Assembly (NCBI GenBank): GCA_000991245.1
Contig: LBRD01000006.1
Span: forward strand, 103,340-167,339
Direction: 5' to 3'
Source: Parcubacteria group bacterium GW2011_GWC1_36_108
GTDB taxonomy: Bacteria > Patescibacteriota > Minisyncoccia > Moranbacterales > GWC2-37-73
DNA length: 64,000 nt
In this document: one piece after another, positions 1-64,000 of the stretch
How positions within the stretch are numbered: the stretch's first letter is position 1
Layout of the letters: every line of letters begins with the position of its first letter
Notes under the pieces: model-generated
The model's input: only the letters and a program-made list of their open reading frames with translations
What the model was told of the DNA's origin: nothing
Databases searched by the model: none
Made by a program: the position numbers and the translations under genes

Positions 1-260
1 TCAGATTTGTTTCCCTCCCCTGTAACTGAAAATGCTCTCTCAACTGCAACAGCAATTTTCTTTTGATCAAACGGCACAACTCTTCCAGAACGTTTTACGA
101 TTTTTTTAACAAGATTTTTCGGCTTAACTTTCTTTGCAGCTTTTTGCGGTTTACCCTGTGAAATAGCGACTAGGTCGCTCCGCTTCGCGGATTTCACTGG
201 GCGAGTCTTTTTTACTGCCACAACCTTTTTGCTCTTAACTTTCTTTTTTTGATTTTTCAT
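1..260 (-). CDS. Ribonucleotide reductase, N-terminal fragment (Lys-rich extension followed by start of an ATP-cone); gene runs off the window start
   Basis: Hand translation of the minus strand from ATG at 258-260: MKNQKKKVKSKKVVAVKKTRPVKSAKRSDLVAISQGKPQKAAKKVKPKNLVKKIVKRSGRVVPFDQKKIAVAVERAFSVTGEGNKS... with no stop before position 1. The KRSGRVVPFDQKKI segment matches the start of ATP-cone domains of RNRs. GGGGGAG SD 8 nt upstream. Lies next to nrdR. Confidence 0.5.
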   Translation of the reverse strand, partial: MKNQKKKVKSKKVVAVKKTRPVKSAKRSDLVAISQGKPQKAAKKVKPKNLVKKIVKRSGRVVPFDQKKIAVAVERAFSVTGEGNKS

Positions 261-295
261 ATTGTTTTCTCCCCCGAGAATTAAATTATTTTATG

Positions 296-396
296 ATACG
301 AATGTTACGAATATTTATGCTAATACGCGAATATGCGAATAATCCATTTGCGTCATTTGCATATTTGCAACATTCGCATTAATTCGCATATTCGTA
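296..396. repeat. Repeat family R1 copy 1 (cgaatatgcgaa / gcaaatatgcaa palindromic words); inverted copy at 22081-22232
   Basis: 25-nt exact match tatgctaatacgcgaatatgcgaat to the reverse complement of 22183-22210, plus further shared blocks (ttgcgtcatttgc, cattcgcat.aattcgc.tattcgta). Spurious ORFs 315..512 and 22131..22334 both read HIRVLA across it. Confidence 0.5.
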
Positions 397-858
397 TCAT
401 GATGTTTCCATTTTCTCCATTTCCTTCCGAAAACTGTCTGCGTTTTTGAATCCCTTGTACACACTTGCAAATCGCAAATATGCAACATCGTCCAATTCCT
501 TAAGTTTTTCAAGAATCATTCGACCAATTTCCTTGCTTGATATTTCATTGCTTTCGCGAGCCTGAATTTCATATTCAATGTCGCCAATCGCTTTTCCTAT
601 TTTTTCTTCGCTCACTGGTCTTTTTTCCAAAGCCTTGTGCAAACCAATTTCTATTTTCCTTCTGTCATATTCCTGCTTGCTACCATCTCGCTTAGTAACA
701 GTAAGACGCATAATTTCCATTTCCTCATAAGTACTGAAACGTGCTTGGCATTTTTCGCATTCTCTTCGCCTGCGAATTGCCTTTGAATCATTCGTGTCGC
801 GAGAATCGACAACCTTCGTGTCGCCATTCCCGCAAAATGGACAAATCATAAGTTTCAA
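397..858 (-). CDS. nrdR: Transcriptional repressor NrdR (zinc ribbon + ATP-cone)
   Basis: MKLMICPFCGNGDTKVVDSRD...CEKCQARFSTYE zinc-ribbon followed by an ATP-cone; 153 aa is typical NrdR size. Confidence 0.9.
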   Translation of the reverse strand: MKLMICPFCGNGDTKVVDSRDTNDSKAIRRRRECEKCQARFSTYEEMEIMRLTVTKRDGSKQEYDRRKIEIGLHKALEKRPVSEEKIGKAIGDIEYEIQARESNEISSKEIGRMILEKLKELDDVAYLRFASVYKGFKNADSFRKEMEKMETS

Positions 859-1233
859 TTTATATAATTATTTTTATTTTCAATATAAATACCCGCTAAA
901 TTACTAATCTTTTACCAATATACTAATCTGAATTTAATACACATTTGTATATTAGTATGTAATTCGTATATTAGTTGGGTTATTAATATGCCATTCAAAG
1001 TAAACAAATTTTATTTACTTGACAAGAAATATTTTTCACTCTTTTAAAACTTGACTATTTTGTATTTTTATGAACTTATACACTATATGTTGTGTACCGT
1101 TAGTCCATTATACCACAAGTCAAATATCTGCCAAGCATCCCTATTTGAGCCATTTTTGGAAGTTATGCACAGCGTAAAATGAAATTTTTGCATTAAAAAT
1201 TTCATCACATTGCACGGCACGCGTAAACAGTAA

Positions 1234-1272
1234 TAAAAAAAGCCGCCTTCCGTGTTAATAACGGAAAGCGAC
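1234..1272 (-). terminator. Rho-independent terminator (minus-strand sense) after the AbiEii-like gene; paralogous to 4586-4623
   Basis: gccgccttccgt / acggaaagcg stem with loop gttaataa; on the minus strand followed by a U-tract (a-run 1234-1240 on plus). Same architecture and a downstream gcagggcggg block shared with 4586-4650. Confidence 0.5.
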
Positions 1273-1320
1273 CATAGCAGGGCGGGGGCGGAAATGAAAC
1301 AACGGCATTTCAAACTCATT

Positions 1321-1947
1321 TTATGATAATGTTTTTTCAAATTCCAAAACTTTTTCAACAATAACCTTTTTCACAACATCCCAATTTTCTAAAGCAAACA
1401 TCATGGGCATCGGATCCCCTTCAGCATCTTCAAAAAAAGTCAGGCTTTTAAGAATGTGCAACATATTATATTGAATATTATTGAATTTTTTTTCGAAAAA
1501 ATTTATCAATTCTCGCAATTCATATTTTTTCAAGAGGATGTATAAATCAATAAAATCTTTCTTGCTTCCACGCGAAGAAATCGCATCAATTTTCATTGCA
1601 GCGATGTCGCGTTCATCTGCCATTTTTACACCCTCAAATTCCACCAGGGGAAACAGTAACTCATATTCATAACGCAAGAAACTAACTTTCACTCCATCAA
1701 TTGTACAGTGCAGTGTTCCATCCTCCTCACCAACAACAACCACACTTCCAATTTCAGGTAAAAGTTTTTTCAACTCAACAGGTGAAAAATTTTCTTTTGA
1801 AAAAAAATCTAAATCAATAGATTTTCGATGCCCAAGTTCAATAGCAAGCGCTGTTCCACCAGCAAGATAAAATGATTTCAGAATGTCAATTTTTTTTATC
1901 TTTTCAAAAACGCGCATTGTTTGCTCATCGATTGTTTCGTGGTACAT
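1321..1947 (-). CDS. Nucleotidyltransferase, AbiEii/AbiGii toxin-like family
   Basis: SFYLAGGTALAIELGHRKSIDLDFF N-terminal motif typical of the AbiEii/DUF1814 NTase fold; 208 aa. Confidence 0.6.
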   Translation of the reverse strand: MYHETIDEQTMRVFEKIKKIDILKSFYLAGGTALAIELGHRKSIDLDFFSKENFSPVELKKLLPEIGSVVVVGEEDGTLHCTIDGVKVSFLRYEYELLFPLVEFEGVKMADERDIAAMKIDAISSRGSKKDFIDLYILLKKYELRELINFFEKKFNNIQYNMLHILKSLTFFEDAEGDPMPMMFALENWDVVKKVIVEKVLEFEKTLS

Positions 1948-2192
1948 AAAATTTGATCTGAGATATTAAAATACACCTTCCAAAAATTTCGTGACTTTGC
2001 ATCAAACTGATCAATTGATTTCAAGAAAATTTCACGCAAAATTTCCGCTCCATACAGTTGAAATGCCCAGTTTAAATCATCAATGTCTCCCATACTCAAA
2101 ATACGTTTAACAATAAACGTTTTATGAGTCTGCGGATCAATAGTGCCAAGATCAACATCCCAAAAAAGTGATTGTTTTTCTAGTGTCTTCAT
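1896..2192 (-). CDS. Hypothetical protein; possible cognate partner (antitoxin-like) of the downstream NTase; overlaps it by ~50 nt
   Basis: 98-aa ORF overlapping the NTase start, a typical toxin-antitoxin arrangement; no confident domain recognised. Confidence 0.3.
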   Translation of the reverse strand: MKTLEKQSLFWDVDLGTIDPQTHKTFIVKRILSMGDIDDLNWAFQLYGAEILREIFLKSIDQFDAKSRNFWKVYFNISDQILCTTKQSMSKQCAFLKR

Positions 2193-2302
2193 AGCCCAAT
2201 TTTAGCACAAAACAAGACAAAATGCAACACAAAAAGTTAAAGATGGAATGGCACTAAGGACGATCTTCGGCGAATTCTCTTCTTCACTGCATATGCTGCC
2301 TG

Positions 2303-2929
2303 TTAAAGATTTCCCTGTTGAGAACCGTCCTCGGTTGGTGAATTTCCCTTTTTAGCGAGAACATAAAACCAATCCCTGTTATGAGCATGGAAAATACTGA
2401 CATAAAAACTAGTAAGCCCAATGTCAGTTATTTTTTTTAAAATATCTTTTTTTGTAAATTTATTGAAAATAAAGTTTTTCCGTTCTATATCATTTTTTTC
2501 TTTTTTCATAACAATAAAGCCAAAAACACCACCACAAGCCAAAATACGCTCAACCTCTAAAAGAGCTTTTTCAATGTCATCAGAAGTCAAATGCGTAAAT
2601 AAAGAAGATGAAGCCCATATTCCATTAAAATACTCATTTTGAAAATCAAGCGCTGTCATTTCCATTAAACTAAATTTTCCATTAAAATTTTTATTAGCAT
2701 AATCAATCATTTTTTCAGAAAAATCTATACCAATTCCATCAAAATTATTTTCAATAAAATAATTAACATCGCGCCCAGTTCCACTTCCGATATCCAAAAT
2801 TTTTCCTTTCTTAGGAATATATTCTAGAAATTTATCGAGCTTATCTTGCATAAGCACATCACCATTTTTTAAATATATTTCTAAATTTTCATTGTACCAT
2901 TTTTTTATTTTTGAATAAACTAATTTCAT
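2303..2929 (-). CDS. Class I SAM-dependent methyltransferase
   Basis: ILDIGSGTGRD motif I and acidic motif II (IGIDFS) of the Rossmann-fold MTases; 208 aa. Immediately downstream of the rSAM/precursor genes. Confidence 0.8.
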   Translation of the reverse strand: MKLVYSKIKKWYNENLEIYLKNGDVLMQDKLDKFLEYIPKKGKILDIGSGTGRDVNYFIENNFDGIGIDFSEKMIDYANKNFNGKFSLMEMTALDFQNEYFNGIWASSSLFTHLTSDDIEKALLEVERILACGGVFGFIVMKKEKNDIERKNFIFNKFTKKDILKKITDIGLTSFYVSIFHAHNRDWFYVLAKKGNSPTEDGSQQGNL

Positions 2930-2930
2930 A

Positions 2931-2964
2931 AAAAATAGAGGAGGAGCAAAGAGTTGCTCCTCCT
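2931..2964 (-). terminator. Stem-loop plus U-tract between the precursor peptide gene and the methyltransferase start (intrinsic terminator or attenuator)
   Basis: Minus strand reads AGGAGGAGCAA-ctct-TTGCTCCTCCT-ctattttttATG: a perfect 11-bp stem and a T-run ending at the MTase ATG (2929). Confidence 0.5.
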
Positions 2965-3011
2965 AATTAAAGTTAAATATTTCCATTATGGATTAGCCCA
3001 CCGGAGCTGAG

Positions 3012-3089
3012 CTATGTTCCACAGTTTTGACAACAAAAGGAAACGTTCTGATCCACTTGATTTTCATCAATATATATTGAAACAAACAT
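3012..3089 (-). CDS. Putative RiPP precursor peptide, 25 aa, Cys-rich C-terminus (MFVSIYIDENQVDQNVSFCCQNCGT)
   Basis: Not in the ORF track (<60 aa). Found by hand translation of the minus strand: aaaGGAGGTGAgagtcATG, a strong SD with 5-nt spacer. The ORF lies 77 nt downstream of the rSAM-SPASM stop and has three Cys in its last 8 residues. Stop is TAG at 3012-3014. Confidence 0.5.
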   Translation of the reverse strand: MFVSIYIDENQVDQNVSFCCQNCGT

Positions 3090-3165
3090 GACTCTCACCT
3101 CCTTTCATGGCGAAATATTATACTGCTACAAACCCCGTGCATCCATGGCGGACTAATAAACTTTG

Positions 3166-4458
3166 TCATGATACAAGAAACATCTTTTTGTCAAAAAGGA
3201 CTTTAAAAAATAATTCCCTGTCTTTCACTGACACGCCCTCCACATCTACCTCTTTCCAGCTGAAATACTTATTACCACTCAGTAAATTAAGAACAGTATT
3301 GTACCCAGCTTTATTAAGAAATACCAATTCATCATTATATTTCACAACACCACCAAATTCTTCCGCCCTAATTTGCACGCCTTTAACAAATTTCAGATTA
3401 TTAGGCAATTGAAAATCGAGTTGCGAGGTATTTTCTGCGAAGTTAACCTTTTCCGGTCCTGTCATCAATGGATCTTTCCCATGTATATCATTGTAGAATA
3501 TTTTTGCATCCATTCGACATCCTCCCGAACATCGCAAGAGATGTGGACAAATTCTACATTTTTCATAAAGAAAAGTTCCATCACGCCATTCCTGCATTGC
3601 AAACCAGCACTCTTGCAAAGACTTTTCAAACAAATTTCCATAGGTCATATCCGCATGAGCACATGGACGAATTGAACCATCAGGAGAAATAGAACAGTTA
3701 AATACACCGGCCGTACAATTCCTGCGAAGAAACTGTTGATATTTTTTCATATCACCAATAAAGCAAAGTGGATAGGTTTCCAATATTTCAACCCAAAGTC
3801 CCAAATCACTTTGAAGGTGCAGGAGTGCATCCATTGATTCTTTAATCTGCTGTGGTGTTGCTCTGTAATTTCTATACTCAGTATCTGGTGACGGAGCCAC
3901 TTTTGTTGCAGAAAAACGCAAAATCCCCAAGCTATGAGCCAACTTGCCTGTTTCATAAACTTGATGTGCATTTTCTTTACGCACCACCATATTTGCACTT
4001 GTTAAAACACCAGTTTCAGTCAGCATTAGAACATTAGAAAGAAGACGCTTATGAAAACCCTCACGTTGAATGATAACGTCATGAATTTCTGGTTGATGAG
4101 AAAGCAACGAAGTTAGAATGCCAACACTATTTTGATAAAAAAAGTCCGACATTTCCCTGGTAAGTAACTGCAAATTAGTATTACAATATACAACCAAGCC
4201 TAGTTCTTTTGCTTTTCGTATACCAGCCTTTAAAGTTTCTTTAAACATTAAAGGTTCACCACCAGTAAAGCATACCGACATTACTTTCCAACGCGCCAAT
4301 TCTTCCACCAATTTTTCCGCTTGACTTGGCAAAAGATGCTTAGAAACGGCTTTCTTAATATGTTGACATGCGCGATAACAATGAGTACAGACCTGGTTAC
4401 AATTGTCAGTAATTTCAATTTGCACTGATAATGGTGCACTTAAGGTTCTATATATCAT
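3166..4458 (-). CDS. Radical SAM / SPASM-domain peptide-maturase-like enzyme with ~95-aa C-terminal RRE(PqqD)-like extension
   Basis: CNQVCTHC (CxxxCxxC) radical-SAM motif and GGEPL; C-terminal SPASM cysteine array (CTAGVFNC...RPC...CW...CRICPHLLRCSGGC). Start reassigned to MIYRTLS (4458) because AAAGGAGGTGGA lies 5 nt upstream; the ORF-track start at 4500 has no SD. Confidence 0.85.
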   Translation of the reverse strand: MIYRTLSAPLSVQIEITDNCNQVCTHCYRACQHIKKAVSKHLLPSQAEKLVEELARWKVMSVCFTGGEPLMFKETLKAGIRKAKELGLVVYCNTNLQLLTREMSDFFYQNSVGILTSLLSHQPEIHDVIIQREGFHKRLLSNVLMLTETGVLTSANMVVRKENAHQVYETGKLAHSLGILRFSATKVAPSPDTEYRNYRATPQQIKESMDALLHLQSDLGLWVEILETYPLCFIGDMKKYQQFLRRNCTAGVFNCSISPDGSIRPCAHADMTYGNLFEKSLQECWFAMQEWRDGTFLYEKCRICPHLLRCSGGCRMDAKIFYNDIHGKDPLMTGPEKVNFAENTSQLDFQLPNNLKFVKGVQIRAEEFGGVVKYNDELVFLNKAGYNTVLNLLSGNKYFSWKEVDVEGVSVKDRELFFKVLFDKKMFLVS

Positions 4459-4514
4459 ATTGTCCACCTCCTTTGTGGGTTTCGTAAAATTAAAGAACAT
4501 TCATACTACGATGA

Positions 4515-4542
4515 AAATTAACATTCAAACAGGAAATTGTCA
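4515..4542 (-). promoter_or_regulatory. Putative sigma70-type promoter for the rSAM-precursor operon
   Basis: Minus strand reads TTGACA-16/17 nt-TAATTT, ~55 nt upstream of the rSAM start and downstream of the terminator of the preceding gene. Confidence 0.35.
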
Positions 4543-4585
4543 ATTCCACCCACTTAAATTCTAATCTGAATTGCAATTTTTCTTT

Positions 4586-4623
4586 AAAAAAAGCCGCTCC
4601 TCATATTAATAATGAGAAGCGGC
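4586..4623 (-). terminator. Rho-independent terminator after the lipoprotein gene; paralogous to 1234-1272
   Basis: gccgctcctcat / atgagaagcggc stem (1 mismatch), loop attaataa, followed by a U-tract on the minus strand; then the gcagggcggg block. Confidence 0.55.
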
Positions 4624-4666
4624 GATTGCAGGGCGGGATGGGAAGAAATAAAATTATTTCATTTCA

Positions 4667-6100
4667 TCATTTTACTGTAATGTTTTTGGTGTAGGATTCA
4701 ACGAATCCATCCTTCCACCGTTTTTCTTCGAGTTCGACGGTGGTCATTGTTGTGCCACCGATTTTGGTGCCGGAGGAAGCTTTGATGATTTTACCGTTCC
4801 AGCTGGTGGAGAAATCGTTGTTGATAACAACTTCTCCATTTGCATCTGAGACAGCACTTTGGAGCAATGGCTGCGGGAATGGCTGGATGTAATAATTCGC
4901 CGTGCCATTTTTACTGTTTGGATCAATAGTATTGGTCAGCGTTCCGAAAACTTTTACCTCGCCGACGACTGGGTTTCCAAGTGAATTGACGAGTCTCACT
5001 TTAACAACTTTTGGCAAGTTGTTAGCGATTTGCCACATATCAACCTGATGGTTAGCATTATTGGTTGCCAACCAAGCATTAAAGGGCGAGAATATTGTCC
5101 CGGTCCATAAACCTGGTTCTGTCATTGGATCTTTTGGATATAAAGCCCTAAGGCTATATGATTCCAAGATTGGGGCAACATTAGTTCGATCCTGAAAAGC
5201 AATACCATACCATTCGGGTACGCCACCCGCAAGGGTATGCATAAATTCTTGGCAAGTACTAAATATAACACTATCAAAATATGTTGGACTAAGTTTTTCT
5301 ATTTCACTTCTGCCAAGCAACACTGTCATTTCATCCTCCGCCTTATAAATGGTATAGTATTTCTTTCCATTCATAACATGACTAGTGGTAAAAGTATAGG
5401 AGTATTGCGAAGTGATATACGCGGGAATTTCGCTCCTATCCTTATATATGAAATAAACGAGTGTTGTCCCTCCGTAGGTCGGGCTGCCCGGAAAATCATT
5501 GTCATAATAATTCGACGGGTCTTCTTGAATCCCATCAAATTGGGCATTGGTATAACTCTTCACCTGCCCAACTTGATATCTTTTTGTTGTGTTCTTTGCA
5601 AAAACCGCACTAACCTCTGAGATTGCGGCTCCTGCATTTTTTACCACATCGGGATGCGCGTCATAAAAAGATTTGTTGACGAGCACAGGAATAACTTCCG
5701 GATTAAGCGCTGGCACTGGTGCCAGTTTCAAGGTTGTTACGGTCGGCGCAGAGATATTGACAACAGCTTCAAACTTTGCACTTGATCCTGCCGCATTTGT
5801 TGCGACAAGACTTGGACTGTGCGACCCAACAGCGTAAGTATGCACTGGGTTTTGTTCAGAGCTGGTTGCACCATCTTTGAAATCCCAGTACCAATTTGTT
5901 GGCGATTCTGTTGCTGTACCGTTAAACTTTGCTGTCAAGCCTGTCACCTCAACGGTAAACGAGGCTACAGGCACTTTACTTGTTACCGGTGGGGTTACTG
6001 GAGAAGAAGAATCTCCTCCACCTCCGCCACCACAAGCAGCAAAGAAAACCAGACAAACAAACAGCATTCCTAACTTCAGCCAATAAAATCTTGAGTTCAT
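4667..6100 (-). CDS. Secreted lipoprotein with PKD domain
   Basis: Signal peptide plus lipobox (LVFFAAC, then a Gly run); WYWDFKDGATSSEQNPVHTY is a classic PKD signature. Confidence 0.75.
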   Translation of the reverse strand: MNSRFYWLKLGMLFVCLVFFAACGGGGGGDSSSPVTPPVTSKVPVASFTVEVTGLTAKFNGTATESPTNWYWDFKDGATSSEQNPVHTYAVGSHSPSLVATNAAGSSAKFEAVVNISAPTVTTLKLAPVPALNPEVIPVLVNKSFYDAHPDVVKNAGAAISEVSAVFAKNTTKRYQVGQVKSYTNAQFDGIQEDPSNYYDNDFPGSPTYGGTTLVYFIYKDRSEIPAYITSQYSYTFTTSHVMNGKKYYTIYKAEDEMTVLLGRSEIEKLSPTYFDSVIFSTCQEFMHTLAGGVPEWYGIAFQDRTNVAPILESYSLRALYPKDPMTEPGLWTGTIFSPFNAWLATNNANHQVDMWQIANNLPKVVKVRLVNSLGNPVVGEVKVFGTLTNTIDPNSKNGTANYYIQPFPQPLLQSAVSDANGEVVINNDFSTSWNGKIIKASSGTKIGGTTMTTVELEEKRWKDGFVESYTKNITVK

Positions 6101-6242
6101 GGTTGGCCTCCTTGGCCTCTACATAGCGGTGATTGACGATTTTGCCCTTTTTCTAGATCCTAACTATTTATATATGTAAAGATACTGATATTCAAAATCT
6201 CAAAAGAGACTTCCTCGTATGATTGCATAAAAAATACTTTTT

Positions 6243-6350
6243 GTCAACCCCGTTAGAAATTTCAAAAATAGTCGCTGATTACTTATAGACTTAGGATATA
6301 AAGCATCCTATTCAAATTGATAATGCATGTGAAATTTCTAACGGGGTTAA
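6243..6350. mobile_element. MITE-like element, family M1 copy 1 (TIR tcAACCCCGTTAGAAATTTc ... gAAATTTCTAACGGGGTTaag)
   Basis: ~20-bp near-perfect terminal inverted repeats ~70 bp apart; same TIRs at 18972-19082 and, diverged, at 25566-25677. Confidence 0.5.
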
Positions 6351-6386
6351 GCAAAAATACAGCCCTACTGAGCTGTATTTTTTGTT
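6351..6386. terminator. Bidirectional stem-loop terminator (aaaatacagc ... gctgtatttt)
   Basis: Perfect 10-bp stem flanked by A-run and T-run, downstream of the giant minus-strand gene. Confidence 0.5.
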
Positions 6387-6467
6387 TTGTCTTTTTGCTA
6401 TACCATGCGAACCTGGATTCCCTTTTTCAAGGGAATGACACACCAAGGACTCAATTAACCCAAGATG

Positions 6468-9299
6468 TTACGGTGCTACTTCTTGCCAAGGAATTTGACT
6501 TCCGCCAGTAGTAGTGGGCGCTGCTGCTGAACATGATGCGTTATCAGTGCAAGACTTTGTACAAGAATTTGTTGCCACACTAGTAGTATAAATATTGTCG
6601 CAAGTTGTGTTATCAGTACTACATGTCTTGTTAGTGCACCTTGTTACAACTGTTGCTGATCTTGTTCTTGATCCACCTGGACCAACACAGGTTACGGTAT
6701 AAGTTGCAGATGATGAGGATTGAGATACAGTTACATTTCCTCCTGCAATATTAGCAAAACCACCACCCATATTAGCACTTTTAGTGCAGCTTGTTGCATT
6801 AGAAACTGGAGACCAGGTCAAAGTAATATTTCTTGGCAATGCACTAATTTCAAGATCAATGATAGTTGGGTTTGCAGTTAAAGTAAATGATGGAAGAGAG
6901 GCTGGGCAGTCAGAAATACACGTTGCAGATGTTTCAGTTCCATTACAGCTTCCGTCGCCGCAAAAAGGAGCAACCGAACAATCAGAAGGACAAGTTGCAG
7001 ATGTTTCACCATTATTACAAATTCCGTCACCACAATATGGAGCTGGCGGAGGACAATCCTGAGAACATGTTACGTATGTTTCTGCTCCATTGCAAATTCC
7101 ATCATTGCAAACTGCTGTAACAGGAATAGCAGCTGTTTTAGTGGCGCTGCATTGAGGAGAATCAGCACCACCATTTTTACTCTTACAATACCAAGTCCAA
7201 GGACCAGATCCTGCAAAAGAAATAACATCCCCATAACTGCAAAGATTTGCACTTGTAGCTGTTAGTGTTGCAAATGTCCCACCAGAAGCTGATCCGCATA
7301 CACCGGCTGTTCCCGTTGTAGGGATGACGGGTGCAACTACTGTGTATGAAAAATATGAAGTTCCGTAAACCGCAGGACAATCAACTCTTTCATAACTCAA
7401 GGTATTAGCAATCAAAGGAGTACAACTATTAATTTCATAATCAATAGTATTTCCATATTCATCTATATAAGACGTTGGACATTTGTAACACTCCAAATTA
7501 TTGCCGTCAGTAAAAAAACCGGCTGTAAAAAAAGCTTGGTACGTTCCAGCAGTTGCAGGCACAGACATCCCGCTTGGATTATTATAATCAGGATTAGCGT
7601 CATATCCGAACTTTCTTCCAGCTGCAGTCACTAAACTCCCATCTGTTTTATTACTTCCCCACTTATATTCAACAAATCTGGTCGTATCAACATACCAACT
7701 AAAATATTGTGACACTGAGACTCTCATTTCCTCACCAGGAGCGTAGGTTGCTTTATTATAATTAATAGTAAATGTACCAGTTCTTAGTTTACTCTCTTGA
7801 TGAAATGATACCCAGTAGTAGAAAAGCTCGCCAGGATAAAGAGGATTAGCTGCAGGGGCATATTGAAGATTGTTAGCACGCATAGGTGCAGTCACAACCA
7901 AGGTGTCCGCGCTAGCCTCACCGGATCCAGCCAAGAAGATTCCTCCAGAGAAAAGCATCAACAATAAAAACATTCCCAGACCGCCGCGCAATTTGTCTTT
8001 GAAAACAAACACCAAAACCGCAATAAGCGATGCGAGTAGGAAAATAATCACAAACAGAATGTTTTTGGAATATTTAGCAGCTGCAACTTTTGTCTCAACG
8101 GGTTTTGATTTGATATTAAAAACATCATTGGACAATTTGTTTCCATCTTTATCAGTGATAGAAATCCTAAGAACTGGATCCAAACATTTTATTGATATTG
8201 GGATTGAAAAATTCAATTCTTTTTCTTCAGAACTTCTCGCCAGAGTTTGATTGATTTTTCCACATTCTTGTCCTGCGCCAGATTGAATCATAATATCAAT
8301 CTTTCCATCATCGAAAGTTGTTGACTCTTTGCGTAAGCTTGAAAATGAATCTGCACTTCCAGTCCAGAATAAATTAGCATTGGCGATATCGCCTTTTTCA
8401 TAGGCGTCTTTGTCTAAACGAATATTTTGAACAGTTGCGCTAAGACCGCGAACAACATAGTGAAATTCGACTTTGTTTGAAATTTGATTTCCATTTTTGT
8501 CTGCAAAAACCAAAATGCCTGAATATGCCTGAGGGTCGCTAGCTATCGATATTGGAAATTGAAATTCCTTTTTTTCACCTGGCTTAACAACAACCTCTTT
8601 TAATGAATCTTTTCTAATCTCTTTTCCAAAAGAAGAACGATAAAAAGTTGTCAGCGTTGGAGCAAGAGCGGTTTCTTGAGCAAAACTTCCAGCAACTGTG
8701 CAGTTTCCGAAAAGAGTTTCATTTTTTTCAACATCCACTCTCCCAAGCAATTCATATTTTTTCTGCGGGTCATTGTCCTCTTTCACAGTTAAGAAACAAT
8801 TAGCAACTTCCAGTGAATCTCCTTGCCCATCCAAAGTAACTTCGTTAAGTGTTGATATTGCCAAAGGAAGAGCATTACCATTTTTAGCATTCAAAACTGG
8901 AACGTATTTCCCTTTTAGATATTTTGGAGCTTCATATGTGATGTTGATTTTTTTTGTTTCATTTTCTCCTAAACTTACCACTTCGGATGAAAACACCTTC
9001 TCATCCGCAACAATATAATTGTTTTCATCAGTTCTTGTCAGGTTTATACCATAAATAACCTGGGGTTGAACACCAGTTCGATTTGAAAGATCAAATGAGA
9101 TCTTAAATACATTTCCTGCTTGCTCTGTTATTTTTGCGTCATATATGTTCACAGTAGCAACTGTGACCATCTGCAATCCCGCTTGCTCAGGTGCAGCAAC
9201 AGGCTCAACGGCAGAAACATTTTTGCTTAGCGAGAAAAATCCCACCAGCAAAAAAACAAACACCGCGACTCTTTTTAAGAAATACTTTTTTGTTTTCAT
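6468..9299 (-). CDS. Giant cell-surface protein (943 aa): signal peptide, internal TM hairpin, Cys-rich C-terminal ectodomain with CGDGxCN tandem repeats and a CGSASG...PWTWYC module
   Basis: N-terminal signal peptide MKTKKYFLKRVAVFVFLLVGFFSLSKNVSA; hydrophobic segments ILFVIIFLLASLIAVLVFVF and MFLLLMLFSGGIFLAGSG mid-protein; three ~25-aa repeats CGDGICNNGETSATCPSDC near the C-terminus. Confidence 0.8.
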   Translation of the reverse strand: MKTKKYFLKRVAVFVFLLVGFFSLSKNVSAVEPVAAPEQAGLQMVTVATVNIYDAKITEQAGNVFKISFDLSNRTGVQPQVIYGINLTRTDENNYIVADEKVFSSEVVSLGENETKKINITYEAPKYLKGKYVPVLNAKNGNALPLAISTLNEVTLDGQGDSLEVANCFLTVKEDNDPQKKYELLGRVDVEKNETLFGNCTVAGSFAQETALAPTLTTFYRSSFGKEIRKDSLKEVVVKPGEKKEFQFPISIASDPQAYSGILVFADKNGNQISNKVEFHYVVRGLSATVQNIRLDKDAYEKGDIANANLFWTGSADSFSSLRKESTTFDDGKIDIMIQSGAGQECGKINQTLARSSEEKELNFSIPISIKCLDPVLRISITDKDGNKLSNDVFNIKSKPVETKVAAAKYSKNILFVIIFLLASLIAVLVFVFKDKLRGGLGMFLLLMLFSGGIFLAGSGEASADTLVVTAPMRANNLQYAPAANPLYPGELFYYWVSFHQESKLRTGTFTINYNKATYAPGEEMRVSVSQYFSWYVDTTRFVEYKWGSNKTDGSLVTAAGRKFGYDANPDYNNPSGMSVPATAGTYQAFFTAGFFTDGNNLECYKCPTSYIDEYGNTIDYEINSCTPLIANTLSYERVDCPAVYGTSYFSYTVVAPVIPTTGTAGVCGSASGGTFATLTATSANLCSYGDVISFAGSGPWTWYCKSKNGGADSPQCSATKTAAIPVTAVCNDGICNGAETYVTCSQDCPPPAPYCGDGICNNGETSATCPSDCSVAPFCGDGSCNGTETSATCISDCPASLPSFTLTANPTIIDLEISALPRNITLTWSPVSNATSCTKSANMGGGFANIAGGNVTVSQSSSSATYTVTCVGPGGSRTRSATVVTRCTNKTCSTDNTTCDNIYTTSVATNSCTKSCTDNASCSAAAPTTTGGSQIPWQEVAP
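6887..7097. repeat. ~75-bp tandem coding repeats (x3) encoding CGDGxCNxxETxxTCxxDC modules
   Basis: Repeated peptide strings in the protein and in overlapping plus-strand ORFs 6784..7062 and 6887..7120 show DNA-level tandem duplication. Confidence 0.6.
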
Positions 9300-9449
9300 T
9301 TTTCTTTTCCCTTCTCGTCAAATTTTGCAAAGCAAAAATCAATGAGTATTATTTTAAAGTTTAATATCTGTTTTTATTATACCACAAAAAAACAAAAAAG
9401 TTATGCACACCCACCCGCATCGCTGCACGGCACAAGTAAAATAAAAACT

Positions 9450-10247
9450 TTATTTTTCAAAACTTTCCAAATATTCTGGTAAATTCAAAATCCATTTCGC
9501 CTGCTCGGGATAAAACAAGAATCTCTCCACATCCTTTACTGCTTGAGGCAAATCACTTTTAATAGCTTGCTGTTTTAAAAATTCAATCAATTCCTTCCTA
9601 TCATTAATTGCAATCCCCTTTTCCTTAAAAATTGCATAATTTGGCTCGATATTTTTTTGACTCAAAAACCATACCAAATCATAAAAATCGCGTCCTTTTT
9701 GATAAGGACGAAAGATAATCGCTAAAATCTTTTGTGCAAAAAGCGTTTCCAGGGTATTAACCATCATTGGAAATCGCTCATTAAAACTATCAGTAAATTT
9801 TGTCTGAGTTTCAATATTTTTATATGGATTATAATCAATTTCAAATTTTACTAAAATCTTTTCATCCTTTTGACCACTCAAGCCAAATTCTCTCAAAACA
9901 TTTTTAAATCTAAAGAACACAATGTGAATATTTTGTGTAGTTTTTGTCCGAATATCAACCTGAAAACCTTGCAACTCCAACTTTTTGCTGATTTCCTCAG
10001 CCAACTTTTCCAAATCAAATTCCTCTTTTTTAATCAAATCGAAATCCAAATCTTCCGAAAAACGATTAATGTTATATGCAAAACGCAAACATGTACCACC
10101 AAGAAAAGAAAGGCTATCATTATACGCGCTAAGCGAAAGAGCTTTCAAGATTTGTGTTTGTAAATATTCCAATAAAATATTTCGCTGTTGCCAGGGAATA
10201 TTTTTTTCCTCAGCATATTTTTTGAAAAATTCTTTATTTGGCAACAT
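9450..10247 (-). CDS. AbiEii/AbiGii-family nucleotidyltransferase toxin (type IV TA)
   Basis: LSFLGGTCLRFAYNINRFSEDLDFD motif typical of the AbiEii NTase; 265 aa; overlaps the upstream AbiEi-like gene. Confidence 0.8.
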   Translation of the reverse strand: MLPNKEFFKKYAEEKNIPWQQRNILLEYLQTQILKALSLSAYNDSLSFLGGTCLRFAYNINRFSEDLDFDLIKKEEFDLEKLAEEISKKLELQGFQVDIRTKTTQNIHIVFFRFKNVLREFGLSGQKDEKILVKFEIDYNPYKNIETQTKFTDSFNERFPMMVNTLETLFAQKILAIIFRPYQKGRDFYDLVWFLSQKNIEPNYAIFKEKGIAINDRKELIEFLKQQAIKSDLPQAVKDVERFLFYPEQAKWILNLPEYLESFEK

Positions 10248-10857
10248 AATATTTAATAAAGTTGTTAGTTAAAAATAATACTTTTTTATTCTCAAATGCT
10301 TTTGCAAATTTCAAAAGTTTTTTGCCATCAAATTTAAAATCTTCATTAAAACGATAACCCTGAAATTGCTGCTGACCGCCATTTAGGATATTACGATTAA
10401 GGTATAAAAAATCAACTACGGCTTTTTCAGGTAATGCTAAATTGAATGAAACGCCATTAGTCTTTTTTGTTTCAAATCCTCCAAATGCCTCCTTTTTAAT
10501 TTTTTGATAACTAAAATTGCCCACCGGTGTTGCAAACTTTTTTGTTTTTCTTGTTGTCACGGAGGTCACAGTAAAGACAGCCTCTGGAATAATTCCGTAA
10601 AAATTCAAAGCCATTTCCATACTAATATAAGAAGGTGCATAAATTTTTGTCGCAAATTCCATCATATCAAGCTTATTTTTCATTTCAGCCACAATATAAA
10701 GACCTCTTCTAAGCATAATTAAATGGCCCTTATTGATCCAGTTTTTAAGATTAACAAGGGTAGTGCTTGTGAAATTACTGCCCAAAATAAGCCTTAATTC
10801 TTTCGTTTCAAAACACGGCAGCTCTTCAATTTTTTTCCTGAATTCAAAATAATTCAT
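10234..10857 (-). CDS. AbiEi-family antitoxin/transcriptional regulator (type IV TA)
   Basis: APSYISMEMALNFYGIIPE matches the conserved AbiEi core; gene order and 14-nt overlap with the NTase are typical of abiEi-abiEii. Confidence 0.75.
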   Translation of the reverse strand: MNYFEFRKKIEELPCFETKELRLILGSNFTSTTLVNLKNWINKGHLIMLRRGLYIVAEMKNKLDMMEFATKIYAPSYISMEMALNFYGIIPEAVFTVTSVTTRKTKKFATPVGNFSYQKIKKEAFGGFETKKTNGVSFNLALPEKAVVDFLYLNRNILNGGQQQFQGYRFNEDFKFDGKKLLKFAKAFENKKVLFLTNNFIKYYVAK

Positions 10858-11134
10858 TTCTTTTTTTAATAATATTATATCAATAAAAGAATTGTACCAA
10901 ATTAGACTTACTTTGTCAATACAATATTTTTATAGCTTAATACAGCCATTTACCAAGGTTATTTTTTAAAAGTATCTTTATTATACCACAAAAAAAAACA
11001 AAAAAAGTTATGCACAGTTCTCATGCAACATATGGCATATAACATATAACATAAATACCAGCATGCAGATACAAAAAATCCATGAGGCACTTGCCGAAAT
11101 TCAAGGCTAGTTCAATAGACGCTGAACAAGAGAG

Positions 11135-11352
11135 CTAGTTTATTCTTAGAAAAGTATCGATATGTATAATATATTCCCCGAATTGTGAAATGCCTCCTTT
11201 GATATCGCTAATTAACTTTTCAACATCAATGTCTTCGTAATTATGAACAATTTTATTTCGAAGACCGGCAACTGGAGAAAATCGGATTCAATTCGTCAAT
11301 ATATACTCCTATTTTGTTTATTTTTCTTTGAATCAGTTCTTTATTGAGCATA
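11135..11352 (-). pseudogene. Degenerate HEPN (DUF86, HepT-like) toxin gene: frameshift plus internal deletion
   Basis: Hand translation: N-terminus MLNKELIQRKINKIGVYIDELNPIFSSCRSSK then stop. A second frame reads ...PVAGLRNKIVHNYEDIDVEKLISDIKGGISQFGEYIIHIDTFLRIN with the HEPN Rx4HxY motif. The N-terminus resembles the intact HEPN at 16557..16985 (MSIDKELINRKI). Start overlaps the MNT stop. Confidence 0.5.
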
Positions 11353-11754
11353 TGTTTTTTGTAATTGCTTAATTCTTTTTATATACATTTGCGACTGGAG
11401 TTCAAAAAAGGGTTTAGCTTCAAAATATGTTCGAGTGGCATAAGAATAAAAACTCGCATAAACACCTTTTTCCTCAAAAAGCACTTTGTTATTCCTTATT
11501 ATTTCTCGCAAAAGAAATGGTCCAGCTTTCACAAGATCAACATCTTCAATGTTCGGATTTTTAACAAGTTTAGCAAGATTGTGAGCTAAAGTACTCCTAT
11601 CTAGATAGCTAAGCTCTTTTTTACTAATAAATCCGAAGTCGTAGTCACTTAACTTATGCGTTTTTCCGCTTGCTTGCGAACCAAAAACTAACAAGAGTTT
11701 CAACCCATATTTTTTGACAATCTCTTCGATTTTCTTCTTATCCATTGTTTTCAT
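11341..11754 (-). CDS. Minimal nucleotidyltransferase (MntA-like antitoxin of HEPN/MNT module)
   Basis: LLLVFGSQASGKTHKLSDYDFGF is the GS...D.D signature of MNT-family NTases; 137 aa. Confidence 0.8.
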   Translation of the reverse strand: MKTMDKKKIEEIVKKYGLKLLLVFGSQASGKTHKLSDYDFGFISKKELSYLDRSTLAHNLAKLVKNPNIEDVDLVKAGPFLLREIIRNNKVLFEEKGVYASFYSYATRTYFEAKPFFELQSQMYIKRIKQLQKTYAQ

Positions 11755-12317
11755 GCTTTTATATTACCACAAATATGAGAAAAAACAATATTTACTGTCA
11801 ATTTCAGGAAAAAATTTTATTTCTATCAGTTTTTCTTCAATTTTCGAGAAGTCAAAATTATTTGAACAAGACTAATGATGACAAAGAGTGAACCCATCCA
11901 GATTGAAACAGATTCCTTGGTTGGACAAAAATTCATCCATCCTCCAGTTGAAACAGGAGCTAGCATTATGAAAATTATTGCAAACGCAAATCACAATAAT
12001 GCAAACTTCAGCCATTTAACAAAAACAATATCATAAACAAAAAAAGAAAGGGAGAAACAATAAGGACAGAAAGAAACACATGGAAGAATGTTCTTGCAAT
12101 TAAAATACTATCCCCACCAATACACTTTCCGAATTTAAAATCACATAAACTAACAAATAAACCACCCAATACAGCCAAGGAAAAAACTGTCAGCATCGCC
12201 CTCCACCAATAAGTTTTTTGCATATTTTTTATTCCCAGTTAAATCTTGCTATGCAAGAATTTTATAAAAAAAATTATGCCATTCCTAGTGAAATGAATAC
12301 GACATTCTTAACACTTC

Positions 12318-12737
12318 TTACCATTTCTTTGCTTTTCGAGATTCCCAGAAAATTATACCAAAACTTGAAATTAAAAAGATTACAGGCAATAAAAAGATCG
12401 CTAACTCCCTGATGCTAGGAAAGAACATGTCGCCTTGGGGTGACGATATTGCAATAAATATAATCGAGCTTGGTGCAAAAATAATTGCAAATTTTAACCA
12501 AGCATCAAAAATTTGTTCACGTAAAAATAGCATAATGAAAGATATAATAAAAATCGGAACAGCAAAAAATATCAATAATGTAGACAGAATGTCATGACTA
12601 TATATATATTCATCGATACAACTTGCGTCAGTTCTTTTGCAAAGTCCAAAAATCTCTGGCAATGCCAGCGCAAAACCCATCACAATTAAAATAACGGATG
12701 CAAACAAAATCCAATAAATTTTTTTCTTGTAATTCAT
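12318..12737 (-). CDS. Hypothetical small membrane protein (3-4 TM)
   Basis: Hydrophobic 139-aa ORF immediately upstream of, and co-oriented with, the giant beta-helix protein. Confidence 0.4.
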   Translation of the reverse strand: MNYKKKIYWILFASVILIVMGFALALPEIFGLCKRTDASCIDEYIYSHDILSTLLIFFAVPIFIISFIMLFLREQIFDAWLKFAIIFAPSSIIFIAISSPQGDMFFPSIRELAIFLLPVIFLISSFGIIFWESRKAKKW

Positions 12738-12767
12738 ATTTTTATTTTAACACAAATTAATTAATAA

Positions 12768-15700
12768 TTACACTGCACGTATTTTATCTATAATCCCCAT
12801 TAATTTTTCCGCCTCATCTTTCGGAATGCGAAATTTTTCAGGTGTATTAATGTCGCTGAGAATTTCGATTTGATGCTTTACATTTTCCAGCATTGCATCA
12901 GCGGCTACACTGTGACCTTTTTCCGATTGTTTTTTAGCGTTGTCTATTTTATTAATCAATCGATCTTTAACTGTCTTGTCGACATCAAGAGAGCTGATAA
13001 TTTTTTCAAAAATTCCCAACAAATCCTCTTTTTTAATCACTTCTCCTGATCGAAAAATCGCATCAGTTTCCCCATCATTGTCCACATCTATTTTCATTTC
13101 ACCAACACTTTCAGAAATTAAAACTTCCGCTTTCATTCCTTGCATAACAGGAATATTAGAAAAGGTGGTCGTTTTAACATCCTGATTACCAATAATTTCA
13201 TCAATTTCAAAAGTAAATGTTCCCAAATCTTCTCCTTTAAGGACAACGGTTTGAGCAAGATTTCCTTCCGATCCGGCATATTTTGTTTCGCCAAATTCCA
13301 TATAATACGAATTGGGAATCTGTTTTTCAAAAAATTTCAAATCAGAAATTGGATTTTTGTTTTCAATAAGTCCAGTATGCCTTCCATCTTTATCATAAAT
13401 ATGCAATGCTACGGGAGAATGCAGACGATATCGGAGACTTTTATCTTCATTTTTTACTTCCGGTTTTTCAGTCGAGATATAGTTTACTAACTCTTTTTTA
13501 TCCTGGATAATATTTTTAATGAAATCTTGCAATGGTTTGATTTCTAAGATATCCGCATGTTCCCTATTTATTTTTAAATTTGAAAGACGATTATAGCGAT
13601 TAAGATTAACATAATATTTTTCCGCATTACCATCCATTTCCACTGCGCTTGGAACGACCACTGTTTCGTCTCCATCTTGTGTGAAAAGCAATGAGCGATC
13701 GAGATTACTCAATTCATCAGGACAAAAAATAAAGTCGCAATCATCATATTTTATGCCACTAATCGTGTCCAATCCCCAACCTGCGATCTGCATAACCTCC
13801 ATACCTGTAGGAGCTTGCCACGAATCCAACGATTCATGGGTTTTCTCCGCTTGAGAGAAAAAATTATCTTTAAGTACATTTGGCGAATCTGTATCATCAA
13901 CGTCAGGCTCGGTGCGATTGCCATCGTCTCCAAGTAGAAATTTTTTAAACTCATCAAAATTATCGATATCATTTCCGAAGATTGATGGGAAGTCATAAAT
14001 ACTTTTCACATCTGTATCAAATTCAATAACAGGACTCTGAACAACATCAAAATATTTTTTTGACGGAAGAAGATTGTACGCACTAATCATATTCTCTCCA
14101 AACCCACGAGCAGTCTTCTTGTCGAGAATCAGTCCATAAAGAAAATTAGACCCATCTCCGTGGAGAAGCCCTGCTGCAGCCTTGGGTGTGCCTAACTGCG
14201 GCGTGGCAACCATAATAATACGATCCACGAGCTTTTCCTCTCCGCTTTTTTTCAAACTATCAACAATAACTTTTGCAAGCAAGCCGCCATTACTATGTCC
14301 GATAAGTGTCACTTTTCCTGTTTTTGATTCCTTTGCTGAATTTCTAATTTGATCAAGCACGTTCTCCACGCTTCCATCTTCAAGTTTAGTTCCATTATCA
14401 ACCACGTCCTCTAAGGGCTTTCGCCAATCATACGCAAAAGCTTGCCATTTATTAATGACACCATCTGCAACAATATTATCCATTGATGCCATAAAACCTT
14501 TATAAACATTATTTATTCCATATGCTTCATCCAAAATATCACGCGTATAAATGCCTGGGTCATTGCTAGATCCGTCATTTTGATTCATATATAACTGCTC
14601 AACATCTTCATTATGATTAGTTGGCTCCCATAATTGATCCTCATCGCCATCCGAATCTTTCCTGTATAAACGACTCGCCTGATGCCCCGGCAAAAACATC
14701 ACATTAGAATAGCAATTTTCCTGACAGATAGGCTCTGCTTCAAATTCAAATTTATTAACCCGAGGATAATAATCGGATCCCCCGCCAAAAACATATGAGC
14801 TATCGCAAATATTATCATTATTCAAATCTCTACAGTTAGCTTCATTTTTTTTCCAAAAATTTCCACCTATTGGAAGATCAAGATTAAAAGAATTATTTAT
14901 TGAAGAATTAATTTGAAACACTGCCGCACCCGTTCCCATAATATTATTCCCATAAAATTGATTGCTATCGCTATAGCTCAAATATGCACGTTCAAAAATG
15001 CTATTTTTAATTGTATTATTACTAGATCCTTCAAAAATAATTTTTATGTCTTCGCTAGTTGAAGCTATATTTTCAATAAGAGAATTAGCGGTATTTTTAA
15101 AATATATCAGTGCTTTGTTTTCAGATAAAGATAGATTCTTAAGAGTTACATTTTGACAATTTGTGCAATAAAAAATACCTACGTCATCTAGGTTGTCATA
15201 TATTTCATTTATTACATTTTTTATAAAATAAACCGCCTTATCTTCAACTGTATTGCTTGTATCAATATCATTATCTTCTACTTTATTACCTGATATATAA
15301 AAATTATGTTCCCCATTTCCAGACATAACATTACCAAAAAGCATGCTACTGCTGCTTTCAATCATTTCGATACCATAATATGGATTATTTTTTATCTTAT
15401 TGTTTTTTAGAATATCTCTGTTTCCACCATAAATGTAGATTCCGCCTTCTAAATTTTCAAACACTTCATTATTCTCATAAACATTACTTGTATCATAAGT
15501 ATAACCATAATTTTGAGAACTTTCGCTAATACCATTTTTATTTTCTGGACCTACAATATTATCAGTAAAAATATTTTTCGTGGAATAAAAAAGATACAAA
15601 CCAGCATTGGAATTTTTAGTTATAACATTGTTTGAAATAACATTCGCACCTGAATGATCCAAATAAGCCCCATATCGATTACCCGTTAGTGTGGCAAAAC

Positions 15701-16412
15701 TTATATTATTAAGACCAGAATAATATGAAAGATAAATCCCATAGAAAAATCCCGTTATTGTTACATTTTTAATTGTAATACCTTTTTTACCATTAACAAT
15801 AAAAACGCCAGTGCCGGTATTTTTTCCAGTAATAATATGACCGTTACCATCCAGCGTTACGTTATCACTTTTTATCTGAACAGAATCATTAACATCTTGA
15901 TTCAAAGTGCATGTTTTTAGTGTATCATTCCAAACACCAATACTTGAACAATCTCCTCCATTAACATCGGTAATAAATTTTGTGCTTTTGCGAGGCTGTA
16001 TGAATATTAAATGACGCTGGCTGATATCTTGAATGAAAGAAAATGAACCTTTTTCATCTGATACAAAAGATTGGTAAGTGTCATAGTTATCTTGATATTT
16101 ATAATAAGTCGTGTTTGGCAAAAATCCGGAAATAATCAAACTGGAGGAAATTGCCGCATTCAAATTTTCCGTTTCCAAAACAACCATTTCCGGTGCAGAT
16201 TCCATCCTGACTTTAATATTTTCGCTACTATCCAATGTTATGTTTAAATATTCACTATCAACGATTTCAAAATGCATCCCAGTTCCACTCACAGATCCAG
16301 GAAACAATTTTTCCTCATCCGCCATAACCGAAGATGTGGAAAATAAAAATATTAAAATTAGCACAATCATTATCGTAAAATATCTCGTATTTTTATCAAA
16401 AAATGTTTTCAT
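12768..16412 (-). CDS. Giant secreted protein (1214 aa): signal peptide, right-handed parallel beta-helix (PbH1) repeats, alpha/beta-hydrolase (GHSxG lipase-like) domain
   Basis: N-terminal signal peptide; long series of repeats of the NxxxTxNxIxxN type (e.g. NVISNNVITKNSNAGLYL); TLIGHSNGGLL nucleophile-elbow motif near residue 700. Confidence 0.8.
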   Translation of the reverse strand: MKTFFDKNTRYFTIMIVLILIFLFSTSSVMADEEKLFPGSVSGTGMHFEIVDSEYLNITLDSSENIKVRMESAPEMVVLETENLNAAISSSLIISGFLPNTTYYKYQDNYDTYQSFVSDEKGSFSFIQDISQRHLIFIQPRKSTKFITDVNGGDCSSIGVWNDTLKTCTLNQDVNDSVQIKSDNVTLDGNGHIITGKNTGTGVFIVNGKKGITIKNVTITGFFYGIYLSYYSGLNNISFATLTGNRYGAYLDHSGANVISNNVITKNSNAGLYLFYSTKNIFTDNIVGPENKNGISESSQNYGYTYDTSNVYENNEVFENLEGGIYIYGGNRDILKNNKIKNNPYYGIEMIESSSSMLFGNVMSGNGEHNFYISGNKVEDNDIDTSNTVEDKAVYFIKNVINEIYDNLDDVGIFYCTNCQNVTLKNLSLSENKALIYFKNTANSLIENIASTSEDIKIIFEGSSNNTIKNSIFERAYLSYSDSNQFYGNNIMGTGAAVFQINSSINNSFNLDLPIGGNFWKKNEANCRDLNNDNICDSSYVFGGGSDYYPRVNKFEFEAEPICQENCYSNVMFLPGHQASRLYRKDSDGDEDQLWEPTNHNEDVEQLYMNQNDGSSNDPGIYTRDILDEAYGINNVYKGFMASMDNIVADGVINKWQAFAYDWRKPLEDVVDNGTKLEDGSVENVLDQIRNSAKESKTGKVTLIGHSNGGLLAKVIVDSLKKSGEEKLVDRIIMVATPQLGTPKAAAGLLHGDGSNFLYGLILDKKTARGFGENMISAYNLLPSKKYFDVVQSPVIEFDTDVKSIYDFPSIFGNDIDNFDEFKKFLLGDDGNRTEPDVDDTDSPNVLKDNFFSQAEKTHESLDSWQAPTGMEVMQIAGWGLDTISGIKYDDCDFIFCPDELSNLDRSLLFTQDGDETVVVPSAVEMDGNAEKYYVNLNRYNRLSNLKINREHADILEIKPLQDFIKNIIQDKKELVNYISTEKPEVKNEDKSLRYRLHSPVALHIYDKDGRHTGLIENKNPISDLKFFEKQIPNSYYMEFGETKYAGSEGNLAQTVVLKGEDLGTFTFEIDEIIGNQDVKTTTFSNIPVMQGMKAEVLISESVGEMKIDVDNDGETDAIFRSGEVIKKEDLLGIFEKIISSLDVDKTVKDRLINKIDNAKKQSEKGHSVAADAMLENVKHQIEILSDINTPEKFRIPKDEAEKLMGIIDKIRAV

Positions 16413-16491
16413 TTTTTATATCCTTTAATATTTACACAACTCACATTGATATTATAACATCAGACAAAAAGTTTGTAAAGTTACCAGCAGC

Positions 16492-16522
16492 ACTAACATC
16501 ACAAAAATCCCAGCCACGATGG
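16492..16522. terminator. Stem-loop terminator (atcccagcc ... ggctgggg) downstream of the HEPN/MNT pair
   Basis: 8-9-bp GC-rich stem with flanking A-run and T-run; near-identical hairpin at 17441-17472. Confidence 0.5.
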
Positions 16523-16556
16523 CTGGGGTTTCAAGTTCGTCCTCTTTTGGTTTCTT

Positions 16557-16985
16557 TTACAAATCCAAAGACCTTACTATGCTTTTCAAATATTTTGGAA
16601 CGTCTTTCAAGCAAGATTCTATCGACTGAAAAACCTTTTTAGGGTCAATTTCGTCATACTCGTGCGCCAATCTGTTTCTGAGGCCTGCAGAATTTGCCAT
16701 TGTTTCAGCGAACTTGACTGTCAAATATTTCTTTCGCCCCATTTTTATAAACGAATTATAGAAATCGGTTGGGATTTCATTTTCTTTTTCCGACAAGACA
16801 TGATAATTAATATCAATCATTCTGCCTATTATTCTTTCTAAATATCTTTCCGCTAAAGCTTCGTGTTCTGATTTGCTCAAATACGTCTTCAGCGATAGCT
16901 TGCTCAAAACCTTCAAACTTTTCAGATCTGAAGTTATAAGTGTTATTTTTCTATTAATAAGTTCTTTATCAATTGACATATGCAT
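16557..16985 (-). CDS. HEPN-domain toxin (HepT/DUF86)
   Basis: AGLRNRLAHEYDEID carries the Rx4HxY HEPN motif; 142 aa; overlaps the upstream MNT gene by 17 nt. Confidence 0.85.
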   Translation of the reverse strand: MHMSIDKELINRKITLITSDLKSLKVLSKLSLKTYLSKSEHEALAERYLERIIGRMIDINYHVLSEKENEIPTDFYNSFIKMGRKKYLTVKFAETMANSAGLRNRLAHEYDEIDPKKVFQSIESCLKDVPKYLKSIVRSLDL

Positions 16986-17373
16986 TGATTATTTTCTTAT
17001 TTAAATCGCTTTCCATCTTAAAATATGGAGCATAATCGTTATACGACTTAAAGGCATACAGTTTAAATTTTGCAAAATCCACCTCATTTCCATATAATAA
17101 AATTGAGTTTTTACTTACCTGAAAAAGAAGCAGCGGATTGGCATTGTTCAATATTGATAAGTCGATATTTTTTTTAAGAATCAGGGAAAATTTATTTGTC
17201 AATCGAATTTGTTCGTGAAAGGAAATTTCTTTCATACTTGCAACAGCAACATCCATATCGCTATCATCCCTGTTTTTTCCACTAGCAAAAGAACCAAAAA
17301 CCATAACCAGTTTTAGGCCTGATTTTTTGGCAATTCTTGCAATTTCTAATTTTTGATTATTATCTATTTTCAT
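16969..17373 (-). CDS. Minimal nucleotidyltransferase antitoxin (MntA)
   Basis: LVMVFGSFASGKNRDDSDMDVAV, the GSx9-13DxD NTase motif; 134 aa. Confidence 0.85.
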   Translation of the reverse strand: MKIDNNQKLEIARIAKKSGLKLVMVFGSFASGKNRDDSDMDVAVASMKEISFHEQIRLTNKFSLILKKNIDLSILNNANPLLLFQVSKNSILLYGNEVDFAKFKLYAFKSYNDYAPYFKMESDLNKKIINAYVN

Positions 17374-17440
17374 ATGTATATTATATAGCAGCTAATTGAA
17401 TAATACAACTGCACAGTGCTTATATAACATACAGCATACA

Positions 17441-17472
17441 AAAAATCCCAGCCTTAGCGGCTGGGATTTTTA
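17441..17472. terminator. Stem-loop terminator (atcccagcc ttagcg gctgggat) downstream of ftsZ
   Basis: Perfect 9-bp stem with A-run before and T-run after. Confidence 0.55.
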
Positions 17473-17578
17473 AAGCATCGATTTTTACCTTATGAACTTT
17501 ATAACCTTATAACTTTATTTACCCAGTGAAATCCCAACTACTGTTGGGGTGCGAAGCAATTTCACGGGGTAAACTTTT

Positions 17579-18832
17579 TTACTTCTCCATTTTTCTTCTA
17601 ATAAAAGCCGGGATTTCAAGTTCGTCATCTTCCTCCTCAGCTTTTGTTTCCGAAACAGGATTGATAGTTCGAGGTTGAATTTTATCTTCAATAATCATTC
17701 TAGGTTCAAGAATTTTTTTGACAGGAAATGTTATTGCATCTTTAAGTTCTTCATTTTCCATCTTTTCTTCTTTTTCAGCAATTGTTTCATGCGAGGCTAC
17801 GCCTGCTCTCACTCGATTAAGAAGTGGGTTTTCAACAACGCGATCAGCATCAAAACCTGTGGCCACCACTGTGACGTGAATTTCGCCTTTTTTGACTTGA
17901 TCATCCACCACCGCTCCGAAGATAACTTTAGCATTGGGGTCGACACTTTCTGTGATAATATTGGCAGCTTCATTAATTTCAAGCATTCCAAGATCACTTG
18001 AACCTGAGATATTGAAAAGCACACCTTTAGCACCATCTATCGAAAGTTCGAGCAATGGGCTGTTGATTGCAGCGCGAGCGGCCTCTGCAGCTCTATTTTC
18101 GCCGCTAGCGATGCCGATACCCATCAGAGCCGATCCAGAGTCCTGCATAATTGCGCGCACGTCAGCGAAGTCCACATTAACGATACCGGGTTTAGTAATG
18201 AGGTCGGAAATTCCTTGTACACCTTGTCTTAGAACATCATCCACGATTCTAAAGGCGTTAATAAGGGTTGTTTTTCTATCAATAATTGAAAGCAATTTGT
18301 CATTAGGAATGGTAATAAGCGTGTCAACTCGATCTCGCAGATTTTGCAAACCTTCTTCTCCAAGATTTCTTCGTTGAGCACCTTCAAATGAAAACGGTTT
18401 GGTCACAACAGCAACTGTCAGTGCGCCCAATTCTTTGGCCGTTTCAGCCACCACTGGAGCAGCGCCAGTTCCCGTTCCTCCACCCATACCAGCACAAACA
18501 AAAACCATATCAGCACCTTTAAGCACATCTTGAATTTCATCACGATTTTCTTCAGCTGCTTGCCTTCCAATTTCAGGATTCATTCCCGCACCAAGACCTT
18601 TGGTAAGATTTTTCCCAATATGCACCTTTTCTGAAGCTTTTGAATGATGCAAGGCTTGCGCATCAGTATTGATTGCCACAAATTCGACCCCTTTGATTTT
18701 GGAATCGATCATTCTGCTGATTGCATTGTTTCCAGAGCCTCCAACACCAACAACCTTAATTCGAGCAAATGTTTCAATATCGGGTTTGATTTCTGCCATA
18801 TTTTTACAATAGTTAGCAGCATATGCCGCCAA
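17579..18832 (-). CDS. ftsZ: Cell division GTPase FtsZ
   Basis: [15 protein letters not shown] and [14 protein letters not shown] tubulin/FtsZ signature motifs. The true start may be the internal MAEIKPD. Confidence 0.95.
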
Positions 18833-18971
18833 ACAATAAATATAAATTAGAATTTTCTGAATTTGCTTCCTTTTTTATTTTTATTTTTATTGTTGTTTTG
18901 TCAGTTCACTAAGCCTGTTTCAATACCAGTTTTTTCTTAGTTCTTTAATTTATCACAGCTTCGATAGCTAT

Positions 18972-19082
18972 GTCAACCCCGTTAGAAATTTTAAATTCTT
19001 ATTTTTAACCTAAAAACTACACTCATATACAAAAACTATAACCTATAAAAACCTATCTGTAAAAATTTCTAACGGGGTCAAC
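18972..19082. mobile_element. MITE-like element, family M1 copy 2, inserted in the ftsA-ftsZ intergenic region
   Basis: TIRs gtcAACCCCGTTAGAAATTTt ... aAAAATTTCTAACGGGGTcaac; the right end abuts the ftsA stop codon. Confidence 0.5.
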
Positions 19083-20350
19083 TAAGGCAAAAATTTCTTA
19101 ATCCACTGTCTGGCTTTTTCAACACCGTCCCCTGTTCCGCGTTTAAAGATATCCACAGCCTTTGAATTCAAAAAATTCTCATTAGAATAAGTTGCGTTTC
19201 TTTGCTGAGACCACAAGACAAGTCCTGCTGCTGTGGCGAAAGAAGGATCATCAACCTTATCAAGAACACCGCCCAAGCCCAAAGGAAAACCAATTTGTAC
19301 TGGCAAGCCCAAAATTTCTTTTGCAAGATCAGCAGTGTGTGTCATTTTTGCGCCACCACCAACCAACACAGCGCCCGAAGGAAGCAATCCCGCTTTTCCA
19401 ATTAATTTCAATTCCTTTTGCACGAGTAAAAATATTTCTTCGAATCTTGCTTCAATAATTTCTGCAATATGAAAACGAGAAACAACACCTTCTTCTCCTG
19501 AGTCTATTTGCGCAAGGTCAATGCCTTCTTTTTTATTTGTGTCGCGAGAAAGTGCGCTTCCATATTCAAGTTTAATTTTTTCTGCCACATCAATAGAAGT
19601 TCGCAGCCCAATAGCAATGTCGTTTGTGATATGTCCTGCCCCAACTGGGATTATGGCGGTGTGCACAAGGTCGCCTTCTTCATATACAGCCAATGAAGTT
19701 GTTCCGCCTCCGATGTTGATGAGCACAACTCCAAGTTCTTTTTGCTTTTTGCTTAAAACTGCTTTTGCTGCAGCCAATGGTTCAAGCACAAGATCATCAA
19801 TTTCAATGTTTGCTTGATATGCACATTTGCTTATATTTTTAATATGAGAAGAATTGCTTTCAATAACCAAGGCATCAACCTCCAAACGAACACCTTTCAT
19901 CCCAAGCGGATCCTTGATATTGTCTTGATCATCAAGTCTATATTTTTTTGCAAGCACGTGAACAATTTCCCTGTTCATTGGCAATGAAATTATTTGTGCC
20001 TCGGAAATAACCCTGTTAATATCATCTTCCATAACTTCCCCGTCTGCTTTTCCGATTGCTATAACCCCTTTGGAATTTTGAAAACCAATATCCGATCCTC
20101 CAATATTAAAAATTGCTTTTTTAACTTGAACTCCAGCCATATGTTCTGCTTTTTCAACTGATTCATTGACTGCTTTTATAACATCTTCGATGTCAATTAT
20201 AACTCCACGCCTAATTCCGAAAGAGGGAGTTATGCCAACCCCAATAACACGAGGATTTTCCTCGTTTCTAATTTGTTGTGCAATCACAGTACGCACATTT
20301 GTTGAGCCGATATCTATCCCAACAACTACCGAATTATTATCCCTAGCCAT
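19082..20350 (-). CDS. ftsA: Cell division protein FtsA (actin-like ATPase)
   Basis: VVGIDIGSTNVRTVIAQ N-terminal phosphate-1 motif; 422 aa; immediately upstream of ftsZ. Confidence 0.9.
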   Translation of the reverse strand: MARDNNSVVVGIDIGSTNVRTVIAQQIRNEENPRVIGVGITPSFGIRRGVIIDIEDVIKAVNESVEKAEHMAGVQVKKAIFNIGGSDIGFQNSKGVIAIGKADGEVMEDDINRVISEAQIISLPMNREIVHVLAKKYRLDDQDNIKDPLGMKGVRLEVDALVIESNSSHIKNISKCAYQANIEIDDLVLEPLAAAKAVLSKKQKELGVVLINIGGGTTSLAVYEEGDLVHTAIIPVGAGHITNDIAIGLRTSIDVAEKIKLEYGSALSRDTNKKEGIDLAQIDSGEEGVVSRFHIAEIIEARFEEIFLLVQKELKLIGKAGLLPSGAVLVGGGAKMTHTADLAKEILGLPVQIGFPLGLGGVLDKVDDPSFATAAGLVLWSQQRNATYSNENFLNSKAVDIFKRGTGDGVEKARQWIKKFLP

Positions 20351-20392
20351 AATATTAAAAATTTCTAATTTTTCAACACTTAACCTTCATAG

Positions 20393-20523
20393 GACTTACG
20401 CATTTTCTCAACTATTTCTTATTTGGCACGCTTTTGGATGAATACTCAATATCCAAAAGCTCAAAGAGTTGCTGTCGCCAACAATTGGCCAAAAAAGAAA
20501 TGTTTCGAAATGCGTAACTTCTG
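20393..20523. repeat. Dispersed repeat family REP-A copy A (short form) with ~12-bp TIRs ACTTACGCATTT / AAATGCGTAACT
   Basis: Core ttggcacgcttttggatgaat...atccaaaagctcaaagagt.gctgtcgccaacaattggccaaaaaagaaatgtttcgaaa shared with 25369-25560, 32210-32300 and 45950-46136 (inverted); contains hairpin gcttttggat/atccaaaagc. Confidence 0.55.
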
Positions 20524-20579
20524 TTTCAATTCATTATATATGAATTGCCAAATTCTTGCAAAACAATTATTTCTGTGTC

Positions 20580-20966
20580 CTAGTAGTTTGAAATTGTTGC
20601 GGCTAATTCTCTGAAATATGGGTAAAAAATGATTATTCCAACAATAACTGATGCCACCGCCGAAATCAAAACCACCGCTGCCATAAGATCTTTAATCAAT
20701 CTTGCATACGGATGTATTCTTGGTTTCAGAATGTCCACCACTCTTTCAAGCACAGTGTTTGTAAGTTCGGAAATCAAAACCCACATTATCATTAGAAGCA
20801 AAATAACGGCTTCCCAATTTTTAACTTTAAAAACAAAGATAAGACCGAGAACCAAAAATGCAAACAAAAGTTCAATACGAAAATTTTTTTCATGAACCGT
20901 GGCGTATTTAATCCCATCCAAAGCATGTCTCAAACTTCTCTTAAATCGTCTTAATTCTTCATTCAT
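20580..20966 (-). CDS. dgkA: Diacylglycerol/undecaprenol kinase (DgkA family)
   Basis: 128-aa three-TM protein; YATVHEKNFRIEL is close to the DgkA N-terminal amphipathic motif. Confidence 0.65.
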   Translation of the reverse strand: MNEELRRFKRSLRHALDGIKYATVHEKNFRIELLFAFLVLGLIFVFKVKNWEAVILLLMIMWVLISELTNTVLERVVDILKPRIHPYARLIKDLMAAVVLISAVASVIVGIIIFYPYFRELAATISNY

Positions 20967-21024
20967 ATAGATAGCTTCTTAGGCATTAGCTTCTTAGCTA
21001 ATTAGCTTAATTAATTTATAATAA

Positions 21025-21492
21025 TTATTTTTTATTTTTGCTGGTTACTAATTCATCGGCGACTTGTTTTTGGAGTGCGAACATTTTTTTTCCATGCTCA
21101 AAACCCAGCAAATGAAAAATTCCGTGCGCCGTGATATATGTGAGGGCATATTCCAATGACTGTCCATCTTCATTGGCATTACGCTCAATATATTTCGGAC
21201 ACAAAATCAATTCGCCAACAAATACTTCGTTTTCATTTTTTTTCTCACAAAGTTTTTCAGTTGATTCATATTCGCAAAAAGAAAGCACGTCTGTTGGTAA
21301 TTGCTTTTTGCGATATTGGCTGTTCAATTTTTGAATTTCATCTTCGCTAACCAAAGCAACACTAAGTTCCAAAATTTTATTTTCAAGACAGCTCAAATCA
21401 GCCAGCGCAATTGAACGCTGAAAAATACCCATAAATTTTTTCTTAGAAAATTTATAAGTTGTCTTATTATTTACTTCAAGAATAAATTTCAT
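21025..21492 (-). CDS. ybeY: Endoribonuclease YbeY (rRNA maturation factor)
   Basis: PTDVLSF and HGIFHLLGFEH, the H3xH5xH zinc-binding signature of YbeY. Confidence 0.85.
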   Translation of the reverse strand: MKFILEVNNKTTYKFSKKKFMGIFQRSIALADLSCLENKILELSVALVSEDEIQKLNSQYRKKQLPTDVLSFCEYESTEKLCEKKNENEVFVGELILCPKYIERNANEDGQSLEYALTYITAHGIFHLLGFEHGKKMFALQKQVADELVTSKNKK

Positions 21493-21626
21493 TTAAAGCG
21501 ATGGTAAGAAAATTGGAGCGAGGATACTTTTTATTTTTTCACTTAAAACAAGTCTCCTTGGTGTTATGTCAAAAGTTGCAATTGTTTTTCTGTGACAAAA
21601 ATAAAAACGTATCCGAGCGACAATCA

Positions 21627-22088
21627 TCAAACACTTTTTTCAAGTAATTGTTTTGCAATTTCGCGCACAACATTTCCATCAGCTTCTCCTTTCATTTTGC
21701 TCATAGCTTGACCCATAACCTTGCCCAAATCGCCAACACCTGCTGCTTTCGTTTGAGCAATCACCTCGCTAACTATAGCAGTAATGGCTTCTTCGGATAA
21801 TTGCGCGGGAAGGTATGGCATAATAATTTCGAGTTCAATTTTTTCTTTTTCAGCAAGATCAGGCCTGCCGCCATCTTCGAATTGACGAATGCTGTCTTGT
21901 CTTTGTTTGACGGCGCGCGAAATAACTTCCAAAACTTCTGCATCATCAAGACCAGTTTCTCGTTTTTTCTTTTCAATTTCCAAATTTTTAACAGCACTGT
22001 CCAAAAGGCGCAAAGTGTCACGACGAACACTGTCCCCGCTTTTCATCGCGTCTTTAAGATCTGAGATAATTTTTTCTTTAAGTGACAT
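21627..22088 (-). CDS. GatB/YqeY-domain protein
   Basis: MSLKEKIISDLKDAMKSGD...RRDTLRLL matches the YqeY family; start moved to MSLKEK because the upstream part of the ORF is translated from repeat R1. Confidence 0.8.
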   Translation of the reverse strand: MSLKEKIISDLKDAMKSGDSVRRDTLRLLDSAVKNLEIEKKKRETGLDDAEVLEVISRAVKQRQDSIRQFEDGGRPDLAEKEKIELEIIMPYLPAQLSEEAITAIVSEVIAQTKAAGVGDLGKVMGQAMSKMKGEADGNVVREIAKQLLEKSV

Positions 22089-22232
22089 AATACGAATACG
22101 CGAATTTATGCGAATGATACAAATACGCAAATGACGCGAAAGTTTAGTAAAACAATTCTACGAATGATGAAGGATCATTTGCGTAATTCGCATATTCGCG
22201 TATTAGCATACAATTTGCATCATTCGTATTAT
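22081..22232. repeat. Repeat family R1 copy 2 (long form), inverted relative to copy 1
   Basis: Reverse complement shares tatgctaatacgcgaatatgcgaat, ttgcgtcatttgcgtatttg and cattcgcataaattcgcgtattcgta with 296-396. Confidence 0.5.
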
Positions 22233-22238
22233 ATCTTG

Positions 22239-22487
22239 CTACATTTTGCGTTTGATGTTTTTCAAAGCTTCATCGTCAAATTTTCCAAGTTTTTTAAGCT
22301 TATCAATTTCTTTACGAATTTTAACTTTATATAATGCTTCGTCGCGTTTTTCTGTTTTGCTCTTCTCATCATTCTTAAATCTGGTTCGACGAGCACGAAC
22401 AAGCACGCCACTTTGCTGAATTTTACGAGAAAATCTTCGCATTAAGCTTTCTGTCGTTTCTTTATCCTTTTTTTGTACTCCAATCAT
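22239..22487 (-). CDS. rpsU: 30S ribosomal protein S21
   Basis: 82-aa basic protein with LMRRFSRK...GVLVRARRTRF, the S21 pattern. Confidence 0.8.
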   Translation of the reverse strand: MIGVQKKDKETTESLMRRFSRKIQQSGVLVRARRTRFKNDEKSKTEKRDEALYKVKIRKEIDKLKKLGKFDDEALKNIKRKM

Positions 22488-22671
22488 AGAAAAACCTCCT
22501 CTCTATAGTTTATGATTACTTATCTATAACCTATCATATTGTACTGAAAAACTCAAACAAGTCAACCACACGGCTTTCGCCGAAGTTATAAAGTTCATAA
22601 AGTTACAAGTTTATAAAGTAAATACAAAACCTTACAACCTTACGAACTTTAAAAACCTTACGAACCATTTT

Positions 22672-23043
22672 CTACTTCCAGTCAACCTCTAGCGGTCTAA
22701 TTTCTTCGTGGAGCGGGGCTCCGCCAATCAAGTGCAAGTGGATGTGATCCATTTCTTGACCACCGTGTTTGCCAGTGCGAAAAAGCAATTTATACCCATC
22801 TTCGGCAATGTTTAATTCCTTGGCGATGTCTCTGGCAGTAACAATCATTTTTCCCAACAATTCAACATCCGCGGGATCATTAACTTCGTTTATCGATGCA
22901 ATATGTTTTTTGGGAATAATCAAAATATGCACAGGTGCAAGTGGATGAATATCCTTGAAAGCAATAATCTCTTTGTTTTCAAAAACAATTTTCGCATCAA
23001 CCTTTTTTTCAACAATTTTACAAAAAATACAATCTGAATTCAT
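22672..23043 (-). CDS. HIT-family (histidine triad) hydrolase
   Basis: C-terminal QEMDHIHLHLIGG HxHxHxx motif. Start moved to the second in-frame ATG (MNSDCIF); the upstream MLYDICY is read from the start-box repeat. Confidence 0.8.
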   Translation of the reverse strand: MNSDCIFCKIVEKKVDAKIVFENKEIIAFKDIHPLAPVHILIIPKKHIASINEVNDPADVELLGKMIVTARDIAKELNIAEDGYKLLFRTGKHGGQEMDHIHLHLIGGAPLHEEIRPLEVDWK

Positions 23044-23125
23044 GTAGCATATATCATATAGCATGTAACAAAAATACGAGCCCGCATCCCTTGTTATATG
23101 TTATATGTTTTGTGTTATATGATTA
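23041..23125. repeat. Start-box element copy 1: ~85-bp imperfect inverted repeat CATGTAGCATATATCATATAGCATGTAACA-loop-TTGTTATATGTTATATG
   Basis: Related copies at 27428-27524, 35857-35945 and 57640-57700, each abutting a gene start; generates an MLY(D/A/V)(I/T)C(Y/F)M pseudo N-terminus in four ORF calls. Confidence 0.45.
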
Positions 23126-24553
23126 TTCTCCTTCGTGGGAAACAACCACATTGTTTTTTAATATTTTTCTTACCGCAATGATAAGGCGTTCGTGATTGAC
23201 AGTTTCTTGCGTGCCACTGACCATATCTTTCACAATCACTGTTTCATCGAGAGCTTCTTTTTGACCAATGATCAAAGTGATTTCAACACCAAGCCTGTCA
23301 GCCACGCGAAGTTGTGATTTTAATGATCCGCGTCCAAAACTTTCCGCAGTCAAAATTCCATTTTTTTGAAGTTCCGCAAAAACATTCAAACTTTTTTTCT
23401 TTGCCAAATCTCCAAGTTGTGCCAAAAATACTCGAGGCTTCGGTTCGATATACATTTTTGCATGCACGCGCTTCATTTCCTGCACGATTCTGTCCATACC
23501 TATTCCAAATCCAATAGCTGGTGTGTGTTCTCCACCCAATTCTTCAATCAAATGATCATATCGTCCTCCACCACCAAGTGAGTGTTTTTTGCCCTCTTCG
23601 TCGCCAGACCAAATTTCAAAAACTGTTTTAGTATAATAGCTAAGACCCCTAACCAAACGAGGATTAATCACATACGGCAAATCAAGCTCATCCAAATATT
23701 CCAACAAGCTCTTGAAATGAACGCGACATTCGGTGCAAAGTCTGTCTATTGATTGAGGCGCTGTTGTTGCAACTTGAATACATTTGTCTTCCTTGCAATC
23801 CAAAATTCTAAGCGGGTTTATTTCCAATCTTTTTTTGCAATTAAGACAAAGCTTCTGTTTTTTTGATTCAAAATATGCCACCAAAAGTTCTTGATATTCT
23901 TTGCGACATTTTGGACAACCGATCGAGTTAACTTGAAATTGAATATTTTTAATTCCCAAACTTGTAACCACGCGATGAGCCAATTGAATAAGCTGCGCGT
24001 CAAGAATAGGATCTTGTTCTCCAAAAGCATCGAAATTTGCTTGGAAATGTTCTCGATAGCGCCCTTCTTGCGGACGATCATAGCGATACACTGGACCAGT
24101 TGAAAAAAGTTTCACTGGTTTTGAAAGCACGTTCATTCCGTGTTGAATATACGCTCGTCCAAGGCCTGCAGTTAATTCTGGTCTAAGCGCAACTTTGTCT
24201 CCACCTTTGGTAGTAAACATATACATTTCCTTGTCCACGATGTCAGTTCCCTTTCCAATTGAACGAACAAATAAATTGGCATATTCCACAGCCGGCGTGT
24301 CAATACGCTGAAATCCATAGTCAATAGCCACACGCGCGAGCACGCGTCTCAGTTGATTCCAATAGGGCTGATCTCCTGGTAGAAGATCTCGCATACCCCT
24401 TGGTGGTTGCATTAAAATTTCCTCCTGAACCTGCATTTTTTCTTTCAAAACCTTCTTTGCTGTCGGAGCTTTCACTGCTTTTTTTGCGGTTGTTTTTTTA
24501 TCCATTTTTTTTGCAACGCTTTTCTTTATTATTTTATCTTTTACTTTTGCCAT
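23123..24553 (-). CDS. hisS: Histidine--tRNA ligase
   Basis: RGMRDLLPG and YRYDRPQEGRYREHFQ class-II aaRS / HisRS motifs. Start set at MAKVKDK; the first 12 codons of the track ORF are read from the AT-IR repeat. Confidence 0.9.
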   Translation of the reverse strand: MAKVKDKIIKKSVAKKMDKKTTAKKAVKAPTAKKVLKEKMQVQEEILMQPPRGMRDLLPGDQPYWNQLRRVLARVAIDYGFQRIDTPAVEYANLFVRSIGKGTDIVDKEMYMFTTKGGDKVALRPELTAGLGRAYIQHGMNVLSKPVKLFSTGPVYRYDRPQEGRYREHFQANFDAFGEQDPILDAQLIQLAHRVVTSLGIKNIQFQVNSIGCPKCRKEYQELLVAYFESKKQKLCLNCKKRLEINPLRILDCKEDKCIQVATTAPQSIDRLCTECRVHFKSLLEYLDELDLPYVINPRLVRGLSYYTKTVFEIWSGDEEGKKHSLGGGGRYDHLIEELGGEHTPAIGFGIGMDRIVQEMKRVHAKMYIEPKPRVFLAQLGDLAKKKSLNVFAELQKNGILTAESFGRGSLKSQLRVADRLGVEITLIIGQKEALDETVIVKDMVSGTQETVNHERLIIAVRKILKNNVVVSHEGE

Positions 24554-24665
24554 ACAATTACAAAAGTTCATAAAGTTTATAAAGTTCAAATTTTATAAAG
24601 CAAACGCATTCAAATACTTTATAAACCTTAAAAACTTTACGAACCTTTGACTTTCTAAACCATTT
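24549..24665. repeat. AT-rich inverted-repeat spacer, TATAAAGTT family
   Basis: ttcataaagtttataaagttcaaatt...ctttataaaccttaaaaactttacgaacc: tandem tataaagtt words and their complements around a central spacer; same architecture at 17470-17580, 22575-22672, 29655-29828 and 51782-51870. Confidence 0.45.
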
Positions 24666-24729
24666 AGAAAAACGATATATAAAATACAAACTAGAAACAG
24701 ATTATGCAATTAATATTTAAAACTTAAAA

Positions 24730-25362
24730 CTATAGTATTTCTGCTTTTGTGAATGGCCAGGCTCTGATCAGAACTTTTCCGATAACATCATTTTCAGGAA
24801 GAGCACCCCAAGCGCGAGAATCATGAGAAAACTGACGATTATCGCCCAATACAAAATATTCATTATCTTTGATTGTTGTTGTTACAGCTCCGTTAGTTAT
24901 TGATCCTGCGGACAAATAAGCGCGCTCATCAAGCACCAACCCTTCAGGATTTTCATCATTATAAATAGTAACCTTGCCTGCTTCAACTTTCACTTGCTCC
25001 CCTGGAAGTCCGATTACACGCTTAATGAAAAATTGCTTAGGATCACGAGGATAACGAAAAACCACAACATCTCCGCGATTCAATTCTTTGAAAGATCCTA
25101 TTGTAAAAAGATGCATCCCATCAACATTAGCGTTTGTTTCTTTATAGCCCAACTCATTAACTATCAAATAATCGCCGTCTTTAAAATTTGGCTCCATACT
25201 TGCACCTTGCACAAAAAAGGGCTGAAAAAGGAAAACTCTGATTGGAACAATAATGATAAGTGCCCAGAAAAAGACTTTTACCACTTCCCAAAGAAAACTT
25301 CCGACACCATAATACACTTCTTCTTCTGTTTCAATATTATTGTTTATTTTTTCCATATTCAT
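24730..25362 (-). CDS. lepB: Signal peptidase I
   Basis: GASMEPNFKDGD (catalytic Ser box) and KRVIGLPGE (Lys box). Start moved to MNMEK; the first codons of the track ORF come from REP-A copy B. Confidence 0.85.
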   Translation of the reverse strand: MNMEKINNNIETEEEVYYGVGSFLWEVVKVFFWALIIIVPIRVFLFQPFFVQGASMEPNFKDGDYLIVNELGYKETNANVDGMHLFTIGSFKELNRGDVVVFRYPRDPKQFFIKRVIGLPGEQVKVEAGKVTIYNDENPEGLVLDERAYLSAGSITNGAVTTTIKDNEYFVLGDNRQFSHDSRAWGALPENDVIGKVLIRAWPFTKAEIL

Positions 25363-25368
25363 AGGATT

Positions 25369-25560
25369 TACGCTTTTTCTCAACTATTTCTTATTTGGCA
25401 CGCTTTTGGATGAATGTTTACCCCGTCAAATCCAGCAAAGCTGGTGTTCACTGCTGTGAACAATTTGACGGGGCGAGTATCCAAAAGCTCAAAGAGTCGC
25501 TGTCGCCAACAATTGGCCAAAAAAGAAATGTTTCGAAAACAATGATACCACGCATCAGCC
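25369..25560. repeat. REP-A copy B (long form with 53-nt nested hairpin insert ccccgtcaaat...atttgacgggg)
   Basis: Same core as copy A plus the insertion ccccgtcaaatccagcaaagctggtgttcactgctgtgaacaatttgacgggg, a perfect 11-bp stem. Confidence 0.55.
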
Positions 25561-25565
25561 TCAGG

Positions 25566-25677
25566 CGCAAGCCCCGTTAGAAGCCTCTAAAGAGCTATTT
25601 TTTGACATTTTAGCACAATCAAATTAAACAATAAGTTCAATACTATAGAATTTGTGGAAAGCTTCTAACGGGGCAAG
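25566..25677. mobile_element. MITE-like element, family M1 copy 3 (diverged TIR gcaaGCCCCGTTAGAAgc ... gcTTCTAACGGGGCaagc)
   Basis: 18-bp TIRs; interior block agaagcctctaaagagctattttttgacattttagc is duplicated just outside the right TIR (25688-25725), where it forms the likely promoter of the LCP gene. Confidence 0.45.
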
Positions 25678-25728
25678 CCCACTAAATAGAAGCCTCTAAT
25701 ACGCTGTTTTTTGACATTTTAGCCTAAA

Positions 25729-27411
25729 TTGCGTACCATACTAACGATGGATGGTATCAGAAAAAAACAAATTTTAGCACCAAACACAACAGAAGTTGAC
25801 TCCCATTCGGAATCGAACGCTGTTTTTCAGCGACAAGAACCACAATCTCAATATTTTCCAAAAAGAGAGGAACTTTATATCCCCCGCGAAGAAACTATGC
25901 AAACTATGCAAGAAGAAAAGGATGAAAAAAAATTTCAAAAGGGGCGACTGTTGCAAAAAATATTATGGACTTCCTTGATAATCGCGATACTGCTTTTGCT
26001 TTCTTTTACAATATTTTTTCTTAGTAAGACATACCTTACTACCAAAAAAATGAATGATTCTTCCACGCAGACATCATTGTCGCAGGATATGAAATCACTT
26101 TTTTCTCCAATTATCCCATCATCTGATAAACACATTTTAAAAGGAGAAGACGAGGGACGCATCAATATTTTGCTACTTGGCGCAGCGGGAGAAAACAAAC
26201 CCGGAGGAAATCTGACCGACACAGTGATGATTATGAGTATTGATACCAAGAATAAAAAGGTTGCACTTCTTTCTTTGCCAAGAGATTTTTATGTTCCAAT
26301 TCCTGCCTCTACGGCAGGCGAGCCTGATTCACAATCGTTTACCAAAATTAACAGCTTATACAAAATCGGACTTGCCCAGCAAAAAGGAGCAGATTTAATC
26401 AAACAAGCTGTAGAAAAAGTTACGGCAGTAGAGATGGATTATTACATCGCAGTTGACTTTGATGCTTTTGCAAAAATTATTGATAACATCAATGGTATCA
26501 ATGTGATGGTTGAGCGCGACATATATGACCCGACATATCCTGGACCAAATTATAGCTATGAACTTTTTGCATTGAAAAAGGGCGCTCATTTGCTTGGTGG
26601 CGATGTTGCACTCAAATATGTTCGCGAACGGCACGACGATCCAGAAGGTGATTTTGGCAGGGCCAAGCGTCAACAACAAGTTATTCAAGCAGTCAAAAGC
26701 AGGCTATTTTCAATGCAAACAATATTTAATGTTGTCGCATTAAATAATGTGCTCAACACACTTGGAAACAATATTAAAACGGATATGTCATTTGATGATA
26801 TTGAACAGTTTATAAAATTAAGCAAAGATGTCGATACACAAAACATTACCAATGTGGTTGTTGATGCGTGGAAGCCTGACAGTTTGCTTAAGGTTTCACA
26901 CATAATGCTGGGAAACGACCGCGCCTTTATTTTGATTCCGCGTATTGGCAATTACAGTGAAATCCAAGATCTTGCTCAAAATATTTTTGACCAGACGGAA
27001 TTGAAAAAACGTCAAGCAGAAATTTTACAGGAAGATGCAAGCATTGCTATCATCAATCAATCCTCAGATGCCGAACTTGATGACAAAATTAAAAAGTTGC
27101 TCACAGAAAAGTTGAAATTCAAAAATGTAAAAATTATTTCCAACGATTCTAATGAAATCAAAAACAAAACCACTGTCGCCAGTAATTCTGATGTCGAAAA
27201 AATATTCACTCTTGATGAACTGATCAAAAAACTTCCTGCAACGATTGATTCACCCGCCAGCAACGCTTCGCGTAGCGATGCGGGCTGGCAAAAGACTGAT
27301 CTGGAAAATGACATCACAATAACACTTGGAAACGATTTGATTGATATTTATAAATATGAAGAAGACACTATGCAGGATTTAGAGAAAGCGCAGGACAGTC
27401 AATTCAATTAA
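25729..27411 (+). CDS. LytR/CpsA/Psr (LCP) family cell-envelope phosphotransferase
   Basis: N-terminal TM then ILLLGAAGENKPGGNLTDTVMIMSIDTKNKKVALLSLPRD, the LCP core motif. Confidence 0.85.
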   Translation: MRTILTMDGIRKKQILAPNTTEVDSHSESNAVFQRQEPQSQYFPKREELYIPREETMQTMQEEKDEKKFQKGRLLQKILWTSLIIAILLLLSFTIFFLSKTYLTTKKMNDSSTQTSLSQDMKSLFSPIIPSSDKHILKGEDEGRINILLLGAAGENKPGGNLTDTVMIMSIDTKNKKVALLSLPRDFYVPIPASTAGEPDSQSFTKINSLYKIGLAQQKGADLIKQAVEKVTAVEMDYYIAVDFDAFAKIIDNINGINVMVERDIYDPTYPGPNYSYELFALKKGAHLLGGDVALKYVRERHDDPEGDFGRAKRQQQVIQAVKSRLFSMQTIFNVVALNNVLNTLGNNIKTDMSFDDIEQFIKLSKDVDTQNITNVVVDAWKPDSLLKVSHIMLGNDRAFILIPRIGNYSEIQDLAQNIFDQTELKKRQAEILQEDASIAIINQSSDAELDDKIKKLLTEKLKFKNVKIISNDSNEIKNKTTVASNSDVEKIFTLDELIKKLPATIDSPASNASRSDAGWQKTDLENDITITLGNDLIDIYKYEEDTMQDLEKAQDSQFN

Positions 27412-27427
27412 ATATTTAACATTTATA

Positions 27428-27524
27428 AAAAAATAAAGTTTAAAAATCATATAACATATAACATATAACAAAAATGCAGACTCGCATCCTTGTTACATGA
27501 TATATGCTATATGCTACATGCTTC
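27428..27524. repeat. Start-box element copy 2 (upstream of pth)
   Basis: aatcatataacatataacatataaca-aaaatgcagactcgcatcc-ttgttacatgatatatgctatatgctacatg; loop similar to copy 1 (aaaatacgagcccgcatcc). Confidence 0.45.
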
Positions 27525-28052
27525 ATGAAACTATTAGTAGGCTTAGGCAATCCGGGCGATCAATATGAGGAAACTAGACACAACGCTGGGTTTATAGTTT
27601 TGGACGAAATTCAAAAAGAACTTTCTTTTCCAGAATTTCAATTGAACAAAAAATTTGAAGCTGAAATTTCAGAGGGAAATGTTGATGGAGAAAAAATAAT
27701 CTTGATCAAGCCGCAAACATTTATGAATCTTTCTGGAAAAAGTGTCGCTAGCATTATGACTTTTTATAAAATTCCTATTGAAGATTTAATTGTACTTCAC
27801 GATGATCTTGATATTAAGCTTGGAGAATTTAAAATTTCCATAGATTCTTCAGCCGCTGGGCACAATGGTGTGACTTCAATTTTTGAAACACTTGGCACAC
27901 AAAAAATCAAACGCGTTCGCATTGGAATTGAAGGCGCTGAAAAGAAACTTGAGCGGCAAATGTCTGGTAGTGATTTTGTTTTGCAAAAATTTTCCAAAGA
28001 AGAATTTGCAACCATCCAAAAACTTTCAACAGAAATTACAAAAATTCTATAA
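27525..28052 (+). CDS. pth: Peptidyl-tRNA hydrolase
   Basis: MKLLVGLGNPGDQYEETRHNAGF N-terminal signature; start moved past the repeat-derived MLYATCF. Confidence 0.9.
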   Translation: MKLLVGLGNPGDQYEETRHNAGFIVLDEIQKELSFPEFQLNKKFEAEISEGNVDGEKIILIKPQTFMNLSGKSVASIMTFYKIPIEDLIVLHDDLDIKLGEFKISIDSSAAGHNGVTSIFETLGTQKIKRVRIGIEGAEKKLERQMSGSDFVLQKFSKEEFATIQKLSTEITKIL

Positions 28053-28588
28053 GCGATACAAATTTAAAAGCGTCAATCTTTTGTATATTCGAGTTTCGAA
28101 TAATTTCAAAAGTTTGACGCTTTTTGTTGTTTTCCAGCTTACCATTACCGACCCCTTGTTATCATTGTTATCATTACAGCAATAGCAATTTCCAAGGATT
28201 CGAAAAGCCTTCTGGAAAATTTCCTGCACTTGGTTGACTCAAGAAGATTACAAAGCCAATGCAGAAAAAGGAAAAGTAGCAAGAAACAGATTGCAATTAT
28301 AATAGCAAGCATAGCCCTCACCTTCCCTTTCCAGTTTGATATTATTTCAATCAAACTGATTTAGTTAAAAGAACAGTTACCCCCTCCTAAAACAACAAGA
28401 GACAACTCCCTAAAAGAACTGTCTTTATTGCAAAAGAGCAAATTTGAGTCAACCACCTTATACATCCATTATACTCCTTTTTTAGCAAAAAGTCAATGGA
28501 GTGCTGTTTCTTGCTTATATAGAGCCAAAAAATCACACAAGAATTTTTGATAATTGTCAAATATTTCAAGATAGGATATTCTTGATAA

Positions 28589-29668
28589 ATGAAACACTTA
28601 AACGCTTTGAATACAATTTACGGACTTGGGAATCAAAAAATGAAATTGTTGATGAGTTTTTTTGAAAACGCAGAGCAAGTTTGGCAAGCGTCTCGCGAGG
28701 AACTTTTGAAATCTGGTATCGGAGAAAAAATTGCACAAAAAATTGTCGAGCAAAGACCTCTTATTGATATTGAAAAAGAATGGGAAAAATTGGAAAAGGA
28801 AAACATTCTCGCCATTGGACTTGATGACCCTCACTACCCCGCCCTGCTCAAGCAAATTCCAGACAATCCTTATCTTATATATATGAAGGGAGATTTGACC
28901 TGCCTTGACTTTCCGTTGGTTGCTATTGTTGGGTCGCGAAAATTGACAGAATATGGCAACGATGTTGCCCGTGGATTTGCCAGAGACTTGGCCGACAGTG
29001 GCATTTGTGTTGTTAGTGGTCTTGCCTTTGGAATCGATGCTATGGCCCACTCTGGAGCGCTTGAGGTCAAAGGAAGAACGATTGCCGTGCTCGGAAACAG
29101 CTTGGACGCCGAAAGCATCTCGCCGCGCACCAACTTTCAACTTTCCGAAGACATTATTAAAGGTGGCGGACTTTTGATTAGCGAATTTCCAGTTAAAACA
29201 TCTGCTACTGTTGGAACATTCCCTATGCGTAATCGCATTATGGCTGGAATGAGTCTTGGCACATTGGTTGTTGAAGCCGCAGAAAAAAGCGGTAGTCTTA
29301 TTACTGCCAACTTGGCCTTGGATTATAATCGCGATGTTTTTGCCGTGCCGGGATCAATCTTTTCGCCCCAGTCAACAGGAACACATCTACTCATTAAAGC
29401 TGGAGCTAAACTTGCAACTTGTGTGGGCGACATTTTAACCGAACTGCGAATCGAAAGCGGCAAAAAAATACCTCTTGAAGCAAAAGTTTTTGACCTGACA
29501 GATGATGAAAAAATAGTGCACACAGTTCTTTCCCACGAAAGCCTCCACATTGACAGAATATCAAAACTGACTAAACTTGAGACATCGACCATTTCCTCAA
29601 TACTCGCAATGATGGAAATAAAAGGCGCAATCAAGAACGTCGGAGGACAGAATTATATAAAGTTATAA
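28589..29668 (+). CDS. dprA: DNA processing protein DprA (Smf)
   Basis: VAIVGSRKLTEYG...CVVSGLAFGIDAMAH Rossmann-like DprA core. Confidence 0.9.
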   Translation: MKHLNALNTIYGLGNQKMKLLMSFFENAEQVWQASREELLKSGIGEKIAQKIVEQRPLIDIEKEWEKLEKENILAIGLDDPHYPALLKQIPDNPYLIYMKGDLTCLDFPLVAIVGSRKLTEYGNDVARGFARDLADSGICVVSGLAFGIDAMAHSGALEVKGRTIAVLGNSLDAESISPRTNFQLSEDIIKGGGLLISEFPVKTSATVGTFPMRNRIMAGMSLGTLVVEAAEKSGSLITANLALDYNRDVFAVPGSIFSPQSTGTHLLIKAGAKLATCVGDILTELRIESGKKIPLEAKVFDLTDDEKIVHTVLSHESLHIDRISKLTKLETSTISSILAMMEIKGAIKNVGGQNYIKL

Positions 29669-29828
29669 AGTTATAAAGTTCATAAAGTTTATAAAGTTAT
29701 AAAGCAAGAATCGAAAATATTTCATCATTATAATCATAAAGTTCGTAAAGTTCATCAAGTTTATAAAGTAAAAATGCATTCTACTTTATAAACTTTAAAA
29801 ACCTTATAAACTTTAAAAACTTATTAAA
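29655..29828. repeat. AT-rich inverted-repeat spacer, TATAAAGTT family (largest copy)
   Basis: ataaagttataaagttataaagttcataaagtttataaagttataaagc ... ctttataaactttaaaaaccttataaactttaaaaac: six or more direct words, then complementary words. Confidence 0.45.
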
Positions 29829-32132
29829 ATGAAGCTAATAATCGTTGAGTCTCCTACTAAAGCAAAGACTATAACAAAATTTTTGGGTAAAGGTTTCACA
29901 GTGAAATCTTCTTTTGGTCATGTGCGTGATTTGCCAAAAAGTGGGATGGGGGTGGATATTGAAAAAGATTTCACACCAAGCTATGAAATTCCAGACAAAG
30001 CGCGCATCAAGGTGGCTGAACTTTTGAAACTCTCCAAGAAAGCTGATGAAGTTATTCTAGCTTCCGATGAAGACCGCGAAGGAGAAGCGATTGCTTGGCA
30101 CTTGGTTGAAGCGTTAGGATTAGATAAGAAAAACAAAAAACCATATTCTCGTATTGTTTTTCATGAAATTACAAAAAATGCAATTTTGAAAGCATTAGAA
30201 ACTCCGAGAGAGATAGATATAAATTTGGTTGACGCTCAGCAGGCACGGCGCGTGCTTGATCGATTGGTTGGATATGAACTTTCTCCATTTTTGTGGAAAA
30301 AAATTCGTCGCGGACTTTCCGCTGGACGCGTGCAATCAGTAGCGCTGCGCTTTATTGTTGAGCGCGAACGAGAAATTCAAGCTTTTGTTGCTGAAGAATT
30401 TTGGACAATTTCTGCCAAACTTCACCCTGTTAAATCCGGCGGGGTCGCCGGTGCGAAGCAATTTAACAGGGTGAAAAAAGAAAAAACTAACGATGAATTT
30501 GAAGCCAATTTACTGGAGCAAAATGGAGAAAAAATTGAACAAACCATCACGTTAAAACTTTTTACCGGAGATTATAAAACCAAAAAAAGTGTCATTGCCA
30601 ACAAGAAAACAGCCGAGCAGATTACCAGTGAACTCAAAGATGCGAAATATCAAGTTTTGTCAGTTGAGAAAAAAGAAACGATGCGAAGTCCTTCCGCCCC
30701 TTTTACTACTTCGACTTTGCAACAAGCTGCCATCAGCAGTTTTGGTTTTTCAGCCAAGCAAACAATGATGACGGCGCAAAAACTTTATGAAGAAGGTTAC
30801 ATCACATATATGCGAACTGACAGTATGAATCTGTCATTGGAATCTTTAATGAGCGCAAAAAAAATAATTGAAAAAGAATTTGGTAAAAATTATTCATTGG
30901 AAAGTCCTCGCTATTTCAAAACAAAATCAAAAAGCGCGCAAGAAGCTCACGAAGCTATCCGTCCAACTGATCCGGAAAAAACTCCTGATGAGCTGATGCC
31001 GCTTTTGGAAACCAATCAATACAAATTATACCGCCTCATTTGGAACCGAATGATTGCTTGCCAAATGCAAAACGCAAAATTAAATTCTGTTAAAGCTGAC
31101 ATCGAAGCTGCCGGAAAGAAAAATAAATTCTTGCTGCGAGCATCTGGCTCAACCGTTGTTTTTGATGGTTTTTTGAAAGTATACGAAAACAGAGCGGCGC
31201 AAGCTGAATCATTTTTGCCAGAACTAAAAAAGGGAGATCCGCTTTCTGCTTTGGAGGTTTTGCCATTGCAAAAATTTACCTCTGCCCCACCACGATATAA
31301 TGAAGCAACATTGGTTAAGGTTTTGGAAGAACACGGAATTGGCCGACCTTCAACTTATGCACCAACCATTTCAACTATTATTGACCGCAAATATGTTGAT
31401 AAAAATGAAGATAAGAGATTGTTTCCTCTGGAAATTGGTTTTCCAGTTAATGACCTTTTGGTTGAGCATTTTCCAGAAATTGTCGGCATCGATTTTACTG
31501 CAACTATTGAAAAAAGTTTTGATGAAATTGCCGAAGGAAACAAGCCTTGGGTTCCGGTAATTCGAGATTTTTATGGACCATTTCACAAATTGCTTGAAGA
31601 AAAAACTGACAGTGTCAAAAAAGAAGATTTGGTGGAAAAACTTGATCGACCCTGCCCTACTTGCGGAGCAGAATTAGTTATGAAATTTGGACGCTTTGGA
31701 AAATTTATCGCTTGCAGCAATTATCCAACTTGTAAATATACTGAAAAAACCGACAGTGAAAAAAAGGAGGATGAAGAAAATTCCGGGGTTATTTGTGACA
31801 AATGTGGAGCACCAATGGTTGTCAAACGCGGAAGATTCGGTCCATTTTTGGGTTGCTCAAAATATCCAGAATGCAAAAACATTATGAATATTGAGAAAAA
31901 AACCGGAGTTAAATGTCCCAAGTGTCAAAAGGGAGATATTATTGAACGCAAATCCAAAAAAGGCAAGATGTTTTATGGTTGCAACAAATATCCAGCTTGT
32001 GACTTCGTGATGTGGAACAAGCCTACGGGAGAAATGTGTCCATCTTGTGGACAACCACTTGCTTTTGCTGCCAAAGGAAAAACCAAATGCTCAAACAAGG
32101 AGTGTGGAAAAACATTTGACGCAAAAGAATAG
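29829..32132 (+). CDS. topA: DNA topoisomerase I
   Basis: MKLIIVESPTKAKTI TOPRIM N-terminus; C-terminal CxxC...CxxC zinc-ribbon repeats; 767 aa. Confidence 0.95.
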   Translation: MKLIIVESPTKAKTITKFLGKGFTVKSSFGHVRDLPKSGMGVDIEKDFTPSYEIPDKARIKVAELLKLSKKADEVILASDEDREGEAIAWHLVEALGLDKKNKKPYSRIVFHEITKNAILKALETPREIDINLVDAQQARRVLDRLVGYELSPFLWKKIRRGLSAGRVQSVALRFIVEREREIQAFVAEEFWTISAKLHPVKSGGVAGAKQFNRVKKEKTNDEFEANLLEQNGEKIEQTITLKLFTGDYKTKKSVIANKKTAEQITSELKDAKYQVLSVEKKETMRSPSAPFTTSTLQQAAISSFGFSAKQTMMTAQKLYEEGYITYMRTDSMNLSLESLMSAKKIIEKEFGKNYSLESPRYFKTKSKSAQEAHEAIRPTDPEKTPDELMPLLETNQYKLYRLIWNRMIACQMQNAKLNSVKADIEAAGKKNKFLLRASGSTVVFDGFLKVYENRAAQAESFLPELKKGDPLSALEVLPLQKFTSAPPRYNEATLVKVLEEHGIGRPSTYAPTISTIIDRKYVDKNEDKRLFPLEIGFPVNDLLVEHFPEIVGIDFTATIEKSFDEIAEGNKPWVPVIRDFYGPFHKLLEEKTDSVKKEDLVEKLDRPCPTCGAELVMKFGRFGKFIACSNYPTCKYTEKTDSEKKEDEENSGVICDKCGAPMVVKRGRFGPFLGCSKYPECKNIMNIEKKTGVKCPKCQKGDIIERKSKKGKMFYGCNKYPACDFVMWNKPTGEMCPSCGQPLAFAAKGKTKCSNKECGKTFDAKE

Positions 32133-32209
32133 AGAATCGTCTATCTCAAAAATGGACTACGCGCAATGTATGGTTTTAAATGCTGAATGCAACGCTTAAT
32201 TTTTTGTTT

Positions 32210-32300
32210 GCCTATTTCCTTTTTGGCACGCTTTTGGATGAATGCTCAATATCCAAAAGCTCAAAGAGTCGCTGTCGCCAACAATTGGCCAAAAAGAAAA
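32210..32300. repeat. REP-A copy C (core only, no TIRs)
   Basis: tttttggcacgcttttggatgaatgctcaatatccaaaagctcaaagagtcgctgtcgccaacaattggccaaaaagaaa. Confidence 0.5.
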
Positions 32301-32443
32301 CAGACAAACAAAAAATTCAAAGCTTGTTTCTTAAGAACCTATACGATATCAAAAAAAAACAGAGTCTTCTCTGTTTTTTTTGCTTTTATAGCACATAATT
32401 GATATACTAAAAATATTAAAATTCTTGGAGTGTATTACACGTT

Positions 32444-33937
32444 ATGGAAAACTTAACTCTTGAAGATATTATTGGTGCGCTGCGAAATCCGCCTTCGGAT
32501 GCGCGAAAAAAGGTTATAGCCAAAGCCTATGATTTTGCTGTTAAAGCTCACGCCGGACAAAAGAGAAATTCTGGCGAGGAATATTCTCAACACCCAATTG
32601 CGGTGGCAAAAATTTTAGCAGAAATAGGAATGGGCGGCAAAACAATTGCCGCAGGTCTTTTGCATGATGTTCCGGAGGATACAACTATAACGCTTGAAGA
32701 AGTTGAAAAAAACTTTGGCAGTGAAATTGCTGCAATGGTTGATGGCGTCACCAAGCTTGGAAAAATAAAACTGAGAGGTTCTCACGAGGAATATTTCTTG
32801 GAAAATCTAAGGAAGATGATTTTGGCGATGGCAAGCGACATTCGCGTGGTAATTATCAAGTTGGCAGATCGCCTGCATAATATGCAGACATTAGAATTTA
32901 ATCCGCCGGAAAAACAACTTCGAATCGCACGCGAAACGATGGAGGTTTTTGCTCCAATTGCAAACAGGCTTGGAATGGGAGAAATGAAATCGCAGTTGCA
33001 AGACTTGTCCTTCAGATTTCTTGATGAAAAAAACTATTTTCTAGTCAAGGATTTGGAAGAGAAACATTACAAAGAAAAGGAAAAGAATGTCATTCAGGCT
33101 ATCAAAGAAATTGAGTTTGAAATGAAAAAAGAAGGAATAACCATCATTGAAACAAATGGTAGAGCGAAAAGCATTTACAGTCTTTTTCTGAAACTGCAAA
33201 AGCACGATATGGACATAACAAGAATTTATGATCTTGCCGCAGTTCGAATTATTGTTCAGGAAGTTGCTGATTGTTATGAAACACTTGGTATTGTTCACAA
33301 AAAATATCGCCCGATGATTGGAAGAATCAAAGATTACATTTCTCTTCCGAAACCAAATGGCTACCAATCAATCCACACAACGGTTTTCGGTCCAGATGGA
33401 AAAATCATTGAAGTTCAGATTCGAACTCAAAAAATGCATTCTGAAGCAGAATTTGGAATCGCAGCCCATTGGATTTATAGCGAAAAGAAAAAGAAGAACT
33501 GGAAAGACTTCCTTTTCAAAACAAAAAAAGGTGTGCCAGAAAAAGAAATTGAATGGGTCAAACAACTTCGCGAATGGCAAAATGAAATTGGTCGAGATGA
33601 TGAAGAATTTATGCAAAGCCTGCAAATAGATTTTTTCAAAAATCATATTTTTGCTTTTACTCCACAAGGAGATATTATCGAACTTCCAGAAGAAGCAACT
33701 CCGGTTGATTTTGCCTATGCAATTCACGGCGAAATTGGAAACCATGCAGTTGGCGCAAAAATTGACGGCAAAATGGTTCCGCTGGATCATTACATTAGAA
33801 ATGGAGAGGTTGTTGAGATTTTAACATCCAAAGATCGCAAAAATCCAAATCAAGATTGGCTCAAATTCGTCAAAACTTCCGCCGCCAAATCACATATCAG
33901 AAGAGAGTTGAAAAAAATAACCGCCGCCAATAGTTAA
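32444..33937 (+). CDS. rel: Short bifunctional (p)ppGpp synthetase/hydrolase (HD + RelA/SpoT synthetase domains; no TGS/ACT region)
   Basis: HD motif HPIAVAKIL...LLHDVPEDT and synthetase block RAKSIYSLFLK...YDLAAVRIIV; 497 aa. Confidence 0.9.
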   Translation: MENLTLEDIIGALRNPPSDARKKVIAKAYDFAVKAHAGQKRNSGEEYSQHPIAVAKILAEIGMGGKTIAAGLLHDVPEDTTITLEEVEKNFGSEIAAMVDGVTKLGKIKLRGSHEEYFLENLRKMILAMASDIRVVIIKLADRLHNMQTLEFNPPEKQLRIARETMEVFAPIANRLGMGEMKSQLQDLSFRFLDEKNYFLVKDLEEKHYKEKEKNVIQAIKEIEFEMKKEGITIIETNGRAKSIYSLFLKLQKHDMDITRIYDLAAVRIIVQEVADCYETLGIVHKKYRPMIGRIKDYISLPKPNGYQSIHTTVFGPDGKIIEVQIRTQKMHSEAEFGIAAHWIYSEKKKKNWKDFLFKTKKGVPEKEIEWVKQLREWQNEIGRDDEEFMQSLQIDFFKNHIFAFTPQGDIIELPEEATPVDFAYAIHGEIGNHAVGAKIDGKMVPLDHYIRNGEVVEILTSKDRKNPNQDWLKFVKTSAAKSHIRRELKKITAANS

Positions 33938-33960
33938 TGAAATACAAAAATTTATTCAAT

Positions 33961-33996
33961 AAAAAAATAAACCCAGGAGGGTTTATTTTTTTATAA
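33961..33996. terminator. Bidirectional terminator between convergent rel and parB
   Basis: aaaaaataaaccc agga gggtttattttttt: 6-bp stem with loop agga, flanked by A-run and T-run. Confidence 0.6.
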
Positions 33997-34009
33997 GAAT
34001 CATAAGTTA

Positions 34010-34930
34010 CTACTGGGAATGTGACATCTTTTCTAAAAGCGAATCCAAATCCTCTCGAGAATAATATTCAATCACAATCTTTCCGCCGTCTCCGGATTTA
34101 TTAACCCGAACCTTGGTGCCAAGCATTCCAACTAATTCTTCTTCCAATTTTTTAACTTCAGGATCAATGCTCTTACTACGGTTATACGATTTTACTGAAA
34201 CTTCTTTTGTTTTTTCTTCTGCTTGCCTAACAGTTAAATTGCTTTTTAAAATCAATTCATACAGTGCGCGCTGTTTTTCAGGATTATCAAGAGACAAAAT
34301 CGTTTTAGCATGACCTTCAGTTATTTTTCCATCAATCAAACCTTTTTGAACTTCGATAGGAAGATTTAACAGACGAATTTTGTTGGCCACCAAACTTCTG
34401 CTTTTGCCCATTTTTGCTGCCACTTCTTCTTGGTTCATTTGATACTCATCCGCAAGTTTTTGATATGCTCTCCCCTCTTCAATTGCGTTTAAATCATGTC
34501 TTTGAATGTTTTCAATGATTGCAAGTTCAAGTTTTTGCAGCTCGCTAGCTTCTCTAATAATCACAGGAACTTTTTTGAGTCCAACAATTTTTGAAGCTTG
34601 AAAGCGACGCTCTCCAGCAATAAGTTCATACAGATTACCTTTTTTGCTGACAATAAGAGGCTGAATGATTCCGTGCATCTTTATCGATTGTGCAAGATTT
34701 TCAAGTTTTTCGTCATCAAAAAGATTTCTTGGTTGATGAGGATTTGCCACAATAAGACTCACATCTACTTCCATCACAAAATTATCGCCACGAATTGATT
34801 CGTCGCCCGCGCTAACTGTTCTTTTGGAAAATTCTTCAGCATTTTGAAATGTTTGCGAAGATGCTTGGGCTGGTTGTTTGCTTGGAATCAAAGATGATAA
34901 TCCTCTACCAAGACCGAATTGTTGAGACAT
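34010..34930 (-). CDS. parB: Chromosome partitioning protein ParB/Spo0J
   Basis: GERRFQASKIVGLKKVPVIIRE, the ParB box II / HTH region. Confidence 0.9.
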   Translation of the reverse strand: MSQQFGLGRGLSSLIPSKQPAQASSQTFQNAEEFSKRTVSAGDESIRGDNFVMEVDVSLIVANPHQPRNLFDDEKLENLAQSIKMHGIIQPLIVSKKGNLYELIAGERRFQASKIVGLKKVPVIIREASELQKLELAIIENIQRHDLNAIEEGRAYQKLADEYQMNQEEVAAKMGKSRSLVANKIRLLNLPIEVQKGLIDGKITEGHAKTILSLDNPEKQRALYELILKSNLTVRQAEEKTKEVSVKSYNRSKSIDPEVKKLEEELVGMLGTKVRVNKSGDGGKIVIEYYSREDLDSLLEKMSHSQ

Positions 34931-35070
34931 AACAAAATTAATTTTAAATTTTAAGTTTTAAATTTAAAATGAATGATAAATGAACAAATCTTCAAATAAT
35001 CATTAAAACATTTCAATATTTAAAATTGATTTAAAATTTCAAATTTATAATTTAAAATTTATAAAATATT

Positions 35071-35856
35071 TCATATTTTATTGCGTTTTTCCTCATCATC
35101 CCTTGCGACCATTTCTTTAACGAGGTTTTTATATGATCTTGCTCCTTTAGAAAGCCCATCGAAACTAAGGATTGATTTTCCATAGCTAGGTGCTTCAGCC
35201 AATCTCACGGAGCGCGGAATCACACTTTCAAAAACATGCCCTGGGAAATGATTGCGCATTTCTTTAACAACCTGACGAGCCAATCTGTTTCTGCGGTCAT
35301 ACATTGTTAGCACCGCACCCATGATTTTTAAATTAGGTTGCAAATGTTTTTGTACAAGCTCAATTGTCTGCAGGAGCTGACTCAAGCCCTCCAAGGCGTA
35401 ATATTCGGTCTGCACTGGGATAAGCACTTCATCACTCGCCACAAGTCCATTTATCGTCAATAATCCCAAACTTGGCGGACTATCAATAATGATATAGTCA
35501 TAATCTGTGCGAATCTGTCGCAAAACATCATACAATTTAAATTCGCGATTATCAAAGTGCACCATTTCAACCCCCGCTCCTGCCAAATCTTGTGAACTTG
35601 GCAAAAGATCATGCCCCGCCTCTTCAGCTCTAATAATAACATTTCGCGGGTGTTCGCCTCCAACTAGCGTGCTATACAAGCCTTTCTCCAAATTACGAAT
35701 ATCAACTCCAAGACCAGAAGATGCATTTCCTTGTGGATCAAGATCAACCAAGAGCACCAACTTACCCATTGAAGCCAAGTAAGTTGCAATATTAATAGCG
35801 GTAGTGGTTTTGCCCACTCCGCCTTTTTGATTTATCAGTGAAATAATTTTAGCCAT
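35071..35856 (-). CDS. parA: Chromosome partitioning ATPase ParA/Soj
   Basis: IISLINQKGGVGKTTTAINIA deviant Walker A; overlaps parB in operon order. Confidence 0.9.
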   Translation of the reverse strand: MAKIISLINQKGGVGKTTTAINIATYLASMGKLVLLVDLDPQGNASSGLGVDIRNLEKGLYSTLVGGEHPRNVIIRAEEAGHDLLPSSQDLAGAGVEMVHFDNREFKLYDVLRQIRTDYDYIIIDSPPSLGLLTINGLVASDEVLIPVQTEYYALEGLSQLLQTIELVQKHLQPNLKIMGAVLTMYDRRNRLARQVVKEMRNHFPGHVFESVIPRSVRLAEAPSYGKSILSFDGLSKGARSYKNLVKEMVARDDEEKRNKI

Positions 35857-35945
35857 CGGTCATGTAGCATATATCATATAACATGTAGCATTCCCTCACT
35901 CAGAGTCAACCGCCTTTTTGTTATATGTTATATGTTGTATGTTAT
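35857..35945. repeat. Start-box element copy 3 (4 nt upstream of the parA start codon)
   Basis: tcatgtagcatatatcatataacatgtagca-loop-ttgttatatgttatatgttgtatgttatatg. Confidence 0.45.
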
Positions 35946-36054
35946 ATGAAAGATTTGCCTGTCTTCAGTTATTGTATCACATTGACAATTCAATTTCAAT
36001 CATTTATCATTAGAGAGTACTTTTGATGAAATTAGGCCTTGTTTTAGGCAAAAA

Positions 36055-36138
36055 GCCCAAATGGTGGAACTGGTATACACGCACGACTCAAAATCGTGTG
36101 GCGCAAGCCATGAGAGTTCGAATCTCTCTTTGGGCACC
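36055..36138 (+). tRNA. tRNA-Leu (anticodon CAA), class II with 13-nt variable arm
   Basis: Hand fold: acceptor GCCCAAA/TTTGGGC (7 bp), D region TGGTGGAACTGGTATACAC (close to E. coli tRNA-Leu), anticodon stem CACGA/TCGTG with loop CTCAAAA (U33, CAA, A37), variable arm TGGCGCAAGCCAT, T arm GAGAG-TTCGAAT-CTCTC, discriminator A; CCA not encoded. Confidence 0.85.
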
Positions 36139-36220
36139 CCGTAAAATTTGCTGCGCTCATCACGGGGCACAGGAAATATATTAAATCATCTTTAACAACA
36201 AAAAAACAAGGAGGTACACT

Positions 36221-36511
36221 ATGTGTTTACAACCAGTTCGTCATCCAAATTCTTCCGACTTGCCAAAAAAATTGATTACCAATTTTGAAGTTGATGAGCA
36301 ATACAGGGAAAGAGCTGAAAAAATAAATGCTATGCCGGAAGGAGAGTTGAAAAATTTTCGTATTAAGTGCCTTGAAGTTGAGACCGGAAGAAGGTTTCAT
36401 CATAAAAGATCAATGAAAGCTGGTTTCAATATGTACACAGCACTTCAATGCAGTATCGATGTTGAAAAAGGTGCTGCAATGACATTACCAGAATCGCTAA
36501 GAACGAATTAA
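36221..36511 (+). CDS. Hypothetical small protein (96 aa)
   Basis: Strong SD (AAGGAGGT 6 nt upstream of ATG) and a clean downstream intrinsic terminator; no recognisable domain. Confidence 0.5.
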   Translation: MCLQPVRHPNSSDLPKKLITNFEVDEQYRERAEKINAMPEGELKNFRIKCLEVETGRRFHHKRSMKAGFNMYTALQCSIDVEKGAAMTLPESLRTN

Positions 36512-36526
36512 ATCAAAAAAAATAGA

Positions 36527-36563
36527 AATTATAAAAGCCCGCGCTAATGCACGGGCTTTTTTA
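36527..36563 (+). terminator. Rho-independent terminator
   Basis: aaagcccgcgctaatgcacgggcttttttaatt: stem gcccg.g/c.cgggc then a T-run. Confidence 0.6.
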
Positions 36564-36633
36564 ATTGTCCTTCAAAATTTTTAATTTTGTCCGGACAATA
36601 TATACCCGGAGGGTGCATGTTATAAAAGTGAAA

Positions 36634-37560
36634 CTATTTTTTCTTGGCGATACGCACCACACGCTGACGTGTTTTTGGCATTTGACGAACAATGTGCACG
36701 TGATGAGTAGTAGTCTTAGCTTTTTTGGCAACCCGAGCAGCGCGCAAATTGCGGAAAATTCTTTTAAGCATAACAATCAAAAGCACAAACAAAACTAGCA
36801 GCAATAATATTTTTGCTCCAAGCGCAACCCACAAACCGCGACTGCCTTGCAAGAAATTATTATCATTCGCAATGTTGCCAGCAATATTACTTTTTCCATA
36901 ATCAGCAAAGATAACTCTGATATATCCTTTGTTTTGCGAAACTTGCTGCGGTGCAGGATAAATCATAGGCTCAATTGATGATGTTGCTGAATCGGAAGAC
37001 ACGGAATCTTGATCAGCAACGACTTTTTCCTGAGCAGCCATTGGCATAATATATGCATTTCTTGGTGCAATTTGTTGAGTTGATTCTTTGATGATTTTGC
37101 TTCCAACAGTTTTAAGATTTGCAAATGTTGCATCAAATTTCTCCACCGGAATTTGAACCACAATTGAGCCATTTTTCAATTTGCTTCCAGAATATGAAAT
37201 TGCTGTTGAATAAACGACTCCTCCATTTTTTGTTGCCACTGCGGAAACAACCTTTTTTGCAGCCTCCAAATCACTTACCATAATCGCAAGTTCGCCACTT
37301 TTTGCAGCATCCTCGGGGATTATAAATTGATTTTCAATTCTTGGTGAAGGATAAACTACTCCGCCTCTATTCATCATTCCACTGCCATCATATTTAATTC
37401 CCAAATTTACATCACCTCTTCTTTCATGCATTTTCCAACCAGCAGCTGCAATTGAAAGAACTGCAATTGCCAAGAAAATAACACTGATTAAAATTACAAA
37501 TACTTTTTTGTGTTTTCCATCAAGCTTACAACACTTGATAAATGTTTCTTTTGTTTCCAT
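36634..37560 (-). CDS. Membrane-anchored hypothetical protein (N- and C-terminal TM; DUF4349-like layout)
   Basis: N-terminal TM VFVILISVIFLAIAVLSIAAAGW, C-terminal TM ILLLLVLFVLLIVML and basic tail; the middle resembles DUF4349 proteins (low certainty). Confidence 0.45.
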   Translation of the reverse strand: METKETFIKCCKLDGKHKKVFVILISVIFLAIAVLSIAAAGWKMHERRGDVNLGIKYDGSGMMNRGGVVYPSPRIENQFIIPEDAAKSGELAIMVSDLEAAKKVVSAVATKNGGVVYSTAISYSGSKLKNGSIVVQIPVEKFDATFANLKTVGSKIIKESTQQIAPRNAYIMPMAAQEKVVADQDSVSSDSATSSIEPMIYPAPQQVSQNKGYIRVIFADYGKSNIAGNIANDNNFLQGSRGLWVALGAKILLLLVLFVLLIVMLKRIFRNLRAARVAKKAKTTTHHVHIVRQMPKTRQRVVRIAKKK

Positions 37561-37714
37561 TTTTACTTGTCCCGTTAAATTTTGCGTAGCAAATTATTTA
37601 ACTGGGATTTTTTTAATTATCAATAACGAAATTATACCACACTTTTTTTGGAAAAGAAAAAAGGCGTCATCGATAAGCTATCGATTTCGCCTTTTATTAT
37701 ATCTCATCTTTATA

Positions 37715-38329
37715 TTATGTATCTTCCAGATGTTTTCTCTTACTTCTCCTTTCATGGTAAATTTTTACCAATTCTTTATTATGATCAACAACGGCTTTAT
37801 TAAATTCTTTCTGTTTCTCATTAACCATAGGTAAGCTATCCGCAATGCTTTGACAATCAACAACCATTCCACTTCGCACAAACCTTTCATCTGCAATAAT
37901 AACATTTTCAATGATCGCGCCACTACCAATATAGCAATTTCTTCCAACCTCTGAACTATGCACTATCGCATGAAATCCCACAAATGTTTTTTTGCCAATT
38001 TTAGTTGGTCCATGCACAGTTGCTCTATGCGCAACAGTACAGTGTGAACCTATAAGAATAGAATATCCAATACCCTTTTCATCTTCGACAAACCTCCCAT
38101 GAAGTCCATGTAAAATTACAGAATCTTGAATACTTGTTCCCTTGCAGATTTTAAAAGGGGATCCTTCATCAGCTCTGATAGATACATGCGGACAAACAAT
38201 CACATCGTGCTCAAGAATGACTTTTCCTGTTATGCGTGCTGTACGACTAACATAACATTTTTCATCATCATACTCTGGATTTCCAAAAAATTCGTCGTCG
38301 TAAAAAACAACACCTTTTTTTCGATTCAT
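37715..38329 (-). CDS. Left-handed beta-helix (hexapeptide-repeat) protein, gamma-carbonic-anhydrase/PaaY-like
   Basis: Hexapeptide repeats with His-rich segment VILHGLHGRFV...HCTVAHRATVHG consistent with gamma-CA-family zinc ligands; last gene of the atp-Ehr-like gene string. Confidence 0.7.
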   Translation of the reverse strand: MNRKKGVVFYDDEFFGNPEYDDEKCYVSRTARITGKVILEHDVIVCPHVSIRADEGSPFKICKGTSIQDSVILHGLHGRFVEDEKGIGYSILIGSHCTVAHRATVHGPTKIGKKTFVGFHAIVHSSEVGRNCYIGSGAIIENVIIADERFVRSGMVVDCQSIADSLPMVNEKQKEFNKAVVDHNKELVKIYHERRSKRKHLEDT

Positions 38330-38444
38330 TTACCCCTCCTAGTTTTGTGATTAAATTCTATATTTTTAAAAAACATCATTGCCTATATTTTTACACACAA
38401 CTACAAACTTTACTCTGGAATTCCATCTATGTCAATACCTATTT

Positions 38445-40004
38445 TTATAAGTCAGTTCCGGAATATGATAGGTTCAGTGATTTATTGATAAGAGGAAAAT
38501 CTGGCACGATGTTGCCTGGCCCCATAATACCGAAAAGTGCCCAATTGCAAAATGATGGATCACGTGGAAAACATCGCTCAATAACACCATTTTTAATTTC
38601 AAGTGCGCACAAAATTTCTCCACGCCAAGATTCCACGGCGCTAATTGCATATCCATCCTTAATTTCAACAGGAACAGAAACATCCCCCGTTTCCATTTCA
38701 GCGATAATTTTTTCAATAAAATCAATTGACACTTTCATTTCTTCAATACGCACCAAATAACGTGAGTGCACATCTCCCTTTTTTTTCAAAGAAACAGTTG
38801 TTGGATATTTTTGATAAGCAGCATAGGGATGATCACGCCGCACGTCGCGATCAAGTCCTGACCCGCGAGCAGCAATTCCAAGCGCGCCAAAGGCTCTTGC
38901 CGCTTCCTGTCCAAGCACACCGGTTGTTTGCATACGATCAAGAAAACCATCGCTGGCAAGCGCCAACATAACAATTTTATTCATTTCAAAATATGCATCT
39001 TTGGAGATTTCCAGAATTTTTTTCAGTTGCAAATCATTTAAATCCTTTGTAACACCGCCGATAGTGATGAATTCTCGCCAAAAACGATTACCAAAAATAT
39101 CATCAGAAAGGCGCATCATTCTTTCCTTAATCCGAAAACCATTGGCCGCAATAAAGCTATACCCTGTTCCCATTCCGCCAATATTGGCCAGGTCGTGAAT
39201 ATGCATCGTCAATCTTTCGAGTTCCAAAACAAGTGTGCGCAACATTTTTGCGCGATCAGTTACATTGCAATTTGAAATAGTTTCGATTGCTTGAACATAT
39301 GCAAGACAATGAGAAGCTGCCATATCGCCAGAAATTCCTTCGACGTATGGCAAAGCATCTTTGGGATTTTTTCCTTCCATCAATTTTTCAACTCCCTTGT
39401 GTGTGAAAAACAATTTTCCTTCCAAAGTTAAAATCCTTTCTCCCGCAACATTAAAGCGAAAATGCCCCGGTTCGATAATTCCTGCGTGAATGGGCCCCAC
39501 TGGAATCTCAAAAATTCCTTCACCCTCAATATGATGCATTGGATATGGAACATTAGCCTTTTCAAGTTTAGTATTAACAGCAAAATCTTTTCGAAGTGGA
39601 TGCGTCCCTTCTGGAATATTTTCATGATTTACTAATCTTCTTGGATCTGGATGACCAACAGCAATGACACCAAACATATCTTGCATATATCGCTCATACC
39701 AATGCGCAGCCATAATTGTTCTCGTGATTGAGGGATAGCTTGGATCATTTTCCGGCAAACTTGCTGACAACCTTAACCATTGATGATTCGCATCATCTCC
39801 GAAAATCACATTCACACCAAAAGTCTGATTTTCTTTGCGGTTATCCGTGCCATACAAAGAAGACAAAAATAATTTGTGTTCATCAACAAGCGATGTTGAA
39901 ACACGCGCCAAATCTTCTCGCGAAACTGTTGCAAAAACAGTATTGTTTTTAATCTCCACAATTTTAACTTCTGATATTTTTTTTAAAATTTCTTGAATGT
40001 TCAT
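38445..40004 (-). CDS. Fused NuoC-NuoD-like subunit (Ehr-type large subunit): NiFe-hydrogenase-large-subunit fold lacking the Ni-binding cysteines
   Basis: NuoC-like N-domain (NVIFGDDANHQWLRL) and NuoD/HycE-like domain (IPVGPIHAGIIEPGHFRF). Where hydrogenases have RxCGxC the protein has GISGDMAASH; the C-terminal DPCxxC is replaced by DPSFCNW. Start chosen at MNIQEILKK; the track ORF extends to 40091. Confidence 0.8.
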   Translation of the reverse strand: MNIQEILKKISEVKIVEIKNNTVFATVSREDLARVSTSLVDEHKLFLSSLYGTDNRKENQTFGVNVIFGDDANHQWLRLSASLPENDPSYPSITRTIMAAHWYERYMQDMFGVIAVGHPDPRRLVNHENIPEGTHPLRKDFAVNTKLEKANVPYPMHHIEGEGIFEIPVGPIHAGIIEPGHFRFNVAGERILTLEGKLFFTHKGVEKLMEGKNPKDALPYVEGISGDMAASHCLAYVQAIETISNCNVTDRAKMLRTLVLELERLTMHIHDLANIGGMGTGYSFIAANGFRIKERMMRLSDDIFGNRFWREFITIGGVTKDLNDLQLKKILEISKDAYFEMNKIVMLALASDGFLDRMQTTGVLGQEAARAFGALGIAARGSGLDRDVRRDHPYAAYQKYPTTVSLKKKGDVHSRYLVRIEEMKVSIDFIEKIIAEMETGDVSVPVEIKDGYAISAVESWRGEILCALEIKNGVIERCFPRDPSFCNWALFGIMGPGNIVPDFPLINKSLNLSYSGTDL

Positions 40005-40141
40005 AATAATTTTATAAAAATAAATTTCTAATTCCCAATTTCCAATTCCTAATAAAAATTTTAATGCCCAATTCCCAAATTTTGAATTCAAGCATTTGAA
40101 ATTTTGTTGGAAATTTGATATTAGAAATTAGTAATTTTGCA

Positions 40142-41620
40142 CTACTGTGCAATGTATATTATATCTTTAGCGATCAAATCAATAAATTTAAGTCCGTCGG
40201 CTGATGAGAAAAAGAAGGTTAGTCCAACAACCAAAATCAATTGCACAATCATTACCCAGTGCGTAAGATTCCATTTTTCTCTATTCCCTAAAGACGTGAT
40301 GTCTTCCCCTTCAGAAAAAAACATTCCGATTGTTGAGCGAAGCATTGCGTATGCAATCACACTTAAGGCTGCAAAAATAAGCAATGACAAAAATGGATGC
40401 AGTGCAAAAGCACTAGTAAACATTGTATATTCACTTACAAACAAAATTGACGGAGGAAGCGCAATGATCGACAAAATACCAAACAAAAACAATATTGCTG
40501 TGAAAGGGGCTTTTTTCATCAAGCCTTTTATTTTTTCCGTCTGGGTTGTTTTGTAATTTATCAATATTTCGCCCGCTCCGAAGAAAAGCATTGACTTGGT
40601 AAGTGTATGTCCAATCATATGAATCACAGCTGCTAATGCTCCAATTGGAGATAATGCCAGGGCAAAAGTAATGATACCCATATGTTCAACGCTTGAATAC
40701 GCCAACATTCTTTTGTAATTACTTTGCACTAACATCATAAAAGCAGGAACTATGATTGAAATAAAACCAAAAAACAAAAATAGATGCCCTGTCCATTCGC
40801 TGCTTCCTAGTGCTAAATCAGTAATAAATCTAAAACGAATAATTCCATACAGTGCAATATTAAGCAAGATTCCAGAAAATAGACCGGAAATTGGCGAAGG
40901 CGCATTACTGTGTGCATCAGCCAACCAAATATGCATCGGCACCAAACCGAGCTTTGCTCCAAAACCAATAAAAATAAAAACAAAAGCCCATCTGGCAATA
41001 TCCGAAGAAAGCAAATGCGCATTTTGAGCAAGATTTGTTAAAGTAAAAAGATCGCTGCCACTTATGCCAGCCAAAGATGACCCATAACCAAGAAGCAAAA
41101 TTCCAAGCAACCCCAAACTTATCCCTGTTGAACAAATAATAATATATTTCCAAGCGGCTTCGGCTGATGTTTTTTTGCGATAAAGTCCAACCAAAAATGT
41201 TGAGGATAGCGTCGTGCCTTCAAGCGTCATCCAAAGCAACAGCGCATTATTAGCCATAACTGTAATCATCATACAAAGAGCAAAGATATGAAACAATCCG
41301 AAATAAAGCTTAAGATCACTAAGTGTTAGAATCTTTTCTTCATATTCATGCCCAATATAACGAAAACTCACAACAGCTGCGGACACATATACAAAAGCAA
41401 CCAGCGTTGCCATCAAAGCTGAAAAATTATCCACAAGCCATACGCTATCAGACCAAGCAGGTGATGACTGAAGAAGAACCGGCAAGGACATCGCGAAAAC
41501 TGAAGCTCCCGCAGCAATTGCAAGCAAAAGACTACTTTGACGAATATGTTTTTCTTTTTTAAGAAAAATCACGCAAGCTGTTGCAACAAGAATAATGATG
41601 ATTGTAATAATTGGTGTCAT
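40142..41620 (-). CDS. Complex-I NuoN/NuoM (MrpD) antiporter-like membrane subunit
   Basis: 492-aa polytopic protein with the conserved antiporter-like core; position in the nuo/hyf-like gene string. Confidence 0.7.
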   Translation of the reverse strand: MTPIITIIIILVATACVIFLKKEKHIRQSSLLLAIAAGASVFAMSLPVLLQSSPAWSDSVWLVDNFSALMATLVAFVYVSAAVVSFRYIGHEYEEKILTLSDLKLYFGLFHIFALCMMITVMANNALLLWMTLEGTTLSSTFLVGLYRKKTSAEAAWKYIIICSTGISLGLLGILLLGYGSSLAGISGSDLFTLTNLAQNAHLLSSDIARWAFVFIFIGFGAKLGLVPMHIWLADAHSNAPSPISGLFSGILLNIALYGIIRFRFITDLALGSSEWTGHLFLFFGFISIIVPAFMMLVQSNYKRMLAYSSVEHMGIITFALALSPIGALAAVIHMIGHTLTKSMLFFGAGEILINYKTTQTEKIKGLMKKAPFTAILFLFGILSIIALPPSILFVSEYTMFTSAFALHPFLSLLIFAALSVIAYAMLRSTIGMFFSEGEDITSLGNREKWNLTHWVMIVQLILVVGLTFFFSSADGLKFIDLIAKDIIYIAQ

Positions 41621-41769
41621 AAAGTTGTATTAAAAAATTCTAAAGGCTAAATTTTAAAGTCTAATTCAATTCTAAATTCTAAAGTTTAAATTAAAATGCA
41701 AGTCCTTTTATACTTTTCACTTTAGATTTGATTTAGTATTTAGTACTTAGACTTTAGCCTTTAATGATC

Positions 41770-43380
41770 TTATTCGGTTAAATTACGCAGGTCTTCAGTG
41801 TCAGAAGAACCATGAAATTCTCTGATGCGTGAACCTAAAATTGATAGAATAAATGCACTTGCAACAATGATAACAAACACACCAAGTTCAATTAGTAGCG
41901 GCAATGATTTTACAGTTACCAAAGTAAAAACTGTCACACCATTTTCAATAATAAGAAGTCCTAAAATTTGAGAAAAAATATTACGATGCACTATCATCGT
42001 TGCTAATCCTAAGCCAATAAGAGCAAAGGAAGCAAACAAAAGAGTGTCGAATTCCACCACGCCAACAATTGGAGTTTGCTTCATCACAAAAAATGTTGCA
42101 CCCAAAATAACAACTGCCACAAAATAACTAGAAGCGGGACGGAGAAATGATGGCGAACTTATGAGCTCTTTATGTTTTCTTTGTGCATAGCGAATAACAG
42201 CAGGAACCAAGAAAGTTTTAATCAAAATAGTCACAGCTGCAAAAAGCCACAGATGCTTTTTTTCCTCCCCGCCTAAAATAAAAGAAAGTCCAAGGGCAAT
42301 ACCAGCAATACTCAAAGAAGAAAAGGCGTAGTATCGAAGCATAACTTGTGAGCGAGCACGACCAAATAAAAGTATCACAAAAAATACTGCCAATATAGAA
42401 AATATTGTGTGATATTCAATATCAACATTGATAACAGAAGAAAACATCGCAATCAACATTCCAAACATTGCTGTGAAAAAAGCAATCGACATAAACTCCT
42501 GCATTCTATAGAATCTCATTTTAACAACAACTGTTTCAAGCAAAGCCAAGAATCCCATCGCAACAACAACTTTAATAATTCCAAATAAAACAGCAACAAT
42601 CCCAGCGCCCAAAGAAGCAATCATCCCAAGATTGGTAGCAACCGCAACAGTCTGCGGGAAAATAAAATTTGAAAGCAAAATAGCAAAAACGGTCAGTTTA
42701 ATTGCACTGGCATATTCAAGCATGGCCAAATATGCGCCAGAATATTCAAGAATCATTGCTTCATGTACCATTGTAAGTTCAAGATGTGTCGCTGGGTTAT
42801 CCACAGGGTAACGGGCATTTTCAGCCAAAGTTACCAATAAAAAAGCAAAAACAGAAAGCAACAAATATGGATGAGAAAAAACAAGTTGTTGTCCCACCAT
42901 TCCATCTATTGCAAAAGTACCACCCACAAGACTCATAGCGGCAAAAACCATTATTATTGTCGGCTCAACAAGGGCGGCTATTGTCATTTCACGACTTGAG
43001 CCCATTCCTCCAAAAGCACTCCCCGGATCAAGACCACCCAAAACCAAAAAGATTGAACCTATCATTAAAATCCCACCAACTACCAGAAAATCGCTCATGC
43101 TTGCCAATTTTCCACCAATAAATAGCAGAGGTAAAATAAAGGCCAATGCTATTGAAGTTGAAAAAACCACAAAAGGCACCACGCGAAAAACCCAAGATGT
43201 TGCAGTGGAGATAACCATTTGCTTTCTAAAAAGAGTCGCGAATGTATAATACGGCAAAAAAGGAGATGCGCCCTTGCGTCCTTGAAGACGCGCTTTACAA
43301 AAGCGGACCAAGCCGGAAGCAAACGGCGCAATCAGAATAACAAAAATTCCCTGTAATAATGTTGCTAATATTGGATTCAT
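41770..43380 (-). CDS. NuoH/HycD-like membrane subunit with C-terminal NuoJ/K(HyfE)-like extension
   Basis: N-terminal ARLQGRKGASPFLPYY resembles the HycD/NuoH quinone-loop region; 536 aa is ~200 aa longer than NuoH, and the tail carries extra TM helices. Start overlaps the upstream gene (ATGA). Confidence 0.65.
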   Translation of the reverse strand: MNPILATLLQGIFVILIAPFASGLVRFCKARLQGRKGASPFLPYYTFATLFRKQMVISTATSWVFRVVPFVVFSTSIALAFILPLLFIGGKLASMSDFLVVGGILMIGSIFLVLGGLDPGSAFGGMGSSREMTIAALVEPTIIMVFAAMSLVGGTFAIDGMVGQQLVFSHPYLLLSVFAFLLVTLAENARYPVDNPATHLELTMVHEAMILEYSGAYLAMLEYASAIKLTVFAILLSNFIFPQTVAVATNLGMIASLGAGIVAVLFGIIKVVVAMGFLALLETVVVKMRFYRMQEFMSIAFFTAMFGMLIAMFSSVINVDIEYHTIFSILAVFFVILLFGRARSQVMLRYYAFSSLSIAGIALGLSFILGGEEKKHLWLFAAVTILIKTFLVPAVIRYAQRKHKELISSPSFLRPASSYFVAVVILGATFFVMKQTPIVGVVEFDTLLFASFALIGLGLATMIVHRNIFSQILGLLIIENGVTVFTLVTVKSLPLLIELGVFVIIVASAFILSILGSRIREFHGSSDTEDLRNLTE

Positions 43381-45386
43381 AAAACTATAATTAATGTGAC
43401 AATTAATGTTCCCAAAACAAAAAGCAAATAATATTGAATACGCCCACCCTGAATCACGCGAGCACGCTCAGCCAAAAAATTCAAAATACCTGCGATCGGT
43501 TGATATAATTTATCTTTCCAAACAGATTTTAATGACATAGAAAAAGTATAGTTGCGAATCCAAGGATTAGTCTCAACAACTGCTACCGATTTTAAAACCT
43601 TATCTCTTCCCAATAAATGCAGAAAGAAAAACCTAATTGGGCCAGAAAAAGCCGTGGCGGAATATTGCATTGTTGCATCAATCGATTGCCCACAATCCCA
43701 CGTTTTGTATTTCCTCTCCGAAACCTTGCTGCCAAAAAAATTATACACTGCGTACGTCAGTGCCAAGAAAATTACAAACAGTGAAAATATCATTGATGAA
43801 GAAAGATGACTTGTTATTGCACTGATTGATTGATCAGAAGGCATTGTTGCCAAAATACCACCATTACCGTTTAACCATCCAATAATAGGTTTAGCAAAAA
43901 TACCCAAAACCAACACTCCTGATCCAAGTATCATCACAGGAATACTAAGCATATAATCAGTTTTTTCAGCTCTTTCTTCAATATGATCTGTACGAGGAAG
44001 TCCAAGCATTGAGATACCAAAAATTTTAATCATAGCAAATATTGCCAAACCACTGACAAGTCCCATAAGCGCGATACTGCCCAATATTACCAATATTGCA
44101 ACAGAATCAAGTAGCGGGCTACGTAATAAGCTGATTGCATTTTGAATCAATCCCCACTCTCCGTAAAATGTTCCGAATGGAGGAAGTGGAACTGCAGATA
44201 AAATTGCAATTAAAAATGCAAATGAAAAGAACGGCATAATTTTAGCCAAACCTCCCATCGCCTCAAGACTTTTAGAATGAAAACGACTGATTGCAATTCC
44301 ACTACTCAAAAAAAGTGCTGTTTTAAAAAGTGCATGATTTATTGCATGAAAAACAGCAAACACCACTATAATATTGGAAATTATCACAATACTGTCAGCA
44401 GAGCTTTGGGATAAAAGATAAATTGAAATTCCAAGCATCGTAAAAATAATTCCCATATTTTCAATACTACTATAAGCAAACGCACGTTTCATATCCCTTT
44501 CAATAACCGCATATAACACACCAACGATTGCAGAAAGAAGACCAAGCGCGATAACAACAAGTCCTGCCCAAGCAGGCAAATTCGTCATAGCAAAAACAAT
44601 TTTAATAAAACCATAAATTGCGACTTTAAGCATAAGACCGGACATCAAAGCTGAAATATTGCTTGGAGCTTGCGGATGCGCTTCTGGCAGCCAAACATGA
44701 AATGGAACAAGCCCAGCCTTTGAACCAAAACCAAACAAAAATAGCATGAAAGCAAGTGCGGCTAATGCTGGTGAAAGGGTTGATGATAAAAAAGCAATAT
44801 CAGAAAAATCAAAAAATAAATTTCCGCCACTCAAAATCAAAAAGCCTCCCAAAATTGCTGAGGCTCCAAGATGCGTCATAATAAAATACAAGAAAGCTGC
44901 GCGAACAGACTGAGAAGTTTTGTCAGCCATAACAAGAAAAAAAGATGTGATACTCATAACCTCCCAAAAAAACAAAAACGCAAAAGCGTTATTGGCAAAC
45001 AGTACTCCTTGCATTCCAAAAACAAAAACTACTGTTAAAAATTGTGTGAGCGCAGGATTATAAGTTTTTTCATAAAGCTCCAAATATCTCATGCTATATA
45101 TTCCCACCAAGGCTGACACAAAACTAATAACAATAAAGAAAATAGCGCTTAAGAGATTTACTGTCGGCGCAAAATTAAAAAGCCAATTCCATTGTCCCAA
45201 AATAATTTCCTTTGGGGCAAAATTAAACAAATATAAAATTCCAGCGATAAAACCCAGAGTATTTACTAAGACAAAAAGTTGAACGGATTTTTTCCATTGA
45301 CCGCCAATAAGCGCAAACAGAGCGGCAAAAAATAGGCCAAAAAAATAAACAAAAAAACCGAAAGCTATTAAATCTATCGTTATCAT
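43377..45386 (-). CDS. NuoL/MrpA/HyfB-like antiporter-type membrane subunit
   Basis: 669-aa polytopic protein of the NuoL/HyfB family. Confidence 0.75.
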   Translation of the reverse strand: MITIDLIAFGFFVYFFGLFFAALFALIGGQWKKSVQLFVLVNTLGFIAGILYLFNFAPKEIILGQWNWLFNFAPTVNLLSAIFFIVISFVSALVGIYSMRYLELYEKTYNPALTQFLTVVFVFGMQGVLFANNAFAFLFFWEVMSITSFFLVMADKTSQSVRAAFLYFIMTHLGASAILGGFLILSGGNLFFDFSDIAFLSSTLSPALAALAFMLFLFGFGSKAGLVPFHVWLPEAHPQAPSNISALMSGLMLKVAIYGFIKIVFAMTNLPAWAGLVVIALGLLSAIVGVLYAVIERDMKRAFAYSSIENMGIIFTMLGISIYLLSQSSADSIVIISNIIVVFAVFHAINHALFKTALFLSSGIAISRFHSKSLEAMGGLAKIMPFFSFAFLIAILSAVPLPPFGTFYGEWGLIQNAISLLRSPLLDSVAILVILGSIALMGLVSGLAIFAMIKIFGISMLGLPRTDHIEERAEKTDYMLSIPVMILGSGVLVLGIFAKPIIGWLNGNGGILATMPSDQSISAITSHLSSSMIFSLFVIFLALTYAVYNFFGSKVSERKYKTWDCGQSIDATMQYSATAFSGPIRFFFLHLLGRDKVLKSVAVVETNPWIRNYTFSMSLKSVWKDKLYQPIAGILNFLAERARVIQGGRIQYYLLFVLGTLIVTLIIVL

Positions 45387-45395
45387 ACAATTATA

Positions 45396-45935
45396 TTAAA
45401 AATTTTTCTGATTAAGAGATTGAAGAACTCCCCGCAAAATTTCAATAGGGCGTGGAGGATTTCCTGGAATACGGATATGCACAGGAATGACTTTTTCAAC
45501 TCCCCCAACCACAGCATATGAATCCTTCCAAATACCACCATCTATTGCTCCGTCGCCAAGTGCTACTACAATGCAAGGACTCGGTGCGGCTTCATAAGTT
45601 GTTTTAAGTGCATTTTCAAGATTGCGCGTAACCGGACCTGAAACAAAAAGCATATCGGCGTGCCTTGGAGATGCCACAAAAGTGAGTCCAAAACGATCAA
45701 TGTCATAATAAGCATTATTCAGGGCTGTAAACTCAATCTCTTCAGCGTTAGTAGAACCAGCATCAACCGCGCGGATGCGCAAAGAACGACCCCCGTATAA
45801 TCTTTTTATAGTAGCTTTTAGTTCCTCACCGACTTTTTCAAATTGAGCATCAACAGGAAAATCCCTGATTGTTTGTTCATTTTCTGTGACTTTTGGCCCA
45901 AATAGTAAGATTTTGAGTAATTGAAAAAATTTCAT
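45396..45935 (-). CDS. NuoB/hydrogenase-small-subunit-like protein lacking all Fe-S cluster cysteine ligands (Ehr-type small subunit)
   Basis: Alignable to NuoB: ADMLFVSGPVTRNLENAL...IVVALGDGAIDGG...VIPVHIRIPGNPP versus NuoB D.MIVAGT.T.KM...ISMGSCANGGG...PVDVYVPGCPP. Every Cys of the N2 cluster motifs (CCxxE, GxC, C-P) is substituted: AGSTNAEE, GDG, GNPP. Confidence 0.8.
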   Translation of the reverse strand: MKFFQLLKILLFGPKVTENEQTIRDFPVDAQFEKVGEELKATIKRLYGGRSLRIRAVDAGSTNAEEIEFTALNNAYYDIDRFGLTFVASPRHADMLFVSGPVTRNLENALKTTYEAAPSPCIVVALGDGAIDGGIWKDSYAVVGGVEKVIPVHIRIPGNPPRPIEILRGVLQSLNQKNF

Positions 45936-45949
45936 AAAAAACGTTATTA

Positions 45950-46136
45950 TCAGAAGTTACGCGTTTCGAAACATTTCTTTTTTGGCCAATTGTTGGCGAC
46001 AGCGACTCTTTGAGCTTTTGGATACTCGCCCCGTCAAATTGTTCACAGTAGTGAACACCAGCTTTGCTGGATTTGACGGGGTAAACATTCATCCAAAAGC
46101 GTGCCAAAAAAGAAATAGTTGAGAAAATGCGTAAGT
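45950..46136. repeat. REP-A copy D (long form, inverted orientation) with TIRs
   Basis: Reverse complement of the copy-B architecture, including the nested hairpin ccccgtcaaattgttcacagtagtgaacaccagctttgctggatttgacgggg; ends agttacgcgttt ... aaatgcgtaagt. Confidence 0.55.
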
Positions 46137-46385
46137 CCTAAATATTCATATTTGCCATTTTATCAGCAATAACATCTATTCTGCTCGCTATTTTAATTTT
46201 TGGCAAGACCTGTGGTGCATAAATGCCTAATTACTAATTCCCAATTTCTAATAAAATTCCCAATATCAAATTTCAAAATTTTAACATTAGAAATTTATTT
46301 TTTATTAGAAATTAGATATTAGACATTAGAAATTTGCAAATAATATATATGCAAATACATATGCAAACATCGCACTCACTTGTGA

Positions 46386-46823
46386 TTAATCTATCTTAAT
46401 ATTATGTCTGCTATGGTGTTTTCTGGCGACTCGAACGCGGGCAGATTCTTTCTCGATTGCTGCCGCTACCCTTGCATATTCCATCTCATTCATTGTTACT
46501 TTTTCTTTTTTAATTTCTTCCGCTCTCTTCCTAGCTTCTTCAGCCCGCTTCAAATCAATTTCGTCGGCTGCTTCAGCCGTGTCAGCCAGCACAACTAGCG
46601 TATTATTATTAAATTCAACAAAGCCGCTTGAAACAACCAACAAGGTTTCTTTCCCGCCCACTTTAAACATAACCTCGCCAGCTTTTAGCGATGCAATATA
46701 CGAACGATGATCCGGCATGATTGTCACTTCCCCATCAGTAACTGGAAGCGTGATCTGATCAACCTCCTGCTCGAAAAGCGTTCGTTCAGGAGTAACAATT
46801 TTGAAATTTATTTTTTTGGACAT
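46386..46823 (-). CDS. atpC: ATP synthase epsilon subunit
   Basis: 145 aa, last gene of the atp operon; N-terminal beta-sandwich pattern IVTPERTLFEQEVDQITLPVTDGEVTIMPDH. Confidence 0.85.
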   Translation of the reverse strand: MSKKINFKIVTPERTLFEQEVDQITLPVTDGEVTIMPDHRSYIASLKAGEVMFKVGGKETLLVVSSGFVEFNNNTLVVLADTAEAADEIDLKRAEEARKRAEEIKKEKVTMNEMEYARVAAAIEKESARVRVARKHHSRHNIKID

Positions 46824-46968
46824 AAATATAATAAATTAATTCCTAATTTCCAATTCCTAATTTCCAACAAAATTTCAAATACTTTTAATTTAAAATTTAT
46901 GCATTGGACATTAAGATTTTATTAGAAATTAGATATTAGATATTGGAAATTATGAAATCAAAAAATTA

Positions 46969-48351
<1,383 letters not shown>

Positions 48352-48579
48352 TTATTTATTAGGATAATTAATGTTATTTAAATTATGTTTATAATTTCGA
48401 ATTTCCAATTTTGAATTTCGAATCAATTTCTAATGCTTGAATTTTTAATGTTTCAAACATTATATCATTCAGATTTGATTCGAAATTCAAAATTCAGACT
48501 TCGAAATTGTTTCGAGAACCATGTTCTATTTGTGGCCTTTTTAAGCCCTAAACAGAATCAGAATCTCGAATTATTGTTT

Positions 48580-48645
48580 GACCTGTCGCTCGCGAGCGAC
48601 GGGTCTTGACTTTTTGGTGATTTGGGTGTATACTATACGGTTGTA
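48580..48645 (+). promoter_or_regulatory. Near-consensus sigma70 promoter (TTGACT-17-TATACT) preceded by a 26-bp GC-rich palindrome (candidate operator)
   Basis: gacctgtcgctcgcgagcgacgggtc (13-bp arms, one G-T mismatch) at 48580-48605, immediately followed by TTGACT (48606-48611), a 17-nt spacer and TATACT (48629-48634). Confidence 0.55.
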
Positions 48646-48694
48646 GTTATTTAAATAAATCGCAACAAAATTCTTTTGCAAGGGGAGTAGTGAA

Positions 48695-48919
48695 ATGAGC
48701 TCAAAACTTATTCAAGTAAATACCTACCATGTCGGTCACAATGGTGGTCCAGGTGGACCAATTAACATGCAACGCTTCATGGATCACTTCAAACTCATAT
48801 CCAAGTTTGATGAGCTCCCAAAAAGCATTAAATTAATTACTGCGGATGGGACAGAAATAGAAATCATGCCAGATGAGTCAACTGGTAATCTATGGGTTTC
48901 TATCTACACGCGCCCATAA
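48695..48919 (+). CDS. Hypothetical 74-aa protein encoded antisense within the atp operon spacer
   Basis: AAGGGGAG SD 8 nt upstream of ATG; own promoter and terminators; no recognisable domain (MSSKLIQVNTYHVGHNGGPGGPINMQRF...). Confidence 0.5.
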   Translation: MSSKLIQVNTYHVGHNGGPGGPINMQRFMDHFKLISKFDELPKSIKLITADGTEIEIMPDESTGNLWVSIYTRP

Positions 48920-48929
48920 CACCCCTTTA

Positions 48930-49028
48930 CCGCTCCGTTCCGAGATTCATTCGGAATGTGAGCGGTTTTTTTATTTTTTCCAAATTTTCAAAACTACTTT
49001 TTTTGTCATTCCGAACTTGTTTCGGAAT
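48930..49028 (+). terminator. Two consecutive stem-loops with T-tracts downstream of the 74-aa gene
   Basis: ccgctc...gagcgg with T-run (48930-48990), then ttccgaa cttgt ttcggaa (49008-49028). Confidence 0.45.
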
Positions 49029-49183
49029 CTAGAAGAGCATGAATGTTCAAGCCCGACGAGATCCTGAAACACCCGCCTCGACTCGCGAGACGATCGCTCG
49101 TCGAAGCGAGGCGGGAGTTCAGGATGACAATATATTTTAAATTTGCATTTTCCTAAGAAGCTAAAAAGCTAAAGCCTAATAAG

Positions 49184-50143
49184 CTACTCAAGGGCTGCTC
49201 TCCCTGCTGAAATCTCAGCGATTTCCTGCGTAATCTTTCCTTGTCTGATTTGGTTATATGCCAGAGTCAAATCCTCACTCATCTCTCCGGCTGCGTCGGT
49301 GGCGTTTCTCATGGCGAGCATTCGCGCAGATTGCTCGGAGGCTTGCGATTCCAAAACTGCGTGGAAAAGCTGCATCTCAATCAAACGCGGAATGATAAAT
49401 TCCAAAACCTCTTCGGGACTAGGCTCAATCTTATATTCAACCATAGGCTCTTCCAATCCATATTCTTTAGCAATAATATCCATTTCAGCAATTTGTTTTT
49501 CAATATCAATTTTTGAAATCGGCAAAACCTGACGAATTCTGGTTTGCTGATTTACAGCACTGACATAATCAGTATACACAACAACAACTTTGTCATATTT
49601 TTTTGCCAAATAATCTTCCATCACAATTTTTGAAAGTGGTTTGATGTCAGCGACAGTCGCAAATTTTCCACCATCTTCAAAAGCAGCGATGATATCTTTT
49701 TGCATTTTTTTCACCATACTCTCACCTTTTTTTCCAATCGTAATAAAATCAATCTTCAAATCTTCGTCTTTGATTTTTGATTCTATTTTCTTTTTTCCAA
49801 TACGGTTTATTTTCAATTTTTCAGGATGCAAAATTTCTTCTTTAATTTTTTTGGCAACTTGCGTGTTAAATGATCCGCAAAGTCCGCGGTTAGAAGTCAC
49901 AGCAATAATCAAAACACTTTTCACTTCGCGCACTTCCAAGAAACCATATCCTTGTGAAGATTCAAAAGCTCGCGCCAAGTTTGTCAGCACACTCCAAGCA
50001 GCATGAGCGTATGGTCTAATCCCCAGCACACTAGCCACTGCGCGCCTCATTTTTGCAGCACTAACCATCTCCATCGCTTTTGTTATCTTGCGAGTGGAGT
50101 TAATAGAGCGTATTCGTCTTTTTATGTCGAGTGATGAAGCCAT
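49184..50143 (-). CDS. atpG: ATP synthase gamma subunit
   Basis: KRRIRSINSTRKITKAMEMVSAAKMRRA N-terminal helix and C-terminal ...AQLTLEYNRARQ-like end (TLAYNQIRQGKITQEI). Confidence 0.9.
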   Translation of the reverse strand: MASSLDIKRRIRSINSTRKITKAMEMVSAAKMRRAVASVLGIRPYAHAAWSVLTNLARAFESSQGYGFLEVREVKSVLIIAVTSNRGLCGSFNTQVAKKIKEEILHPEKLKINRIGKKKIESKIKDEDLKIDFITIGKKGESMVKKMQKDIIAAFEDGGKFATVADIKPLSKIVMEDYLAKKYDKVVVVYTDYVSAVNQQTRIRQVLPISKIDIEKQIAEMDIIAKEYGLEEPMVEYKIEPSPEEVLEFIIPRLIEMQLFHAVLESQASEQSARMLAMRNATDAAGEMSEDLTLAYNQIRQGKITQEIAEISAGRAALE

Positions 50144-50275
50144 ATGTTTATATTAAATATCAAATTAAAAATAACAAATATCAAATGAATTCCAAATGCC
50201 AAATGTTTTAATTTTGTCATTTAAGAATTTAAGCATTTATTTGAAATTTTTAATTTATAATTTGAAATTCTGCTT

Positions 50276-51781
50276 TTATGTGGTCTGATATATTTCCTTA
50301 AACTCCTTAATCGCCTTTTCCAATCCCGCCACAACGTCTTCTGAAAGTTCTTTCTTTTCTGAAATTAGTGCGATCAATTCTTTAGCATTAGAATCCAAAT
50401 ATTTATGAAAATCTTTTTCCCAAGTTTTGATTTCTTCCACCGCCACATCATCCAAAAATCCATTCGTCAGTGCATACAAGATTGCAACTTGATGCTCAAC
50501 AACCATTGGTTCGTATTGTCCTTGCTTAAGAATTTCAACTGATCGTCTTCCACGTTCAATCTGAGCGCGAGTTTTTTCATCAAGATCAGAGCCGAATTGT
50601 GCAAACGCTTCAAGTTCACGAAACTGAGCAAGTTCAAGACGAATCTTTCCAGCCACTTTTTTCATAGCTTTGATTTGAGCGCTACCACCCACACGAGAAA
50701 CTGAAAGTCCCACATTTACGGCTGGACGAATTCCTTTATAGAATAAATCTGATTCCAAGAAAATTTGACCGTCAGTGATAGAAATAACATTAGTTGGAAT
50801 GTATGCACTAACATCTCCTGCTTGCGTTTCAATAATCGGAAGTGCGGTCATTGAACCACCACCGAAGTCTTCATTAAGTTTCGCACTTCTTTCCAAGAGT
50901 CGTGAATGCAAATAAAAAACATCTCCTGGATATGCTTCGCGTCCCGGTGGACGTTTCAAAATCAAAGAAATCTGACGATATGCCCAAGCGTGACGAGAAA
51001 GATCATCGAACACGATCAAAACATCCTCTCCTTTGTCCATAAAATATTCTCCAAGCGCGCAACCAGAATATGGAGAAATGTATGAAAGCGCTGAAGATTC
51101 AGATGCTCCTGCTACCACAATAGTTGTATATTCCATTGCTCCACGTTTTTCAAGTTCTCCCAAAATACGTGCAATCTTTGATTCTTTCTGACCAATCGCC
51201 ACATAAATACATTTCATGTTCTGACCTTTTTGATTGATAATGGTATCAATTGCAATCGCAGTCTTTCCAGTTTGACGATCACCAATAATAAGTTCGCGTT
51301 GTCCGCGTCCAATTGGAATCATCGCATCGATAGCTTTAATTCCAGTCTGTACCGGCTGATGAACTGATTTACGAGTAATAACGCCAGGTGCAATTTTTTC
51401 TACAGGATAAAATTTATCAGCTGCAATATCGCCTTTTCCATCTACTGGAATTCCAAGCGGATTAATAACACGTCCGATCATTGCATCAGACACTGGAATT
51501 GAAAGAACTTTGCCCGTGGCTTTAACCTCATCACCTTCTTTGATTCCAGTATAATTTCCGAGCACAATTACACCCACGCGATCTTCTTCAAGATTAAGCG
51601 CCACGCCGATTTCCCCATTTGGGAATTCAACCATTTCTGATGCCATAAGCTCTGAAAGTCCAGAAACACGAGCAACACCGTCACCCATTTCAATAACTTT
51701 CCCAACTTTTTCAGTCGAAGTTTCAGTTTTGAATCCTTCGATTTGCTTTTTTAATTGTTCGATAATGAAATCTTTGTTCAT
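50276..51781 (-). CDS. atpA: ATP synthase alpha subunit
   Basis: [19 protein letters not shown] Walker A; 501 aa. Confidence 0.95.
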
Positions 51782-51870
51782 AATATATAGTTATAAAGTT
51801 TATAAGGTTTTTAAAGTTTATAAAGTAAAATACATCCACACTTTACGAACTTTATGAACTTTACGAACTT

Positions 51871-52287
51871 TTAACTTATTAATTTATTTTTCAAATTAGT
51901 TAATTGTTTTTTCACACTACCATCTATAATATCATCATTAATCTTGATTATAATTCCTCCTTGAATCTTTTCATCAATAACATTCTTGATCTCCACAACT
52001 TTAGCTGAATATTTTTCTTTCACAAATTTTTCAATTTTCTCTTTCATTTCGTGTTCAATTTTTTCCTTTGTCACAACTTCGGCCACAATTATTCCATTTG
52101 CAGCATTATATAATTCGCCAAATTTTTCCATTATTTTTCCAGCATTTTTCAATTGTCCGTCAGCCTTCAATTGCTGCGCAAATTTTTTCACAATAACTAA
52201 AAGCTCCTGCTCGGATTTTCCGTCGGTCATTTCAAAAAGTGTTTGGGAATATTGCTTAATGGATACTTTCATTTTTGTGAATATCAA
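51871..52287 (-). CDS. atpH: ATP synthase delta (OSCP) subunit
   Basis: 138-aa helical protein between atpF and atpA; weak OSCP-like C-terminus. Confidence 0.65.
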   Translation of the reverse strand: MIFTKMKVSIKQYSQTLFEMTDGKSEQELLVIVKKFAQQLKADGQLKNAGKIMEKFGELYNAANGIIVAEVVTKEKIEHEMKEKIEKFVKEKYSAKVVEIKNVIDEKIQGGIIIKINDDIIDGSVKKQLTNLKNKLIS

Positions 52288-52391
52288 ATTTCAAATTAAA
52301 AATTCCAAATCAATTATTAAATTTCTTAATTACAAATTTCAAACATTTGGCATTTGAAATTCATTTGATATTTGTAATTTGTTATTTTTAA

Positions 52392-52880
52392 TTATCTGAT
52401 TGCTTTTGCAATTAAATCAGTGTCTTTCTCACTTGTCATTTTTTCATCAATAAGTTTTCTGGTTGCTGCCACCACCAATTCAGCGATTTGCCCTTTCACT
52501 TCTTGCATCATTTGATTTTTTTCTAATTCAATCTTTTTTGCACTGTCAGCAAGAATTTTTTCAGCTTGCGCTTTTGCCTCAACCACAATTTCTTCCTTGT
52601 TTTTTACAGCCACAGCCTCGGCTTTAGCCACAATTTCTTGCGCAGTTTTTCGAGCCTCAACCAAAACTTCCTTTTCCTTCTGCGTAATTTCAGCGAGCCT
52701 TTTCTGCGATTCTTCTGCGTCTGCAATTCCTTTTTCAATTTTTTCACTGCGCTCATTCATCAATTTCATCATTGGACCATAAGCATAACGCTTAAGCACA
52801 AATAAAACGATGGCAAAGTTTACCAACTGCGCAATGATTAATTTAATGTCGATGTGAAATGTTGAGATTAGTTCTTGCAT
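52392..52880 (-). CDS. atpF: ATP synthase b subunit
   Basis: Single N-terminal TM then long charged coiled coil (AEAE/KAQAE repeats). Confidence 0.75.
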   Translation of the reverse strand: MQELISTFHIDIKLIIAQLVNFAIVLFVLKRYAYGPMMKLMNERSEKIEKGIADAEESQKRLAEITQKEKEVLVEARKTAQEIVAKAEAVAVKNKEEIVVEAKAQAEKILADSAKKIELEKNQMMQEVKGQIAELVVAATRKLIDEKMTSEKDTDLIAKAIR

Positions 52881-53058
52881 AAAATTTTGTAATTTTGTAA
52901 TTTTGTAATTTTTAAATAATGTCCTAATTTCTAATTTTTAAAAATTATAATTTAAGATTTATTTATAAAATTTAAAAATTAAAAATTTGAAATTGCTATT
53001 TTATAATATTCTCATCTCGACTTCCTATTTCTAAGAAGCCGAATGAAAACACTAATAA

Positions 53059-53373
<315 letters not shown>

Positions 53374-53450
53374 TTAATTTCTTAAATTCTGAATTGCATT
53401 TTTGAATTTGTATTTTGCATTCTGCATTTCCTACAACCTAATTCCTGCTC

Positions 53451-54320
53451 CTAATGCTCTTCTGCTGTCGTTGCTATACTCATAAACGCCAAAGTCAAAA
53501 TTGCAAACACTAGAGCCTGCACTATTCCAACTATCAATTCCAAAAACATAAACGGGATTGGCAGCAGGAATGCAGAAATGGCCATCATTGAAGCTAGCAA
53601 AACTTCTCCTGCAAAAATATTTCCAAAAAGTCGAAGACTAAGCGATGCAATCTTGGCGATTTCCCCTACCACCTCAATCAAACCTACGAAAGCTTTGATT
53701 GGATTTACCATTATCAAAATCGGTTCTTTGCGTCCCTTTTTGAAAATTTGCAAAAATGCTTTGATGTTAAAAAATTTATTGAAATGATTCCAAGCTCCAA
53801 CCCAAACAACACCCAGAATGTGCGAAAGAATCACTGCAAAAAGTGAAATTGCTAAGGTTGTGTTAAGGTCAGCTGTAGCGCCGCGTAAAAATGGAATGAA
53901 AACTTTTCCGTGTGCGCCTGTCTCCACAAATCCAATCGTACCAACTCCCGGAAGAAGTCCTAACCAATTGTTTACCAAAATAAACAAGAATAGTGACAAT
54001 ACTACTGGCAAAAATTTTCCTGTTTTTTTGCGAGAACCAGTGACACTATCAGCCAAATTCAAGGCTTGTTCTAAAAGAATTTCAAAAATATTTTGCACAC
54101 CAGACATTTTCTTTGTTTTTTTGCTAGCCTTTTTACCAACAAGCACAAAAAAAGTCACCAAAATGGCAACTGTGATCCAACTCATAACAAGCGAATTTGT
54201 GATTGTAAAATTTCCCACATGCAAAATCGGCTCAGCGAACAAGGTTGATTCTGTTTGAATCTCCTGAGAAGGTTGTGTATTATTTTGTGTTGATAACTCC
54301 GACATCAATTTCTGAACCAC
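53451..54320 (-). CDS. atpB: ATP synthase a subunit
   Basis: VNNWLGLLPGVGTIGF and the conserved Arg-containing TM4 region (ASLSLRLFGNIFAGE). Confidence 0.85.
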   Translation of the reverse strand: MVQKLMSELSTQNNTQPSQEIQTESTLFAEPILHVGNFTITNSLVMSWITVAILVTFFVLVGKKASKKTKKMSGVQNIFEILLEQALNLADSVTGSRKKTGKFLPVVLSLFLFILVNNWLGLLPGVGTIGFVETGAHGKVFIPFLRGATADLNTTLAISLFAVILSHILGVVWVGAWNHFNKFFNIKAFLQIFKKGRKEPILIMVNPIKAFVGLIEVVGEIAKIASLSLRLFGNIFAGEVLLASMMAISAFLLPIPFMFLELIVGIVQALVFAILTLAFMSIATTAEEH

Positions 54321-54409
54321 TGATTAGCACTTGATTATCCTGATTGCACATGATTTTTTTATCAGTGAAATCATGTGCGTTCATGTGATAATCAGTGGTT
54401 CTGATTATT
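54321..54409 (-). promoter_or_regulatory. Nested perfect hairpins between atpZ and atpB (candidate processing or attenuation structure)
   Basis: Outer arms gaaccactgatta / taatcagtggttc (13 bp) enclose the inner perfect 10-bp hairpin gcacatgatt / aatcatgtgc. Confidence 0.4.
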
Positions 54410-54643
54410 TTATTTCTTGCTCATTTCTTTTAAACCAATCCTAACCAGCATTACTATCGAGATTATAAATGAAATTGAAACACTTGCCAACATTAGCCAT
54501 GGCTGCGAATGAAAAACTCGATCAAGATATTTTCCAATGATAACGGCAATTACTACCGGAATAGCAATCCAAGCGCTTAGCCTTGTGAAAAGCACAAGCC
54601 CAGGTTGCCACCATGGAATTTTTGGATTTTTCTGCTCTTCCAT
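54410..54643 (-). CDS. AtpZ/AtpI-like small membrane protein preceding atpB
   Basis: 77 aa, two TM helices, position immediately upstream of atpB. Confidence 0.5.
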   Translation of the reverse strand: MEEQKNPKIPWWQPGLVLFTRLSAWIAIPVVIAVIIGKYLDRVFHSQPWLMLASVSISFIISIVMLVRIGLKEMSKK

Positions 54644-54796
54644 TTATGTTAGCTTTTTAAACACCACGCTATCCATTATCTCGCTAAATTTGCTTTACGT
54701 CAAGCAAAATCGACCAAACATTGACATAATAAACATATTATGCCACAATAATGTACTGACAACGTCAGATATTCTTTAACAAAAGGAGCAGGCCAA

Positions 54797-55018
54797 ATGA
54801 GAACATACGCCAAAAAGGGCTTCCGGATACTGACCTTTATTGTCTCATCATGGATTTTCATTTCACTTATAATTGCTGCAACGATAAGATATGCCAACAC
54901 AAGAATTACCGGAATAACAATGACGTTGTTTGCTGCTTTTATGCTCGTACAATGCACATTTATAGTTTTTTTATTCACAATTTGGCTACAAAATAAATTA
55001 AAGGGAAGGAGGATCTGA
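54797..55018 (+). CDS. Hypothetical small membrane protein (2 TM)
   Basis: AAAGGAGCAGG SD 7 nt upstream of ATG; preferred over the overlapping minus-strand ORF 54700..54978, which lacks an SD. Confidence 0.45.
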   Translation: MRTYAKKGFRILTFIVSSWIFISLIIAATIRYANTRITGITMTLFAAFMLVQCTFIVFLFTIWLQNKLKGRRI

Positions 55019-55097
55019 TGGAAACAATGTGAAATAAAAAATTAAAATGTTCCGTATCGATAGCTCTTTATTCTTTAATTTCAAAAGGAGGCACAAA

Positions 55098-55304
55098 ATG
55101 AATTCGGTTGCAATCATAGACGCTATAAGCCCAAAACTCTTAAACGACCACTACCACGATTGGCAAAAAGAAAACCCAGATGAAATAATAACTAGCACAA
55201 AATGTACTTCTGTTCTTATTGGCACTGGCTCTTATCCTGGAATTTCTCAACATTTCATTTTTATTTTCTACAAGAAAAAGACTCTGCCAACAAAAATCGG
55301 CTAA
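55098..55304 (+). CDS. Hypothetical 68-aa protein
   Basis: AAAGGAGG SD 6 nt upstream of ATG (MNSVAIIDAIS...); followed by an intrinsic terminator. Confidence 0.45.
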   Translation: MNSVAIIDAISPKLLNDHYHDWQKENPDEIITSTKCTSVLIGTGSYPGISQHFIFIFYKKKTLPTKIG

Positions 55305-55324
55305 ATTTTCTAAAAATAAAGCAA

Positions 55325-55365
55325 CTCAACAAAAACCGCTGCGCAGAAACATCGCGCAGCGTTTT
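55325..55365 (+). terminator. Rho-independent terminator (gctgcgc agaaacat gcgcagc + T8)
   Basis: 7-bp GC stem followed by tttttttt. Confidence 0.6.
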
Positions 55366-55430
55366 TTTTCTTTTTTGTGTCATCCTGAACGAAGTGAAGG
55401 ATCCCTGGCGCTATATCACAAAACTTTCTA

Positions 55431-55721
55431 CTACAAATATCCCTCGAGCAGATCTTTAAATTCAACATTATTCCTTTTAATAAGATCAATTTTCTTTTGT
55501 CGCGTCCAACCCTTTATCCTTTTTTCAGCTACGATCGTATCCATAGCTGTGGAAAAATTTTCATAGAAAACCAATTTATCCACATTGTATTTTTTTGTAA
55601 ATCCTTCAACTTCCTTATTTTTGTGCTGAAAAATTCTACCTACAAGATTACTCGTCATACCAGTATAAAAAACTGTATTGTTTTTATTTGTGACAATATA
55701 TACACAGAATACTTTTTCCAT
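55431..55721 (-). CDS. GIY-YIG nuclease-superfamily protein (YhbQ-like)
   Basis: FCVYIVTNKNNTVFYTGMTSNLVGRIFQHK: GIY...YTG motif and catalytic R/H. Confidence 0.8.
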   Translation of the reverse strand: MEKVFCVYIVTNKNNTVFYTGMTSNLVGRIFQHKNKEVEGFTKKYNVDKLVFYENFSTAMDTIVAEKRIKGWTRQKKIDLIKRNNVEFKDLLEGYL

Positions 55722-55775
55722 ATTAATGTGAATAATATTATTTTGTGCTTTTAAGTAAGGGATTCTTCGCTATGC

Positions 55776-56618
55776 TCAGAATGACAGATAGAGAACTTTT
55801 TTTGCATTTTGTGATGTTGCTTGCGCAACATCTTCAAGCATCACACCTTTCACGTCGGCGATTTTTTGGGCCACCTCTTTGACAAAAAGTGGTTCGTTGC
55901 GGATTCCTTTTTCTAAGGGTCGCGGAGTCAAATAAGGGCAATCAGTTTCAATGACAATATTTTTTAAATCAATTTCTTTGATTAAGCGGTCATAACTTTC
56001 GCCATAGGTAATAATTCCATTTAGTCCAATTTTATACCCAAGTTCAATAAATTTGTTGGCAGTTTTATATGACCCAATAAAGCTGTGCACTATTCCCCTT
56101 TTCTCCACTGGATGGGTTTGCAAAATATCCAAAAGGTCATCATAACCATCCCAACAATGCAGCATTACTGGTTTTTGCACTTCGTTAGCTAATTTTATAA
56201 ATTCAATCAAAGTTTCTTTTTGCAGATTTTTCAAAAATTCCACATCATCATCTTCAGTAAAATGATGATAATCTAAACCAATTTCACCAATCGCTACAAC
56301 TTTTTCATCCTTGGCTAATTCTAAATATTTTTGATAATCAAGTTGTTCGCCTGTTGTTGGAATTTCCTCTTCGGTAAGTTCCTCGGGATCGTGATGAGTA
56401 AAACTCCCCTTTTTTAAATGCACAGGATGGATGCCGACCGCAGCATATATACCAGATTCAAATTTGTGCGCGTATTCAACTGCGCGTTTGCTGGTTGAAT
56501 ATTGCGAACCAACATTAACCACATTCATACCATCTTTAAGACAACGACGGAGTACATCTTCCCCGTCGTCTTTATATGCATTGAAATTTGTATGAGCATG
56601 GGTATCGAAAAGATTCAT
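55776..56618 (-). CDS. tatD: TatD-family metal-dependent DNase/hydrolase
   Basis: MNLFDTHAHTNF N-terminal HxH and conserved internal His/Asp positions. Confidence 0.9.
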   Translation of the reverse strand: MNLFDTHAHTNFNAYKDDGEDVLRRCLKDGMNVVNVGSQYSTSKRAVEYAHKFESGIYAAVGIHPVHLKKGSFTHHDPEELTEEEIPTTGEQLDYQKYLELAKDEKVVAIGEIGLDYHHFTEDDDVEFLKNLQKETLIEFIKLANEVQKPVMLHCWDGYDDLLDILQTHPVEKRGIVHSFIGSYKTANKFIELGYKIGLNGIITYGESYDRLIKEIDLKNIVIETDCPYLTPRPLEKGIRNEPLFVKEVAQKIADVKGVMLEDVAQATSQNAKKVLYLSF

Positions 56619-56623
56619 AAAAA

Positions 56624-57214
56624 CTATATTTCTTTAAGCTTGTTTCTTATTTCTTCCAATTTTGCAGCCGTATCCTCCTGGATTTCAGATAATGCATTAA
56701 TGCTGCCTATTTTAACCACGGGACTAAATGTGCCATCCTCTTGAGCCATATGATACCTTAAAACATATTTTTCCATCAGCTCATCGTATTTTATGGGATT
56801 TTTGTCTATTTTTATACGTTCTATTTCATCAGCTCTGTTTTTAGCAACCATAACGGAACCCTCATAAACCTTTTCATTCTTTTCACCTGAATCTTTTTTT
56901 GGAATTTCTTTACCAAGATGATAATGTTTCACTAATGAATCAATAATTTCTGCTTGTTTTTCTTCTTCACCTGACAATTTTTCTAATAGTTTTTGCACAC
57001 CCTCCTCTCCTAAACTTTCAATTCCCAAAAGAGTCACGTTGTTTTTTATACGCAAAAAATTATCCCCTTCAAGGATTTTTTCTATTCCCACACACTCCTT
57101 TGTTGGATGATTTCCGCGACACAGACCGCAAGAAATTCTTTCTACTTTTTTAATATTCAATCCCTCTTCCCCTTTTTCACCTGCCAAGCCTAGCATCTCA
57201 TGAGAATACACCAT
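56624..57214 (-). CDS. Hypothetical protein with CxxC...HPTKEC putative zinc knuckle
   Basis: 196-aa ORF between tatD and the YtoQ-like gene; no confident family. Confidence 0.45.
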   Translation of the reverse strand: MVYSHEMLGLAGEKGEEGLNIKKVERISCGLCRGNHPTKECVGIEKILEGDNFLRIKNNVTLLGIESLGEEGVQKLLEKLSGEEEKQAEIIDSLVKHYHLGKEIPKKDSGEKNEKVYEGSVMVAKNRADEIERIKIDKNPIKYDELMEKYVLRYHMAQEDGTFSPVVKIGSINALSEIQEDTAAKLEEIRNKLKEI

Positions 57215-57247
57215 AATTTTATTGTTACAATTAAAAAAACAAACAGA

Positions 57248-57643
57248 TCATTTTATATCGTTCAAATTGCCGTTAAGCACGATTGGACTCATAGCCATAA
57301 TTTCATCCTTATAAGTCACTTCTGGAATACCTTGGAGTAAATATATTTTTTTGCCGAGAGCGTGAGCAAAGCCCATTTCAAGAAAAGAGCTTCCACTTAT
57401 ATAGTCTTCCTTACCATCTTTCAATGATTTATTAAGAACCAGCAAAGCATCAGAAGTTTTAAGCTTTTCAAAGAAAGATGCTCTATTTTCCTCTTTCTTT
57501 GCTTCATCCTTTTCTGACAATTGATCCAAAAACTCAAAAGTTGGGACAACTTCATAACCCTTGTTCTCCAATTCTTCTTGAACTTCCATGATGTCTGGCA
57601 ACATATAGACATTGCCGCTGATTGCAATTTTCATAAGATTCAT
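57248..57643 (-). CDS. YtoQ / nucleoside 2-deoxyribosyltransferase-like Rossmann protein
   Basis: MKIAISGNVY...LLVLNKSLKDGKEDYISGSSFLEMGFAHALGKKIYLL pattern. Start moved downstream of the start-box repeat at 57640-57700; the track ORF extends to 57775. Confidence 0.55.
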   Translation of the reverse strand: MNLMKIAISGNVYMLPDIMEVQEELENKGYEVVPTFEFLDQLSEKDEAKKEENRASFFEKLKTSDALLVLNKSLKDGKEDYISGSSFLEMGFAHALGKKIYLLQGIPEVTYKDEIMAMSPIVLNGNLNDIK

Positions 57644-57781
57644 GAAACATATAACATATAGCATACAACATAGAAAAGCCGCTACATCATACCTGCATAT
57701 TACAATTTCATTTAAAATTATTCCTAAAAATAGTACTGCAATTAGATACAAATTGACAACAAATTTATTCCTCAACGGTGT

Positions 57782-59191
57782 TTACTTGATGCGCTGAAAG
57801 AGTGGCTGCGCAACCTTGGTTTCAAGAGCGGTTTTTATTTTGGAAGAAGTCTCTGGCATAAAAGGAGTTAGCAACTCAGCAATTTTATTTAAATCTGAAA
57901 GCAATTTTTTCATAACTTCAGCAAATTTTTGCTCATCACTTTTAGCTAATTCCCAAGGCTTATTATCTTCAATATACTTATTAGAATCTTTCACTAAATT
58001 GTTTATATATTCAAGCGCAGCATCAAATTTAAATTCGTTTAAAAATTCAGAAATTTTATCACTAAATCCAATAGCTGGCGGAGGAACTTGGAAATTCTGA
58101 GCAAGCTTAATAACTCGCGAAGTTAAGTTTCCCAATCCGTTAGCCAAATCAGCATTATATTTTTCAGTCATTCTTTCCATTGTTAAATCCAAATCATCTC
58201 CAAATGTTCCGCCGCTCATCAGAAGATAGCGCGTGCCATCAACTCCAAATTTTTCAATCATTTCATCAATACCGATAACATTGCCAAGTGTTTTGCTCAT
58301 CTTTTTTCCACCAGAAAGAATATGACCATGAATAAAAAGGCTTTTTGGCAATTCAATTTCAAGATTAAGCAAAATTGCAGCCCAAATTGTTGCATGGACG
58401 CGCAAAATATCCTTGCCCAGCATTTGAATTTCAGCCGGCCACATTGAGGGAATATTTTTACTTTTGCCATCCCATCCAATTCCAGTAAGATAATTCAGCA
58501 AGGCATCAAGCCAAACATATGTCGTGTGCTGCGTGTCAAAGGGAATTTCAATTCCCCATTTCAAATTCTTGCGAGAAATAGAAACGTCTTCCAATTTTTG
58601 AGTTTCCAAAAAAGAAAGTATCTCCTTCTTATATCTCTCCGGTTGAATCTTAAATTCATCTGATTTTATTTTTTCGATCAAAGTTTCCTGCCATTTTCCC
58701 ATTTTCATCAAATAACATTCTTCTTCCATTTCCTCTGGAGCAATATTGTGATCTGGACATTTTCCATCTACCAATTCATTTTCACTTTTAAATTGTTCGC
58801 AACCAACACAATAAAGACCCTTGTATGAACCTTTGTAAATTGAGCCATTGTCGTGCAAGGTTTGTAAAACTTTTTGCACCGCTAATTTATGAGTTGGAGA
58901 AGTGGTACGAATAAAACCATTATTACTAATATTTAATTGCTTCCACAGATCCTGAAAAATCTCAGCAAATCCATCCACAAATTTTTGTGGCTCAACACCT
59001 TCTTCCTCAGCTTTCTTTTGAATTTTTGCTCCGTGCTCATCAGTCCCAGTCAAAAAGAAAACCTTATCATCTCCAAGCTGTTGACGATTAAAACGCGCCA
59101 AAACATCGCATGCAATTGTTGTGTATGCGTGTCCAATGTGAGGTTTGGCGTTTGTATAATATATAGGTGTTGTTATGTAAAACTTAGACAT
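57782..59191 (-). CDS. metG: Methionine--tRNA ligase (short form)
   Basis: PIYYTNAKPHIGHAYTT HIGH motif and KMSKT (KMSKS); zinc knuckle CVGCEQF...CPDH; 469 aa, no C-terminal tRNA-binding domain. Confidence 0.9.
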   Translation of the reverse strand: MSKFYITTPIYYTNAKPHIGHAYTTIACDVLARFNRQQLGDDKVFFLTGTDEHGAKIQKKAEEEGVEPQKFVDGFAEIFQDLWKQLNISNNGFIRTTSPTHKLAVQKVLQTLHDNGSIYKGSYKGLYCVGCEQFKSENELVDGKCPDHNIAPEEMEEECYLMKMGKWQETLIEKIKSDEFKIQPERYKKEILSFLETQKLEDVSISRKNLKWGIEIPFDTQHTTYVWLDALLNYLTGIGWDGKSKNIPSMWPAEIQMLGKDILRVHATIWAAILLNLEIELPKSLFIHGHILSGGKKMSKTLGNVIGIDEMIEKFGVDGTRYLLMSGGTFGDDLDLTMERMTEKYNADLANGLGNLTSRVIKLAQNFQVPPPAIGFSDKISEFLNEFKFDAALEYINNLVKDSNKYIEDNKPWELAKSDEQKFAEVMKKLLSDLNKIAELLTPFMPETSSKIKTALETKVAQPLFQRIK

Positions 59192-59585
59192 ATTTTTCTG
59201 AATATTTTTTAATTTCTTCGTGCAGTGATGGGACTGATTCGAAATTCATAAATTCGCCGGGCTCAATCCATTTGTGCTCACTATGTTCTTCACTTAGCAC
59301 CACTTCTCCACTTATCCAATCACACAAAAATGTTATTCCGATTTTTATTTCCCCATTACCATTCTTGAAATAAAAAACATTAAAAGGTTCTTTAATATCA
59401 ACCATAATTTCTGCTTCTTCCATAATTTCTCTTTTAAGTGCTTCCTGCGGCGATTCGTTTTCATCCATACCTCCGCCAACAGTTTCCCATGTCCCACCCC
59501 TAAAACCATCCCTCACAGCGCGCTTAACCACTAGAATTTTTCCATCCTTTCGTATGATACCCTTAACTGCAACTCCAAATTTCAT
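59184..59585 (-). CDS. NUDIX hydrolase
   Basis: GGGMDENESPQEALKREIMEEAEI, the Nudix box GX5EX7REUXEEXGU. Confidence 0.85.
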   Translation of the reverse strand: MKFGVAVKGIIRKDGKILVVKRAVRDGFRGGTWETVGGGMDENESPQEALKREIMEEAEIMVDIKEPFNVFYFKNGNGEIKIGITFLCDWISGEVVLSEEHSEHKWIEPGEFMNFESVPSLHEEIKKYSEKYV

Positions 59586-59644
59586 GCTTTCACTTATTTA
59601 CAAATTTAAACCTGGATTCCCGCCTCCGCGGGAATGACAATTTT

Positions 59645-60991
59645 TTATTCAAATAGCAATTTGTAATTCTTTGACCAATACACAATTCCATTATAATAAG
59701 GAGCGTGATATGTTCCCAGGTAATTTATGGAAGCTTTTTTAATTGCAGCTGGACTGCTCGAAGTTGCTCCTGCACTTTTTAACTTTATTGCCATCGCCAT
59801 CACACCATCAGTAAGGTCCCATGGATCAGGATTTCTGTGTCCAGTTGCAGATGATATTCTCGCAGAATATCCTTGCCAGACATCTGACATAAATTGAGGA
59901 ATACCCATTGCGCCACCCTGACCAATATAGCCAGAAGGAGAACAAGAAACCTTTTTATCCTTGCTATATCCAAGGTTTTTTACCAATTCATCAAAGATAT
60001 CATGACGTTTATATAAAAGAGCTATCGATGCCTTGTACTTTGATCCATATTTTTTATAATTAGCCAATGAAACCCTTTCTACCTGATCATAGGTACATTT
60101 CCCCGTGTTGGCACCAAGATTTGTTTCCATTTTCAAGAATCCATACAAAACTCCTTCCGGAACACCAGTTTTTCCACTGGCAAATTCAACAGCATCTCTA
60201 ATGTTTTTGGCACTATACGATTTTCCGGAAAGTGCATTCAAATCTCCTTGCAATTCAACAAGTTGTTTTTGAAGTTTTGCAATGGTAGCGTTTTTGTCTT
60301 CAATATCTCCCTGCACATCAATCTGGTCAGCGACAAGTTCTTGCTTTTGATCAACTTTTTCGTCCAAAATCTCTTCATGCTTTTCCTTGGCTTCAGCCAG
60401 TTTAATTTTTTCTTGCTCAACTTGCTCTTTCGTTTGAGAAATTTGACCTGAAAGATCTCTTAGCTTGTCTTCAATTGTAAGCAAATGATCCGTGTCAGAA
60501 AAAACATCCGCAAAATTTTTACTAGTCAAAACAACATTCAAAACAGGTTGACCTTGATTATAGTACATCTGTTGAAGAAGACCTTTCAGCATTGTTTTTT
60601 GCAGTTGGATTTTGTCATTCAAATTATTAACCTCAGCCTCTTTGCGTGAAATATTGGTAGTTGTTTCATTTATAACAGCCTTTGTGTTGTTTATAACTTT
60701 CTGAGTTGAAGCAACAGCACCCTGAATTTGACCAAGATCTTTTTGCAATGCCGCCTTTGCTTTTTCTGCTTTTTTTATTGCACTTTCAATATCTTCCTTT
60801 TCATCATTAGCATCATCAATAGCCTTCTGTCTTGCAGCTTCATCCGCAGCAACTTTGTCAGCAGCCTCTTGTTCAGAAGTAGTATCCGCATTAACAGAGC
60901 CACCAAAAAAAACAACTTGTTGCCACACAAAAACAGGAACAATTACTGCCCAAGCCACGATTAAAACTATTTTTTTTGTATTTTTTTGCAT
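59645..60991 (-). CDS. Membrane-anchored lytic transglycosylase (MltB/Slt-like) with long N-terminal coiled coil
   Basis: N-terminal TM, ~250-aa coiled coil, C-terminal GYIGQGGAMGIPQFMSDVW resembling the MltB GAMGxxQFMPST motif. Confidence 0.7.
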   Translation of the reverse strand: MQKNTKKIVLIVAWAVIVPVFVWQQVVFFGGSVNADTTSEQEAADKVAADEAARQKAIDDANDEKEDIESAIKKAEKAKAALQKDLGQIQGAVASTQKVINNTKAVINETTTNISRKEAEVNNLNDKIQLQKTMLKGLLQQMYYNQGQPVLNVVLTSKNFADVFSDTDHLLTIEDKLRDLSGQISQTKEQVEQEKIKLAEAKEKHEEILDEKVDQKQELVADQIDVQGDIEDKNATIAKLQKQLVELQGDLNALSGKSYSAKNIRDAVEFASGKTGVPEGVLYGFLKMETNLGANTGKCTYDQVERVSLANYKKYGSKYKASIALLYKRHDIFDELVKNLGYSKDKKVSCSPSGYIGQGGAMGIPQFMSDVWQGYSARISSATGHRNPDPWDLTDGVMAMAIKLKSAGATSSSPAAIKKASINYLGTYHAPYYNGIVYWSKNYKLLFE

Positions 60992-61082
60992 ATATTCATT
61001 TTAACACTAAAACAGCAATAAGCAAGGACAAAAAACAGACTTGTCGCCTGCTTTTTAATTTTTATAAAAAGTAAATGAAATT

Positions 61083-63242
61083 TTATCTCACTCTGTATTT
61101 TGACCAGACTTTTTTGCCGGATTTGTAGTCTTGAACAAACCAGTTATACACACCTACTGGTTTGTTTACTTTGTATTTTATAGAAAACTTACCTTTTGAA
61201 TCGGTGTATACGACTTTTGGAGGATAATATGATTCGTTATTGCGTTGGAAGTATACAAGAACCTTGCTTTTCTTTGGGAAATTTTTTCCACTTTGAACGA
61301 TGTAGTCTCCACTTTTGACTGTCTTTTTGGAATTCTTTATTTGTTTTGAATTCTTTTTTTCTTCATCAGAATCATTGTCATCAGAGCTGCTTGAACTGCT
61401 AGAATCTGAATCTGTTATCTTTAAATTTACATAAGTATCTGAAGTATTTCCAGCTAAGTCAAAAGCTCTGATTCTAACACTATATGTGTTTTTTGAAAGC
61501 GCTGGGGTTATTGTGTTGTCAACAACTCTCCAAGTTCCATTTTCATTTATTGCTGCAGGAAAAGAATAACTTCCGATGTATAAAGTTATTCCTACTGGAG
61601 AACCGGTGTATGTTCCATTAATTGCAGGTGTGGTATCAGTTGTTTCAAATGAAACAAATTCAGCATAAGGAAAACTAGTGTCCCAAGTTAAATACATATC
61701 GTCATATGCACTGGCACCTGAACTATCTGTTGCTGTAAGTCTTACAATGTATATTCCATCAGTATTGGCACTTACTGTTGTTGTTGCGCTGCTGGCAGAT
61801 CCGAAAACTAAAGATCCTGGACCGGATTGTTTTGTCCAAGCATAAGTAATTCCAGTTCCAGTTGCTGAACCGGAAAGTGTCGTTGTTGAAGAAACTGTTT
61901 TATCTATTCCAGCGCTAACATTACCAACCGTAGCTGTTGGCAATGATATTGTGTAAGCTGAACTCATCACGGTACTGTTAGTCATCCCAGATTTTACTGC
62001 AATTGCTTTGAGTGTTGTAGTTGAACCAATACTGATGGCGCTTGAATACACTGTTGATGAAGTGGTTGGGGTTGAACCGTCAATTGTGTAATATATTGTT
62101 GCACCTGAAGTTGAGGAAGAAAGGGTTACTGATTGAACCGAGGTATATGTTCCTGCGGCGGGAGAAGATGTTGGAGCAATAACTTGGTCAAGTGCCAACA
62201 AAGGAGCGCTACAAGAGTCATCAGCTCCTCCGTCTATGCCGGTGCAACTCCAAGTCCAAGGACCAGTTCCCGCGGGAGTTGTCGCAGTTCCAGCACTGCA
62301 AAGATTGATAGTTGGAGCAGTTGCAACAGGAACACCATTTGCGGAGCCGCAGACTCCATCAACTGGGGTAACAACCTCGCCAATCGTATAAGTCTCAGTC
62401 ATAACAGCGCTGTCTATCATACCAGCTTTAACGGCAATAGCTTTAATTGTTGTTGTATCGTATACATCAACACCGCCAGCATCATAAACAAATGATCCAG
62501 TTGTTGGAGCTGAACCATCAATTGTATAATATATTGTTGCGCCTGAGGTTGCCGAGGAAAGATACACAATCTGAGCATTTGGAAATGTTCCACCAACAGG
62601 ATCAGCCACGGGAGTCGCAACAGTCTCAGTCGCAAGAACTGAAAATGTTACAGTGGTTGAAGCGCTTACATTACCAGCCACGTCTGTGCAAGTAATTTCA
62701 ATAATCGTAACCGCATCATTAAGCATATTTCCCCAATCAAGAAAATCCATAACATGCATCAAGGTAGGGGTAGATGGATCGCTTATATTAAAACTATATT
62801 CTGCAGGCGTATTTTCTCCGACAGTCACAAGCCCCATACAGGTAGTTAACTCATCAGTAGTGGCGTTGAGAAAAACATCGACAGTTACAGCTGGTGGAAC
62901 AGGAGCTGCAATTATTGCTGGGTTATTGTAATAAGTAGCATCGTATGTAGTAAAATTTGTTGAAGTTATCAAGGGTAAAGTAGCATCTTCTTGATAAGCG
63001 ATACAATCAGAAACACATTCATCTGTGCAAGATGCATCCGTACAAGTCCAGGTCCAAGGAGCAGGAGTAGTTACCGAAGATGCCACACCAACAGAGCAAA
63101 GATTTTCCGTCGGCGCAGCAGCAAAATATGAACCATTTGCTGTGCCGCAATTAAGGCTGCCGGCAAGGGCTTGCTCAGAAAACAAAAAGATTCCGCAAAC
63201 AAAAATTGCAACAAATGTGATGATTTTTGATATTTTATGCAT
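61083..63242 (-). CDS. Large secreted surface protein: two CGxANG...PWTWxC modules, Ig/chitobiase-C-like repeats (GATIYYTIDGS.PTT x2), poly-Ser/Asp linker, basic C-terminal domain
   Basis: Signal peptide MHKISKIITFVAIFVCGIFLF; repeated ~80-aa blocks; SDSSSSSSSDDNDSDEE linker. Confidence 0.75.
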   Translation of the reverse strand: MHKISKIITFVAIFVCGIFLFSEQALAGSLNCGTANGSYFAAAPTENLCSVGVASSVTTPAPWTWTCTDASCTDECVSDCIAYQEDATLPLITSTNFTTYDATYYNNPAIIAAPVPPAVTVDVFLNATTDELTTCMGLVTVGENTPAEYSFNISDPSTPTLMHVMDFLDWGNMLNDAVTIIEITCTDVAGNVSASTTVTFSVLATETVATPVADPVGGTFPNAQIVYLSSATSGATIYYTIDGSAPTTGSFVYDAGGVDVYDTTTIKAIAVKAGMIDSAVMTETYTIGEVVTPVDGVCGSANGVPVATAPTINLCSAGTATTPAGTGPWTWSCTGIDGGADDSCSAPLLALDQVIAPTSSPAAGTYTSVQSVTLSSSTSGATIYYTIDGSTPTTSSTVYSSAISIGSTTTLKAIAVKSGMTNSTVMSSAYTISLPTATVGNVSAGIDKTVSSTTTLSGSATGTGITYAWTKQSGPGSLVFGSASSATTTVSANTDGIYIVRLTATDSSGASAYDDMYLTWDTSFPYAEFVSFETTDTTPAINGTYTGSPVGITLYIGSYSFPAAINENGTWRVVDNTITPALSKNTYSVRIRAFDLAGNTSDTYVNLKITDSDSSSSSSSDDNDSDEEKKNSKQIKNSKKTVKSGDYIVQSGKNFPKKSKVLVYFQRNNESYYPPKVVYTDSKGKFSIKYKVNKPVGVYNWFVQDYKSGKKVWSKYRVR

Positions 63243-63302
63243 TTGGTATTTTCATTAAACTTGTATTTATTTGTCTTTATTATATCACAAAACTGTTAAA
63301 AA

Positions 63303-63986
63303 CTAAACAAACGCCTTAAGCAACCACCCAAACAATGATTTTTTGCTTTCAAATTGTTTCACTTTTTCTTGGTTTTCAACATTCTTGGCTGAGAGCTGAA
63401 AACTGAAAACTTTGAGCATATCTGAAAGCTGATCGCTCTTCATCATTTTTGACAAATATTCAGCTTGCTTGGAAATATTTTCAATATCTACATTTTTCAG
63501 TTTTATTTTTTTAAGTTCTCTATATTTAGGACCAAAAAAGAAAGTTACTATCTTCCCTCTTTTTTCAATACTAATAAATGCGGTGTCTATATTTTCCTGC
63601 ACACTGTCTGAATTTTTCAAAACTATTTCCAACTCATCCAAAAAACGAACCTCTTCTTTCAATTCTTTTCTGGATTGCTCGGAAATATTTTTCAATGAAA
63701 GATTTACTGCAGCAAAAACATCTTTGTCATATTGAGATTTTATGTTCATCTTTTGAGTTTCTGTTTCTTTTTGAATAATATTTTCGCCGTCGACACCCTC
63801 CACAACATTTGGCTCAATGTTTTCATTTTGAACATCAGACTCTTCATCCAAGGAAACGTCCTCCAAAACGCCTTCGGGTGTTACTATTTGCGTTTCCAAT
63901 TGAGGATTTGCCTCATCATATTCTTCATCTGCAACCTGAGCATTAACAGCAAGCGCAAAAAAAACAATCGGCACGAAAAAGAACAC
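63303..63986 (-). CDS. Hypothetical secreted protein (signal peptide, acidic, coiled-coil-rich)
   Basis: MFFFVPIVFFALAVNAQV signal peptide; 227 aa. Confidence 0.5.
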   Translation of the reverse strand: MFFFVPIVFFALAVNAQVADEEYDEANPQLETQIVTPEGVLEDVSLDEESDVQNENIEPNVVEGVDGENIIQKETETQKMNIKSQYDKDVFAAVNLSLKNISEQSRKELKEEVRFLDELEIVLKNSDSVQENIDTAFISIEKRGKIVTFFFGPKYRELKKIKLKNVDIENISKQAEYLSKMMKSDQLSDMLKVFSFQLSAKNVENQEKVKQFESKKSLFGWLLKAFV

Positions 63987-64000
63987 TAAGAATTTATTTT

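Follow-up and report, generated by a model that had tools for sequence, protein, structure and literature searches.

A predicted redox-inactive Ehr module between an F-type ATP synthase operon and a carbonic anhydrase gene in a Candidatus Moranbacteria genome

Results

In the 64-kb window (the whole stretch of DNA analysed here), which comes from Candidatus Moranbacteria (CPR), an ultra-small groundwater bacterium, an F-type ATP synthase operon is followed by an Ehr module that is predicted to have lost its redox function but to have kept its ion channels. The main clue to the role of this module is the next gene, the LbH gene, which the preliminary description had treated as a mere appendage and which, judged by its residues, encodes a catalytically intact gamma carbonic anhydrase. 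We tentatively favour, at somewhat less than even confidence, the explanation that the cluster encodes a carbonic anhydrase coupled to the proton-motive force, like DAB or NDH-1MS, and energized by ATP hydrolysis in a non-respiring fermenter.

All genes of the cluster lie on the minus strand, with atpZ-B-E-F-H-A-G-D-C (54643-46386) followed by five Ehr genes (45935-38445) and the LbH gene; the order and strand given in the preliminary description, atp genes and then NuoB/L/H/N/CD-like and LbH genes, are thus confirmed. The first gene encodes an AtpZ/AtpI-like small membrane protein (54643-54410; PF09527 ATPase_gene1, E=1.9e-8) and has a promoter-like TTGACG-17-GATAAT sequence just 5' of it (54703-54675). 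Next come atpB (subunit a; 54305-53451; Pfam ATP-synt_A), atpE (c; 53271-53059; ATP-synt_C), atpF (b; 52880-52392; ATP-synt_B), atpH (delta; 52272-51871; OSCP), atpA (51781-50276; ATP-synt_ab), atpG (gamma; 50143-49184; ATP-synt), atpD (48345-46969; ATP-synt_ab) and atpC (46823-46386; ATP-synt_DE), the Pfam families of atpB to atpC having been assigned on the identical locus L001. The Gln and Ser/Thr that bind Na+ are missing from the c subunit, which is thus of the H+ type; therefore, protons are the coupling ion common to the ATPase and Ehr, which fits the earlier idea of a shared ion cycle.

The Ehr genes encode a NuoB/HycG-like small subunit, EhrB (45935-45396; PF01058), a HyfB/NuoL-like antiporter-type subunit, EhrL (45386-43377; NF005086 hydrogenase 4 subunit B, E=7e-146), a fusion of NuoH/HyfC-like and HyfE/NuoK-like proteins, EhrHK (43380-41770; PF00146 and PF00420, NF008556 HyfE), a HyfF/NuoN/MbhH-like antiporter-type subunit, EhrN (41620-40142; NF005044 HyfF, E=1e-104), and a NuoC+NuoD/HycE-like large subunit, EhrCD (40004-38445; PF00329, PF00346 and PF00374). 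The reading frames of EhrL and EhrHK overlap by 4 nt, whereas EhrH and EhrK are separate genes in Uhrbacteria and others. The true start of EhrCD is M30 of the listed ORF, as indicated by the homologue length of 519 aa; among its 7189 homologues, the top matches have this length and come from Moran-, Falkow- and Uhrbacteria.

The cluster is less compact than first thought. It had been described as running without interruption, but the 840-nt gap between atpG and atpD holds a 74-aa ORF on the plus strand (48695-48919) with a terminator-like hairpin of its own (48580-48605); this ORF has no Pfam match and is strain-specific, being present only in identical strains. The spacer between atpC and EhrB measures 450 nt. 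REP-A, a MITE-like repeat with terminal inverted repeats (about 45951-46145), is indeed located there, but it is not the sole separator that it had been taken for, since an AT-rich palindromic repeat (46221-46353) lies in the same spacer. Further REP-A copies were found by BLAST at 25355-25538 (97% identity), 20390-20523 and 32212-32299, and most cluster spacers contain similar copies of the palindrome (46840-46956, 48393-48508, 50150-50268, 52286-52386, 52891-52994 and 40020-40137). When the spacer is folded, REP-A makes up a long hairpin; the folding energy of the spacer as a whole is -141.8 kcal/mol (z = -9.8). No canonical terminator was found in this spacer; nevertheless, being strongly structured and carrying a MITE, it could uncouple transcription of the atp and Ehr halves in this genome. 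Because the strongest minus-strand terminator-like hairpin of the region (36560-36533) lies directly 3' of a gene for a DUF4349 membrane protein (37560-36634, minus strand; PF14257), the functional unit probably extends to 36533, taking in the LbH and DUF4349 genes.

The linkage of the two halves is neither unique to this genome nor broken by a canonical terminator, and in this respect the synteny comparison supports the preliminary description. The atp operon lies directly 5' of Ehr in the same orientation in 22 of the 36 evaluable loci of the closest clade, the linked loci carrying Moran-, Falkow- and Uhrbacteria labels, and the spacer between atpC and the NuoB-like gene shrinks to as little as about 10 nt. 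Rearranged variants occur in a Daviesbacteria genome and in locus L167, and the rearranged loci L021 and L167 still keep the genes together. The two halves are not linked in some 40% of the close relatives, nor in most of the distant ones. The linkage is thus frequent rather than universal, and the two halves may be co-transcribed.

Little of the redox machinery appears to be left in the Ehr module. Where FeS-retaining homologues have GSCNGCE, GxCxxxGG and PGCPP, EhrB has GSTNAEE, GDGAIDGG and IPGNPP; each CPR lineage that we examined lacks three or more of the four [4Fe-4S] (N2-cluster) cysteines. In EhrCD the N-terminal motif is ISGDM, as against ICGxC of true hydrogenases in the same alignment, so that both cysteine positions are occupied by S/M. 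The C-terminus reads LSYSGTDL in translation, which we take to correspond to the hydrogenase PCxxCxxR motif, with S/G at the two cysteine positions. By these alignments, all four [NiFe] cysteines are missing. In none of the CPR Ehr loci examined did we find a gene for an electron-input subunit (NuoI/HycF, NuoE/F/G or ferredoxin-like). With these cysteines lost and no electron-input subunit encoded, the module is predicted to be incapable of redox chemistry.

The membrane subunits, on the other hand, retain their proton-channel residues, and the module is still an ion machine as far as can be judged from sequence. The TM5 Glu, TM7 Lys and TM12 Lys of both EhrL and EhrN are 93-100% conserved among 51-59 distinct CPR homologues. 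In EhrL, E145, K226, K257 and K358 are conserved at this level (59 CPR homologues); in EhrN, whose best solved relative is MbhH (6cfw_H), E137, K226 and K345 are conserved and the TM8 Lys is replaced by Asn. Conserved to the same degree among CPR homologues are E216, R219, D223, E230, E236 and E241 of the NuoH loop of EhrHK and the Glu residues E508 and E527 of its NuoK-type domain. EhrCD has about 200 invariant columns across sequences down to 60% identity.

The LbH gene (38329-37715, minus strand) matches the CcmM N-domain (NF053794, E=1.6e-46) and carbonic anhydrase (NF040597, E=1.4e-36) models, and its product can be aligned to CcmM209 (3kwc) and Cam (1qrf/3ow5). It keeps every catalytic residue of Cam (R59, D61, E62, Q75, H81, H117 and H122). 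The gene is therefore assigned, by its predicted active site, to the Cam-type gamma carbonic anhydrases, and its product, with its active site complete, is of the ordinary soluble kind.

In relatives the same neighbourhood is occupied by carbonic anhydrases of mutually unrelated classes: CsoSCA-like, Pro_CA_2 and two further beta-like families. Among relatives of the Moranbacteria type, the position 3' of EhrCD is occupied by a gamma carbonic anhydrase (the window, L096 and L175), a CsoSCA-like gene (L095 and L171, the latter with about 92% EhrB identity) or Pro_CA_2 (L007 and L093). Elsewhere, the CsoSCA-like gene follows EhrCD (L087 and L129), precedes EhrB (L090 and L102) or lies between atpC and EhrB (L123). 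The last position is also taken by a carbonic anhydrase-like family with CxDxD/H and HxxC motifs (L103, L104, L109, L116 and L117), which additionally occurs 5' of EhrB in L118 and 3' of EhrCD in L167. Whatever the type of carbonic anhydrase, the DUF4349 gene comes after it (L007, L095, L171, L175 and L177), and the unit may end with DUF4349. Directly 3' of Ehr modules, the CsoSCA-like family is found even in Thiobacillus (L082) and Magnetospirillum ME-1 (L172). A carbonic anhydrase-like neighbour is present in 12 of the 20 fully evaluable close-clade loci; none adjoins the module in the other 8, nor in the majority of loci from the more distant CPR clade. Such genes account for 19 of 100 module-flanking genes and for none of the other 312 genes in these loci, although these counts and the Fisher test overstate independence because the loci are phylogenetically related. 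No carboxylase gene was detected within the 64-kb window, and our literature search turned up no report of a tie between Ehr and carbonic anhydrase.

Discussion

The explanation that we tentatively favour involves a proton-coupled F1Fo ATPase, a cytoplasmic carbonic anhydrase and a Hyf-like Ehr complex. The last combines two antiporter-type subunits with one of NuoH+NuoK type and with a peripheral stub of NuoB/NuoCD. Because the organism lacks a respiratory chain, the ATPase would work in hydrolysis mode, using fermentation-derived ATP to build up proton-motive force. Protons would return through the Ehr complex, and their return would be coupled to the carbonic anhydrase reaction such that incoming CO2 is hydrated one way and bicarbonate is trapped. 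This 'vectorial' carbonic anhydrase would serve bicarbonate supply and/or pH control, and the cluster would then represent an ATP-powered device for CO2/bicarbonate handling. We infer the hydrolysis mode of the ATPase, the direction in which protons flow and any tie, in structure or function, between the carbonic anhydrase and Ehr. There is precedent for the combination, as an antiporter-type subunit and a carbonic anhydrase-like protein form energy-coupled CO2 hydratases in NDH-1MS (PMC6981117) and DAB2 (PMC13144422). The preliminary description had left both directions open, the ATPase energizing the membrane for Ehr or the reverse. The former is the more coherent, because Ehr has no redox cofactors with which to make a gradient and, as a gradient maker, no visible energy source.

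That reverse direction could still be saved if fermentation CO2 were hydrated at Ehr with protons released outside and bicarbonate leaving separately, the resulting pH gradient being used by the ATP synthase to make ATP. Such energy recycling needs the same parts list, an operon with ATP synthase suits a generator-consumer pair equally well, and a CO2-releasing malic enzyme adjoins the module in L016, L157 and L161. We nonetheless consider it improbable: the free energy of CO2 hydration, roughly estimated, is small and environment-dependent, the cluster has no bicarbonate exporter gene, and the scheme is without precedent, known energy-coupled carbonic anhydrases consuming the gradient. A more serious contender, if still an unlikely one, is a set of genes for ion and pH homeostasis that share physiology but do not form one machine. 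Ehr would act as an Mrp-type secondary cation/proton exchanger, not chemically coupled to the carbonic anhydrase, and would either export acid or convert the H+ gradient made by the ATPase to one of Na+ or K+, the carbonic anhydrase only speeding up CO2/bicarbonate buffering in CO2-rich groundwater. The membrane subunits of Ehr are homologous to MrpA/MrpD and match NCBIfam Mrp models, the channel residues are conserved, and the adjacent carbonic anhydrases are ordinary soluble types that many Ehr loci do without. Moreover, in L177 the atp operon is followed by a CsoSCA-like gene and a gamma carbonic anhydrase with no Ehr module at that locus, and for this reason the carbonic anhydrases, instead of docking on Ehr, may belong with the ATPase or with CO2/pH handling in general. 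However, MrpB/E/F/G-type subunits, part of the known Na+ path, are missing; strong purifying selection acts on the NuoB/NuoCD stub and on the coupling loop of NuoH, which is hard to explain without activity at their interface; and in CO2-fixing Proteobacteria, too, Ehr is followed by a gene of the same CsoSCA-like family.

It could also be that Ehr landed beside the atp operon in an ancestor by accident, with no tie in function, and that the spot is prone to recombination and has picked up the carbonic anhydrase genes as unrelated passengers. The abundance of MITEs, palindromes and strain-specific insertions and the broken linkage in many relatives would agree with this. Yet at least three Pfam-confirmed unrelated carbonic anhydrase families, besides the beta-like ones, recur on either side of the module in different phyla and not among the other genes of the same loci, and even the rearranged L021 and L167 hold the atp genes and Ehr together; we rate accident as slightly less probable still than energy recycling. 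The least probable of all, in our view, is a redox enzyme, that is, a six-subunit NADH- or ferredoxin-driven proton pump (hydrogenase or Nqo-like dehydrogenase) feeding the ATP synthase. In its favour are the homology with complex I and the group 4 [NiFe] hydrogenases, public annotations ('Ni,Fe-hydrogenase III large subunit', for example) and the proposal of such a pump for Kaiserbacteria by Danczak et al. 2017 (PMC5581439). The loss of the cysteine ligands in all CPR lineages examined and of any electron-input or ferredoxin-like subunit largely refutes it at the sequence level. Correspondingly, Jaffe et al. 2020 (PMC7304191) hold that CPR Ehr proteins are likely unable to interact with H2.

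The CPR Ehr of the 2020 study and the 'six-subunit Nqo-like/hydrogenase' of the 2017 study are the same complex as ours. Common features are group-4-hydrogenase-like large and small subunits, NuoH-like and antiporter-like subunits, missing metal-binding cysteines and, for CPR Ehr, membership of a monophyletic CPR group. For the terms searched, neither paper mentions ATP synthase or carbonic anhydrase. What goes beyond them is the loss of the NuoB-like FeS ligands, unlike in most non-CPR Ehr loci retrieved, and the flanking of the module by interchangeable carbonic anhydrases and, in many cases, by the atp operon. HyfB, C, E, F, G and I of E. coli hydrogenase 4 (Hyf)/formate hydrogenlyase-2 correspond to EhrL, H, K, N, CD and B, but the CPR module lacks HyfA, HyfD, HyfH, the [NiFe] site, the FeS cluster and the formate dehydrogenase partner, and its gene order is B-first.

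A gamma-class carbonic anhydrase also accompanies a complex-I-family membrane arm in plant and protist mitochondria, and chains of such structures (for instance 6x89 and 8e73) are among the solved relatives of the window's enzyme. The mitochondrial subunits are, however, mostly catalytically degenerate and part of a working NADH dehydrogenase, whereas here all catalytic residues are kept, Ehr is predicted to be redox-dead and the association is one of gene adjacency alone. NDH-1MS and NDH-1MS' with CupA/CupB (PMC6981117) likewise join a complex-I-type scaffold to a CO2-hydrating protein, hydration being driven off equilibrium; but NDH-1MS is redox-driven, with ferredoxin input and retained FeS clusters, which the CPR module lacks, and Pfam scans of the genes adjoining the module revealed no CupA/B-type family. 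DAB/MpsAB (DabA and DabB; PMC13144422) differs in that DabA (PF10070) is absent here, the membrane part consists of five gene products instead of one, a NuoH/NuoK-type coupling unit and a NuoB/CD stub are added, and the carbonic anhydrases, which belong to several classes, are small soluble proteins. Both DAB and NDH-1MS have dedicated carbonic anhydrase subunits that are specialized and inactive alone, in contrast to the ordinary soluble type of the window. Nevertheless, DAB resembles our system in pairing a NuoL-type proton-conducting subunit with a beta-carbonic-anhydrase-like partner, occurs in heterotrophs as well as autotrophs, and is driven by the membrane gradient rather than by redox energy (PMC13144422).

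Organization of the atp-Ehr gene cluster

Pfam and NCBIfam assignments bore out the gene order of the preliminary description, in which an ATP synthase operon, the Ehr module and the LbH gene follow one another on the minus strand. The operon comprises atpZ/I (54643-54410, assigned by Pfam), atpB (54305-53451), atpE (53271-53059), atpF (52880-52392), atpH (52272-51871), atpA (51781-50276), atpG (50143-49184), atpD (48345-46969) and atpC (46823-46386). The Ehr module consists of EhrB (NuoB/HycG-like, 45935-45396), EhrL (HyfB/NuoL-like, 45386-43377), EhrHK (a NuoH and HyfE/NuoK fusion, 43380-41770), EhrN (HyfF/NuoN-like, 41620-40142) and EhrCD (a NuoC+NuoD/HycE-like fusion, 40004-38445), whose true start we place at M30 of the listed ORF, because its homologues are 519 residues long. 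On the same strand follow the LbH gene (38329-37715), discussed below as a gamma carbonic anhydrase (CA), and a gene for a DUF4349 membrane protein (37560-36634). The functional unit probably extends past both of them to position 36533: directly 3' of the DUF4349 gene lies a hairpin (36560-36533; 12 pairs, seven of them G-C) that is the strongest terminator-like one on the minus strand between 36 and 56 kb, and a good promoter-like match is present 5' of atpZ. A locus identical to this one occurs in GCA_000990595.1 and in several groundwater metagenomes. Just upstream of the atp cluster, a 96-residue ORF (55431-55721, minus strand) resembles, by eye, a GIY-YIG nuclease (VYIVTN...FYTGMT...R...H); this assignment is putative.

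The cluster had been described as uninterrupted, with the REP-A repeat as the only separator between atpC and the NuoB-like gene. The genes are indeed co-oriented, but the 840-nt gap between atpG and atpD (48346-49183) holds a 74-residue ORF on the opposite strand (48695-48919, plus), along with a terminator-like hairpin (48580-48605, plus) and GC-rich hairpin repeats. This ORF has no match in Pfam and is present only in identical strains. Among relatives, the same spacer varies from 38 nt in a Falkowbacteria locus (L087) to as much as 1.5 kb with other small ORFs (L171, L096 and L004), and thus represents an insertion hot spot within an essential operon. REP-A, for its part, is a MITE-like element (about 45951-46145) that is bounded by terminal inverted repeats and contains an 11-bp GC-rich hairpin; of its other copies (25355-25538, 20390-20523 and 32212-32299), two have internal deletions. 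However, it shares the 450-nt atpC-EhrB spacer with an AT-rich palindrome. Taken as RNA, the spacer is highly structured (-141.8 kcal/mol, z = -9.8); we found no canonical terminator-like site in it, and its promoter-like matches are weak. Such palindromes of about 100-115 nt, with motifs such as AATTTCTAAT or GAAATTCGAAAT, fill nearly all intergenic spacers of the cluster (54311-54404, 52891-52994, 52286-52386, 50150-50268, 48393-48508, 46840-46956, 46221-46353 and 40020-40137) and could be intercistronic RNA hairpins involved in processing or stability. An Rfam scan of the whole window yielded one tRNA (36055-36136, plus), with no riboswitch or other known RNA in the spacers. The atp and Ehr modules may well be co-transcribed.

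Linkage of the ATP synthase and Ehr genes in related genomes

For comparison, we collected 80 loci anchored on EhrCD, one genome per species, and 80 metagenome loci anchored on EhrB, added individual homologue loci and annotated all of them by tblastn with the proteins of the window. The patterns used in the EhrCD scan, EIPVGPIH and IEPGHFRF, are shared by the large subunit of every group 4 hydrogenase or Ehr complex; among the matches listed, most loci were from outside CPR, the window's own group, and at least about eight were from CPR. The non-CPR loci, which among the matches listed display two gene orders and mostly keep the FeS cysteines, served as the outgroup. To avoid swamping of the metagenome scan by such loci, the EhrB alignment was trimmed to its cysteine-less C-terminal half.

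The synteny comparison called for in the preliminary description found the linkage recurring, rather than being unique to this genome with strong terminators between the two modules. In the close clade (64% identity or more with the EhrB of the window), atpD-atpC lies immediately 5' of EhrB on the same strand in 22 of the 36 loci with enough upstream sequence. The intervening spacer is about 10 nt in L087 (atpC ends at 4389, EhrB starts at 4400), L129 and L131, 82-118 nt in L093, L094 and L096, and about 360 nt by gene calls in an Uhrbacteria locus (L088). Since it can be so short in relatives, the long spacer of the window is best read as a secondary state that arose by repeat insertion. Other arrangements also occur in which atp and Ehr genes stay close together. 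The atp operon is 3' of EhrCD in L167; in a Daviesbacteria MAG (L021) the Ehr module sits between atpD and atpC and is transcribed in the other direction. In the latter locus (2983-21153) the operon is split, with atpH-atpA, an extra gene of 210 codons and atpG-atpD followed by about 12 kb that include Ehr, then a gene for a 238-residue protein and atpC; the gene adjoining EhrCD is IMP cyclohydrolase-like. Linkage is missing from the remaining 14 of the 36 close-clade loci (e.g. L090), from most loci of a more distant CPR clade, and from all non-CPR Ehr or hydrogenase loci among the matches listed. In one subclade (L108, L109, L120, L123 and L135), the gene 3' of EhrCD encodes a protein of about 970 residues combining a UvrD helicase with a PD-(D/E)XK nuclease (AddA/PcrA-like), which probably reflects conserved synteny of the lineage and not function.

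The Ehr module has lost its redox sites but kept its channel residues

The N-terminal motif of EhrCD reads ISGDM, as opposed to ICGxC in true group 4 hydrogenases of the same alignment, and its C-terminal LSYSGTDL, read from the translation, occupies what we take to be the position of the hydrogenase PCxxCxxR motif. Thus, judged by alignment, all four cysteine ligands of the [NiFe] site that characterize group 4 hydrogenases are gone, and the same is true of all CPR homologues. Jaffe et al. 2020 (PMC7304191) agrees with the loss of [NiFe] ligands and the lack of a redox role in CPR Ehr. EhrB displays GSTNAEE, GDGAIDGG and IPGNPP in place of GSCNGCE, GxCxxxGG and PGCPP found in other Ehr loci and hydrogenases, and at least three of the four ligands of the [4Fe-4S] cluster N2 are lost in every CPR lineage examined. 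Most non-CPR Ehr loci retrieved keep these ligands. Exceptions include the Methanosarcinales MAGs L043 and L073 (GSDNSPEIE, GDDACDGG and PGNPP); outside the main CPR group, the cysteines are lost also in L034, L029 and L036, and family HMMs detected no CA in the flanks of these five loci. None of the CPR loci examined contains ferredoxin-like (NuoI/HycF/HyfH) or NADH-input (NuoE/F/G) genes; complex I and NDH-1 are matched neither in N2 ligands nor in NuoI and electron-input subunits. With the cofactor ligands lost and an electron-input gene missing, the module can be neither a hydrogenase nor a NADH or ferredoxin dehydrogenase. The analysis also corrects names found widely in databases, such as "Ni,Fe-hydrogenase III large subunit" or "NADH-quinone oxidoreductase subunit C" and, for the neighboring gene, "Carboxysome protein CcmM".

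What the cluster does contain corresponds to an Ehr complex: large and small hydrogenase-like subunits, a NuoH and antiporter-like subunits encoded together, without [NiFe] ligands. An Mrp antiporter (MrpA-G) is represented only by MrpA/D-like and MrpC/NuoK-like proteins, with MrpB, MrpE, MrpF and MrpG absent from the cluster. Nor is the module decaying. EhrCD has about 200 positions that are invariant among sequences down to 60% identity. Residues through which antiporter-type subunits of the complex I family conduct protons (TM5 Glu, TM7 Lys and TM12 Lys of both EhrL and EhrN, and TM8 Lys of EhrL) are conserved at 93-100% among 51-59 distinct CPR sequences, and conservation is equally strong for the NuoH-type loop (E216, R219, D223, E230, E236 and E241) and two NuoK-type Glu residues. 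Among solved structures, EhrN is closest to MbhH, a subunit of the membrane-bound hydrogenase from Pyrococcus. In complex I, the NuoH loop connects the pocket of the peripheral arm with the membrane arm; its conservation here argues that some process probably persists at the interface of EhrB, EhrCD and EhrH.

The ATP synthase is probably of the proton type

The operon encodes an F1Fo ATP synthase with every subunit intact (a, c, b, delta, alpha, gamma, beta and epsilon, by Pfam) as well as AtpZ/I. Sodium binding by the c subunit of Ilyobacter tartaricus depends on a Gln in helix 1 and a Ser or Thr following the carboxylate in helix 2. The c subunit of the window has neither: helix 1 (GIGIGM) features Ile at the Gln position, and in helix 2 (AFAEAISIY) the Glu is followed by Ala. 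Its closest solved relatives are proton-type c-rings (2wie and the chloroplast ring). The choice between Na+ and H+, which the preliminary description had left to this site, thus probably falls on protons, which are likely to be the ion shared by the ATPase and Ehr.

Unrelated carbonic anhydrases adjoin the Ehr module

The preliminary description named the LbH gene after the Ehr genes and missed its identity. By its residues, the product of this gene is a catalytically complete gamma CA of the Cam/CcmM type: R59, D61, E62, Q75 and the Zn ligands H81, H117 and H122 are identical to those of Cam (1qrf and others) and CcmM209 (3kwc). Two NCBIfam models, one for carbonic anhydrase and one for the CcmM N-domain, match it below their equivalog cut-offs, and no signal peptide is apparent in the sequence.

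In Moranbacteria-type relatives, the slot directly 3' of EhrCD is occupied by one of three unrelated enzymes, followed in several loci by the DUF4349 gene. It holds the gamma CA in the window, L096 and L175, a protein of about 350 residues with a CsoSCA domain (PF20686, above the Pfam cut-off) in L171 and L095, and Pro_CA_2 (PF20393) in L007 and L093. EhrB of L171 is about 92% identical to that of the window. CsoSCA-like genes are also found after EhrCD (L087 and L129), before EhrB (L090 and L102) and in the atpC-EhrB interval (L123); their products share invariant CxDGR and YH-x9-GC motifs, which would correspond to the Zn-binding residues and the Asp-Arg pair of the beta class. Proteins of a further family (210-280 residues; conserved CxDx(D/H) and HxxC; weak Pro_CA match) are encoded between atpC and EhrB in L103, L104, L109, L116 and L117, 5' of EhrB in L118 and 3' of EhrCD in L167, and the 238-residue protein between atpC and EhrB in L021 has CxDxK and HxxC motifs.

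Of the 20 close-clade loci in which the two flanks can both be seen, 12 have a CA-like neighbor; the other eight, like most distant-clade loci, have no adjacent CA. Pfam searches with the neighbors in the distant clade and in CA-less close loci revealed no hidden CA, only housekeeping genes, and these neighbors encode RmuC, YceG, LeuRS, the UvrD-type helicase-nuclease, ABC transporters and transposases. An unbiased Pfam census of the 100 genes next to the module on either side was headed by the epsilon subunit of ATP synthase (15) and by CsoSCA_cat (6); Pro_CA_2, malic enzyme and gamma-type hexapeptide proteins each occurred twice. No CA family ranked among the top ones for 150 further genes of these loci. 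Family HMMs identified CA-like proteins among 19 of the 100 flanking genes and none of 312 others (Fisher test, 5e-13, a value that is indicative only, as the loci are related). The best case for a functional tie comes from the independent recruitment, to one and the same module, of at least three Pfam-confirmed unrelated CA families and of further beta-like ones.

Nor is this tie confined to CPR. The CsoSCA-like family of about 350 residues is widespread in Proteobacteria, where it is mostly annotated as hypothetical, and its gene lies directly 3' of an FeS-retaining Ehr in a Thiobacillus MAG (L082, 12265-13323), the only CA neighbor in the EhrCD-anchored outgroup among the matches listed, and in Magnetospirillum sp. 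ME-1 (L172; CP015848, 2699-11074), after a 30-nt spacer. In Ca. Thiodiazotropha (L173), a CsoSCA-like gene is 1.4 kb away from a cluster of DabA and an antiporter-like protein. In locus L177 (1089-11686), atpZ-B-E-F-H-A-G-D-C runs straight into a CsoSCA-like gene, a gamma CA, DUF4349 and parAB, and the locus has no Ehr; CA genes can therefore persist beside the ATPase alone. In another locus without Ehr (L176), a 519-residue protein (8354-9913) is encoded 5' of a gamma CA. Having the length of EhrCD, it was considered as a diverged EhrCD and rejected (BLASTP E=3); it has no Pfam or NCBIfam match, and its LCVDGR and HLYC motifs fit the beta-CA signature CxDxR/HxxC.

Two other kinds of neighbors deserve mention. 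In the distant CPR clade, an NAD(P)-malic enzyme, which releases or fixes CO2, adjoins Ehr in L016 (11577-12725), L157 (7474-9051) and L161 (4555-6132), in two cases with an N-terminal ACT domain. In a single locus (L100), the genes at 2812-4356, directly 5' of EhrB, encode a permease of the ABC-3 family (PF00950) together with its ATPase; ZnuBC-type importers of Zn/Mn belong to this family, and the transporter may bear on the zinc supply of a CA.

Discussion

Ehr has been assigned no function since its definition, and in CPR it has variously been called a hydrogenase or NADH dehydrogenase or left open. Our results bring together a conserved ion conduit, a coupling unit and an adjacent CA with no redox input, and leave an ion gradient as the only driving force available. 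To our knowledge, CPR bacteria lack a respiratory chain, so this gradient would be made by the F-ATPase, on our reading the only gradient-making enzyme of these cells. Hence we tentatively favor, with a little less than even confidence, a scheme in which the F-ATPase would hydrolyze ATP to produce a proton gradient, the gradient would drive Ehr-coupled, one-way hydration of CO2 by the CA, and the outcome would be a supply or trapping of bicarbonate, control of pH, or both. What the data show are the parts and their order, the lost ligands, the conserved residues, the intact CA site and the recurrent associations; a physical complex of CA and Ehr, the direction of proton flow, ATP hydrolysis by the ATPase and a single transcript are inferred. 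Such wiring would also explain why the atp linkage is seen in CPR and not in respiring Proteobacteria possessing Ehr and a CsoSCA-like gene.

Several other explanations have to be weighed. The loci without an adjacent CA, and L177 with its CAs beside the ATPase alone, weigh against the scheme, as do two further points: the CAs beside Ehr are ordinary soluble types and not dedicated subunits, and the window contains no bicarbonate-using enzyme. An Mrp-like exchanger accompanied by a set of buffering enzymes, without chemical coupling, would accommodate soluble CAs, and the module does share antiporter-like subunits with Mrp, although most of the Mrp set is missing; we regard this explanation as rather unlikely, but it is the one to be taken most seriously. 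A reverse mode, in which the module generates the gradient, would use the same conserved conduit; with no redox input in the cluster, we find it improbable. An arrangement due to chance or passenger genes would agree with the loci in which the atp linkage is broken and is hard to square with CA-like genes concentrated in the immediate flanks, and we give it very little weight. Least credible of all is a redox enzyme, as suggested by Danczak et al. 2017 (PMC5581439); the loss of ligands contradicts it.

The favored scheme of ATP-driven, Ehr-coupled CO2 hydration has relatives among known systems. CPR Ehr complexes, vectorial CAs and gamma CAs on plant complex I are all known already; in the openly available full-text literature, we came across neither a paper that pairs Ehr, or a CPR hydrogenase-like complex, with a CA nor one that describes the atp-Ehr-CA arrangement. 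If confirmed, the scheme would provide the first evidence-based function proposed for Ehr, show what a complex-I-type machine stripped of redox chemistry is capable of, and account for the presence of an ATP synthase and a "hydrogenase" in many CPR genomes lacking a respiratory chain. The repeated, family-independent association with CAs and the link to the ATPase make the coupling of proton flow to CO2/bicarbonate conversion a testable idea, and the Magnetospirillum and Thiobacillus hosts of Ehr and CsoSCA-like genes are cultivable or tractable.

In NDH-1MS with CupA, an antiporter-type conduit and a CO2-hydrating protein form a redox-driven vectorial CA (PMC6981117), whereas DAB, found also in heterotrophs, is driven by a gradient (PMC13144422). 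The CPR module, too, has a conduit, a coupling unit and an adjacent CA, with no redox input. DAB is a pair of DabA (PF10070) and DabB; PF10070 is absent among the cluster proteins and the Pfam-scanned flanking genes, and the same resources recognized the true DabA of L173. Plant complex I carries gamma CAs, and its structures (6x89 and 8e73) are among the solved relatives of the gamma CA in the window. Gene association and residue conservation make Ehr with its CA a candidate member of the vectorial class. It is possible, although we would put it more cautiously than the scheme itself, that they represent a third architecture, in which a cofactor-less Ehr works with interchangeable soluble CAs (gamma, CsoSCA-like, Pro_CA_2 and beta-like) in CPR and some Proteobacteria and, wired to the F-ATPase in CPR, forms an ATP-driven inorganic-carbon/proton device. 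Were this so, the recently defined class known from DAB and NDH-1MS would come to include energy-coupled CO2 hydration on a third scaffold and would reach into non-autotrophic, ultra-small symbionts.

Follow-up and report, generated by a model that had tools for sequence, protein, structure and literature searches.

A mosaic of palindromic repeats and an orphan gene cassette between atpG and atpD in a Parcubacteria group bacterium: a probable insertion hotspot

What separates the atpG and atpD genes of this Parcubacteria group bacterium by 838 bp, and is the antisense open reading frame found between them a mobile insertion, a regulator of the atp genes, or no gene at all? We analyzed a window of 64,000 nucleotides of contig LBRD01000006.1, and all coordinates given here without a locus name are those of the window. 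The two genes are on the minus strand: atpG, encoding the F1 gamma subunit (49184-50143; Pfam ATP-synt, 2.7e-84), and atpD, encoding the F1 beta subunit (46969-48345; Pfam ATP-synt_ab, 2e-74), flank a spacer extending from 48346 to 49183. A first-pass annotation had described the spacer as an antisense mini-island within the atp operon, and all the features that it listed were found where it had placed them.

When the spacer was compared by blastn with about 1.5 Mb of related loci, four separate blocks were matched, and the region 48610-48945, corresponding to the cassette of the 74-codon reading frame (hereafter orf74), gave zero matches. Judged from these blocks, at least four independent repeat families and one unique gene cassette make up the spacer, which is a mosaic and not a single mobile element. 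The proposal that the mini-island is inserted, non-ancestral DNA is supported, but it does not form one unit. The GC-rich palindromes can rightly be called conspicuous, since only five GC-rich hairpins with a perfect stem of at least 8 bp are present in the 64-kb window.

Of 22 CPR-like loci, 10 have more than 300 nt between atpG and atpD, and five of the six closest are among them; in other bacteria the same holds for only 2 of 55 (median gap 35 nt). In five of the six closest relatives, spacers of 509-1080 nt carry different, non-homologous cargo. The closest one, L011 (AtpG 80% identical), contains a GIY-YIG gene between two pairs of SRM-type hairpins, which are described below. Cargo in more of the loci includes Bro-N and a Gp49 toxin with an HTH protein, forming a toxin-antitoxin pair (L018), and genes for 23S-IVS proteins (L029 and L030), while L013 (AtpG 71% identity) and L017 (52%) have spacers of only about 40-60 nt and no insert. 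An antisense gene at this position had been considered unusual, but antisense ORFans, not homologous to one another, also occupy the spacer in six relatives (L012, L014, L015, L016, L022, and L024). The same gene was not found throughout the atp loci of the relatives, because none of those examined carries orf74 and the cargo differs among them; together with the tiny spacers of L013 and L017, this agrees with an inserted, non-ancestral segment. Conserved flanks thus enclose non-homologous cassettes across lineages, in the manner of a minimal mobile element. Cargo differs between relatives, the repeats come from dispersed families, and at orthologous sites some genomes have a GC-rich element that others lack. 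We propose that the atpG-atpD spacer is probably a hotspot of recombination and insertion resembling a minimal-mobile-element site.

The orf74 cassette (48606-48976, plus strand) comprises a promoter-like site, a Shine-Dalgarno motif, 74 codons, and a terminator, colinear with the reading frame and in the correct order. The putative sigma-70-like promoter TTGACT-17-TATACT (48606-48634) shows 10 of 12 matches and, as had been noticed, abuts a 26-bp GC-rich palindrome, the two together spanning 48580-48634. Five promoter-like sites were counted in 1.6 kb versus 4.0 ± 2.0 in shuffles, and the match alone is thus not above chance; this candidate is supported because it is placed 60 nt upstream of the ATG. 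The reading frame (48695-48919), which encodes an ORFan of 74 aa on the strand opposite to the atp genes, is preceded by the good Shine-Dalgarno motif already pointed out, which reads GGGGAG (48682-48687) and lies 7 nt 5' of the ATG. Ten nucleotides past the stop codon begins a hairpin (48929-48966; −24.2 kcal/mol, z = −6.8) that is followed by T7, so that 48929-48976 combines the GC-rich hairpin, the U-tract, and the position just past a stop codon that characterize an intrinsic terminator. It is the only one of two proposed terminator hairpins to be retained, the other (49005-49029) lacking a T-tract and being an SRM-type hairpin. The orf74 frame reads towards atpG and away from atpD, and its terminator is one-way.

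The orf74 protein matched only itself in a word-seeded search of 5.8 billion proteins and in an exhaustive HMMER search of 1.84 billion cluster representatives, which is consistent with a non-ancestral insert. No family match was obtained in Pfam, NCBIfam, PHROGs, or PADLOC, tblastn against 80 atp loci gave zero matches, and the AlphaFold model was poor (pLDDT 55; top PDB match with Foldseek, E = 0.36). The missing homologs, families, and fold, as well as the low-confidence model, would be expected if orf74 were a fortuitous frame in inserted DNA that is decaying, with repeat debris alone making up the spacer. Its codon score (0.081) points in the same direction, being lower than that of every long gene of the window (minimum 0.132; genes 0.232 ± 0.051), and 6.5% of known non-coding shadow ORFs (−0.133 ± 0.135) reach or exceed it. 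However, the orf74 frame has the top codon score of the six frames, the other five scoring far lower, and it beats 93.5% of the shadow ORFs. By a base-composition estimate at 39% GC, the likelihood that any one frame stays free of stops over 74 codons is about 0.007. The promoter, the correctly spaced Shine-Dalgarno motif, and the strong one-way terminator are colinear with orf74. An accidental frame is, in our view, the less likely reading, and orf74 is probably a real gene, either young or foreign.

On the atpD side of the cassette lies an AT-rich palindromic repeat (48393-48508) with 54-nt arms built of tandem AATTTNN heptamers. The arms are 78% complementary, and the repeat folds as RNA at −41.9 kcal/mol (z = −7.7). 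It belongs to a repeat family with related copies in L182/L189 (83% over 116 nt), L143, L152, and L107, at 46837-46951 of the window, and at further sites. At the apex of the palindrome sits an extended −10 box, TGATATAAT (48459-48467, minus strand), a candidate promoter element for atpD, whose ATG follows 114 nt downstream. The motif TGNTATAAT occurs 10 times in the window, nine of them on the minus strand, versus 4.0 ± 1.7 expected, and none of the shuffles reached 10. No intrinsic terminator is visible on the minus strand for atpG. Given the −10 box TGATATAAT, atpD is probably transcribed from a promoter of its own, and the orf74 cassette would then lie between two transcription units and not inside one.

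The 26-bp palindrome GACCTGTCGCTCGCGAGCGACGGGTC (48580-48605), which directly abuts the −35 box of the orf74 promoter, had 0 matches in 100 shuffles and folds at −21 kcal/mol (z = −6.1). On the plus strand it is terminator-like (tail TTGACTTTTT). Three copies of related palindromes, CCYGTCGCTCRCGAGCGACRGG, were detected at L139:12631, L163:288, and L186:13619. We considered whether the orf74 unit might have been recruited to regulate the atp genes, acting by collision with, or termination of, read-through into atpD or as an antisense RNA, with the 26-bp palindrome serving as the operator of a dimeric repressor. The orientation of orf74, convergent with atpG, its near-consensus promoter, and the palindrome next to the −35 box would fit such a role, and the six relatives mentioned above likewise have, at this position, an antisense ORF equipped with a promoter and a terminator. 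Nevertheless, these ORFs are mutually non-homologous, and the lack of an insert in L013 and L017 means that no conserved regulatory device is present in the spacer. Moreover, the candidate atpD promoter lies downstream of the cassette, and the palindrome is also found in unrelated contexts, in L139 as a plain terminator. Regulation of the atp genes by this unit thus appears quite improbable, and we retain the insertion hotspot as the better explanation.

The atpG-proximal part of the spacer contains two hairpins of another kind. In Neisseria, NTS/Ssn-related motifs (SRM) are recognised by Ssn GIY-YIG single-strand nucleases (SsnA) (Chenal et al. 2025, Nat Commun, PMC11893778). The first spacer hairpin, TGTCATTCCGAACTTGTTTCGGAATCTAG (49004-49032, plus strand), is SRM/NTS-like and reads TGTCATTCC-GAACTTGTTTC-GGAATCTAG. 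The second (49057-49129, minus strand) is an inverted SRM-like copy, GTCATCCTGAAC-T[44-nt insert]TGT-TTCAGGATC, which reads GTCATCCTGAAC ... TTTCAGGATCTCG from 49129 to 49057 and in which the canonical loop TTGT is split by the 44-nt insert. In their flanks, GTCATTCC and GGAATCYRG, the SRM hairpins do not differ from the Neisseria NTS consensus CGTCATTCCCGCGMAVGCGGGAATCYRG (PMC11893778), and both spacer hairpins carry the oriented NTS flanks (CGTCATTCC ... GGAATCYRG). For the region 49000-49135, the folding energy was between −61 and −65 kcal/mol (z about −7). A second long GC-rich hairpin had been reported here; it is present at 49060-49128, but it is a composite of an SRM and a separate 44-nt element in its loop. 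An identical type of SRM pair, with a different GC-rich loop of 26 nt, was found at L172:9013-9091. The published SRM pattern, HGTCWYN(0-2)YYVSBRHN(0-5)WNVSBRGN(0-2)RNCYNB, had 0 matches in the window, and all four hairpins fail it at the S (G/C) stem positions because their inner stem is A/T-rich.

A single-domain GIY-YIG (Ssn-like) gene (55431-55721, minus strand; PF01541, 1.5e-15) is located 6 kb from the spacer and is itself flanked by SRM-type hairpins at 55379-55403 and 55761-55785. Its product has no PDB relative by sequence and belongs to class 1 in the alignment. Such hairpins lie on both sides of 7 of 21 GIY-YIG ORFs in related loci; seven class-1 genes, including that of the window, are flanked in this way. 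SRM pairs also immediately follow atpG in L011 and L014. By their likeness to the neisserial motifs, the spacer hairpins appear to be Ssn-related hairpins, a type of structure in single-stranded DNA that small Ssn nucleases of the GIY-YIG family bind and cleave, and they may be cleaved as well.

The arrangement in L011, in which SRM pairs lie on both sides of the GIY-YIG gene, raises the possibility that the whole block in the window is the remnant of one IS-like SRM-ssn-SRM cassette whose nuclease gene was later replaced by orf74. Indeed, the SRM pair next to atpG is retained in the window, with its position and order unchanged. On the other hand, the second pair is missing, and orf74, which is on the opposite strand, does not resemble GIY-YIG proteins. 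Neither terminal repeats nor a target duplication were seen at the edges of the block, and its parts occur independently elsewhere. We regard a single remnant as a rather remote explanation compared with an insertion hotspot. Finally, an assembly chimera or sequencing artefact is practically excluded: older GW2011 assemblies (L002 and L005) do show frameshifted atp genes, which we do not count as support, but the locus was 100% identical over 1,438 bp in 9 of 10 fetched contigs (10 of 22 on record, from ENA, NCBI, and JGI assemblies made with different assemblers from different samples), the tenth was identical over 1,099 bp and ends early, and all fetched contigs carrying orf74 were DNA-identical across its locus.

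The 44-nt GC-rich palindromic element nested in the loop of the second SRM (49072-49115, plus strand) is the sole copy in the window. Both GC palindromes recur elsewhere, the 26-bp type in the three related copies given above and the 44-nt type at no fewer than 119 metagenome loci, with 89 distinct sequences. In a covariance model, the copy of the window scored 63.8 bits (E = 6.5e-13), within the range of the family matches (40-76 bits). The inner helix of the family showed 14 double-change (compensatory) cells, and 0 of 500 shuffles were as high. Identity of at least 90% was observed at the nucleotide level across genomes in which AtpG is 67% identical. No target duplication was visible at the insertion sites, and the flanks show a single bias, which favors a purine at position −1 and a pyrimidine at position +1. 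In the spacer region, Rfam gave no match at the gathering threshold and only spurious microRNA-hairpin matches at E up to 5, and the literature that we searched contained no description of the GC-rich element and nothing relevant on in-frame palindromic elements in CPR.

Members of this family are also located within protein-coding genes. Translation of the consensus met no stop in all six frames, and among the 63 copies found in ORFs, 61 measure 42 or 45 nt. Lengths that 3 does not divide were recorded for 25 copies, and 21 of these lie between genes; the bias towards multiples of 3 suggests that the insert is translated rather than bypassed. The atpA gene of L015 contains an in-frame copy that is 93% identical to the element of the window. 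This insertion is present in L015 and L120 after ...IINQ(K/G) and absent in the window, L011, L012, L013, L014, and L016. Further in-frame hosts, assigned by eye from the flanking peptide, are RfbB-, ArgRS-, PNPase-, and CCA-adding-enzyme-like. An in-frame copy typically adds a peptide of 14-15 residues, for example PASTRGDDRSSTRGG. The family is thus a dispersed, conserved hairpin that keeps the frame within genes and is present or absent at orthologous sites, properties that are RPE-like.

Length variants of the family adjoin a second kind of small GIY-YIG nuclease genes, which are YhbQ/UPF0213-like (class 2, for example L170:8424-8681), and for this reason the 44-nt element could be the cognate of a class-2 nuclease, that is, a second kind of SRM. 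We tentatively suggest that it represents a so far undescribed family of mobile GC-rich palindromes from CPR/Patescibacteria, whose cognate enzyme would be a class-2 GIY-YIG nuclease and which such a nuclease would spread, although our confidence in this falls somewhat short of that in the hotspot.

Several other ideas about this element were abandoned. Copies associated with tRNAs sit in 5' tRNA fragments adjoining GIY-YIG genes, and the element does not appear to interrupt tRNA D-loops, since its removal in silico restored no tRNA. Nor does it always cap a larger hairpin, as the flanks form a stem of 6 bp or more in only 4-8% of the copies versus 1-2% of shuffled controls. Intron-like RNA splicing was not supported, as trial excision with 25 trim offsets per copy produced a long ORF for only 2 of the 25 copies with a length that is not a multiple of 3 (L158 and L183), a number within chance. 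A phage origin was likewise dismissed, the 44-nt GC element and the 26-bp palindrome both being absent from IMG/VR.

Taken as a working model of the hotspot, the atp cluster would be read as two units, atpB to atpG and atpD-atpC, and the gap between them would therefore be a safe landing place for incoming DNA. The AT-rich palindromic repeat would supply the putative extended −10 promoter for atpD, and the large GC-rich hairpin just 3' of atpG is probably REP-like and may stabilise or end the atpG transcript. By analogy with NTS and SsnA in Neisseria, the SRM hairpins could be nicked in single-stranded DNA during replication or DNA uptake and so lead to recombination, which would replace the cargo between the conserved atp flanks. 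CPR/Patescibacteria genomes are usually called streamlined, and here one operon gap gathers orphan genes and four kinds of palindromic repeats. The spacer and the 44-nt element may thus offer testable handles on the origin of new genes and of protein-loop insertions in CPR. Core enzymes, the ATP-synthase alpha subunit among them, have acquired a short GC-rich element in their coding sequence that did not disrupt them. This is also a warning for CPR protein annotation, as 14-15-residue 'PASTRG...' inserts derive from repeats.

The spacer can be compared with several known systems. As with NTS/SRM and SsnA, the hairpins occur singly or as inverted pairs, flank a single-domain GIY-YIG gene of about 96 aa on both sides in the window and in L011, and cluster around other genes. 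They differ from the published SRM in their inner stem, which is GAAC/GTTC and not CGCG, and in the foreign 44-nt hairpin in the loop of one copy. The host also differs, being a CPR bacterium, and the words 'Patescibacteria' and 'Candidate' are absent from the text of the SRM paper (PMC11893778). If the likeness holds, the Ssn-nuclease/hairpin system would also exist in CPR bacteria, in a form whose diverged motif escapes the published search pattern.

The minimal mobile elements of Neisseria, reportedly defined by Saunders and Snyder, are said to consist of interchangeable cassettes between conserved flanking genes, often bordered by dRS3/NTS repeats. In the same way, atpG and atpD bracket cassettes that are non-homologous from lineage to lineage, with SRM-type repeats at the border; in contrast, our comparison is between species or genera and not strains, the site is inside an operon-like cluster, and exchange by transformation is presumed. 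REP/BIME sequences are short GC-rich extragenic palindromes, often in inverted pairs 3' of genes and normally not within ORFs. Their proposed effect is to stabilise mRNA, and their spread is ascribed to RAYT (Y1) transposases specific for hairpins in single-stranded DNA. The spacer hairpins are likewise GC-rich palindromes forming an inverted pair 3' of a gene, but the enzymes associated with them, in loci screened for GIY-YIG genes only, are GIY-YIG nucleases.

For the 44-nt family, the closest parallels come from other reduced genomes. Rickettsia palindromic elements (RPE), which Ogata and co-workers reportedly described in 2000, are said to measure about 100-150 nt and to lie between genes and in-frame within protein genes. 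The 44-nt family is also a dispersed palindrome, intergenic as well as in-frame in essential genes of a reduced, AT-rich host; compared with RPE, its members are much shorter (42-45 nt), GC-rich, and stop-free in all six frames, they retain at least 90% identity between genomes with AtpG proteins only 67% identical, and variants adjoin YhbQ-like GIY-YIG genes. Yeast mitochondrial GC clusters, to which the byp elements are related, are short mobile GC-rich palindromes that are mostly intergenic and occasionally coding (var1). They share with the 44-nt family the form of short GC-rich palindromes conspicuous in an AT-rich genome, although the sequence differs here and the host is a bacterium. 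After Rickettsia with its RPE and mitochondria with their GC clusters, the hosts of the 44-nt family would thus be a third lineage with reduced, AT-rich genomes in which such elements are seen.

The atp genes of the window lie on the minus strand (atpC, 46386-46823; atpD, 46969-48345; atpG, 49184-50143; atpA, 50276-51781), and the atpG-atpD spacer spans 838 bp (48346-49183). Among 80 atp loci collected by scanning the genome collection with AtpG, the median gap at this position was 35 nt in 55 non-CPR loci, only two of which exceeded 300 nt. The gap was >300 nt in 10 of 22 CPR-like loci, including five of the six closest relatives (509-1080 nt), and about 40-60 nt in L013 and L017. Its cargo is variable: a GIY-YIG gene in the closest relative, L011; Bro-N, Gp49 toxin and HTH protein in L018; 23S-rRNA-IVS protein genes in L029 and L030; and antisense ORFans without homology to one another in L012, L014, L015, L016, L022 and L024. 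Given these long gaps in CPR-like loci and a cargo that is different each time, the spacer is a hotspot with interchangeable cargo. orf74, the 74-codon antisense ORF of the window, was encoded in none of the 80 loci. The mobile insertion proposed in the first-pass annotation is supported by this absence and by the differing cargo, and holds only in modified form; small antisense genes are common at this position in the clade, and thus the view that one is unusual here was not borne out.

The spacer is a mosaic: when it was compared by blastn with some 1.5 Mb of sequence from related loci, separate blocks matched, with no match for 48610-48945, the orf74 cassette. All features described at first pass are present. 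Of the two proposed terminators, one (48929-48976) is a strong hairpin with a T7 run behind it; the other (49005-49029) has no T-tract. The promoter-like TTGACT-17-TATACT (48606-48634) scored 10/12, and such matches are not above chance in number (5 observed versus 4.0 expected). The 26-bp palindrome (48580-48605), unmatched in shuffled sequence and with a folding z of -6.1, has relatives in L139, L163 and L186, and the long GC-rich hairpin was found at 49060-49128. orf74 itself (48695-48919), with an SD motif, GGGGAG, 7 nt 5' of its ATG, has a gene-like anatomy.

NCBI lists the orf74 protein as hypothetical, from Candidatus Uhrbacteria bacterium GW2011_GWD2_41_121 (CPR/Patescibacteria, Rifle aquifer). 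No homologs were found in 5.8 billion proteins or 1.84 billion cluster representatives, no family match in Pfam, NCBIfam, PHROGs or PADLOC, and no fold match for its structure model (pLDDT 55). Its codon score (0.081, versus 0.232 +/- 0.051 with a minimum of 0.132 for real genes and -0.133 +/- 0.135 for shadow ORFs) is above that of 93.5% of shadow ORFs and by far the best among the six frames. Because of this score, and of a promoter, SD motif and terminator that are all colinear with the ORF, we lean towards orf74 being a real gene, young or foreign. That it is a spurious ORF, a reading consistent with the empty database searches, is less likely given how its frame scores. The promoter-like site and terminator would also suit a regulatory antisense unit, which we regard as unlikely.

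The hairpin repeat NTS, CGTCATTCCCGCGMAVGCGGGAATCYRG, is where Ssn proteins, which are small single-domain GIY-YIG proteins, bind ssDNA and cut it; the nuclease gene is typically flanked by related motifs, termed "SRM" (Chenal et al. 2025, PMC11893778). In the spacer, two hairpins (49004-49032 and 49057-49129) are of this kind. Both flanks of TGTCATTCCGAACTTGTTTCGGAATCTAG are exactly those of NTS, the second copy is inverted 27 nt from the first, and the same kind of hairpin flanks a GIY-YIG gene at 55431-55721. In the L011 spacer, an inverted SRM pair stands on either side of the GIY-YIG gene, and an SRM pair lies directly 3' of atpG in L014. The published degenerate SRM pattern did not match the window hairpins because their inner stem is A/T-rich. 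We therefore class them as SRM-like, in putative function as in architecture; measured against the strict pattern, they are a diverged variant. The L011 arrangement would fit a block derived from a single decayed SRM-ssn-SRM cassette, an improbable origin considering the separate matches of the mosaic. Of 10 contigs fetched (22 on record; independent assemblies), nine match the locus with 100% identity along 1,438 bp and the tenth, which stops early, along 1,099 bp, so the spacer feature is real and the chance of an assembly or sequencing artefact is negligible. In two older NCBI assemblies, L002 (GCA_000990595.1) and L005 (GCA_000996525.1), atpG, atpA and atpD appear as split or shortened genes (e.g., AtpG of 174 + 128 aa), unlike in newer assemblies, where they are intact; these are probably early frameshift errors.

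Other repeats were observed around these spacers. A different GC-rich repeat, whose hairpins come in pairs (for example CCTTCTCCCTGTGGGAGAAGG / CCTCTCCCAGAGGGAGAGG), lies directly 3' of atpG at L012:5027-5190, L015:4950-5070 and L022:4985-5090. The Kuenenbacteria spacer (L018:6585-6640) carries a palindrome, GTCATTCCCGC...GCGGGAATGAC, which shares the arms ATTCCCGC/GCGGGAAT with Neisseria dRS3/NTS. A short AT-rich repeat, AAGCTAAAAAGCTAAAGCCTAA(T/A)AAG, adjoins the atpG stop codon (49153-49183) and recurs with 90-97% identity directly 5' of ATGs in unrelated contigs (L184:5994-6024, L174:674-704).

The loop of the second SRM-like hairpin, canonically TTGT, is interrupted (T[44 nt]TGT) by a GC-rich element (49072-49115), which heightens the otherwise moderate interest of the feature. 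The window has exactly one copy. L015 is the sole carrier in the set of 80 atp loci, with a 93%-identical copy in-frame within atpA; it adds 16 residues that are missing from AtpA in the window and in five further relatives. Scanning metagenomes with CCCGCCTCGNNTCGN{12,24}CGANNCGAGGCGGG gave at least 119 contigs, mostly of GC 0.33-0.49, and none among viral contigs (IMG/VR); carrier contigs have an extra copy about every 55 kb. Every copy fits one asymmetric consensus orientation, with compensatory changes in the inner helix, and the consensus has no stop codons in six-frame translation. Of about 120 distinct copies, 61-66 are within long ORFs, where 61/63 measure 42 or 45 nt; of 25 copies with a length not divisible by 3, 21 are intergenic, and trial excision created a long joined ORF for only two of the 25 (L158, L183).

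The element is present or absent at orthologous sites, and the same host sites recur in orthologs on different contigs: in atpA, and in genes named by eye from flanking peptides as RfbB-like (L107:1839, L172:6049, L175:7045), ArgRS-like (L136/L147/L161), CCA-adding-enzyme-like (L179/L185/L208) and PNPase-like (L104/L144). The 45-nt atpA copies (L015:2904-2948, L120:2801-2845, L109:1418-1462) follow ...AIDTIINQ(K/G) and add PASTRGDDRSSTRGG. The L015 and L120 elements differ at 1/45 nt and their flanking codons at about 20% of positions (hand count). This indicates constraint at the nucleotide level, homogenised copies or separate insertions into one and the same site. At the RfbB-like site both orientations occur (PPRLAETTARRREAG versus PPRVDERS.PRVEAG), so that the element either flips in place or was inserted repeatedly. 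AtpA of L011 and L013 has 12-16 extra residues (QTSQKNTEGDGT.., TPRTNADGTQNH..) after ...SEMVEF (alignment columns 54-73), absent from other relatives, and this may be another insertion-prone loop. At L172:9013-9091, an inverted SRM pair laid out like that of the window has another GC-rich hairpin, of 26 nt (CCGTCTGCCGGCGAGGCACGGCAA), in its second loop; the uptake of GC-rich hairpins by SRM loops may be a recurrent event.

Thirteen of 125 GC-rich copies, mostly length variants, lie <=400 nt from a GIY-YIG ORF. The 21 GIY-YIG ORFs fall into two classes, class 1 flanked by GTCAT-type SRM hairpins and class 2, YhbQ-like, associated with the GC hairpin; none carries both motifs. This split, with GC hairpins near class 2 genes, suggests that class 2 may have the GC-rich element as its cognate hairpin. 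In four modules (L191:13705-14115, L195:501-1079, L202:8385-8792, L207:781-1152), a tRNA 5' fragment (acceptor strand and D-arm) with a GC hairpin in its D-loop precedes a YhbQ-like GIY-YIG gene and an intact tRNA (Gln or Asn), an arrangement that resembles the integration of a nuclease cassette in a tRNA gene, the 5' part of which was duplicated.

An AT-rich palindrome (48393-48508), whose arms are tandem AATTTNN heptamers, has many related copies, including in other gaps of the atp cluster. Its apex bears TGATATAAT on the minus strand, 114 nt upstream of atpD, and the window contains 10 instances of the extended -10 TGNTATAAT versus 4.0 expected, 9/10 on the minus strand; atpD thus probably has its own promoter, with this candidate extended -10, which may be the dominant promoter type of the genome. 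Long AT-rich palindromes of tandem 7-8-nt units (46221-46335, 46837-46951, 52891-52988, 29737-29815, 22586-22654, 24563-24638, 35855-35954) occupy many intergenic gaps of the window and almost all of those in the atp cluster, often with a -10-like TGnTnnAAT at the apex, and may be promoter-bearing repeats. The atp genes would then be read as two transcription units, and the large hairpin at the atpG 3' end (-61 to -65 kcal/mol) could play a REP-like role.

By analogy with NTS/SsnA and Neisseria minimal mobile elements, which the hotspot resembles, Ssn nicking of SRMs may promote cargo replacement. No description of a GC-rich in-frame element in CPR was found in the literature searched; the element resembles both RPEs and mitochondrial GC clusters. 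At L170:8353-8746, a class 2 GIY-YIG gene lies between direct repeats that are about 80 nt long and include a 52-nt GC-hairpin variant each, a layout that mirrors NTS-ssnA-NTS. The SRM part of the window represents a new, diverged instance of the known NTS/SRM-Ssn system.
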